Virus record (IMG/VR): IMGVR_UViG_3300031786_000022 | Span: 1 to 36,658 of that record | DNA: 36,658 nt | DNA from: a virus | Lineage: Duplodnaviria > Caudoviricetes | Reading direction: 5' to 3' (one strand) | Part shown: positions 1 through 36,658 of the stretch, piece by piece | How the letters are laid out: each line of letters begins with the position of its first letter | Position numbering within the stretch: the stretch's first letter is position 1 | Made by a program: the position numbers and the translations under genes | The notes under the pieces: generated by a model | What the model saw: only the letters and a program-made list of their open reading frames with translations | Database searches by the model: none | What the model was told of the DNA's origin: nothing

Positions 1-880
1 TGAATGTCCGGCGGTTTTCTTCAATGACCGATGGTAACGCTTGCAATCCGGCAATCACGGCAAACGCGGCGTCCGTCAATGTTTCAAATATTGGCAACAC
101 ACCTTCGCCAACCGTCCGTTGTAATTCTGCCCAATTTCCCTCCAGGGTCGACAATCGTCCCGCCGTCGATTGGCTCAATTTATCGGTCAATCCGAAAAAT
201 CGTCCGCCTTCGGATGTCAACGTTGTGAACGCCTTTTCTAAATTGTCAAAGGAAATTTTTCCCTCCGAACCCAATTTTTTCACCTGGCCGGCCGAAACGC
301 CCAATTGGTCCGCGAACAACTGAATGACCGGAACGCCGGCTTCCGTCAATTGGTTGATGTCTTCAGCGAATAACGTTCCCTGAACACGGGCCTTCCCATA
401 AATGACGGACAATTCATTGAAATCTTTTCCGGTCGCGGATGCAACGTCACCGATTCGGCTTAAAGTAGTTTGCAACCCTTCGACCGGTTCACCAAATGCC
501 AAAAGTGATTTGGCCGCGTTGTTCACCTGTTCCGGGGTGAATGGTGTTTTGATGCTGAATTGTTCCAACTCCGAAAACAAATCTTTCGCGGCGGTGGCCG
601 AACCCAAAAACGTTTCCAACGAAATGTTCACGGCTTCATAATCCGCGACGGCTTTTATCGCCCCTTTTGCGAAATCAACGGACGCTCCGGCGATTGACAA
701 TCCGCCAAACGCGGCGGCGGCCCCGGCAATACTCGATTTCAATCCGCGCAATCCTGTTTCGGCCGCTTTTGTGTTGGTTTGAATGCTTTGAATTCCGGTG
801 TTCAATTTTGCAAACTCACTTCGCAATTGCGCGGTGTCCGCTTGCAATTTGAACAATATGTTGTTGACTTCGGTTGCCAT
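1..880 (-). CDS. Tape measure protein, N-terminal part (truncated by window edge; continues at 34317 if circular)
   Basis: ATG at 880 (MATEVNNILFKLQADTAQLRSEF); near-identical to the N-terminus of 31688-35197. Confidence 0.9.
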   Translation of the reverse strand, partial: MATEVNNILFKLQADTAQLRSEFAKLNTGIQSIQTNTKAAETGLRGLKSSIAGAAAAFGGLSIAGASVDFAKGAIKAVADYEAVNISLETFLGSATAAKDLFSELEQFSIKTPFTPEQVNNAAKSLLAFGEPVEGLQTTLSRIGDVASATGKDFNELSVIYGKARVQGTLFAEDINQLTEAGVPVIQLFADQLGVSAGQVKKLGSEGKISFDNLEKAFTTLTSEGGRFFGLTDKLSQSTAGRLSTLEGNWAELQRTVGEGVLPIFETLTDAAFAVIAGLQALPSVIEENRRTF

Positions 881-885
881 GTCTT

Positions 886-1180
886 TTATTTTTCGTTTTG
901 TTCGTTTCGTTCGTCTTGAATCCGGAAAAACGTTGAAATTGTTTGATAATATTCATCAACGGACAATGATTCCATCGCCTTCATTTCGCTGACTTTGTTT
1001 TCGCAAATGATTTGGTTCGTGAAATTGATGTCGTCAATGTACTTCCCGATTTCAGCGATTGCAGAATTCGATAAAATCTTTCGTTTTCCTGGGCGCTGAG
1101 GTTCAAATAGTCGCGGATATCGTTGGACGATAATTCCGAAAATTTGATTGTGGATGTCAACGCCCTTTGAACAAAAAAAT
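886..1180 (-). CDS. -1 frameshift extension (gpT-like part) of the tail assembly chaperone
   Basis: The -1 frame is open from GAT TTT TTT G (1173-1179) to TAA at 888-886 (…EIGKYIDDINFTNQIICENKVSEMKAMESLSVDEYYQTISTFFRIQDERNEQNEK*); substitutions in the second copy are mostly synonymous in the distal part of this frame. Confidence 0.8.
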
Positions 1181-1628
1181 CGCGAACCAATGGATTGGCG
1201 TTCAACTTATCAATTCGGCGTTGTTTGAACACGTCATTGAATTCGGTTTCGTTTTCGCCATTCAGCACATAATAACACGCCGCCAATTCAATCAACGTTT
1301 GTTGTTCGCCAATGAATTCCAATCGCCATTCCATTTCGGCCAACAAATGAAACATTTCCACGATGTTTCCGCCATTGGCGGATTTCTTCATGGAATCAAT
1401 CATTGTTTTCAATTGGTCTTTGGTCATGTTCATTTCCGCGAACCTGGTCGCCACTTCGGCGGCGATGGCTCGTTTGGACGGCATGGTCAACGGGTTTGAA
1501 TATTCAAACCAATCGTCGCCGTCGGAATCGGTGAATATTTTGGTCAATGGAATGACCGAACCGGTGACGTGTTTGGATTCGGCCATCACCGGGTTTGGCT
1601 TGGGTTGTTGTCGTTTAAACCAATTCAT
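981..1628 (-). CDS. Tail assembly chaperone (gpG-like), 215 aa
   Basis: Directly upstream of the tape measure; slippery T7 run; start at 1628 (MNWFKRQQ) inferred from the ATGA overlap and the 215-aa copy at 35301-35948. Confidence 0.75.
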   Translation of the reverse strand: MNWFKRQQPKPNPVMAESKHVTGSVIPLTKIFTDSDGDDWFEYSNPLTMPSKRAIAAEVATRFAEMNMTKDQLKTMIDSMKKSANGGNIVEMFHLLAEMEWRLEFIGEQQTLIELAACYYVLNGENETEFNDVFKQRRIDKLNANPLVRDFFVQRALTSTIKFSELSSNDIRDYLNLSAQENERFYRILQSLKSGSTLTTSISRTKSFAKTKSAK

Positions 1629-1753
1629 CGTTTGGGTTTTGGGTTTGCCTTTTTGGCTTTGTTGATTGACGATTGACAAATGGCATACGCGGCGGATTCC
1701 GATTTCCCGGTCCGTATCACATCCGCAACACAACGTTCCAATTTTGGTGGCAT
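1625..1753 (-). CDS. Small basic 42-aa protein with two Cys (MPPKLERCVADVIRTGKSESAAYAICQSSINKAKKANPKPKR)
   Basis: ATGA overlap with the chaperone; 39/42 residues conserved in the copy at 35945-36073; TACCTTTG element upstream. Confidence 0.8.
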   Translation of the reverse strand: MPPKLERCVADVIRTGKSESAAYAICQSSINKAKKANPKPKR

Positions 1754-1775
1754 GTCCTTTGATTTTTTGTTCGCT

Positions 1776-1783
1776 CAAAGGTA
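1776..1783 (-). promoter_or_regulatory. Bacteroidota -7 element (TACCTTTG)
   Basis: TAnnTTTG consensus in the gap after terL, conserved at 36095-36102; no TTG at 19-nt spacing. Confidence 0.5.
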
Positions 1784-1792
1784 GCGAAAAAA

Positions 1793-3061
1793 TCAATTGC
1801 GATATTTGACGAATTCGTTGTGGAATGTCCACAAATAATATCTGAAACAATCCAACAAGTGTGACAAATTCGAATCCTTTGTTTTTTCGATGTCCCCGTT
1901 TGATGTGGTTTCCACATTCTGCAAATCATGAATCAACCATTGACATCCGGCGTCAATCTGAATGTCCGGATGTTTTTCCAAAATGGAATTGAGCAAAACG
2001 CGCGAATTTTTGATTGACGGGTTCACGCTTGGGACTTTGAATGCGGATTTGGGCAATTGTAATTCGTCGCGAATTATTGTGTAATAATTGACGGCGCCGC
2101 GTGTCATGGCCGAACGGTTGGCCCCGGACGCGTCACCGGTAACGATGAACAACCGGTCGCCAAATTCAACCCGGATGGATTCGCACAATCTGAAAATGTC
2201 CGAATTCTTCAATCTGAATTCTCGAATGATTCGGATTTTGTCGCCATACGATTGGCCGGCAATACATGTGATTGGGTCAACGTTGAAATCGAACGACAAA
2301 ATGATTGGTTCGTTCGGATGGATGGCCACACCGGTTTTCATGGTCTTGAATTTATTGAACGCGTAAGCGAACGGGCGTTCAACGTCGGAAACGTCCCAAT
2401 CGCCATTGACGAACACGGCCCTGGTCAATTCGTCCAATGAATCCATGGCGGCCAAATATTCGGGCGGCAATGATGGATTGTCCAACATCAACGCTCGTTT
2501 GTAAAAATATCCATCCGGCAATTGGCCGTTCATGGCCGGTTCATGGAATGTGGTTTTGGTCCATGTCTGCGACGGATTGCATGTGGCCATAATCAAACGC
2601 GGCGGTTGGTTTGGAATGATATGACGTCCAACGCGCAATTTGCATTTTTCGAATGTCTTTTTTTGTAATTCTTGGGCCTCCTCTAAAAGAAAAAAATTCG
2701 TTTCCAATCCATCGAACCGGGTCAAATTTTTATCCATGACAAAGTTTTCCGGGAAAAACTCCAGGGTCGAACCATTGGTGAACGTGACGATATGGTCCGT
2801 TTGGTGATAAGACCGGATGAATGGTTTGGGGCAAAGTTTGAAAAATGTTGGAATGGTTGTCCGCTTCAATGTCGGCAATGATTCGCGAATGACATGTGAT
2901 TTCGAATTCGGGAAAATCTTGGCCAACAATATCAATGTGGCCAATGAAACATAAGATTTTCCGCCGCCGGCGGCGCCTCCATAAAGCAAATATTCAAATT
3001 GGCCGGAAAAAACGGCCTCCATGAATTCCAATTGTTTTTGATGTGGTTCAAACACTACCAT
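1793..3061 (-). CDS. terL: Terminase large subunit (PBSX/SPP1-like)
   Basis: Walker A GGAAGGGKS, Walker B FFLLEE, coupling motif ATCNP, nuclease motifs SFDFN and HLLDCFRY; probable start MVVFEPHQKQ. Confidence 0.95.
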   Translation of the reverse strand: MVVFEPHQKQLEFMEAVFSGQFEYLLYGGAAGGGKSYVSLATLILLAKIFPNSKSHVIRESLPTLKRTTIPTFFKLCPKPFIRSYHQTDHIVTFTNGSTLEFFPENFVMDKNLTRFDGLETNFFLLEEAQELQKKTFEKCKLRVGRHIIPNQPPRLIMATCNPSQTWTKTTFHEPAMNGQLPDGYFYKRALMLDNPSLPPEYLAAMDSLDELTRAVFVNGDWDVSDVERPFAYAFNKFKTMKTGVAIHPNEPIILSFDFNVDPITCIAGQSYGDKIRIIREFRLKNSDIFRLCESIRVEFGDRLFIVTGDASGANRSAMTRGAVNYYTIIRDELQLPKSAFKVPSVNPSIKNSRVLLNSILEKHPDIQIDAGCQWLIHDLQNVETTSNGDIEKTKDSNLSHLLDCFRYYLWTFHNEFVKYRN

Positions 3062-3335
3062 TGGCGACCATGAATTCATCAAATACGTCGATTGAACAAT
3101 CCAAATGAAAATTTTGACCGGTTATCAATCGAACATAGGTTGTTCCGGGTTCATCTTCATTCCAGGCATAAACGCTGTCAATGTCGAACCGGACCGGAAC
3201 GGATTCCGTTGGCCTTTCAATTCCAATGGATTCATAATCAACGGCGTCATTGATTTGGAAAAATCCATTGGCGAAAACAAATCGCCCAACCAATCGCATC
3301 ATAAAGGATTCATTTTTTGGTTTGTTTTCTGCCAA
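3048..3335 (-). CDS. Hypothetical protein, 95 aa
   Basis: Tightly packed between neighbours; protein-like composition. Confidence 0.65.
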   Translation of the reverse strand: MAENKPKNESFMMRLVGRFVFANGFFQINDAVDYESIGIERPTESVPVRFDIDSVYAWNEDEPGTTYVRLITGQNFHLDCSIDVFDEFMVANGSV

Positions 3336-3583
3336 CGTTCGATGGCGTTTGAATTGCGTTCGAAATATCGGTCAATGATGGCCCATTCGTCGCGCGATTG
3401 AACGGATTGTTGGGTGAATCCTTCGGTCAATATTTGGTGATTGACTGAATGTAGTTTGTTGCGAACCCAACGATGTGCGGATTTGACGTCGCCCAAATCG
3501 TCAATGACTGATTGGATGACCATTTGGATTTCCTGTTCACTCAATTGAACAACGAATTGTTTTTGTGGTTGGTCTTTGTTCAT
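3299..3583 (-). CDS. Hypothetical protein, 94 aa
   Basis: 4-nt overlap with the terS stop. Confidence 0.65.
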   Translation of the reverse strand: MNKDQPQKQFVVQLSEQEIQMVIQSVIDDLGDVKSAHRWVRNKLHSVNHQILTEGFTQQSVQSRDEWAIIDRYFERNSNAIERWQKTNQKMNPL

Positions 3584-4137
3584 GTGAATTCAATGGTTTG
3601 GTTTCCAATTTTGAACACCTGGGGTTCGCCGGTCATTTCGACTTGAATGTTTTCGTTCCAATTCTCCGGGTCCGCGTTCTTCAGCGTGAAAATGACGGCC
3701 GTTGTCGATGGTCCGATGAATCGTTTTTTGGTTTTGATTTGACGTCCGGCCAAATCGCCCGTTTTTCCGTACAATTCAACGGTTTCCGTTTCTTCTACCC
3801 AATACCCAACAACCAGGCGTTCCAACGCGTCAACGGCCTTTTCTTTTATTCCCTCCTTTCGGTTTTTGGAATGTTTTTGTTTGGCGATTTTGTAACGGGC
3901 CGCAATTTCCGAATCCTGGTCAACCCAATTTTTGAATGTCCGGTCGGTGATGCCATGTTCGCCACAACATGATTGAATGGTCACGTTGTCGGATTCGTAC
4001 AACTCACAAATCGCGTTTGCAACTTGCCTCCGTTCTTCGGGTGTCCGTTCTGCGGCGGATGGTTTGCGCGGTGTTGGTTTTTTTTTGTCTGCCATCGGTT
4101 TTTGGTACGATGGCGAACCACTTTTTGTTTTCTTCAT
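3580..4137 (-). CDS. terS: Terminase small subunit (start may be 4095)
   Basis: N-terminal HTH (TIQSCCGEHGITDRTFKNWV), helical ALERLVVGY region, AVIFTLKNADPENW motif; upstream of terL. Confidence 0.8.
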   Translation of the reverse strand: MKKTKSGSPSYQKPMADKKKPTPRKPSAAERTPEERRQVANAICELYESDNVTIQSCCGEHGITDRTFKNWVDQDSEIAARYKIAKQKHSKNRKEGIKEKAVDALERLVVGYWVEETETVELYGKTGDLAGRQIKTKKRFIGPSTTAVIFTLKNADPENWNENIQVEMTGEPQVFKIGNQTIEFT

Positions 4138-4199
4138 GTCGCCAATTTTTCGGCCATTGGTTCGGCCCGGTGTTGTTGTTGGCGATGTGGTTTGTAGTC

Positions 4200-4472
4200 T
4201 TATTCGGTTTCAATCACGGGGTCCGGTTGGCCGGTGACGTAATTGATGAACGCCCGGCGGTCGGGTTTCAACAAATGTGGTTTTTTTTCCCAATGGTCAC
4301 AAAATTGAATCCATACGGTGTTGAATCGTTTGGCCAATTGTGATTCGTTGGCGGCGCCATCCGGAATGGCTCCGGTGTATTTGTGAAATGAATCAATGAC
4401 GGTCCAAAATTCACGGCGGATTTGCGATTGTTCGCGTCCGGCGGTTCTGCGAATTTGTCGGTTCATGGTCAA
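4200..4472 (-). CDS. Hypothetical protein, 90 aa
   Basis: ATGA overlap with the upstream gene. Confidence 0.6.
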   Translation of the reverse strand: MTMNRQIRRTAGREQSQIRREFWTVIDSFHKYTGAIPDGAANESQLAKRFNTVWIQFCDHWEKKPHLLKPDRRAFINYVTGQPDPVIETE

Positions 4473-4678
4473 AAATACGGATTTATTGGTTCATCCGGGT
4501 CCTGTGGTTCAAACAAATACATCAATTCAATCATTGACATTGCGCCGGCCAATAATTGGTCCAATGCGTCCACGCGCAACACAAAAATGTCGGGCGATGT
4601 TGATTCGTCATCGGTCAACGCGTCAATTGCGCGTTTGTGGATGTCTTTGATTTGCTGTTTGCGCTCCTGTTTGGTCAT
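4469..4678 (-). CDS. Hypothetical protein, 69 aa
   Basis: Helical, acidic ORF within the operon. Confidence 0.6.
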   Translation of the reverse strand: MTKQERKQQIKDIHKRAIDALTDDESTSPDIFVLRVDALDQLLAGAMSMIELMYLFEPQDPDEPINPYF

Positions 4679-4709
4679 GGTTGCATTATATACATGTTGC
4701 CCGCAAATA

Positions 4710-5381
4710 TTACCAAAGTTTTAATTGATTAACATACCCTTGTATGCGTTTACAGGCTTTATCATAATAAATTTTATCAATTTCATATCCTGTAAATTCG
4801 AGACCTAATTTATAACAAGCAATTGCGGTCGTTCCACTTCCACAAAATGGGTCAATCACTTTGCAAGGCTTATTGGTTATCATATCAATTAGCTTTGTCC
4901 AACTTGGCAAATGTTTTGGACAATTATGCCAAGACGCTTCATCTTGCATTGAAATATTGGTTTTGAAAATATCGTGTCCAATTCTCTTTTGAAGTTTACC
5001 CCAAAACAAAACAGGTTCATAGGCGTTAAATCCTCCTAATGGACTCGGACTATTTTGGTTTGGTTTATGCCATATAATCATGTGTTTTGGGTCAAGGTTC
5101 ATCCACATTTTGAGATTTTTATATCCAACGGTCATCACAACCGTTTCACATACTCTCAAAAGTTCATTTAACCAATCTTTGCACCAATTCTCATAATCAG
5201 AGGCGTGTTGACTGTCATCGTGTGTATTATACTTCCGGCCTACATTATAAGGTGGGTCGGTAATTGCCAAATTGAATTGCTTGTCATTTAGTTTCCGTAA
5301 AGCATGCAAACAATCCTCATTGAAAAGGAAAATTCCATTTCCAAAATTTGCACCAGGTTGTTTCAATTGTTCGATGGTCAT
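4710..5381 (-). CDS. Orphan DNA N6-adenine/N4-cytosine methyltransferase (beta class)
   Basis: Catalytic DPPY precedes SAM-binding DPFCGSGTT; start at 5381 inferred from ATGA overlap. Confidence 0.92.
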   Translation of the reverse strand: MTIEQLKQPGANFGNGIFLFNEDCLHALRKLNDKQFNLAITDPPYNVGRKYNTHDDSQHASDYENWCKDWLNELLRVCETVVMTVGYKNLKMWMNLDPKHMIIWHKPNQNSPSPLGGFNAYEPVLFWGKLQKRIGHDIFKTNISMQDEASWHNCPKHLPSWTKLIDMITNKPCKVIDPFCGSGTTAIACYKLGLEFTGYEIDKIYYDKACKRIQGYVNQLKLW

Positions 5382-5569
5382 GATTTGATGACGGATTTGA
5401 TTTCGTAATGATAAAAAAGCGGATTCAACCATTTGGGTTTGTCAACTCTCAATTCAACGTATTGATGACCAATCGTTGGTCCCTTCAAAACTGTTGCCGG
5501 GCCGGATGCGGTGTCAACTCTGTCGCCTGGTTGTAATTTCCAAAACGTTTGGATGTCAATGTGTTCCAT
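5378..5569 (-). CDS. Hypothetical small beta protein, 63 aa
   Basis: MEHIDIQTFWKLQPGDRV; starts right after the upstream stop codon. Confidence 0.6.
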   Translation of the reverse strand: MEHIDIQTFWKLQPGDRVDTASGPATVLKGPTIGHQYVELRVDKPKWLNPLFYHYEIKSVIKS

Positions 5570-5570
5570 A

Positions 5571-5960
5571 TTATGCGAAAATGGTTTGTTGGTTTTGGTT
5601 CTGCAATAATTGAACATGACGTTCGGCGACTTCGCGAATTTCGCGGATGGCGAATTCTCGCGCCTTCAGCGATTCAATCCATTGGTTGATTTCGGCGACG
5701 GTTTCTGCGGTGTAATATCCGCGCGATGTTGCAATCAATCCGGGGACCAGGTTATGGACGCGGATGAATTGAATCATTTTCCGGATTCGGGTGTCCTTTA
5801 ATTTGACGCCAAACGTTTCATGGATTTTGGAAATCATGGTTTCGGCCGTGACGATGTGTTCGATTCCGCGTTTCATTTTGAACCTGTCAACCATCATTGG
5901 AATCAACCGGTGTTCGGTTGGGTTCAAATCAATTGTGAATTCTTCGAAATTTTTTATCAT
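5571..5960 (-). CDS. Putative winged-HTH DNA-binding protein, 129 aa
   Basis: DTRIRKMIQFIR…LIATSRGYY pattern followed by a coiled coil. Confidence 0.6.
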   Translation of the reverse strand: MIKNFEEFTIDLNPTEHRLIPMMVDRFKMKRGIEHIVTAETMISKIHETFGVKLKDTRIRKMIQFIRVHNLVPGLIATSRGYYTAETVAEINQWIESLKAREFAIREIREVAERHVQLLQNQNQQTIFA

Positions 5961-5977
5961 GTGGTTTGGTATTGATA

Positions 5978-6226
5978 TTAGTTGTTTTTGATTTTGCGGT
6001 CGATGTCTGCCATCAATGAATCGGTTTTTTGTAGCCGTTTCCATTTGGCCTGGTTGAAATTTTTTCGGATTTCGCGGACCAACATGATGGACGCCCCGGC
6101 GGTTCCGGAATACACCCAAACCATTTTGAGCAAATAAATAATGGTTGAAACGATTCCAATGGCAATGATTCCGGCCAAAAATAACGGGGCCACCCAAATG
6201 ATGGCGATTTTCTCAATTGTTTTCAT
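5978..6226 (-). CDS. Small membrane protein, 82 aa
   Basis: Long hydrophobic N-terminal helix and basic tail. Confidence 0.6.
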   Translation of the reverse strand: MKTIEKIAIIWVAPLFLAGIIAIGIVSTIIYLLKMVWVYSGTAGASIMLVREIRKNFNQAKWKRLQKTDSLMADIDRKIKNN

Positions 6227-6410
6227 GTTCTTTCAAAAATATTTCAACGGATTGTTCCAAATTGGTTTGGCTCTCGCAGAACCATTGACAAAATTTAGCC
6301 AACAATTCGCGTTCCGCCTTCATTAGTTCGGCTTTGTTTTCTGCCATCCATTTGGGAAAATCGTCATGGAATTGGAACCGTTCGAAAACGGTTTGGATTG
6401 GTGTTTTCAT
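6213..6410 (-). CDS. Hypothetical protein, 65 aa
   Basis: ATGA overlap; MKTPIQ start. Confidence 0.6.
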   Translation of the reverse strand: MKTPIQTVFERFQFHDDFPKWMAENKAELMKAERELLAKFCQWFCESQTNLEQSVEIFLKEHENN

Positions 6411-6877
6411 TCGGCAAATGTATATTTCAAACGGTCGGCGGATTCATGGTCCAACAAATGGTTCCAATCGGATTGGTCAATCCAGGCCCGGAATGGTTCG
6501 TCCCGGTCAAAATTGGCGTTCATTCTTCGGACATCGTTTTCGGATTTGAGTATTGGCGCGAACACTTCCAATGGCGACCATAATTCGCGACGGGTTCCGT
6601 CCAACAAATGGAGTTTCACAACGTCTTTGGTTTGTCGGATGGCCATGACCAAACATTCGGACATGTTGGTGACGGATATCAATCGACATTCAAATCCGGT
6701 GTTGATGGTTGACATCAAATCGTCCAATTCTGCGGCGGTCAATTCGACCGTGATGGAAACAAAACGCGGTTGGTGATTTTCTGCGACAATCCGGTTTTCG
6801 AATCGGTTGTCAATCTTGAATGATGGCAAATGTTGTTCAATTTCAATTCGCCATTGGTGTCGTTTTTCTGTATTCAT
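6407..6877 (-). CDS. Hypothetical protein, 156 aa
   Basis: A-rich leader CAAAACAACAACATC before ATG at 6877. Confidence 0.65.
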   Translation of the reverse strand: MNTEKRHQWRIEIEQHLPSFKIDNRFENRIVAENHQPRFVSITVELTAAELDDLMSTINTGFECRLISVTNMSECLVMAIRQTKDVVKLHLLDGTRRELWSPLEVFAPILKSENDVRRMNANFDRDEPFRAWIDQSDWNHLLDHESADRLKYTFAE

Positions 6878-6901
6878 GATGTTGTTGTTTTGGCAAAGAT
6901 G

Positions 6902-6934
6902 AACCAACGTCCCGAAATGGACGTTGGTTTTTTT
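6902..6934. terminator. Hairpin AACCAACGTCC-cgaaat-GGACGTTGGTT downstream of ssb
   Basis: 11-bp perfect stem; the U-tract is stronger on the + strand. Confidence 0.65.
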
Positions 6935-6957
6935 GGATTGTTTTCAACAATTAATTT

Positions 6958-7362
6958 TTAAAACGGCAAATCGTCGTCACCCTGGTTGACTGCGGCGCCC
7001 GGCTCGGATTTTTGTTTGACGCTTGTTTGACGGTCATTTGATTGACCATCCGATGGACGGCCCAAAAGTTCAACGGATTCCGCGATGACATTGGTGAAAC
7101 GCTTTTTGACGCCATCGCCATCAACCCGTTCGTTGATGTTCAACCGGCCTTCAATCATGATTTTGGAACCCTTGGAACACCATTTTTCGGCAAAGTCCGC
7201 GTTTTGGCCCCAATGGACGATATCAACCCATGTTGTTTTGTCGGTCCATTCGCCATCGATTCGGGTTCGCTCTTTTACTGCCAACGAATAGTTGACGCCG
7301 GTTCCATTTGTGGTTCGTTTGGGTTGTTGGCCAACATGGCCAATCAAAAAAATTTTGTTCAT
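6958..7362 (-). CDS. ssb: Single-stranded DNA-binding protein
   Basis: MNKIFLIGHVGQQP, KGSKIMIEGRL, acidic tail DDDLPF. Confidence 0.95.
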   Translation of the reverse strand: MNKIFLIGHVGQQPKRTTNGTGVNYSLAVKERTRIDGEWTDKTTWVDIVHWGQNADFAEKWCSKGSKIMIEGRLNINERVDGDGVKKRFTNVIAESVELLGRPSDGQSNDRQTSVKQKSEPGAAVNQGDDDLPF

Positions 7363-7586
7363 TTCAAAAGTTCAATTTTTGGGGTTTGCGTTTGGATTAT
7401 TGGTTGCGGTTGAACAATCATTTTGTTTTCGGTCAACCATTGTTCGAATGACCATCCATTTGGATGGACGGCCCGTTCGGTTTTTTCACCCTGGTCATTG
7501 GGTGTTGATTCAATGGAACATTCGCCAATGTATTCTCTTTTGAGTAGAAACAAAATCGCGGTTCCCGGATTGATTGGTTTTGTCAT
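7359..7586 (-). CDS. Hypothetical protein, 75 aa
   Basis: ATGA overlaps at both ends. Confidence 0.55.
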   Translation of the reverse strand: MTKPINPGTAILFLLKREYIGECSIESTPNDQGEKTERAVHPNGWSFEQWLTENKMIVQPQPIIQTQTPKIELLK

Positions 7587-8473
7587 TCGTATTGGTTTGA
7601 TTTGATTTGTTCAACTACGGCCCGAAAATCGGTGTTTTGTTTTCGGAATGTTTGAAAAAAATGGTCCATGGTCAATTCATAACAACGGCGCCGGGTGATG
7701 TCTGCCAAATTTTGATTTTGTTTGAATGCTAATTCACCGGATTCGAGCGATTCGCGCAATGTCCGGATTTCTTTTGCGCGGTCGCGTGATTCGGGTTTTT
7801 CATTGTTGATTTGGGTTGTGATTTGTTGTTTGGCGACTTCGACAATTTTGGATTTGTCGTCATTCTCCAGGACAAAACCCAATTGTTCCATGGTTCGGAA
7901 AATGTGTTCAACACCCGGAACCGATGGCCAATGGATTGGTTTTCCGGCGGCGAATTGGTCCCAACGTTTCAACAAACATTCTTCGACAAAGCCCCAAAAC
8001 ATCAATTTTTTGTCGTCGTCGGACGGGTCCGGTTTGGTTGTCATTTCCAACATTTTTGAATTGTATTCTGTTAATGCGGCGCCGCGTTTTTCTTTGTAGG
8101 CGTTGGCGACTGCGGCAAAATAAACGGGTGAAAAGTTTTGAAAATGGTTGATTTCGACATCCAGTTTTCCGGCGACTGCCATCCGAAACGCCAATTTCAT
8201 TTCGTCCGGGGTCATCCAACTGAATTCCGATTCGATGAATTCCATCAAAACCATTTTTTGCAATTCGGAGGGCAAATTTTCGCTTTTCAGACCAACCAAC
8301 GTGAAAATGTACCTCAAAGACATTTTGATTGATTCTTGGTCGGTTAGATTGCGAATTTTGGTGTCCTGTGATGCTTCGACAATCTCGCGTCCGTTAAAAC
8401 TTCGAAATTGCATCGTCGAAATTGGGTTTCGGATTCCGATTGCCGGATGGTTGGTGTTTGTTGTTGTTGTCAT
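7583..8473 (-). CDS. Replication-module protein (possible helicase loader, lambda P position)
   Basis: Directly after the initiator; MTPDEMKLAFRMAVAGKL helical core; function inferred from position only. Confidence 0.5.
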   Translation of the reverse strand: MTTTTNTNHPAIGIRNPISTMQFRSFNGREIVEASQDTKIRNLTDQESIKMSLRYIFTLVGLKSENLPSELQKMVLMEFIESEFSWMTPDEMKLAFRMAVAGKLDVEINHFQNFSPVYFAAVANAYKEKRGAALTEYNSKMLEMTTKPDPSDDDKKLMFWGFVEECLLKRWDQFAAGKPIHWPSVPGVEHIFRTMEQLGFVLENDDKSKIVEVAKQQITTQINNEKPESRDRAKEIRTLRESLESGELAFKQNQNLADITRRRCYELTMDHFFQTFRKQNTDFRAVVEQIKSNQYE

Positions 8474-9206
8474 TTGATTTTCGGTGTTTAATCCAATTTT
8501 TGATGGTTAGAAAAGTTGATTTGTATTTGGTCGACAATGTCGGAACGTTTTCCATGGCTTCCAAAATGGTTGTGATTTCCGCCATCGAATGTTCGGCCAA
8601 AAGTTTTTCGGCCTGGTCATCGGTCAACGGTGATTTCATTTTTGAAACGGATGGAAAATTTTTTTGAATTTCGATTGTGACCGGGTGTGTAAATACAGAC
8701 ACGTTAGTGGATGTATTTATATTAGAAGATGAAGATGAAGATGAAGAGGTTGGAAAAAGGTTTTCGGGTGTGTTAACCTTTGGGTTAACCTTTGGGTTTT
8801 CCTTTTTTTTCAATTTCGGATTTCCGCCCAATTTGCCAATCTCGCGCCATTGTTGGCGTGTACGTTCATCATTGACCATTCGTTTTGAAAAATATCGTCC
8901 ATTTTCGTCCCTCTGAATGATTCCAAATGTGGTGAGTTCAATGAACACTTTTTGGAACGTTTTTGGATTCATTTTGGACAACTTTTGGATTCCATTTGCA
9001 TCCAAAACGACGTCGCCAAAAACCAAAAATCCTGGTTCATCGGACAAATACATGTGGCAAAGAATGTCCATCCAAACGCCTTTTGTCGCCGGTGAACAAA
9101 GATTCAATTTCGGGTCGGTCAACCAATCACCCGGATAAAATTGGAACGATGGCGACCGGTCACGGCCATTTGATTTTGGTTTGTTGTTGTTTGTCATGTG
9201 GTTCAA
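8394..9206 (-). CDS. Replication initiator / replisome organizer (lambda O-like architecture)
   Basis: N-terminal SPSFQFYPGDWLTD and GRYFSKRM domain, repeat and poly-Ser linker, C-terminal YKSTFLTIKNW domain. Confidence 0.75.
   Translation of the reverse strand: MNHMTNNNKPKSNGRDRSPSFQFYPGDWLTDPKLNLCSPATKGVWMDILCHMYLSDEPGFLVFGDVVLDANGIQKLSKMNPKTFQKVFIELTTFGIIQRDENGRYFSKRMVNDERTRQQWREIGKLGGNPKLKKKENPKVNPKVNTPENLFPTSSSSSSSSNINTSTNVSVFTHPVTIEIQKNFPSVSKMKSPLTDDQAEKLLAEHSMAEITTILEAMENVPTLSTKYKSTFLTIKNWIKHRKSNDNNNKHQPSGNRNPKPNFDDAISKF
8705..8812. repeat. Putative intragenic origin: tandem TTAACCTTTGGG x2, GAAGAT repeats and AT-rich patch
   Basis: 12-mers at 8773-8784 and 8785-8796 in the initiator linker. 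Confidence 0.5.
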
Positions 9207-9607
9207 TTTTGCAACGTATCAATCAACGCCAAAACGCGGTCATCAACTCGTTTGCGTTTTCCGGCAATTACGTTGTGGACAAACGTCAACGAAAATTCCG
9301 GATTCTGCCGGCAAAAGTTTTGAAGCGTTCCGAACCGTGTTTTCACGGCCTTTTCAACAAACATTCGTTGGTCGGTGTCAATACACCAAATGCACGGCAT
9401 CAATTCCGTTTCATGAATGGTTTGTTTTGCCTGGTTCAATATCGATTGGCTCCGGGGCGTTGACATCCGTCCATTGATGGCCGACGTCATCACATGGTAT
9501 TTGATTCCGGACGCCTGGCAAAAATTGCGGATTGTTTTGAATTTTCGTTTGATGGCCGTTGATACGTCCAACGGGTCCACAAATTGGTTTTCAATCATTG
9601 TTTTCAT
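9203..9607 (-). CDS. Tandem-HTH (Ner/Cro-like) regulator, 134 aa
   Basis: Internal duplication KRKFKTIRNFCQAS…SAINGR / KTRFGTLQNFCRQN…NVIAGK. Confidence 0.6.
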   Translation of the reverse strand: MKTMIENQFVDPLDVSTAIKRKFKTIRNFCQASGIKYHVMTSAINGRMSTPRSQSILNQAKQTIHETELMPCIWCIDTDQRMFVEKAVKTRFGTLQNFCRQNPEFSLTFVHNVIAGKRKRVDDRVLALIDTLQN

Positions 9608-9704
9608 CGCGATTGTATTTTTTATATTTTGATGTCTGAATGATGGCGTCAATTGTCCCAATTAGGCCAACCGTCACCAATGCAAATGGAATCCATTCCA
9701 TCAT
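9591..9704 (-). CDS. 37-aa single-TM peptide (MMEWIPFALVTVGLIGTIDAIIQTSKYKKYNRDENND)
   Basis: ATGA overlap with the bet stop; fills the gap; not in the ORF track. Confidence 0.55.
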   Translation of the reverse strand: MMEWIPFALVTVGLIGTIDAIIQTSKYKKYNRDENND

Positions 9705-10636
9705 TTTTCAAATAAGTCAGTTTGAACGCCTCCATTGATTTGTTCCAACCTGGTCATGGCGGCGTCCATCACATCCGGGTTGGTGTTGTCGATTGTCAAT
9801 TCCAAAATCATTTCGGTTGTTTCTGCCGTCATGATTTGGTCAATCAAATGTTCGATGGAATTTTCATCGGACGAATTGGCGGCGCCCGGTGTGGGCGCCT
9901 CCAATGTTTTTTTCCGGTCCGTCATTGCGGTTTTGAACACGGGGTTTCCATGATGCTCCGGATGTTTTTTCCAAATGTCAATCAAATCGGATTTCGATTT
10001 CGCGGCCTCAATTTGGGCAATCAACACGTCCACATTGATGACGGGTTTTTGTTCCAATGGTTGTTTGGTCGCCTGGTTGTTTGTCTGAATGGTTTCGGCC
10101 TCCATTGCGTTCAATTCTTCGGCCGTGTACGGCATGCCGCCCAATTCATCCGAAAAACAAAGTCGGAACCCTTGGGCCATGGCCACTTTTTTGGTCATGG
10201 TCACCGGTTTGTTTTTCCAAAAGTCGGTCAACGTTCCATCGCGACGGGTTCCATAATATTCCGAAAAATGGACTTCATGGACAAACGGAAATTGGAAATC
10301 CTTCCGGTGAATCGTAATGGTCGCAACCAATGTCGATTCCTTTGGTTTCTGCATATTAACCGAACCGGTCGTCACAACGGACCAACCGGCCAAAAGTCCC
10401 GAACGTTCCGCGCGTTTGATGTATGTTTCATAACCGACGATAACCGAAAATTTGTCGCCATACTTGTTGGCATAAATTTCCCGTTTGAACGGATTCAGTC
10501 CGAACCCTTGAGCGATTTCAACGAATTGTTCAAATTCACCTTTGGTCAAATTGTTCGCCATGCCCATGGCGTTCAAATACGTTTGGAGTTTGGCCACATC
10601 AATTGTGTGGACGCGATTTTTTGCGATTTCGTTCAT
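9701..10636 (-). CDS. bet: Red-beta/RecT-family single-strand annealing recombinase
   Basis: GLNPFKREIY, WKNKPVTMTKKVAMAQGFRLCF, GGMPYTAEE motifs. Confidence 0.9.
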   Translation of the reverse strand: MNEIAKNRVHTIDVAKLQTYLNAMGMANNLTKGEFEQFVEIAQGFGLNPFKREIYANKYGDKFSVIVGYETYIKRAERSGLLAGWSVVTTGSVNMQKPKESTLVATITIHRKDFQFPFVHEVHFSEYYGTRRDGTLTDFWKNKPVTMTKKVAMAQGFRLCFSDELGGMPYTAEELNAMEAETIQTNNQATKQPLEQKPVINVDVLIAQIEAAKSKSDLIDIWKKHPEHHGNPVFKTAMTDRKKTLEAPTPGAANSSDENSIEHLIDQIMTAETTEMILELTIDNTNPDVMDAAMTRLEQINGGVQTDLFEK

Positions 10637-10658
10637 GTTGTTGTTGTTTTGATTTCTG

Positions 10659-10688
10659 CAAATATACTTCAAAAAATCACTTTGCCAA
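10659..10688 (-). promoter_or_regulatory. Bacteroidota sigma-70 promoter for bet
   Basis: TTG-N19-TATATTTG. Confidence 0.75.
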
Positions 10689-11180
10689 TGTGATTTCAAC
10701 CGTTGTTTTTGAACTTTTGATGGCCGGATTCATGACGTTGATTTCACCGGTTGATTCATCCAACATGGACATTGGTTTGGTCAATCCTTTCAATTGGCTT
10801 TCTAATGCCTTTTGAGCGGTTTTGACGGATTCAATTTCCGCCTCCATTTGATTCCACATTGGCGTTTGACTGAAATCGTATTTGACGGCGGTTTCCTTTT
10901 GTTTGAACGTCACGCCAAAACGGGTGACGCCGGTTTTGGCCTCCGGACCGTACAATTCCAATTCGTCAACGGCGGCGCTCCGGTACGATGTTTTGACCTG
11001 GTCAATGATTTGGGACAAAAATTCCAACCGGGCCAACGCGGTCAATGTGTCGACATGGCCTTCGGTGTTCAATTCAATCAATTTGGCGGCGAATTCTGCA
11101 ACCTTTGTTTTAGTCAAATTTTCGACGGCGTTGACTTCTGCCAAAAAATTGTCGGTGTTGTTTTGATGAATGTTGTTCAT
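10677..11180 (-). CDS. Hypothetical coiled-coil protein of the recombination module, 167 aa
   Basis: Upstream of bet; KYDFS and DESTGEI motifs. Confidence 0.7.
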   Translation of the reverse strand: MNNIHQNNTDNFLAEVNAVENLTKTKVAEFAAKLIELNTEGHVDTLTALARLEFLSQIIDQVKTSYRSAAVDELELYGPEAKTGVTRFGVTFKQKETAVKYDFSQTPMWNQMEAEIESVKTAQKALESQLKGLTKPMSMLDESTGEINVMNPAIKSSKTTVEITLAK

Positions 11181-11192
11181 GATGCTGAATTT

Positions 11193-11531
11193 TTAAATGA
11201 TGTTTTTGGCGGCCATTTTTGCGTTTATACAATCAACAACGGATTGGCCAATTGAACCGACGTTGATTGATTTGATGAATGGAATGATTTCGGAAATCGG
11301 AAACATTTTGATGTCGGCCATCGTAATGGTTCGGCCCAATGGCAAACCATGATTGTAATGATGAACCAAAAATTTCAATTCAAAATCCGTCAAACAATCC
11401 ACAAATGAAACAAACAACATCAATTCCGTTGTATCTTCGGACCGTTGTTGTTGTCCATAGTGGTTTGGACATTTTGATAAGTCGCCGGGGCCATTCGCCC
11501 CGGCGTTTGTTTTGCGCGTGTTTGTCTTCAT
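11193..11531 (-). CDS. Hypothetical protein (start uncertain)
   Basis: ATGA overlap at 11531; could start later (MLFVSF). Confidence 0.5.
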   Translation of the reverse strand: MKTNTRKTNAGANGPGDLSKCPNHYGQQQRSEDTTELMLFVSFVDCLTDFELKFLVHHYNHGLPLGRTITMADIKMFPISEIIPFIKSINVGSIGQSVVDCINAKMAAKNII

Positions 11532-12028
11532 GCCATGAATGTTTGAATTCGACAAACGTTTTCGATTTGGCGGAATGCTGAATCCATCGAATTGAATTCC
11601 ATTGAACAATACAATTGGAATTGTTGTCCGGTCCTTTGAATGATGAACATCCGGTTTTCAAATTGCCAAAACTCCATGTGAACGTCATCATTGATGGCAA
11701 CCAGGCGGGCGCCCAATTGATACAATTTTCCTTTGACGCGGTCGATGTTGGCGATATCGTTTTCCTGAATCCGGGAAAACGTTTTTTCGGCGGTCAACTC
11801 AATTCGGACATCGTCCAAAATATTTCCGGCGGCCATGACCATGAATTCACCGGTGGCGTTTTCGTCTGCCAACCACAAATTGAATCCGTCATCGTAAAAA
11901 TGACAATCGTTGATGTTGTGGGCGTCCATGTGTTCGCGGAAATGCGACATGGCGGTTTTGGGTTCGCTGAATTCCAATGTGCGGAATCCGCCGCCATTTT
12001 TCATGTTGTAAATTGTGATTTTGAACAT
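11528..12028 (-). CDS. Hypothetical early protein, 166 aa
   Basis: A-rich leader before MFKITIYN. Confidence 0.7.
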   Translation of the reverse strand: MFKITIYNMKNGGGFRTLEFSEPKTAMSHFREHMDAHNINDCHFYDDGFNLWLADENATGEFMVMAAGNILDDVRIELTAEKTFSRIQENDIANIDRVKGKLYQLGARLVAINDDVHMEFWQFENRMFIIQRTGQQFQLYCSMEFNSMDSAFRQIENVCRIQTFMA

Positions 12029-12087
12029 TTGATTTGATTTTTGATTGTTGTTGTTCCGCGTTATGGATGCGACGGCCCCCGTGTTTT

Positions 12088-12315
12088 TTATCTTAGTGTG
12101 ATTCCCTTTGGTATCCATTGCATCGGATAAACACGATAGCCAATGTGTAATTCATCCAACGAACCGCCCATGTTGCAATTGTCACAATATGCGATGGCGT
12201 CTAATTGTGAGTGAAATCCGGCAATGGTTTCGTTCTTCATGTTGGCGAACAATTTGGCGTTTTTGGTAGCGACGTAAACAACGGCCCAACCAATGATTTG
12301 TGATGTCTGATTCAT
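12088..12315 (-). CDS. Hypothetical early protein, 75 aa
   Basis: First ATG after the promoter at 12337; A-rich leader. Confidence 0.65.
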   Translation of the reverse strand: MNQTSQIIGWAVVYVATKNAKLFANMKNETIAGFHSQLDAIAYCDNCNMGGSLDELHIGYRVYPMQWIPKGITLR

Positions 12316-12332
12316 ATTGTTGTTGTTTTGTG

Positions 12333-12379
12333 TTGGCAAATATACACGCGTTTTTCGTTTCCACAAATATTTTTGAAAA
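12333..12379 (-). promoter_or_regulatory. Early promoter, repeat copy 2
   Basis: TTG-N19-TATATTTG (12337-12366); 42/47 identical to 13080-13126. Confidence 0.85.
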
Positions 12380-12406
12380 AAGTTTTTCAACACGGGCATG
12401 TTGGGC

Positions 12407-12434
12407 AAAAAAAAAACCGGGCCATCGCCCGGTT
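12407..12434 (-). terminator. Intrinsic terminator
   Basis: AACCGGGC-gatg-GCCCGGTT running into a U10 tract on the minus strand. Confidence 0.85.
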
Positions 12435-12439
12435 GATTT

Positions 12440-12736
12440 TTATTTTTCTTCAATCAAAAATTGTCTGCCAACTTTCTTCGCGCATTCCGAACCAATCGGA
12501 AAACAACCCTGTGATTCCAGGTTTCGAAATTGCAATTCCGTTTCGTCGATGTCGGCCGGAATCAAATACCCTTCGACCGTGTAATGAACGAAAGTTTTTT
12601 GGGCGGTTCGTTTTCCGCAAACGAAACATGTGTTGGAATGTTCGCCCAAACGTTCGACGGTGTCTTCATACTTTGACGAACGGATTGATTCCAGGTTGAT
12701 GACTTCGATTCCGTTGTGGTTGATTGTGTTTTTCAT
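12440..12736 (-). CDS. Putative zinc-binding early protein, 98 aa
   Basis: CFVCGK and FPIGSECAKK motifs. Confidence 0.65.
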   Translation of the reverse strand: MKNTINHNGIEVINLESIRSSKYEDTVERLGEHSNTCFVCGKRTAQKTFVHYTVEGYLIPADIDETELQFRNLESQGCFPIGSECAKKVGRQFLIEEK

Positions 12737-12815
12737 GTGGTTGTTGTTTTTGTGGCGTTTGCCTGGTTGATGTTGTAATGAATACGCGTTGACCGGTCGC
12801 GCCCCCGGCCATTGT

Positions 12816-13049
12816 TTATCGGTAACGAAAAAAATGTTGAATTTGAGAATGTTGAATTTGTTTTCCGCCTTCCATAGGTTTACCGTACATCCAATAATCT
12901 TCGCGGTCTGCTTTGATGTACATAATTTTTGACTCATAACCTAATTCCATCGGAACCAATTTGTAGCAATAAAAGCCGCGACAATCTGAATTCAAAAGTT
13001 CCATTTCGTGACTAACTCCATGAACTGAAATACAATAAACTTTTTTCAT
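12816..13049 (-). CDS. Hypothetical early protein, 77 aa
   Basis: First ATG after the promoter at 13084. Confidence 0.6.
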   Translation of the reverse strand: MKKVYCISVHGVSHEMELLNSDCRGFYCYKLVPMELGYESKIMYIKADREDYWMYGKPMEGGKQIQHSQIQHFFRYR

Positions 13050-13079
13050 TTGGTTTCTTTTTTAATTGTTGTGTTTTGT

Positions 13080-13126
13080 TTGGCAAATATACATGAACTT
13101 TTCGTTTCAACAAATATTTTTGAAAA
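13080..13126 (-). promoter_or_regulatory. Early promoter, repeat copy 1
   Basis: TTG-N19-TATATTTG (13084-13113) with AT-rich upstream sequence. Confidence 0.85.
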
Positions 13127-13143
13127 TATTTTTTTGACGCAAG

Positions 13144-13168
13144 AAAAAACCCGGACGTTTCCGGGTTT
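13144..13168 (-). terminator. Terminator ending the late operon
   Basis: AAACCCGGA-aacg-TCCGGGTTTTTT. Confidence 0.85.
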
Positions 13169-13208
13169 CAACAAGTAACCAAAACATAACAACAAACACG
13201 GGCCGATG

Positions 13209-13634
13209 TCACCCGTTCACAATGGGTTCCAATATTGAAACGGTCACATGTGCAATCGCGGCGGATGGCAATATCAACCACAACGTCAATCCGGTGTGGT
13301 AAACTGCCAACGCGTAAATGGCAAACGCAACCCATGTATTCATGCAATACAAACAACCGCCCATTGGTTTATACATGAACCGGAATGGATTTTTTGGGTT
13401 GTTCATCACTCGTTCCAAAAACCAGGTCCAAAAACCGAATATTTGGCCCGGCTGAATGATGAAATCAATGAATATCGTCATGGCTCCGGCTCCAATGCCA
13501 ACCAGGCCCGCCAACATCACCGATTTGAACATGTCGCCATGTTCGGTGAATATTGCCAAACCCAAACCGGTCATGATTCCCAATCCAAACCCGGTCAATT
13601 CATTCAATGTTTTTCGGATTTTTTCCATCAACAA
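13209..13634 (-). CDS. Four-TM membrane protein with CxxC (GGCLYCMNTW), DUF1360-like
   Basis: Four hydrophobic segments; CxxCxxxW at the start of TM3; family call from motif resemblance only. Confidence 0.65.
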   Translation of the reverse strand: MLMEKIRKTLNELTGFGLGIMTGLGLAIFTEHGDMFKSVMLAGLVGIGAGAMTIFIDFIIQPGQIFGFWTWFLERVMNNPKNPFRFMYKPMGGCLYCMNTWVAFAIYALAVYHTGLTLWLILPSAAIAHVTVSILEPIVNG

Positions 13635-13936
13635 ACCGGTGTTATTCCATCAACGGTCCATGAACACGCGCCATCAGATGTGGTGAAATAATAAAATCCG
13701 GAAACGGCCGCGCAATCCGGAACCTGAATTTTGATGGTTGTGGTTCCATTCTCGTTGAACGTCATTGGTAAAACCAACGGGTCATCCTTAATCAATGGAA
13801 CGGTGATGGTTGTATATGTTCCATTTGCGCCCCAAATTTCGAAAACGTAATTGTCCGAACATGGCGCTTTCAAACCAAAATCAATGGTTTGATTTGGCGC
13901 GAAACAACCAATGTGTTTTGAACATCCGCAATTCAT
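13628..13936 (-). CDS. Cys-rich beta-sandwich protein, probably virion, 102 aa
   Basis: 7 Cys; MNCGC start and C-terminal Cys. Confidence 0.7.
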   Translation of the reverse strand: MNCGCSKHIGCFAPNQTIDFGLKAPCSDNYVFEIWGANGTYTTITVPLIKDDPLVLPMTFNENGTTTIKIQVPDCAAVSGFYYFTTSDGACSWTVDGITPVC

Positions 13937-13953
13937 GTGATATCAATTTGGCT

Positions 13954-13961
13954 CAAAGATA
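13954..13961 (-). promoter_or_regulatory. -7 element TATCTTTG upstream of the last two late genes
   Basis: Consensus match in a 26-nt gap; no -33 at canonical spacing. Confidence 0.45.
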
Positions 13962-13962
13962 A

Positions 13963-14529
13963 TCAACACGCCGGACCATCACATGGATTGTCACAATAAT
14001 TTTCCAACGCCATGTCGCGGTCGCCAACCAAATCGAAATCAAAGGCCACAAACGTCAAATGTTTGTCGAACGGGCGGCCTTTTTTCTGCGGCGATTCTTC
14101 GATGGCCACCGTGACGGGGTCAATGGTCGATTCAACCGGAATGATGGAAACGTTGGCAAATGTGGCGGTCGATGGCAGATTCGCGTTGACAACGGCGCCG
14201 CGCAATTGTTCTTCAAACATCCAGGGTTCCGCCCCTCGCAGACATGCAACAACTCGCAATTGATATCGGATTTGGAAAAACGATTGGATTCCGGCGAATT
14301 TCTTTGTGGTTGATGGCGATTGATATTCGATTTTTCCGCCATTTCGAAATCGGATGTAAAACCATGCGGAATCCTGGTCATGGATTCCGGCGAATTGATA
14401 TTCGTTCGAATTGGCGTCACGAATCAACACGCGTCCGTCATCGTCGATTTTGGCCAAATACACCGATTTGGTCAATGATGGAATCGCCGAATGGATGGAT
14501 TCGGCAATTTTACAAATCAAATGTTCCAT
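13963..14529 (-). CDS. Putative tail terminator / neck protein
   Basis: Size, position after the morphogenesis gene, alpha/beta pattern; ends YCDNPCDGPAC. Confidence 0.5.
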   Translation of the reverse strand: MEHLICKIAESIHSAIPSLTKSVYLAKIDDDGRVLIRDANSNEYQFAGIHDQDSAWFYIRFRNGGKIEYQSPSTTKKFAGIQSFFQIRYQLRVVACLRGAEPWMFEEQLRGAVVNANLPSTATFANVSIIPVESTIDPVTVAIEESPQKKGRPFDKHLTFVAFDFDLVGDRDMALENYCDNPCDGPAC

Positions 14530-14532
14530 GAA

Positions 14533-14973
14533 TCAAAAATACGACAACACCCGTTCGGATATTAGGTCGGACAAATAATTTTCGACGTCCTGTCGTTCTC
14601 CGGCGGTTGGAATGAAGATTGGTTTTTTTCTGCGTGATTCCTGTCCTTTTGCTTTGACATAATCGGTCGAATTGGTGATGGCCAAAAACACTTCGTCACC
14701 ACTTTTAACGACTTGAATTGAATCGCGCAATGAACCCGTGAATTCCAAATCAACGGCCCCCGTTTGACGGCCGTTTTCGGTCCTTTTATCAATCCATGAT
14801 TTGGATTTGTATTTTCCAATTTTTCCGCCGTTGGCGTCGCCGCCCTGGTTGAAAATGCGTTGTTTCATTTCACCCTCCAAAAGTTTTCCGCCCAACAACA
14901 AAAGATTCGGAACGTCACGTTCGACATTGGCGACGGTTGTTTGGATTTTTCGGGCGAACTCTTGTGGACTCAT
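14533..14973 (-). CDS. Virion morphogenesis / tail completion protein (HK97 gp10-like)
   Basis: VDLEFTGSLRDSI motif. Confidence 0.7.
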   Translation of the reverse strand: MSPQEFARKIQTTVANVERDVPNLLLLGGKLLEGEMKQRIFNQGGDANGGKIGKYKSKSWIDKRTENGRQTGAVDLEFTGSLRDSIQVVKSGDEVFLAITNSTDYVKAKGQESRRKKPIFIPTAGERQDVENYLSDLISERVLSYF

Positions 14974-15386
14974 TTGAACATTTTATGAATTGTGAACATG
15001 GCTAATATAAGAACAATAATGGACGGAACCAACCACAACCAACGTTTCGTTTCTTCATTGACAACAATGGTCCGAACGGTTTCGGTGTGGTAATTTTCCA
15101 CGCGGACGGTGTCCGATGGACATTTGGTTTCAACGAATATCGAATCGCCCGGCAACCATTGAATCATGGTTTCAATCCTGGTTTCATGGTCGCGGATGAA
15201 CACGGTGTCACGGCCATCAAACGCAACAACGGTGTCCATCCGGGCGCCGTTGATGTGAATCACGGTGTCTTTGACCATTGTGGTCGTCCATTCCTTTTCA
15301 ATCCAACATGGATATTTTGAAACGTGACGTTGGCATGATGTCGCCATGACTGCGGCGATTGCAATTCCGAAAATTGTTTTTTTCAT
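14970..15386 (-). CDS. Unimolecular spanin
   Basis: Lipoprotein signal (MKK…MATS-C), beta-rich middle, C-terminal TM; follows the holin. Confidence 0.75.
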   Translation of the reverse strand: MKKTIFGIAIAAVMATSCQRHVSKYPCWIEKEWTTTMVKDTVIHINGARMDTVVAFDGRDTVFIRDHETRIETMIQWLPGDSIFVETKCPSDTVRVENYHTETVRTIVVNEETKRWLWLVPSIIVLILAMFTIHKMFK

Positions 15387-15814
15387 TGTTTGGCCTCCAA
15401 ATAGTCGTTTTTGTAGTTGTCAATTTTGTCCGTTATCATGCGGGCAAATCCTTTTTTTATCCAACCCAACAACGCCAAATTTTTCACCAATGACATCAAA
15501 TTGACAATGACAATCGGAACGAACACGGCTTCATTCAGCCAAAAAAGAACGTCCGCCCCTTTGGACAAATTCGTTGAAAACATCAACAAGGCCGTATGTG
15601 ATAACAGGGTCCAAAATATCCGGAGCGCAATCCGGGTGTCAAAACGATTGTGTTTGAACGCCAAATATGTGGCCGACAAATGGTCGGCGGCAATCAATCC
15701 AACCAGGGTGAAATAAGAAATTGACGGGTCGAAAATCCAATCCGAAACAAACGCGGAAATGGCGCCGGCGGTGATTCCGCCGAAAATTGTAAAAATGACC
15801 ATTGGCGATTTCAT
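15383..15814 (-). CDS. Holin (phage holin 4 / Cph1-like)
   Basis: 3-4 TM segments, LIAADHLSA and LMSLVKNLALLG motifs, charged tail. Confidence 0.8.
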   Translation of the reverse strand: MKSPMVIFTIFGGITAGAISAFVSDWIFDPSISYFTLVGLIAADHLSATYLAFKHNRFDTRIALRIFWTLLSHTALLMFSTNLSKGADVLFWLNEAVFVPIVIVNLMSLVKNLALLGWIKKGFARMITDKIDNYKNDYLEAKQ

Positions 15815-15885
15815 TTTTTATTTGTACATGTTCCGGGTGGCGGTTCATGTACGTCGCCAATGGTTCGTTTGTTACATGACCAACG

Positions 15886-15975
15886 TCAATATTTGGGACG
15901 CGGACGCGATGTGGTCGGTCTGCTAACGGGACGCGACGTCGATGGTCGCGATGGTTTGTTGCAATTGCATTTCAT
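15886..15975 (-). CDS. 29-aa basic peptide MKCNCNKPSRPSTSRPVSRPTTSRPRPKY
   Basis: ATGA overlap with the upstream stop; CxC N-terminus and four SRP units; not in the ORF track. Confidence 0.65.
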   Translation of the reverse strand: MKCNCNKPSRPSTSRPVSRPTTSRPRPKY

Positions 15976-16247
15976 GATTTCAGTTTTTTATTATTCATGA
16001 TTTGTTCACCATTTGCGCCGTTGAATCCGGAATACCATTCAAGAGCCGCCAAAATCAATTGTGTTTTGGTGATTTCGTATTTTTTACAATACGTTTCCAA
16101 AAAATCTTTTGTTTCGGTTGTTACTCTAACTGCAACCAATTCTTTTTTTGGGTTTTCACTTTTGGCAAATCCGCGAACACCTTTAAATGCTCGTTTTTTT
16201 GATTTGGCCAATTGCGATTCTTTGATGTTGGGTGTCATTGTTTTCAT
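15972..16247 (-). CDS. Ribbon-helix-helix (CopG-like) DNA-binding protein
   Basis: LVAVRVTTETKDFLETYCKKYEITKTQLILAALE strand-helix-helix pattern. Confidence 0.7.
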   Translation of the reverse strand: MKTMTPNIKESQLAKSKKRAFKGVRGFAKSENPKKELVAVRVTTETKDFLETYCKKYEITKTQLILAALEWYSGFNGANGEQIMNNKKLKS

Positions 16248-17185
16248 GGAATTCCTTGGACATATCGCGATTGATTACAGATGACGCAAATGTCATCCAT
16301 CCGGTTGAACAACTCCGGCAATTGTTGGATGGCCGTTTTCATTTGGGCATCATATTGGGCCGTCCAATTCTCCAAACAAAAATTCCAGGTGTCGGAATCC
16401 AAAAGTGTGATTGAATTCAACCGGTCGGTCGTCAACGCTTCTTTTGCGATTTCGATTCCGGTTCGGTACAATATCGGAAAACGCAATTTTTGAGCAATCA
16501 CACATCCGATTTCTTCAACGCTACATTCTGCGGCGGCCCCGACAATCAATCCAAATGATGTTCCGGTTGTTGTGGTTCCGGACCATCCATTTGAAATCAA
16601 AAATTCGCTTTTTTTGGTCGAACACTTGCAACCTCCTTTCACTTTGGTTTTGTTGGTGTCGATGGCCGTGTTGTCCATCGTCACAAACACTTCATCCGTT
16701 TCGGACAAATAATTTGGGAAAATTTCGGCGTCCCCGTTTGCGTCCGATGTAAACGGAAACGATGTGACGTTCAACCCGTCGGTGATGTCAACGTTTCCGG
16801 AATATCCTGGTTGTTGGATTTTGATTTTTACAGATTGAACGCGGATTCGCAACATCCGCGAATCACGGGTGTTGATACGGACGCCCCGGTCCAATGGCGC
16901 CGGCGTGTTCCATGCGTTGTCCCATTCGCCAACCTTTAGTTCGTCAACCAATGAATTCATCCTAAAAAATGGCATGGCGAACCTGGCCATTTCGTCCAAA
17001 ATCAATTGGGTGGCGAAATTGATTTTCGATTCGAGCAATTGAACGCCGGATGAAAATCCGGAATCCGCCATGTCTGCGGCGCGACGGATATTGATTCCCT
17101 CCAAATCGTCAATGTACAATCCGGATTTCGGGTTTGTTTGGGAAACACAACGGATTCCGATAAAATTGTCAAAACATGTCGCCAT
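16244..17185 (-). CDS. Structural protein, possibly head-tail adaptor, 313 aa
   Basis: Start MATCFDNFIG; helical ends with a beta insert; 9 Cys. Confidence 0.5.
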   Translation of the reverse strand: MATCFDNFIGIRCVSQTNPKSGLYIDDLEGINIRRAADMADSGFSSGVQLLESKINFATQLILDEMARFAMPFFRMNSLVDELKVGEWDNAWNTPAPLDRGVRINTRDSRMLRIRVQSVKIKIQQPGYSGNVDITDGLNVTSFPFTSDANGDAEIFPNYLSETDEVFVTMDNTAIDTNKTKVKGGCKCSTKKSEFLISNGWSGTTTTGTSFGLIVGAAAECSVEEIGCVIAQKLRFPILYRTGIEIAKEALTTDRLNSITLLDSDTWNFCLENWTAQYDAQMKTAIQQLPELFNRMDDICVICNQSRYVQGIP

Positions 17186-17678
17186 ATCCAAAAGGGTCTT
17201 TTTTGTAAATGTTTTTTTCCGGAATCCATAAAGATTCCAAATATTTGGGAACCCAAAACGATGGACACGCTTTGTTTCCAAATTGATTGTGGCCGGCAAT
17301 TAGAACGTCCGGTTGATATCTCAAAACTTCGTCAATGATGGCCGCCAATGTTTGTGATTGGGCGTTGTTCAATGTGTTTTTCACTCGTTGTCCGTCTGCG
17401 GACAATCCGCCAACGAAAACAACGTGACGCGAAATTGCGTTGATGCCTTTGACGCCATTGGTGATTTCTCCGTCATCAATCCATTTGTCGCCATTGTGTT
17501 TGACGAACGTTCGACGACTGCCATCCAACAAAATCATGTCCGAATATCCAACGCGCGACCATCCGCGACCATGTGGTGGCGGTGATGTATGCCAACGGAC
17601 AATGTCATCCGGGGTCACGTTTTGTCCTTCCCTGGTCGCCGTGCAATGAATTATCAAATATTTGAACGGTTGTTTCAT
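17169..17678 (-). CDS. Endolysin, N-acetylmuramoyl-L-alanine amidase (T7 lysozyme / Amidase_2-like)
   Basis: IIHCTAT, GWSRVGY, AGHNQ, KACPSF zinc-ligand motifs. Confidence 0.92.
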   Translation of the reverse strand: MKQPFKYLIIHCTATREGQNVTPDDIVRWHTSPPPHGRGWSRVGYSDMILLDGSRRTFVKHNGDKWIDDGEITNGVKGINAISRHVVFVGGLSADGQRVKNTLNNAQSQTLAAIIDEVLRYQPDVLIAGHNQFGNKACPSFWVPKYLESLWIPEKNIYKKDPFGYGDMF

Positions 17679-18103
17679 TGCTCATTCGGGTTTGACTCCA
17701 ATGGTTCGGCCGTTTCCGTTTCTTCGGTTTCCTTTGTCTTTTTTGTCTTCAATCCGAAGAAATAAACGGCGAATTTTTGATTTTCGATGACGTCGAATGT
17801 CAAACCATCATGTTCGGTTTTGATTCGTTCAATCGCCGTCAAAATGTGGCGGTCATGTTTTCTGCGAAACATTCCGGATGTGATTGTGAAAATCACACCT
17901 TCATTTTTGTTGATTGCCTTAATCCATGACGGTTTGGAATATTGGCATTTTGCCACCGATTCCATCCGTTTCATTCGTTCCACATGGATTTCCGATGTCG
18001 AAACAACGAACACATCATGTGGCCAAATTGATTTGTACAAAGTAACAACGGCGGATTCAATCATGTCCGGAGTTGTATCTAATTTATCGCGGTGATATAT
18101 CAT
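17675..18103 (-). CDS. Hypothetical protein, 142 aa
   Basis: Packed in the operon; ATGA overlap with the endolysin. Confidence 0.65.
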   Translation of the reverse strand: MIYHRDKLDTTPDMIESAVVTLYKSIWPHDVFVVSTSEIHVERMKRMESVAKCQYSKPSWIKAINKNEGVIFTITSGMFRRKHDRHILTAIERIKTEHDGLTFDVIENQKFAVYFFGLKTKKTKETEETETAEPLESNPNEQ

Positions 18104-18105
18104 GA

Positions 18106-18945
18106 CTATCGAAAGTTTGTTCCACGGCCGGGTCCGCCTTTTGGCCTGGTCGCCCGTGAAATTTGATTGATTGCGTTTTTGGTTGTTTGGGCGAATCCTG
18201 GTTGTGGATTAAACAATCGACAATCGCCGGTTGGACAATCGACAACGGTTCGTTTTCCCGAAACATTGTTTCCGCCGGATGGCGGTGTTGGGGCCTCTAC
18301 TGCGGTCCCCGTGATTGGAATGACCAATTGTTGACAACCGGTGTCAATGTAAACGTTGCAAGATATCGGACCGGCGGTTGTTGGCTGCCATGTAATCGCC
18401 ACCGATTCAAAACCATCCAAACAAAGTTTTTCGGTTAATATTGGAACAATCGTCAAATCAACACAATCCGTTGAAATGGCGTAATTGTAACAACAAACGG
18501 TCGGATTGGTGATGGTGATGTTCACCGGGTTGATTGTATTCAAATTAACGGTCCCAAAATCAATTGACGGGGTGTCAACGGTTGTTGACATGTCGATGGC
18601 CTCAAAATCAAAATTGAAAAGTTCAACGGTTGTTCCATCAATTAACGCCTCGACAACCAATGTGTCGGTGTCTGCTACACTTCCCGCGCAATATTCGCCC
18701 CCAATCAAAAATGATTGACCTGCGCCAACGGTGAACGGTGCGGTCACGGTGCTTCCATTATAAAGAATTGAAAAATAATTTATTGCGAATAAACCGTTGT
18801 TGAATACAACAACAAAATCCGAAATTTCAATGTCGGACTCTTCGGTATTTGTGACAATACATTCAAATGAACAACAACATCCGCCATACATCAAATTTGT
18901 CCCGGAACCCTGTGGAATTAAACAATTGTCAAAAATTAGCGCCAT
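18106..18945 (-). CDS. Cys-rich virion accessory protein with Ig-like (ASH / choice-of-anchor D type) domains
   Basis: IDFGTV…ITITNPT…ITWQPTTAG…IPITGTAV pattern; 14 Cys; basic tail. Confidence 0.65.
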   Translation of the reverse strand: MALIFDNCLIPQGSGTNLMYGGCCCSFECIVTNTEESDIEISDFVVVFNNGLFAINYFSILYNGSTVTAPFTVGAGQSFLIGGEYCAGSVADTDTLVVEALIDGTTVELFNFDFEAIDMSTTVDTPSIDFGTVNLNTINPVNITITNPTVCCYNYAISTDCVDLTIVPILTEKLCLDGFESVAITWQPTTAGPISCNVYIDTGCQQLVIPITGTAVEAPTPPSGGNNVSGKRTVVDCPTGDCRLFNPQPGFAQTTKNAINQISRATRPKGGPGRGTNFR

Positions 18946-18961
18946 TCCTTTTGTTTTGTTT

Positions 18962-19009
18962 CAAAGTTAGAAAAAAAACCCGGTCAACGAACGTCAACCG
19001 GGTTTTTTT
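18962..19009 (-). terminator. Bidirectional terminator after capsid and tail-tube genes, followed by a TAACTTTG -7 element
   Basis: A-tract-CCCGGT…ACCGGG-T-tract; TAnnTTTG at 18962-18969. Confidence 0.85.
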
Positions 19010-19029
19010 ATGACTCAACATTGGTTGGT

Positions 19030-19572
19030 TTACAAACCATCCAAATTCACGGCCACGCCACATGGCATGGTCACGGCGTTCCAACTCACGGTTCCGTCAA
19101 AGTAGATGGAACCGGTGTTGTTGTCTTCGATAACCTGGTCAACCTCCATTGTGAACGATGTGATTGGACCATAAAAATATCCATCACATGTGTAGTATCC
19201 GAATTGATACAAAGGGGCGTTCAACTGAATTGAATTATAAAATTCAATGTCGGTACAATCTTCCGGGTCTGAATTGTAATCTTGGAACGTCACCGATTTT
19301 TCGCCGCCAACAATTGATTCGGGCGAACATGACGAAACGCGTTTTTTGGTGAATGTTCCTTTTGCTTTTTGGCCCAACACCAAACCGGTCAAAACAACAT
19401 CACCGGCGGCGATGGCCGCAATCCATTCGTCGCGGTCGCTGACGTCGGTGAACGTGTAGTCACATTTGATGAATGCCAATTTCGAAATTCCGCCGTTTCG
19501 GGTTGTGATACCACACCCGGCGGACGGCGCCGGCGGTAAAGCGGGCGCACATGCTGACGTACATAATGCCAT
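19030..19572 (-). CDS. Probable major tail (tube) protein
   Basis: 180 aa, acidic and beta-rich, GGISKLAFI motif; shares a terminator with the capsid gene; 8 Cys. Confidence 0.65.
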   Translation of the reverse strand: MALCTSACAPALPPAPSAGCGITTRNGGISKLAFIKCDYTFTDVSDRDEWIAAIAAGDVVLTGLVLGQKAKGTFTKKRVSSCSPESIVGGEKSVTFQDYNSDPEDCTDIEFYNSIQLNAPLYQFGYYTCDGYFYGPITSFTMEVDQVIEDNNTGSIYFDGTVSWNAVTMPCGVAVNLDGL

Positions 19573-19607
19573 TTTATTTTCGTTTTTTTATGTTAGAAAA
19601 ATTTGAA

Positions 19608-20633
19608 TTACGCGCAACCAACGATTGTTGAACAATCAGCGAAATGGAATGTGTAGTTCACACCTTCGTTCAAATCACCCGTTCCAAACGCGTTGGCCGG
19701 AATGAAGAAAAGTCCCCAATTCAATTGTAGTTTGATTGACCAGGCGTCCGCGCAATCGTCATAATGAACCTTTAAATCGTATGTCAAACCTGTGAACGGG
19801 TCGGTGATGGTTCCATGTTCAAACACGTCGTTTCGCTTTGCGTAATCACCAACATATTTGTTCCATGTCAAAAGTTGAACGGCTCCAGGGGCCAAAACAA
19901 CGAATTCGTTGGCGCCAATAACGCTATCAACAAAACGGTCGTTGTAATAACGATAATCTGTCCAACGCGAAAGGTCCATTCCAGTTGATGAATTACAACA
20001 CGCGATTTGTTGTGTCTTTGCGTACAAATCAAAGTTTCCGCCGCCAATAATCATTGGCGCTCCGGATGCTCCGGTCAAATCGTATTCGTGACGGATTTGG
20101 GCGGCCGCAATTGCTCGCGGCGCGTTTGATGTGGCTTCGAACAATTGGATGTCCTTTTGGGTTGTTCCATCGCTGAAATTTCCAAAATTGGTTGATTGTT
20201 CCGACAACAATTGTTGGTTCAACGCCGTGTTGATGGCGTTCATTTGCGACATGATAACGTTGGAAACATAAACGGAATCGGCTTCGCAAAGTTTTCGCAT
20301 TTGGTCTTCACTAAACAACATTCCTTTGGTTTCAATACATTCGGTTATTGTGACGATTGATTCCAATGGCGCAATTTCCTGGTCCGTATCACATGACGCC
20401 GTACATGTCAGATTCACCGAATCCGCCGTTCCGCGTTGAATGTAGTTAACTTGGACCGAACGATTTTTTCCGTTTGTTGGAATTGGAATTGCTTCAAAAC
20501 CCATGCGGTTTTCTTCGGACATTAGGGCGTCCAAATACCCAACACGGTCGCGCTTCAGCGCCGGCGCGTTCATTCCGGCAACGGAATTCAAATCCGTTTG
20601 CAATTTTTGACAAAGTCCTTGAGTAAATGCCAT
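19608..20633 (-). CDS. Major capsid protein, 341 aa
   Basis: Follows the scaffold; size; start MAFTQG after an A-rich leader; 10 Cys. Confidence 0.8.
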   Translation of the reverse strand: MAFTQGLCQKLQTDLNSVAGMNAPALKRDRVGYLDALMSEENRMGFEAIPIPTNGKNRSVQVNYIQRGTADSVNLTCTASCDTDQEIAPLESIVTITECIETKGMLFSEDQMRKLCEADSVYVSNVIMSQMNAINTALNQQLLSEQSTNFGNFSDGTTQKDIQLFEATSNAPRAIAAAQIRHEYDLTGASGAPMIIGGGNFDLYAKTQQIACCNSSTGMDLSRWTDYRYYNDRFVDSVIGANEFVVLAPGAVQLLTWNKYVGDYAKRNDVFEHGTITDPFTGLTYDLKVHYDDCADAWSIKLQLNWGLFFIPANAFGTGDLNEGVNYTFHFADCSTIVGCA

Positions 20634-20807
20634 TTTTTTAAATTTTAAAAAGTTTTTTTTGTTTGATTTTGTGGGGTTAGATAACACAAAACCCAAACGC
20701 GCAATGGTCGCCATGATGGCAATCATTCCGAATTTGGGTCGGTTCCCCGGTCGGCCTTTACGGTTGGCCAAAACCCGGTGATTCGTTTACGGCCCGACGG
20801 CCCTGGT
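20634..20807 (-). promoter_or_regulatory. Structured non-coding leader between scaffold and capsid genes
   Basis: Several nested inverted repeats in 174 nt. Confidence 0.45.
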
Positions 20808-21641
20808 TTATTTCGATTCGTTTCCGAATACCTTCATGGTCTGCAATGACGCGGCGTTCGCTTGGGCCTTTGCCATTCCGGCCAATTGATATTTGGGCGG
20901 TTCGGCTCCGGGCGTTGGTGGCGGTGGCGGCGTTCCATTGCCTGGTTTGGGCGGTGTTGGACTGCCGTTGGATTGTTTAATCACACCCAACGACGCCAAA
21001 TGTCCATCCAATATTTCGTCAAATGTAACGATTTTCGTTCCATCGTTGTTCAACGGGTTCAAATTATTTTTGGTCTTCACAACCAATTCGCCGTTGTCGT
21101 CCACATCTACATTGAAATTTGATTCCAAATAAGTTTGGACGGCCGGTTTGACAACCTCCGGCGATACAATCAACGAACGTTTGGCGATGGCGGATTGGAT
21201 GAACGATTCGCGTTTGAATGTTTTGATGGCCTGTTTTGCCTCGTTTTCCTTTTGCGGAATGATTTCATCAACCAGGTGTTTGTTTTCGTTGGTCAATTCA
21301 ATCAATCGTTTTTGCAATTCTTCGGCGCCGGCTCCGGCGGTTTTGTTCATCTTATCAAACGCAACCGAAATGATGTCATCGAATTTTTTGTCCTTTACAT
21401 CTTCGGCCGACAACCCGAATGTCTTTTTGATTTTTTGTTCAATCTTCGACAATTCGGTTCCCTTTACTTCGCCGCGAATGGACGAAATGAAATCCGGGTT
21501 GTTTTTCAAAACGTCACGTTGGATGTTTTGGAATTCGGCGGCGATGTCATCGACGTTCAATTCCTGGTCATCGCCATTCAATTTTGTGATGGCATCGGAT
21601 GGAACGCCAATTTTCTTCAAAAACTTTTCAATGTTGGTCAT
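20808..21641 (-). CDS. Capsid scaffolding protein
   Basis: Charged coiled coil and Pro-rich C-terminal linker; upstream of the capsid gene. Confidence 0.75.
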   Translation of the reverse strand: MTNIEKFLKKIGVPSDAITKLNGDDQELNVDDIAAEFQNIQRDVLKNNPDFISSIRGEVKGTELSKIEQKIKKTFGLSAEDVKDKKFDDIISVAFDKMNKTAGAGAEELQKRLIELTNENKHLVDEIIPQKENEAKQAIKTFKRESFIQSAIAKRSLIVSPEVVKPAVQTYLESNFNVDVDDNGELVVKTKNNLNPLNNDGTKIVTFDEILDGHLASLGVIKQSNGSPTPPKPGNGTPPPPPTPGAEPPKYQLAGMAKAQANAASLQTMKVFGNESK

Positions 21642-21646
21642 GTATT

Positions 21647-21937
21647 TCAATTTTTGGGTTTGCGGCCTTTTTTCACGGGTTTGGATTCAACGCCATTCGA
21701 TTGGATTTCGTCAATGGCGTCATCCTGGTCGTTGTCTTCAACTTCCGGTTGTTCAATCGTTGGTTCTTCAATCACCGGTTTGGTAACCGTTGGGGCGCTG
21801 AATTTCACCGGCTCCGACGGTTTGTTCAATATTTCATAAAACTTCGATTTACCGCCTTTCTTCAGCGTGTTCCATGCGAATTGTGTCACCTCGGAAATTT
21901 TCCCGGTTTTGACGTTCTGAATGCGAATTTTGTTCAT
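21647..21937 (-). CDS. Small head-region protein with acidic disordered tail
   Basis: MNKIRIQNVKTGK…KKGRKPKN. Confidence 0.7.
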   Translation of the reverse strand: MNKIRIQNVKTGKISEVTQFAWNTLKKGGKSKFYEILNKPSEPVKFSAPTVTKPVIEEPTIEQPEVEDNDQDDAIDEIQSNGVESKPVKKGRKPKN

Positions 21938-21952
21938 GTCTGAATGTTTGTT

Positions 21953-21982
21953 CAAATATACAATTTATTTCAATGCCGCCAA
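21953..21982 (-). promoter_or_regulatory. Promoter for the scaffold-capsid-tube transcript
   Basis: TTG-N19-TATATTTG. Confidence 0.65.
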
Positions 21983-22156
21983 TTGTTCGCCGGTCAATGA
22001 CGATTCAAACCATTCGATTCCCAACGTCGATTCAATTCCATTTTCGGCGACATCCTGGTCAATGATTGTTTTGATTTTCTGCAATGTGGCAATGTCATTT
22101 TTTTCGGCGGCGGCCGTTGTCAATTCCGACAACTTTTGCATTTGTTCAATTGTCAT
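21965..22156 (-). CDS. Small acidic protein, 63 aa (candidate immunity partner)
   Basis: 4-nt overlap with the MuF-peptidase stop. Confidence 0.6.
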   Translation of the reverse strand: MTIEQMQKLSELTTAAAEKNDIATLQKIKTIIDQDVAENGIESTLGIEWFESSLTGEQLAALK

Positions 22157-23919
22157 TTGGCAATTTTTACGGTGTTAATATCAATTTTCATGGCCTTCAA
22201 ATAATCTTCGACGAATTCAAAAACCTTTGGATGTGATGTCTTCAAAAAATCATTTGCATACACATACGATGTGAATGATTCAGTCCAAAATTCTTGTTTG
22301 TTTGTTTGACCATACAATGTAGGCGCATCCGACAACTTTAATCCTTTTTTATTCAACAATGACAACATGATTTCGGCGGCTCTTGAATCATTAGCGTTTT
22401 GGATGGCGTGTCCCAATTCATGTGTAATGGTTGGCGCGATGTTTTGGTCAACATCACTTGCAATGGTTGAAATGGTCCATGGTTTAAATTTTCCATTTTG
22501 AAATTCACCGGCGATTTGATAACCTCGCGCAACGTCACGCGTCAACAATTTTTTATTGCCACTTTCGCGAATTTTATATCCATATTTTTCCGCGTGTTGA
22601 TTCAACCAATCTTCGGTTGATTCAATATTGTATTTTTTAAAAATTATTTTTTCCCCTTTGCCAATCTTAATATTCAAATATGAATTATTGGTCGCGCAAT
22701 TGCCGCCCGAATTGGTGGAAATCGTTCCAATTTGATATGTCGGCAAAGTCAATTTTTTTCCGGTTGCTTCGGCAAATTTTTTGGTTCCGGGTCCCGTACA
22801 TTCCGACGGTTTTCGTAATGTCACGAATGTTCCTTTGGCGTTTATTGTTTCAATGATACCATTGGCATTGGCGGCAATTTCATTGAATTGGTTAACCGTT
22901 GATTTTGATTGTGTCGATAAAAATATTTCCGGATTAATTTCCTTTTGTTTGGTCGCGGTGGTTGTTTGCTTTTCAACCTTTGCAACCTCCTTTTCAACCT
23001 CGTTGATTTGTTGTTCAATTTTCACGGGCGCGACTTCTGCCGGCTCCATGTTCAATCGTTCCCGTTGTGATTTGGTCAACTTGAATGGAATGGCCGAATG
23101 GCGACAATTGTATCCGCCACGGTAGATTGAAAAGTTTTCCGGCGTTGTTCCCGGAATCGCTCCGGTTCCATTGGCGTTCATCCATGCAATTTCCGACGGC
23201 AAATCCTTTGATTGAATCACACCCATTGCAACCCAACGCCGACATTGCGGCCTTGAATCTTCAATCAACGAACCGACGTATCGATAGGCATCCAACCCGA
23301 ATTTGTTCGCAATCTTCGCGTTCACCTGGCCATCGAATTGATTCAGGGCGTCCCGGCTGACTTGTTTGACGTAACGTGAAAACAATCCGTCAACCTCCGG
23401 CGTTCCTAAAATGTAGCGCCGTAAATACGCCTCCAAATCCGCCTTTGTGGAACCGGCCACAATATTTTGATAAATGCCCGTCCGAACAGGTTCAATGAAA
23501 TTGGATGAAACGCCTGAACCGGTCAATGACTGCAAGGTTTGTTCAACCGTCGCCCGTTGGATTGGATTAATCAATTCGCCCAATTCGTCCGGCGACAAAT
23601 CATTGACGTCGCGATGGATGTCGAAATTGTATTGTTTCAACGTTTCAAAATTCCGCAAAAACCCGTTCACGTCTTTTGGATATGTCGAACCTTGAATGGC
23701 CTCCAAAATGATTCGTTCGACCTGGTTGGTCAACAAAACATTTCCGTCATCAAACACAAATCGTTCGCCATCGCTCGAAAACTTTTGGACGTGTTTTGAC
23801 AACGCCGCGAACACTCGTTGTTCGGTGGCCGGCAATGAATCGAAAAACGATTGATTGGCCGCCGAAACGGTCCGGTCCTGTTTTCGGATTATGGCAATGA
23901 CGTTGTCATCGAATTCCAT
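22153..23919 (-). CDS. Minor head protein (MuF / SPP1 gp7-like) with C-terminal zincin metallopeptidase domain
   Basis: After the portal; DSRPQC and GGYNCRH motifs; THELGH and YGQTNKQEFWTESF in the C-terminus. Confidence 0.8.
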   Translation of the reverse strand: MEFDDNVIAIIRKQDRTVSAANQSFFDSLPATEQRVFAALSKHVQKFSSDGERFVFDDGNVLLTNQVERIILEAIQGSTYPKDVNGFLRNFETLKQYNFDIHRDVNDLSPDELGELINPIQRATVEQTLQSLTGSGVSSNFIEPVRTGIYQNIVAGSTKADLEAYLRRYILGTPEVDGLFSRYVKQVSRDALNQFDGQVNAKIANKFGLDAYRYVGSLIEDSRPQCRRWVAMGVIQSKDLPSEIAWMNANGTGAIPGTTPENFSIYRGGYNCRHSAIPFKLTKSQRERLNMEPAEVAPVKIEQQINEVEKEVAKVEKQTTTATKQKEINPEIFLSTQSKSTVNQFNEIAANANGIIETINAKGTFVTLRKPSECTGPGTKKFAEATGKKLTLPTYQIGTISTNSGGNCATNNSYLNIKIGKGEKIIFKKYNIESTEDWLNQHAEKYGYKIRESGNKKLLTRDVARGYQIAGEFQNGKFKPWTISTIASDVDQNIAPTITHELGHAIQNANDSRAAEIMLSLLNKKGLKLSDAPTLYGQTNKQEFWTESFTSYVYANDFLKTSHPKVFEFVEDYLKAMKIDINTVKIAK

Positions 23920-23928
23920 GTGGTTGGT

Positions 23929-25614
23929 TTACGCGGTTTGAATCAATTGGGCGGTGACGTATGAATCAATGATTGGTTGGATTCGTTTGTCCAATTCTGC
24001 AAATATTTCGCCCAATGGTTTTTCCAAAAATTCCGTTCCAAATTCGGCGGTGATGGACGTCAATGTTTTGTATGCAAACAACGAACGAATCAAATCGTCG
24101 CGTTTGATACTGCCGGCGGCCAACAACATTTGTTTGTCCTTTGTGTTCAAATGATAAATTGGGTCGTAACTGACCAACACTTCGACCATTCGCGAAATGG
24201 ATTTGTTTCCGGAAAAACGCTTCCGGGCCAAATCTTTGGTCGATTCAACCAGGAACGCAATTGGCGCGTTTTTGTCCGTCAACTTGTTCAATTCATCAAT
24301 CAAATCGTCTTCGGTCTTCATGCTGAATGAAATCGGTTTGACGATGACCGGATTCATCGGTTCGGTGACGTTCCGATATTTTTCAATGAACAACAACGAT
24401 TTGAAAATGATTTCGTCAAATATGTTGTTGGATATTTTGGTCAACTGCGAAAACGAATCTTCGCGGTCAATCATTTTGGCCACTCCGGATTGACTTTCGT
24501 CAATTACATTCAAATGCAATGATTCTTCGGCTTTCTTCAAAAGGGTTTGCCATGCCTGTCCCGAATATTCAATGATGCTCACATCCGGCGAAATGAATCG
24601 AATCATTGGGCCGTTGACGTCGCCATCAACACCCAACGCCGGATTTGCCTTTTCTCGCAGAAATACGCCAAATGGCGAACGTGAAATCACACGTCCGGTT
24701 CCCTTGCAAATTCCACATGTGTCATGTTCTTCGGTTTCGTGATTGTACACAATACCATCGCGGCAACCCTTACCATTGCAATTTTCCGCGATTTCTTCGC
24801 GATACGGAAACGCGGACGTTGTCATGACTGCGGTCCAATCGGAATATTGGCGAATCGCTTCATTGGCAAACGGAACAAACGCCGAAAAATAAGAATCGAA
24901 AAAATGTTCGTCCGTCAAATCGCCGCCCAATATTACGCCCGGAATGGCTCCCATGTCATGTTGGTAAATGACAACGGTTTCAAATCGTTTGTCGATGGCC
25001 TGGCCAATTTGGGTGTGTTTCAAAAATTGCGTGTCGGTCAATGAGTAATAAACCAACCCGGTCATTTGTGATTTGCCGTTTGACATTACGGGCGAATGTT
25101 CGTCCATTGATTGCCATGTCAACAATCCAGGTTCCAACACTTTGATTTGGTCCGACATAATCAACACCGGTTCGGCGTCCACTTTGACGGCCGGATTGGT
25201 CAAACCTTCGCCGACCGGAATCCAAACCAACCATCCGTTCGGGTCTTCAATCATTCTGCGGACAACGAATTTTTGGATGTATGAATAAAAATATTGGCCA
25301 TCAAACTTTCGTTCCGTCAAATATGTGTTCAATTCATCCGAAACGGAAATGGAAAAATTGGCGTTTTGGAATATCCGAAACAATTTGTCAATCGCCCTAT
25401 TCATCGAACCTTTTGTGATTGGTTCGTAAATGGACAAACGATATTTTTGAACGTCCGGGTCTTCATTGGGACGACGTGACGTCAATATTTCTCCAGGGTT
25501 TTTCCCCCGTGTATGAATGAACATGGTTGTCCGAACACGGTTCCAATGCTCCCAATTCTTTGGGTGATATTGGTCATTCGACAACGCGGTCGATATGTTT
25601 TCAATTGTTATCAT
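23929..25614 (-). CDS. Portal protein with an inserted DnaJ-type zinc finger
   Basis: About 561 aa, ESQSGVAKMIDR motif, upstream of MuF; CNGKGC…CGICKGTG. Confidence 0.85.
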   Translation of the reverse strand: MITIENISTALSNDQYHPKNWEHWNRVRTTMFIHTRGKNPGEILTSRRPNEDPDVQKYRLSIYEPITKGSMNRAIDKLFRIFQNANFSISVSDELNTYLTERKFDGQYFYSYIQKFVVRRMIEDPNGWLVWIPVGEGLTNPAVKVDAEPVLIMSDQIKVLEPGLLTWQSMDEHSPVMSNGKSQMTGLVYYSLTDTQFLKHTQIGQAIDKRFETVVIYQHDMGAIPGVILGGDLTDEHFFDSYFSAFVPFANEAIRQYSDWTAVMTTSAFPYREEIAENCNGKGCRDGIVYNHETEEHDTCGICKGTGRVISRSPFGVFLREKANPALGVDGDVNGPMIRFISPDVSIIEYSGQAWQTLLKKAEESLHLNVIDESQSGVAKMIDREDSFSQLTKISNNIFDEIIFKSLLFIEKYRNVTEPMNPVIVKPISFSMKTEDDLIDELNKLTDKNAPIAFLVESTKDLARKRFSGNKSISRMVEVLVSYDPIYHLNTKDKQMLLAAGSIKRDDLIRSLFAYKTLTSITAEFGTEFLEKPLGEIFAELDKRIQPIIDSYVTAQLIQTA

Positions 25615-26678
25615 TCGCAAGTGAGTGATTTGTCACATTCGCATCGTTCGAATGTGGTTTCCAAAAACCATTGTGAACCGATTTCGTTGTTCTTGGAGAT
25701 TTCGCCTTGGATTTGATATTCCGTTCCATTGACAAAAACGTCGCGTCCCGTGAAAACATTCACCAAATATTTGACGAATGTTTCCGGCAAATTGGCCGTT
25801 CTTAACAACCAGGTTTCGCAATATTGCGCGGCGGTTGTTCGCAGTGTGGCTCCAATGGTTTCTTTGGTGATTGTGAAATTGGTTCGTTCAAATGAACCCG
25901 GAACACGAATTTTGTTTGAATACGCAAACGGTGTTCCGTTTCCGGCCGTGAAATTGGTTCCGTAATAATACCCAAAACAATCGGTTCGCGGATAAACAGA
26001 TTCAACCAATTGTGTTTTTTCTCCGTTAGAACATGGAACCATTTTGAATGGCTCCGAACAAAATTCAACAACGGATTCACTAACGCCCAAACAAAAACGT
26101 GACGCCGTGAACGTGAAAAGAAAGTAAAAACACGGGTCCAATCCGGCGCCAACCATATATGTTTGAATGGCGGCCAAATTGAAACGAATAATTTGGATTG
26201 GATTAATTGATTGATTGCCGGCGTAATCGGTTGACGTGTATTCGCCAACGTAATGATTTGGAGCAATGACGCCAAACATTTCTTCAGTAATTTCCAACGC
26301 CTGGTCATCACAACATGAACGGATTTCAAATGTCGCAAAGGCCGTTACTCCAGGGGTCAACAAATCGGTTGGCAACCATCCATTTTCACAATCAACGTTT
26401 CCGATTTCGTCGGGTTGTTGAAATTGAAAATCCATTGTGTCACCGGTTTCGAATGGAACCCAAAATGGAACATCATTCAAACACAATTTGCAATTCCATG
26501 AATCACCACAATCACACAAAATCAATCCATTTTCCAAAATCAATTTCGTGCAATCCTGGCCACATGTGTTTCGGATGTCCACACATAAAATTCGGGCGTT
26601 GGGGTCCGGATATTCACATGGTTCGGTGACATCACAATTGATGACATTGGCCACTCTGTATGAATCGAACAATTCCAT
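25611..26678 (-). CDS. Cys-rich tail tip / baseplate-region protein, 355 aa
   Basis: 21 Cys, beta-rich; last gene of the tail block. Confidence 0.6.
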   Translation of the reverse strand: MELFDSYRVANVINCDVTEPCEYPDPNARILCVDIRNTCGQDCTKLILENGLILCDCGDSWNCKLCLNDVPFWVPFETGDTMDFQFQQPDEIGNVDCENGWLPTDLLTPGVTAFATFEIRSCCDDQALEITEEMFGVIAPNHYVGEYTSTDYAGNQSINPIQIIRFNLAAIQTYMVGAGLDPCFYFLFTFTASRFCLGVSESVVEFCSEPFKMVPCSNGEKTQLVESVYPRTDCFGYYYGTNFTAGNGTPFAYSNKIRVPGSFERTNFTITKETIGATLRTTAAQYCETWLLRTANLPETFVKYLVNVFTGRDVFVNGTEYQIQGEISKNNEIGSQWFLETTFERCECDKSLTCE

Positions 26679-26682
26679 GTTT

Positions 26683-26690
26683 CAAAGTTA
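26683..26690 (-). promoter_or_regulatory. -7 element TAACTTTG
   Basis: Consensus match in an 18-nt intergenic gap. Confidence 0.45.
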
Positions 26691-26696
26691 GTTAAA

Positions 26697-29600
26697 TTAT
26701 GGACATAATTGGTTCCCAATTTTGAACGCAAATGTTCCGGTCATGTCCGTTCCGGCTCCGGTTGTAAACAAATAAAATCCGCCGGTGTCGGCGCCCCATG
26801 TAAAGTAAACAGAACCGGACGTTGAACCAACCGGAATGGAAAACGTTGTCGGGTCGCCCGAATCAATGGTCCCCATTTTAAAATCCAACGCCCTGGTTGT
26901 TGGGACGCTGAATAAATATTCAAAATAATATGTTTGCCCCGGGACCGGATAAATCGTCGAACCATTGGATGTTCTAAACAAACAATATCGTCCGGACGTC
27001 ACGTTGTTCAATGTTCCATTGACCGTGTTTCCAACCTGTGGTGATGAAACGACAATCAATGACGAACCCGCGTTTTTTGTATGGAATAAAAAATATTCGC
27101 AAATGGGCGGAACCTCCGGCGAACTAATGTATCCGCAAAAACGATATGTTTTGTTTTCGAACTGCGGCGCGTCCAAAATAACGGACGCGGTCAATGTAAC
27201 GGGGTCGAACACGGTGTCCATCGACAACACCAATGGCGACATCAATTGTGTCATTTGGTTCACTCCAATGACTTCGTCGTTTTCTTGCAGTACGGACAAA
27301 CCGAATGGTTCCGGTTCAATGAAAAACAAAAAATTTCCTTCCATTGTTGATTGATACGTCAATCGAACGGATAACCAATCGGAAAAACAAATCGGTTCTT
27401 CAATCGGAACAAACAAACCCGTCGTCGGGTCCTGGCCTTCAAACGTCACATCGGTCAACCTTGTGTCAAAACCCGTGTTGAATGGCTCGAAATCAATGGC
27501 ATTCACTTTGAACGCTTTGACTACATTCCAAACAAATGGTTGGCCAAAATATGGCGACAAATTAAACGTGAACACATATTCAAAAAATATGTCGTTGTTC
27601 ATCCATGAATCAGTGATGGTCAACGCGGAAACATATGTTGACGCTAATGGTCCGGCCGGTGTTCGGTTCATGTATGTGGCCGTGTTTGCGGTGAATACCT
27701 GGCCACTCGAAAACAAAGTTGATTCCCAACGAACACGGCGGTTTTTGATGTACACGCGGACATCGTTTGCTCCGGATTGTTGAACAACCAAATCATTGAA
27801 ATTTTGGTAATTGCCCGGAAACGCGTTATTTCTAACGGACAAATGTGTTTCGTATTGGAAAAACGTTGTTTGTCCTGTATTTGGATAATCTTCGACGCGT
27901 TTGTATATGTTCAAACGAATGTTTGCCAATACTGTCCGCCAATCTGCGATGTCCAAATCCCATTTGTCCAAACAATCCGCGAAATCACTTGGTGACAAAA
28001 TCAATTGGTGTCCAATCCTTTCTTTGCCAACGGGGCGAAAACATTCGGTTGTTTGTTTCTGCCAATACTGCGAAAATTCCGACGTCATCGACGGGGCGCA
28101 ATCACAATCCATGTCCGGAAATTGGGTGACTCGAAATGAGTTTGACAAAAACGTGTTGACCATTTCCCCGTTTGATGAATAAACAATGGCGGCCATTCGA
28201 TATGTTGACGACGGTTGAACGGTTGTTCCAACGTACAAAGAACCAATCCAATTCGCCCCGGACGTTCCAACGGCTCCAGGTCGAACCAAATGGTTGTCCA
28301 ATACTCCGGCGCCCGAATAGGCGGCGACCAAATAACGTGATGAATCGGTGGCGCTTAAAAAATCAACCGAATTGTCGAACCCGGTTTCATCAAACAAATG
28401 GAAAACGATGTCGGGCGCTGACGTTCCAAACGCCGGAGGTATGTAAACAGAAAATTGAACTTTTGTTTTTTCAATGGTCGAAAAATTCGTCACAACGCCA
28501 TTGTCACGCGACAACGTGAATGATTGGTTGCTAAACTCGGACGGACCATTGTTCAATCCTTTATTGTAAAATCGCGACGTGATGGTTGAACATGTTGTTG
28601 TTCCACATCGAAACATTGAATCGCCAATCAACACGGCCGGGTCGGTCACATGGAAAGCCGCTTGCAATGTTTCGCGGTTGTTGTAAACAGACGGAAATGA
28701 ATTATCGTAATCATTCGACGCATAAAATGAATTCCGTTTCAATTTGACGCTATTGTCAAACGTGACGTTGTCCAAAAATTGTCGAAAATCTTGCACCATG
28801 TAAAATGTGAATTCAACATTGAATTGACCATTGGACGGATTGGTTGGTCTGAAATTGACTTCCCAATTTCGCAAATTCAACGCGTTGGATGTGGTTCCAT
28901 TCAAAACCATTGGTTGGGCCGTCCCGGTCGGATGCGCTCCGGACAAATATTGGATGAAATATCCGGCCGACAACGCGTCGGGTGATTCAAATAATGAATA
29001 ACATTCCGGAGCAAACAACGCCGGGTTGAACTGCAATCGCCATCCGGTCACAATTGGGTTTCCATACTTCATTGAAAACACAACGGTTTTTTTGTCCAAA
29101 AATGACGATTTGGAATGGACGGTGTCCGGTAAGCAGAACCCGCCATCCGGGTTCAAATAATTTCCGTCTGTTTGAATTTCGATGTTCTCACAACAAAGAC
29201 AATCGCAATCCGCCGCGATGGCCGTTCCGGCTGTATTGAATGCAACTCCACAATAATCCGGTACGCATGATATGAAATCCGAAACGTCCGTTGGTGTCCA
29301 TGTTAATGTCATGGAACCCGTTGACATTGGCGCCAAAATCGTTGGTGATGGAACCATGATTGGGTCAACGGAACCACAACCCGTGTAATCCAATGAAATT
29401 GAAACGGGGCCAATTGTTGGATTGTAAAGTGAAACGGATTGGGAATTGGTTGTTCCAACGGGCGTGTCCGTAAAATCAAACACGGTTCCCGAAAACACCC
29501 AAACCGTTGACCAATCAACACATTCCATGTTGAATGTCCACGCCAAATCATTGGTGTGTTCAACGGTCACGAAATTTCCGTCCCAACTACCCAATGGCGA

Positions 29601-29879
29601 CGTGACAGAGTCCCAACAAAATTCAAGGTCCAACGTAAATGTGTCACCTTCAGCGATAAAAAAAGGCCATGAAACGGCGCCGCCATTGATGGCAATGATA
29701 TTGATGGACGCCAAACCCGAACCGGTCAAATCGGTCAAAAAATCGGTGATGTTCAAATCCGAACTATGGACGTTTTCAAACGTCACGGTCGCGACCTGGC
29801 AGATTTGACAACAATTCAAATAATTGATTGGACCATCCGGTTGGATGCCATTCACAATATCAATTCGATGTATGGCCAT
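26697..29879 (-). CDS. Large tail fibre / adhesin-like protein, 1060 aa, with N-terminal Ig-like domains
   Basis: Beta-rich, T/S/N/F-rich, 25 Cys; second gene after the tape measure. Confidence 0.7.
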   Translation of the reverse strand: MAIHRIDIVNGIQPDGPINYLNCCQICQVATVTFENVHSSDLNITDFLTDLTGSGLASINIIAINGGAVSWPFFIAEGDTFTLDLEFCWDSVTSPLGSWDGNFVTVEHTNDLAWTFNMECVDWSTVWVFSGTVFDFTDTPVGTTNSQSVSLYNPTIGPVSISLDYTGCGSVDPIMVPSPTILAPMSTGSMTLTWTPTDVSDFISCVPDYCGVAFNTAGTAIAADCDCLCCENIEIQTDGNYLNPDGGFCLPDTVHSKSSFLDKKTVVFSMKYGNPIVTGWRLQFNPALFAPECYSLFESPDALSAGYFIQYLSGAHPTGTAQPMVLNGTTSNALNLRNWEVNFRPTNPSNGQFNVEFTFYMVQDFRQFLDNVTFDNSVKLKRNSFYASNDYDNSFPSVYNNRETLQAAFHVTDPAVLIGDSMFRCGTTTCSTITSRFYNKGLNNGPSEFSNQSFTLSRDNGVVTNFSTIEKTKVQFSVYIPPAFGTSAPDIVFHLFDETGFDNSVDFLSATDSSRYLVAAYSGAGVLDNHLVRPGAVGTSGANWIGSLYVGTTVQPSSTYRMAAIVYSSNGEMVNTFLSNSFRVTQFPDMDCDCAPSMTSEFSQYWQKQTTECFRPVGKERIGHQLILSPSDFADCLDKWDLDIADWRTVLANIRLNIYKRVEDYPNTGQTTFFQYETHLSVRNNAFPGNYQNFNDLVVQQSGANDVRVYIKNRRVRWESTLFSSGQVFTANTATYMNRTPAGPLASTYVSALTITDSWMNNDIFFEYVFTFNLSPYFGQPFVWNVVKAFKVNAIDFEPFNTGFDTRLTDVTFEGQDPTTGLFVPIEEPICFSDWLSVRLTYQSTMEGNFLFFIEPEPFGLSVLQENDEVIGVNQMTQLMSPLVLSMDTVFDPVTLTASVILDAPQFENKTYRFCGYISSPEVPPICEYFLFHTKNAGSSLIVVSSPQVGNTVNGTLNNVTSGRYCLFRTSNGSTIYPVPGQTYYFEYLFSVPTTRALDFKMGTIDSGDPTTFSIPVGSTSGSVYFTWGADTGGFYLFTTGAGTDMTGTFAFKIGNQLCP

Positions 29880-29891
29880 TTTCGTGTTTTA

Positions 29892-31691
29892 TTAAACGAT
29901 TCCGGAAACGCCAATGGTCCGTTTCACAAAATCAATTTGCAATTCTTTGATTTCTCCAAATTTAATGTTGTTTCCAACTCGCAGACGAACCGATTTCGAA
30001 AAATCAATTCCATTGTATTCACCACAGTCAAAAGAAAAGGTGAAATTGAAATTGAACAATTTCGTTCCGGCCAACCTTGGATTGTCGATGTAATGAAATA
30101 ACGTGTACAAATTGTTGGCGGCGTTATTATTGAACGACATTGGATAATTAAACAAATGTTCGGGCGGAACGGTGTTGTTTGAATTAAAAAACGCCAAAAT
30201 TTCGCTGCCGGGCGTTAAATATGGACGGCGAACGGGCGAAAGTGTGAAATTCAAATCGTAGTTGGTTTGTACCCTTGCGTTTTCGTCGCCGCTTGCAGAA
30301 TTCCAAATCAAAAATTTGTAATTGGATGGCGTATGTTGGGCCATCATTAAAAGTCCGCGTGATGCCTGTATTGTTGGAATAAATGGCAAAGCAAAAATGA
30401 ATCCGGCGTACACCTGTTGTTCCAAATTATCGGTTCCGGCTCCGTCCCAACGAAAACGCGGCATTGACGACAACAACGTGACGTCCAATGATTCTTTTTG
30501 ACGCAATGATGGCGGCGAATTCCATTCCACAATGTCTTCAAATCGCAAACCGGCTTCATTTCCCGTGATGTCGATGGCGTCCAAAGAATATTTGTAAATG
30601 GCAAACGCCTTTTGTGGTTTATCAATCCAGGAAAAACAAATTTCATTTTCAACGATTCTGCCATCATTCAACAATTGTTCGGCGTCAATCCAGGGCGCCG
30701 CCGCCGAAAAATTGTCCTTTCGTTCAAACAAAAACGTGTTTCCTACAATCCAATATCGCGCGTTGAAAATTGGATTCAAATGGCGCGTCATCAATGTGTC
30801 CAATGATTCGATTGGCAAATTTTGTTCAATCAATCTCGCTTCGGTGTCGCTTGGTTTGTATCCGCGTTGCACCGGAGCGGAAAACAATAATAAATTGTAG
30901 TATGGTGATGACGGGTCATTCAAAATCGACGATTGGAATGTCAATCCACATTTGTCACAAACATTTTGAATGTAGTCACGAACTAACGCGGTCGGGTGAT
31001 ACCACTGACATTGAATCATCCGGTCGCGCAAATCATTATACCAACCTGAAATGTCGGAAAATGCACCGGCCGGATTCGTCCATGTTCCACCCTGGCAATC
31101 TGCCAATGTGCAATTTGGTGAAACGGCGCAAACAACGGAACAAACAACAAAGGCAATTGATTGAATGACAACAACAACGGCCGACAATGGCAATAACACC
31201 AAAAAAATGGCCGTGTTCAATATGCCATAAATCAAAAACAAAATCGCATAAATAAAGTCGGGTCTGGTTTCGATGCAATATCTTAATTTTTTTTGTGGTT
31301 GACTCAAAAAACCATTGTGGTTGTCAGTTATCAATGTGGATTTGACACAATTCAAGGCTTCTTTTTTTTCAACCACACTCGCAGACACCCAACATTCGGG
31401 TTCGCACCAATCAACGGAATTCCCGGAAATGAATCCGGAAAACACCAAACGTCCACAACATTCGTCAAAAATTTCCACATCAACTTCATTGATGAATCCA
31501 TTGGGGTTGTCAATCAAAATCGACCTTAAAATGGAATATCCGTCATCATAAAATCGTAACTCCGACGAATAGGACTTTGCCAATCCGCCATCGTCATCGT
31601 TTTCACGCCATGTGATTGTGAATTGTTCGGTTCCATCAATTCGACCGGTGATGACGGTTCCGTTTAATTTGATGACAATGGGTGATTTCAT
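29892..31691 (-). CDS. Tail tip / hub protein with an internal hydrophobic segment, 599 aa
   Basis: ATGA overlap with the tape measure; C-terminal GEIKELQIDF pattern; 15 Cys. Confidence 0.65.
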   Translation of the reverse strand: MKSPIVIKLNGTVITGRIDGTEQFTITWRENDDDGGLAKSYSSELRFYDDGYSILRSILIDNPNGFINEVDVEIFDECCGRLVFSGFISGNSVDWCEPECWVSASVVEKKEALNCVKSTLITDNHNGFLSQPQKKLRYCIETRPDFIYAILFLIYGILNTAIFLVLLPLSAVVVVIQSIAFVVCSVVCAVSPNCTLADCQGGTWTNPAGAFSDISGWYNDLRDRMIQCQWYHPTALVRDYIQNVCDKCGLTFQSSILNDPSSPYYNLLLFSAPVQRGYKPSDTEARLIEQNLPIESLDTLMTRHLNPIFNARYWIVGNTFLFERKDNFSAAAPWIDAEQLLNDGRIVENEICFSWIDKPQKAFAIYKYSLDAIDITGNEAGLRFEDIVEWNSPPSLRQKESLDVTLLSSMPRFRWDGAGTDNLEQQVYAGFIFALPFIPTIQASRGLLMMAQHTPSNYKFLIWNSASGDENARVQTNYDLNFTLSPVRRPYLTPGSEILAFFNSNNTVPPEHLFNYPMSFNNNAANNLYTLFHYIDNPRLAGTKLFNFNFTFSFDCGEYNGIDFSKSVRLRVGNNIKFGEIKELQIDFVKRTIGVSGIV

Positions 31692-34600
31692 CGCGCGGCG
31701 TTTTTGATTCTGTTTTGTTTGTATTGCAGACGGGAAACGATTCCGTTGATTCCGCGTTCATCGATGGACAATTCCAATCCGCGTTGGCTTCGGATGGCCT
31801 TTTCAATGCGGTCCAAACGTGATTCCATTCCTTTGTTGTTGGCGGCCATCACACCATCGGAAAAACCTTTGACTAACATTGGATTTCGTCCGGTGTGTAT
31901 GGCCTCCAATATCGGACGGAATTTTTGCGTTTTCTCTTTTGTCACAACGAATTCGCCCCGGTGAACAATACCGGCCGGTTCGAATTTTCCGCCGTCGCCC
32001 GTATATCCACCCGTCGCGAATGATGCGGCCGCTTGCGCTTGCGCCCTGGCTTGGGCAAATCCGGCGGCCAATGCCACAACGGCGGCGGCAACCGTCAACG
32101 CGGTGGCGACTCCATTTCCGGCGGCGGCGGCCTTTGCGACTGCCAACGCGGAATTTGCGGCGATTTCAATCAATGTCAACGCTTGTTGGGCTTCAACATA
32201 TCGTTGGCGTTGTTTGGTCAAATCGTCCAAACGTTTTTGTTCTAATTGTAACAATTCAGCGTTTCCATTTTCCGCAATTTCACGGGCGGCGTCAACGCGT
32301 TTTTGTTGTTGTTCAATCAACGCGTCCGTTTGGGTGATTTGTGCGTCGATGAATTGTTTGGCGGCGTTTCGGGTCGCGTCAATCAATTCGTTCAACGCTT
32401 TGTCGATTTCCTGTTTTCTTTTTTCTTCATTCGCCAAAAAATTGTCCGTTTCTTCATTATTCAATTTTTGACGGGCGTCCGAATATTTTTTCGATGTGTT
32501 GTAAATATCCAATTCGGCTTGGGCGTTGATGGCGGTGATTTCTTCAGCGGTCACACCTTCGGCGTTGACTGCGGCCACACGTTTGGTTTCGATGGCGTTC
32601 AACTCCAATTGTTCGGCCTTTCGATTCCCTTCGCGGATGGCTTGCAAATTTTCATTCAAACGAACACGAATGGCGTTTCGTTCTTCGGTTGTTTGGGCCT
32701 TTGACAATTGTTCAATCAATTGTGAACGCTGCGATTCCAATTCACGAACGGCGTCCAATTGTTGTTGTAAAGTCAAATCCGCGTTTGCCTTTTGACTTTC
32801 TGCAATGAAATTGTTTCGTTGGTTTTCCGCGTCAATGGTCAATTGCGTGATGGCCTTTTGCGCTTCGCCTTGAATCAACAAAAGTCCGTTTTTGCGTATT
32901 TCGGCAAATTTCAACGCGTTGGCCGTGAAAGTTCCGTCGGATTTTGCCTGTTCTTCGCGTTGGTCCATCTCCAGGTTGAAAAGTTCAACGGACTTTTGCG
33001 TTTCGGTTTCGACGCGGTCCAAACGTTCGCGAAATGTTTTCGGGTCATCTGCCAACTCCGGTTGGAATTTCAAATCAATCCGTTGTTTGGCGATTTCCTT
33101 CGATAGATTGTTTCGTAAATCGTTGATGGCCTTTTTTAAATCGTCGGCGGCCTTTTGTTGTGATTTGGTCAAATTGGCCGGTGTTGTTCCGGCGAACGGG
33201 TCAATCACGAATTCTTTGTTGACGGCGTCGATTTGCTCACTTGATTCTTGATATTGGTTCAAAAAGAAATCAAACGCGGTAAATAATGCGTCCCCGTTGG
33301 CCTTTGCTTCGGCCAATTGTTCGTCGGTGAATCCGAATTGGATTTTGTTGAATTCGTCAACGGCCTTTTGTTCTTCTGCGGTGATTTTGGCGAACGGGTT
33401 GTTGGCGATTAACGGGTCCAACGTAGCGCCCAAATTGGCGAAATTTTGCGCCGTTTGTATTGCGGCCTGGCTTGCGGCCAATGGTCCACCGGCCAATTGA
33501 TTTTGGACGGCCTGGTTGTTGGCCAACAAATCGTCAACGATTTTCTTTTGCGACGGAACCAAATCCGCGTAAATCTTTTGTGCGGTTTCGTTTCCGGCCG
33601 CCAACGATTTGGCCAAATCAACATAGGTGTTCGCCGCCAATTGTTGGGCGCGGGCCTGTTTGGCGTATAAATCCGTCAAAACTTGTTGTTTGGCTTCGGC
33701 TTGCGCTTTGTTTTTGATTTGCTTAATCAAATTTTGATACGCAACATCCAATTGTTCAATGAATTCCTTTTCATTTTTGATGTTGGTCAATGTGGTTCCA
33801 TACTTTCCATTGATTTCATCAATCAATTTTTTCCGTTCTGCGGAACCGGCGTTGGTATTTTTGAGCGCTCCAAACAACGCATTCAATTCCCCGGTTTCTT
33901 TTGCGATTTGTTCGTTGGCGATTGCGTTGACGTCTGCGACTGCCTTTTGCGCGGCGCTCAATTCTTCGGTCGCCACAACGGCTTCGTCGGTGGCGAAAAT
34001 GTAATCCGAAAACAACAACAACACGGCGGTCAATCCGCCAATGATTAATCCAACCGGATTGGCCTTCAATGCGGAGTTGAATGCGGTTGTGGCCAATGCG
34101 GCGCCCCTGGTCGCGACTGCGGACGCCGTTGTGGCCCCGGTCAACAAATTGGTGGCGGCCGTTGTGGCCCCGGTCCAAAACGCCTGTAATTTTTTGGCGG
34201 CGATGGCCAAATTTTCTTGGATGACCAATCGTTTGAATCCGATTTCATATCGCAATTGTGCAATCAACGCGGCGTTTTGGGCGGCCACATATATTCCAAT
34301 CGAACCGGCCAACAAAATGAATGTCCGGCGGTTTTCTTCAATGACCGATGGTAACGCTTGCAATCCGGCAATCACGGCAAACGCGGCGTCCGTCAATGTT
34401 TCAAATATTGGCAACACACCTTCGCCAACCGTCCGTTGTAATTCGGCCCAATTTCCCTCCAATGTGGACAATCGACCGGCGGTTGATTGGCTCAATTTAT
34501 CGGTCAAACCGAAAAATCGTCCACCTTCGGACGTCAATGTGGTGAACGCCTTTTCCAAATTGTCGAACGAAATTTTCCCTTCGGAACCCAATTTTTTCAC

Positions 34601-35197
34601 CTCTCCGGCGGAAACGCCCAATTGGTCCGCGAATAACTGAATGACCGGAACACCGGCCTCCGTCAATTGGTTGATGTCTTCAGCAAATAAAGTCCCTTGA
34701 ACACGGGCCTTTCCGTAAATGACCGACAATTCGTTGAAATCTTTTCCGGTGGCGGATGCGACGTCCCCAATCCGTCCCAATGTGGTTTGTAAATCTTCAA
34801 CCGGTGTTCCAAATGCCAAAAGTGATTTTGCCGCGTTGTTCACCTGTTCGGGTGTGAACGGTGTTTTGATGCTGAATTGTTCCAATTCTGCGAACAAATC
34901 TTTTGCGGCGGTTGCCGAACCCAAAAACGTTTCGAGTGATATGTTAACGGCTTCATAATCCGCAACGGCTTTGATGGCCCCTTTTGCAAAATCAACGGAC
35001 GCCCCGGCAATCGACAACCCTCCAAACGCGGCGGCGGCTCCGGCGATGGTTGTTTTCAAACCCTTCAATCCGGATTCGGCCGTTTTCGTGTTCTTTTGGA
35101 TGTTTTCAATTCCGGTGTTCAACTTCGCAAATTCGCTCCGTAGTTGGGCGGTGTCCGCTTGCAGTTTGAACAATATGTTGTTGACTTCAGTCGCCAT
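31688..35197 (-). CDS. Tape measure protein, 1169 aa (possibly chimeric at about 34444)
   Basis: TPF…GKDFNELSVIYGKARVQG tape-measure domain, Ala-rich TM region, FATGGYTGDGGKFEPAGIVHRGEFV motif. Confidence 0.95.
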   Translation of the reverse strand: MATEVNNILFKLQADTAQLRSEFAKLNTGIENIQKNTKTAESGLKGLKTTIAGAAAAFGGLSIAGASVDFAKGAIKAVADYEAVNISLETFLGSATAAKDLFAELEQFSIKTPFTPEQVNNAAKSLLAFGTPVEDLQTTLGRIGDVASATGKDFNELSVIYGKARVQGTLFAEDINQLTEAGVPVIQLFADQLGVSAGEVKKLGSEGKISFDNLEKAFTTLTSEGGRFFGLTDKLSQSTAGRLSTLEGNWAELQRTVGEGVLPIFETLTDAAFAVIAGLQALPSVIEENRRTFILLAGSIGIYVAAQNAALIAQLRYEIGFKRLVIQENLAIAAKKLQAFWTGATTAATNLLTGATTASAVATRGAALATTAFNSALKANPVGLIIGGLTAVLLLFSDYIFATDEAVVATEELSAAQKAVADVNAIANEQIAKETGELNALFGALKNTNAGSAERKKLIDEINGKYGTTLTNIKNEKEFIEQLDVAYQNLIKQIKNKAQAEAKQQVLTDLYAKQARAQQLAANTYVDLAKSLAAGNETAQKIYADLVPSQKKIVDDLLANNQAVQNQLAGGPLAASQAAIQTAQNFANLGATLDPLIANNPFAKITAEEQKAVDEFNKIQFGFTDEQLAEAKANGDALFTAFDFFLNQYQESSEQIDAVNKEFVIDPFAGTTPANLTKSQQKAADDLKKAINDLRNNLSKEIAKQRIDLKFQPELADDPKTFRERLDRVETETQKSVELFNLEMDQREEQAKSDGTFTANALKFAEIRKNGLLLIQGEAQKAITQLTIDAENQRNNFIAESQKANADLTLQQQLDAVRELESQRSQLIEQLSKAQTTEERNAIRVRLNENLQAIREGNRKAEQLELNAIETKRVAAVNAEGVTAEEITAINAQAELDIYNTSKKYSDARQKLNNEETDNFLANEEKRKQEIDKALNELIDATRNAAKQFIDAQITQTDALIEQQQKRVDAAREIAENGNAELLQLEQKRLDDLTKQRQRYVEAQQALTLIEIAANSALAVAKAAAAGNGVATALTVAAAVVALAAGFAQARAQAQAAASFATGGYTGDGGKFEPAGIVHRGEFVVTKEKTQKFRPILEAIHTGRNPMLVKGFSDGVMAANNKGMESRLDRIEKAIRSQRGLELSIDERGINGIVSRLQYKQNRIKNAAR

Positions 35198-35205
35198 GGC
35201 TTTTT

Positions 35206-35500
35206 TTATTTTTCGTTTTGTTCGTTCCGTTCATCTTGAATCCGGAAAAACGTTGAAATTGTTTGGTAGTATTCATCGACCGACAACGATTCCAACGCCT
35301 TCATTTCGCTGACTTTGTTTTCGCAAATGATTTGATTCGTGAAATTGATGTCGTCAATGTATTTCCCGATTTGAGCGATTGCAAAATCCGGTAGAATCTT
35401 TCGTTTTCCAGGGCGCTGACCTTCAAAAATTCTTGGATATCGCCCGACGATAGTTCGGAAAATTTGATTGTGGATGTCAACGCCCTTTGGACAAAAAAAT
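35206..35500 (-). CDS. -1 frameshift extension of the tail chaperone, second copy
   Basis: T7 run at 35493-35499; frame open to TAA at 35208-35206. Confidence 0.8.
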
Positions 35501-35948
35501 CGCGAACCAATGGATTGTTGTTCAATTTATCAATTCGGCGTTGTTTAAACACGTCATTGAATTCGCGTTCATCTTCGCCATCCAGGACGTAATAACACGC
35601 GGCCAATTCAATCAACGTTTGTTCTTCGCCAATGAATTCCAATCTCCATTCAATTTCGGCCAACAAATGGAACATTTCAACGATGTTGCCGGTGTTGGCG
35701 GATTTCTTCATGGATTCGACCATTGTTTTCAATTGGTCTTTGGTCATGTTCATTTCTGCGAACCTGGTCGCCACTTCGGCGGCGATGGTTCGTTTCGATG
35801 GCATTTGCAAAGGGTTGTTGTATTCGAACCAATGGTCCCCGTCGGAATCGGTGAATATTTTGGTCAATGGAATGACCGAACCGGTGACGTGTTTGGATTC
35901 TGCCATCACCGGGTTTGGTTTGGGTTGTTGTCGTTTGAAAAAATTCAT
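35301..35948 (-). CDS. Tail assembly chaperone, second copy
   Basis: Homologous to 981-1628. Confidence 0.75.
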   Translation of the reverse strand: MNFFKRQQPKPNPVMAESKHVTGSVIPLTKIFTDSDGDHWFEYNNPLQMPSKRTIAAEVATRFAEMNMTKDQLKTMVESMKKSANTGNIVEMFHLLAEIEWRLEFIGEEQTLIELAACYYVLDGEDEREFNDVFKQRRIDKLNNNPLVRDFFVQRALTSTIKFSELSSGDIQEFLKVSALENERFYRILQSLKSGNTLTTSISRIKSFAKTKSAK

Positions 35949-36073
35949 CGTTTGGGTTTGGGGTTTGCCTTTTTTGCTTTATTGATTGACGATTGACAAA
36001 TGGCATACGCGGACGATTCGGATTTCCCGGTCCGCATAACATCCGCCACACAACGTTCCAATTTTTTGGGCAT
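35945..36073 (-). CDS. 42-aa two-Cys protein, second copy
   Basis: MPKKLERCVADVMRTGKSESSAYAICQSSINKAKKANPKPKR. Confidence 0.8.
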   Translation of the reverse strand: MPKKLERCVADVMRTGKSESSAYAICQSSINKAKKANPKPKR

Positions 36074-36111
36074 GTCCTTTGATTTTTGTTCGCTCAAAGG
36101 TAGCGAAAAAA

Positions 36112-36658
36112 TCAACTGCGATATTTGACAAAATCGTTGTGGAACGTCCACAAATAATATCGGAAACAATCCAAAAGGTGTGACAATTGCGAATCCTTTG
36201 TTTTTTCGATGTCCCCGGTCGCCGTGGTTTCGACATTCTGCAAATCATGAATCAACCATTGACATGATGAATCAATGACCATGTCCGGGTGTTTCTCCAA
36301 TATCGAATTTAGCAGAACACGCGAATTTTTGATGGACGGGTTCACGCTCGAAACCTTGAATGATGTTTTGGGCAATTGTAGTTCGTCGCGAATGATTGTG
36401 TAGTAATTGACGGCGCCCCTGGTCATGGCCGAACGATTGGCCCCGGACGCGTCCCCGGTGACGATGAACAATCGGTCGCCCAATTCAACCCGGATGGTTT
36501 CACACAACCTGTATATGTCGGAATTCTTCAATCTGAATTCGCGAATGATTCGGATTTTGTCGCCATACGATTGGCCGGCAATACATGTGATAGGGTCAAC
36601 GTTGAAATCGAAAGACAAAATGATTGGTTCGTTCGGATGGATGGCCACATTGGTTTTG
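36112..36658 (-). CDS. terL: Terminase large subunit, C-terminal nuclease domain (partial second copy)
   Basis: Homologous to 1793-2339. Confidence 0.9.
   Translation of the reverse strand, partial: KTNVAIHPNEPIILSFDFNVDPITCIAGQSYGDKIRIIREFRLKNSDIYRLCETIRVELGDRLFIVTGDASGANRSAMTRGAVNYYTIIRDELQLPKTSFKVSSVNPSIKNSRVLLNSILEKHPDMVIDSSCQWLIHDLQNVETTATGDIEKTKDSQLSHLLDCFRYYLWTFHNDFVKYRS

Follow-up and report, generated by a model that had tools for sequence, protein, structure and literature searches.

Disulfide bonds have been described in the virions of several phages. Agrobacterium phage Milano has a disulfide network with small linking proteins, LP1 and LP2. Jabs, a siphophage of Mycobacterium abscessus, has about 1,700 disulfides according to a 2026 preprint, whose authors suggest that the bonds may form during or after lysis and leave catalysis open. 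A near virion-wide disulfide network is reported for PD491P1 in PMC13576161. This 2026 paper also describes disulfides formed by Cys that were introduced into a recombinant tube protein, and states that machinery for making disulfides has yet to be described in phages. It also points to poxvirus E10R/A2.5L/G4L and to mimivirus thiol oxidoreductases as virus-encoded systems which make virion disulfides in the cytoplasm. Disulfides were also reported in the crAss001 virion, and they are present in the virions of Pam3, NBD2 and T1. Apart from the Jabs preprint, our literature search on phage-encoded oxidoreductases gave nothing relevant, and the words oxidoreductase, thioredoxin and Dsb were absent from the Milano papers.

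The window analysed here is the whole stretch of 36,658 nucleotides of IMG/VR record IMGVR_UViG_3300031786_000022 (Caudoviricetes), and its features are listed in Table 1. The phage is uncultured and likely a Bacteroidota siphovirus. Its capsid protein has the HK97 fold (Foldseek match with Douge gp8 at E 5e-11, and 301 matches at or below E 0.001), and no cultured relatives were found by this protein. The roles of the tip, fibre, tube, 355-, 279- and 188-aa proteins are given from position and weak homology, with no family matches.

Table 1. Features of the window, all on the minus strand
Feature	Coordinates	Strand	Basis
Divergent DUF1360/phrog_781-like membrane protein (CxxC protein), candidate thiol oxidase; 139 aa from ATG 13628, 141 from TTG 13634	13209..13634	-	sequence, profile, model
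102-aa protein, MNCGC start	13628..13936	-	homologue comparison
Putative tail terminator, 5 Cys (three in variable C-terminal tail)	13963..14529	-	position
HK97 gp10-like neck/tail protein, 0 Cys	14533..14973	-	family searches
Lipoprotein with C-terminal hydrophobic helix, likely spanin-like lysis protein	14970..15386	-	sequence; inference
Holin-like membrane protein, 0 Cys	15383..15814	-	sequence, adjoins amidase block; inference
29-aa micro-protein, MKCNC then Pro/Arg/Ser tail	15886..15975	-	ORF absent from original list
Putative head-tail adaptor, 9 Cys	16244..17185	-	homologue comparison, weak PDS1 profile match
Amidase endolysin	17169..17678	-	family searches
Putative accessory virion protein, Ig-like (ASH-type, weak match), 14 Cys	18106..18945	-	
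Putative tail tube protein, 8 Cys	19030..19572	-	weak profile link to PDS1 tube
HK97-fold major capsid protein, 10 Cys	19608..20633	-	fold and homologues
Putative scaffold, 0 Cys	20808..21641	-	
MuF-like head morphogenesis protein, C-terminal zinc-peptidase-like domain, 4 Cys	22153..23919	-	
Portal, four Cys in DnaJ-like, likely zinc-binding pattern	23929..25614	-	PDS1/PD491P1-lineage homologue
355-aa putative tail-tip protein, 21 Cys	25611..26678	-	
1060-aa putative fibre with ASH-like domain, 25 Cys	26697..29879	-	
599-aa putative tail-tip protein, 15 Cys	29892..31691	-	
Tape measure protein, 0 Cys	31688..35197	-	

The portal is homologous with that of PD491P1/phiPDS1 (candidate Paboviridae; PDB 9wwa/9wwb) with probability 99.4. 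The tube and adaptor have weak profile matches with the PDS1 lineage, in which the Cys are aligned; pairwise BLAST of both against PDS1 was not significant, nor was the profile link of the tail terminator. The PDS1 tube protein matches PDB 9wwa, and PDB sequence searches with our capsid, tube and 102-aa families found nothing significant. In PDS1 a DUF1360 gene stands after the putative tail terminator, as here. The present phage has far more Cys than PDS1/PD491P1 (capsid 10 versus 4, tube 8 versus 4); its CxxC protein is longer, and it has Cys-hook proteins in addition. Milano is a contractile myophage; its gp4 has one membrane helix with CxxC-xxx-R, and the following gp5 is a basic virion protein of 42 aa with CxC, similar to the micro-protein here. 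Jabs is a siphophage like this one, but has two capsid proteins and an actinobacterial host.

The first-pass annotation stated that the exterior virion proteins are loaded with Cys, and this was borne out. Nine putative exterior proteins had 107 Cys in 3459 residues (3.1%), compared with 57 in 4305 (1.3%) for early, packaging, lysis and chaperone proteins (Fisher p=1e-7) and 4 in 2034 for three interior proteins (p=3e-17). All its hand counts were exact: capsid 10 (340 aa and Met), tube 8/180, fibre 25/1060, tip 15/599, 21/355 for 25611-26678, 14/279 for 18106-18945, 7/102 for 13628-13936, and none in tape measure (0/1169) and scaffold (0/277). The Cys-rich ends it quoted (MALCTSAC, MATC, MNCGC, MKCNC, DCSTIVGCA, ITPVC, CDNPCDGPAC, CECDKSLTCE, QLCP) were all present, and MKCNC was the start of the 29-aa ORF at 15886-15975 missing from the supplied ORF list. 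One exterior protein, 14533-14973, is an exception with no Cys, also in 36 of 39 homologues. Scaffold and tape measure lacked Cys in 49/49 and 50/50 homologues, respectively. The tape measure was also Cys-free in all five reference phages checked, including Pam3, whose capsid protein is itself without Cys. It means that the zero count is generic to tape measures, and we dropped it as specific evidence.

The Cys of the virion proteins are kept in homologues. Among 120 listed capsid homologues (39-100% identity), C8, C81, C116, C212, C213 and C294 were near-invariant (119-120 of 120). The core Cys total was even in 112 of the 120, compared with 54-65 for W, H, M, Y and F as control. C77 and C99 were both present in 70 homologues and both absent in 50, never one alone, with joint change in 4/4 independent pairs (p=0.125); co-variation of 69/317, 157/319 and 334/340 was supported by 1-2 independent pairs only. 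Capsid Cys were gained or lost in twos at distant positions (77/99, 69/317), not in fours. These even counts and paired changes in sequence fit with disulfides and not zinc. In the tube, six Cys were found in all 44 homologues and two in 89%, with conservation of 0.97 for Cys versus 0.68 for other residues. Of the nine adaptor Cys, eight were each shared by 93% or more of 41 homologues, and 10 of 15 in the 599-aa tip protein were invariant across 19 full-length homologues.

The virion is very probably disulfide-crosslinked, judging from this conservation, the even counts and pair co-variation, and from the solved virions of related or analogous phages. The first-pass annotation had presented such a stitched virion as a candidate new system. 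The crosslinking is well supported, while the novelty does not hold with Milano, Pam3, Jabs and PD491P1 already published.

Two small proteins may be counterparts of the linking proteins of Milano. In the 102-aa protein C3, C5, C11, C91 and C102 are conserved, and in relatives its gene always came immediately before the CxxC gene, even in a rearranged locus. By analogy with Milano LP1, it is likely a Cys-hooked virion linking or decoration protein. The 29-aa micro-protein, resembling Milano virion protein gp5, had a counterpart in 30/30 loci tested.

The CxxC protein was described at first as a 4-TM protein. Four hydrophobic helices are present here, but only about 22 of 150 homologues have residues in place of the first, so the family core has three helices. 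C94 and C97 were invariant in 150/150 homologues, most at 18-38% identity, and were the only invariant residues; W101, at +4 from the CxxC, was found in 136 and Y in 11. The CxxC stands at the start of membrane helix H95-114 in the structure model. By the charge rule, K/R bias predicted it on the cytoplasmic side in 150/150 homologues, with net charge before the CxxC of +2.0 versus -0.4 in 11 DsbB and -0.2 in 5 VKOR.

DUF1360 (PF07098) and phrog_781 have the same layout: helix, amphipathic loop, CxxCxxxW helix, helix. The CxxC protein differs from DUF1360, which has no assigned function, in an extra N-terminal helix and a Pfam score of 15.9 bits, below the 21-bit cut-off. Twenty-five of the 150 homologues matched DUF1360 at E<=0.05, phrog_781 was matched at E 7e-6, and the family profile matched Bacillales DUF1360 with probability 91 (E 9e-7). 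A language-model atlas put the protein at 0.93 to a cluster with 42% DUF1360, and structure search gave viral fold hits. By this remote homology, the CxxC gene is a divergent member of DUF1360/phrog_781.

DsbB (PF02600) and VKOR (PF07884) likewise have CxxC at the N-terminal of a helix, with W/Y at +4 (R/H in look-alikes). The present protein differs from them in the predicted opposite membrane side, the absence of a second conserved Cys pair (it has two Cys in total), the absence of a profile match and the absence of a thioredoxin-like partner in the window, where one weak sub-threshold match was an early gene. Small self-built DsbB and VKOR profiles gave probability <1%, though the VKOR-versus-DsbB control itself reached only 17%. 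In a Foldseek search of the PDB, the model (pLDDT 95.6) matched nothing at E<=0.001; a wide fold search gave generic helical bundles (best Z 7.6), with no DsbB or VKOR among the best 50 listed. A PDB sequence search with the family found nothing significant, and among 49 window proteins scanned no Erv/ALR FAD oxidase or thioredoxin-fold shuttle scored above cut-off. Nothing on redox appeared in the titles or abstract openings of the DUF1360 literature.

Among 58 capsid loci fetched, 30 had at least 6 kb downstream and all 30, which fall within one lineage, carried the CxxC gene. Two Flavobacterium phages without BLAST match carried a divergent copy. No relative without the gene was found, so the clade itself offers no contrast. 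When a sister clade without the gene was sought with amidase, RecT and terminase as anchors, most of what came back belonged to the same lineage, and none of the 120 listed capsid homologues was without the core Cys. Outside this lineage, PD491P1 has a protein 98.8% identical to PDS1 DUF1360 gp55, and crAss001 has a homologue (E 8e-17) amid small genes with no evident Cys-rich structural neighbour. Milano gp4 is a CxxC-helix gene in the virion block, before the CxC micro-protein, and is tied to the family by motif only, as profile searches did not pick it up. The gene was also found beside Cys-poor capsids (Ashertheman 2/635, tant8-1 2/351, Fpv5 3/349). It lies among neck and tail-assembly genes in PDS1, Fpv5 and tant8-1, and adjoins the portal in Ashertheman. 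It was not found in Pam3, NBD2 and T1, nor in the five classic phages lambda, P22, HK97, SPP1 and Mu, by a motif scan which recovered only 5/7 known positives. The local disulfide sets of Pam3, NBD2 and T1 are in part the independent occurrence of Cys-rich virions which the first-pass annotation had named as contrary evidence.

Chromosomal copies exist in spore formers. The B. subtilis member of DUF1360 is yjcA, a Bacillus sporulation gene; a literature search on yjcA with disulfide gave nothing relevant. DUF1360 was found in 34 of the 46 Bacillales genomes sampled, which are kin, and CxxCxGxW was present in 31/31 copies read. Among 32 loci, 13 had a CotY/Z gene and 17 some coat gene within 1.5 kb, which may be a reflection of shared sporulation control. 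Spore coat proteins are synthesised in the cytoplasm of the mother cell. CotY of the spore crust is disulfide-crosslinked and its crystals crosslink in E. coli (PMC4950064), and a 2015 paper poses the question how CotY disulfides could arise in the spore mother cell.

Taking these together, we propose that capsid, tube, adaptor and tip with conserved Cys make a virion-wide disulfide network, with the DUF1360-family membrane protein as catalyst, and we give this reading a probability of about 0.5. The paired virion Cys would be disulfides, some of them between subunits, and the 102-aa and 29-aa Cys-hook proteins would act like the Milano linking proteins. In the capsid, C77 and C99 are predicted to make a single bond in or beside the E-loop, and C81 to bond with a neighbour. 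The CxxC would cycle between dithiol and disulfide on what is predicted to be the cytoplasmic side of the inner membrane and draw electrons from virion thiols, directly or via a small Cys-hook protein. As a candidate step, the electrons would then pass to membrane quinone, which could work even without oxygen. Ordered lattices can also carry out this reaction slowly unaided; the part of the enzyme would be to accelerate it or bring it to completion. The poxvirus/mimivirus pathway uses soluble FAD (Erv-type) chemistry; this phage has no E10R/A2.5L/G4L-type genes, and the route proposed here is in the membrane and probably quinone-linked.

That the phage carries its own catalyst, as claimed at first, is reasonable at even chances, with the protein as candidate oxidase only. 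The invariant CxxC, its predicted cytoplasmic side, the 30/30 co-occurrence, the copies in PD491P1 and crAss001, the Milano look-alike and the CotY/Z neighbours are in its favour. On the other side, structure and profile searches gave no link to DsbB/VKOR, and in published cases such bonds form without the gene.

It is possible, at chances clearly below even, that the virion is crosslinked by bonds which form by themselves after lysis or by lattice cooperativity. The CxxC protein might then have another membrane thiol job, like keeping subunit thiols reduced or reshuffled until assembly, or docking Cys-hook proteins, and the constant place of the 102-aa gene before it would suit such a job. 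Recombinant tubes and CotY do form disulfides unaided, Pam3, NBD2 and T1 do so without the gene, the gene occurs with Cys-poor capsids, and formation at or after lysis is what the Jabs authors suggest. However, both phages examined with a reported virion-wide network (PD491P1 and Milano) carry a CxxC-helix gene. The carriers also include phages of gut Bacteroides and Parabacteroides, whose habitat is anoxic and therefore a poor setting for air oxidation. It also counts against this reading that the bacterial cytoplasm already has reductases.

The CxxC is also a common metal motif, and it might bind zinc or iron-sulfur, perhaps between two copies, to load or sense metal, with many virion Cys as metal ligands. 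A dimer of the three-helix core is plausible. The portal has four Cys matched with a DnaJ-like zinc-finger pattern (E 0.018, below cut-off), and this is the one zinc-finger-like site in the virion set. The first-pass annotation held that the Cys are not zinc-finger pairs; CxxC pairs are indeed rare, but the adaptor, the 355-aa protein and the tip have one each and the fibre two. We consider the metal explanation improbable: capsid and tube have no CxxC, capsid Cys change by twos at distant sites and not by fours, and disulfide-linked virions are reported for the analogous Milano and for the related PD491P1. Still more improbable is a role in lysis, as a holin-like accessory or timing factor, with the Cys-rich virion accompanying it only by shared descent of a late operon. 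The protein is small, spans the membrane with several helices and is encoded near holin-, spanin- and amidase-like genes, and all 30 co-occurrences are in one lineage, which might suggest such a role. Against it, a holin-like gene is present separately in the phage, the two Cys are the sole invariant residues, chromosomal Bacillales copies lie among spore-coat genes, and phage copies sit by neck/tail-assembly genes or the portal.

If the catalyst reading is wrong, the Cys-rich virion is another case of a known kind. If it is true, a function would be given to a DUF of abundant gut phages and of most Bacillales genomes sampled, and protein production would gain a natural catalyst that faces the cytoplasm. 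We speculate, with chances somewhat short of even, that DUF1360 might join DsbB and VKOR as a third kind of membrane thiol oxidase, inverted toward the cytoplasm, which staples phage virions (Bacteroidota, actinobacteria and crAss type) and the Bacillales spore crust; one enzyme family would then build disulfide-locked shells in the bacterial cytoplasm. Since one small gene family is present in phages and spore formers, the questions of how virion bonds and CotY bonds arise both become testable.

The window is a whole virus record whose genes run on the minus strand, and it belongs to a siphovirus, according to its family matches (terminase, tape measure, portal and amidase) and the HK97 capsid fold in the structure model of the 341-aa protein. 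As the terminase to tape-measure stretch is present at both ends, the genome unit is about 34.3 kb, comparable to the longest close relatives (32-35 kb), and the contig is probably two strain variants joined in assembly. A Bacteroidota host is suggested by the portal, which is homologous to the lineage of Parabacteroides phage PDS1, and by one homologue whose name derives from a genome bin of Aequorivita. The capsid protein had no match among cultured phages. Gene order is unusual: after the terminase come a chaperone-like gene, the tape measure and tip genes, and portal and capsid stand later still. The MuF-like protein carries an extra C-terminal domain, like other MuF proteins with added domains; it is HExxH zinc-peptidase-like (Pfam ATLF, E 3e-7).

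Positions of the features discussed, in the window unless another locus is named
Feature	Positions	Strand	Remark
End repeat	1-2338; about 34318-36657		89% identity
CxxC membrane protein	13209..13634	-	C94-x-x-C97
102-aa protein	13628..13936	-	Cys-hook, MNCGC start
188-aa protein	13963..14529		
Neck protein	14533-14973		zero Cys
29-aa ORF	15886-15975	-	Cys-hook, MKCNC start
Adaptor	16244..17185		
Tube	19030..19572		
Capsid	19608..20633		
MuF-like protein	22153-23919	-	
Portal	23929-25614	-	four-Cys insertion, residues 279-303
355-aa protein	25611..26678		
Tip	29892..31691		
Unusual gene order	31688-36648		
Milano gp4-gp5 (L060)	3913-4287		
Inserted genes, rearranged relative (L055)	4712-5590; 15090-18112		
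Capsid, rearranged relative (L055)	9785-11008		

The Cys counts and motifs quoted in the first-pass annotation all hold on recount. Nine putative exterior proteins, several labelled so by position only, have 107 Cys in 3459 residues; non-virion proteins have fewer (57 in 4305; p=1e-7), and three interior proteins have 4 in 2034. The neck protein differs from the other putative exterior proteins in its lack of Cys. The Cys-free tape measure had been read as a signal; its zero is correct but generic, since tape measures lack Cys in 5/5 reference phages. The portal insertion is DnaJ-like, looks like a zinc finger, is kept in 91-100% of 32 homologues and, judged from its sequence, probably binds zinc.

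Of 233 capsid homologues the top-ranking 120 were compared, and 119-120 of them retain six Cys. The core Cys count is even in 112/120 (108/120 with N-terminal extensions counted), a figure inflated by kinship, while five control residues have even counts in 54-65 of the same 120. C77 and C99 are jointly present in 70 and jointly absent in 50; they changed together in 4/4 independent pairs (p=0.125), and two control pairings mostly did not. Some lineages have added pairs at 69/317 and 157/319, with few independent events. Of the eight tube Cys, six occur in every one of the 44 full-length homologues. Cys positions are more conserved than the rest of the sequence in the tube, adaptor and tip and in the 355-aa and 102-aa proteins; in the 188-aa protein the difference is slight. 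Such paired changes at distant sites are more consistent with disulfides than with metal sites of four ligands. The virion is very probably disulfide-crosslinked, and by analogy with known virions we infer that the bonds would run between subunits.

In 35 of the same 120 capsid homologues (including that of L055; P0210, P0229, P0248-P0283) the N-terminal stretch is strongly hydrophobic, mostly as a 60-aa two-helix extension, and it may anchor the capsid protein in the membrane during assembly, at the site of the CxxC protein.

Disulfides are reported, in the available parts of the sources, in the Pam3 baseplate and fibre (PMC9942802), in Milano as a network with linking proteins LP1/LP2 (PMC10491603), in the crAss001 tail and gp57 (PMC10172136), in the NBD2 tube (PMC13576161) and in Jabs, with about 1,700 bonds (Jabs preprint); Jabs belongs to cluster MabL (PMC12993973). 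Thus the "new system" of the first-pass annotation keeps its crosslinked virion, supported by Cys conservation and pairing, as an already known type; its own catalyst is a proposal.

The CxxC protein has 213 relatives among cluster representatives and is a divergent DUF1360 (PF07098)/phrog_781 member, scoring below the Pfam cut-off. C94 and C97 are the sole invariant residues in an alignment of 150 rows (the query with 10 close matches and 139 of the remaining representatives listed). In a confident structure model the CxxC opens a membrane helix, and Lys/Arg bias predicts its side as cytoplasmic in 150/150 members. The 20 residues preceding CxxC are net positive in this protein and the Bacillales copies, and neutral to negative in the membrane thiol oxidases DsbB and VKOR. 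The CxxC protein has no counterpart of the second Cys pair of these oxidases and showed no similarity to their profiles, a weak test, so we did not file it as either; it may work like an inverted DsbB/VKOR. Our main reading, at a probability of about 0.5, is a membrane thiol oxidase predicted to face the cytoplasm, which would oxidise virion thiols during assembly and pass the electrons to quinone as putative acceptor. Family, position, conservation and pairing are observed.

The CxxC gene is present in 30/30 capsid loci that reach at least 6 kb downstream (of 58 loci), all of one lineage. The 102-aa gene precedes it in 29/30 by BLAST and in L055 by eye. The 29-aa ORF, Arg/Pro-rich and below ORF-caller size, has a counterpart in 30/30 loci with matches to both flanking genes, and its relatives carry CxC or CxxC. 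This ORF and the 102-aa protein resemble the Cys-hook proteins of Milano, whose gp5 is a 42-aa basic CxC protein annotated as virion-associated. In L055, glycosyl-/methyltransferase-like genes are, by eye, inserted among virion genes, and the Cys-hook gene still stands directly before the CxxC gene.

Among 14 named phage records, PDS1, Fpv5, tant8-1, Ashertheman and crAss001 (here among small genes) carry the DUF1360 family. The PD491P1 copy is 98.8% identical to that of PDS1, and the two phages are placed in one candidate genus (PMC10773633). Milano, whose disulfide network has been solved, has a motif look-alike, common to 7-7-1 and OLIVR4: an unannotated membrane protein with a single helix and CxxC-xxx-R. 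A basic CxC micro-protein of the virion comes after it in Milano. No plausible CxxC gene was found in Pam3, NBD2, T1, lambda, P22, HK97, SPP1 or Mu, soft absences because the motif scan recovered 5/7 known positives; a weak lambda motif match looks like a shadow frame. Both checkable phages with reported virion-wide networks (Milano, by its look-alike, and, from the available part of its source, PD491P1) have such a gene, and local disulfide sets occur without one. But Ashertheman, Fpv5 and tant8-1 keep the gene though their capsids have only 2-3 Cys.

The local disulfide sets of Pam3, NBD2 and T1, where no CxxC gene was found, favour the main rival, that bonds form by themselves after lysis and the CxxC protein handles thiols otherwise or docks Cys-hook proteins; we consider it possible but somewhat doubtful. 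Metal handling by the CxxC protein is improbable, as capsid Cys vary two at a time at distant sites and not as four-ligand sets, and a lysis accessory is more improbable still, both fitting worse than oxidase or self-formation.

DUF1360 occurs in 34/46 Bacillales genomes sampled and, among 14 control genomes, only in B. subtilis, whose gene we take to be yjcA. In at least 13/32 Bacillales loci (L282-L313) a gene of the CotY/CotZ family, with 9-18 Cys, lies no more than 1.5 kb from DUF1360; at least 2 more have Coat_X and at least 2 CotO only, so a spore-coat neighbour (cotY/Z, cotX/V or cotO) occurs in at least 17/32, lower bounds from 26 hand-picked neighbours in kindred genomes. In the available text, yjcA adjoins cotV (PMC11708026) and is a sporulation gene in most bacilli (PMC3533761); our literature search found no relevant paper joining yjcA with disulfide. 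This cuts both ways: DUF1360 again adjoins a Cys-rich shell assembled in the cytoplasm, yet the spore crust is able to crosslink without DUF1360, since CotY crystals become crosslinked in E. coli (PMC4950064).

New from the window are the even counts and co-variation of capsid Cys, the checks for the gene in PD491P1 and Milano, and the link to the spore crust. A thiol-oxidising catalyst, if real, would fill a gap stated in the available parts of two 2026 papers (PMC13576161; Jabs preprint), and the spore crust would be the simplest setting for testing it.
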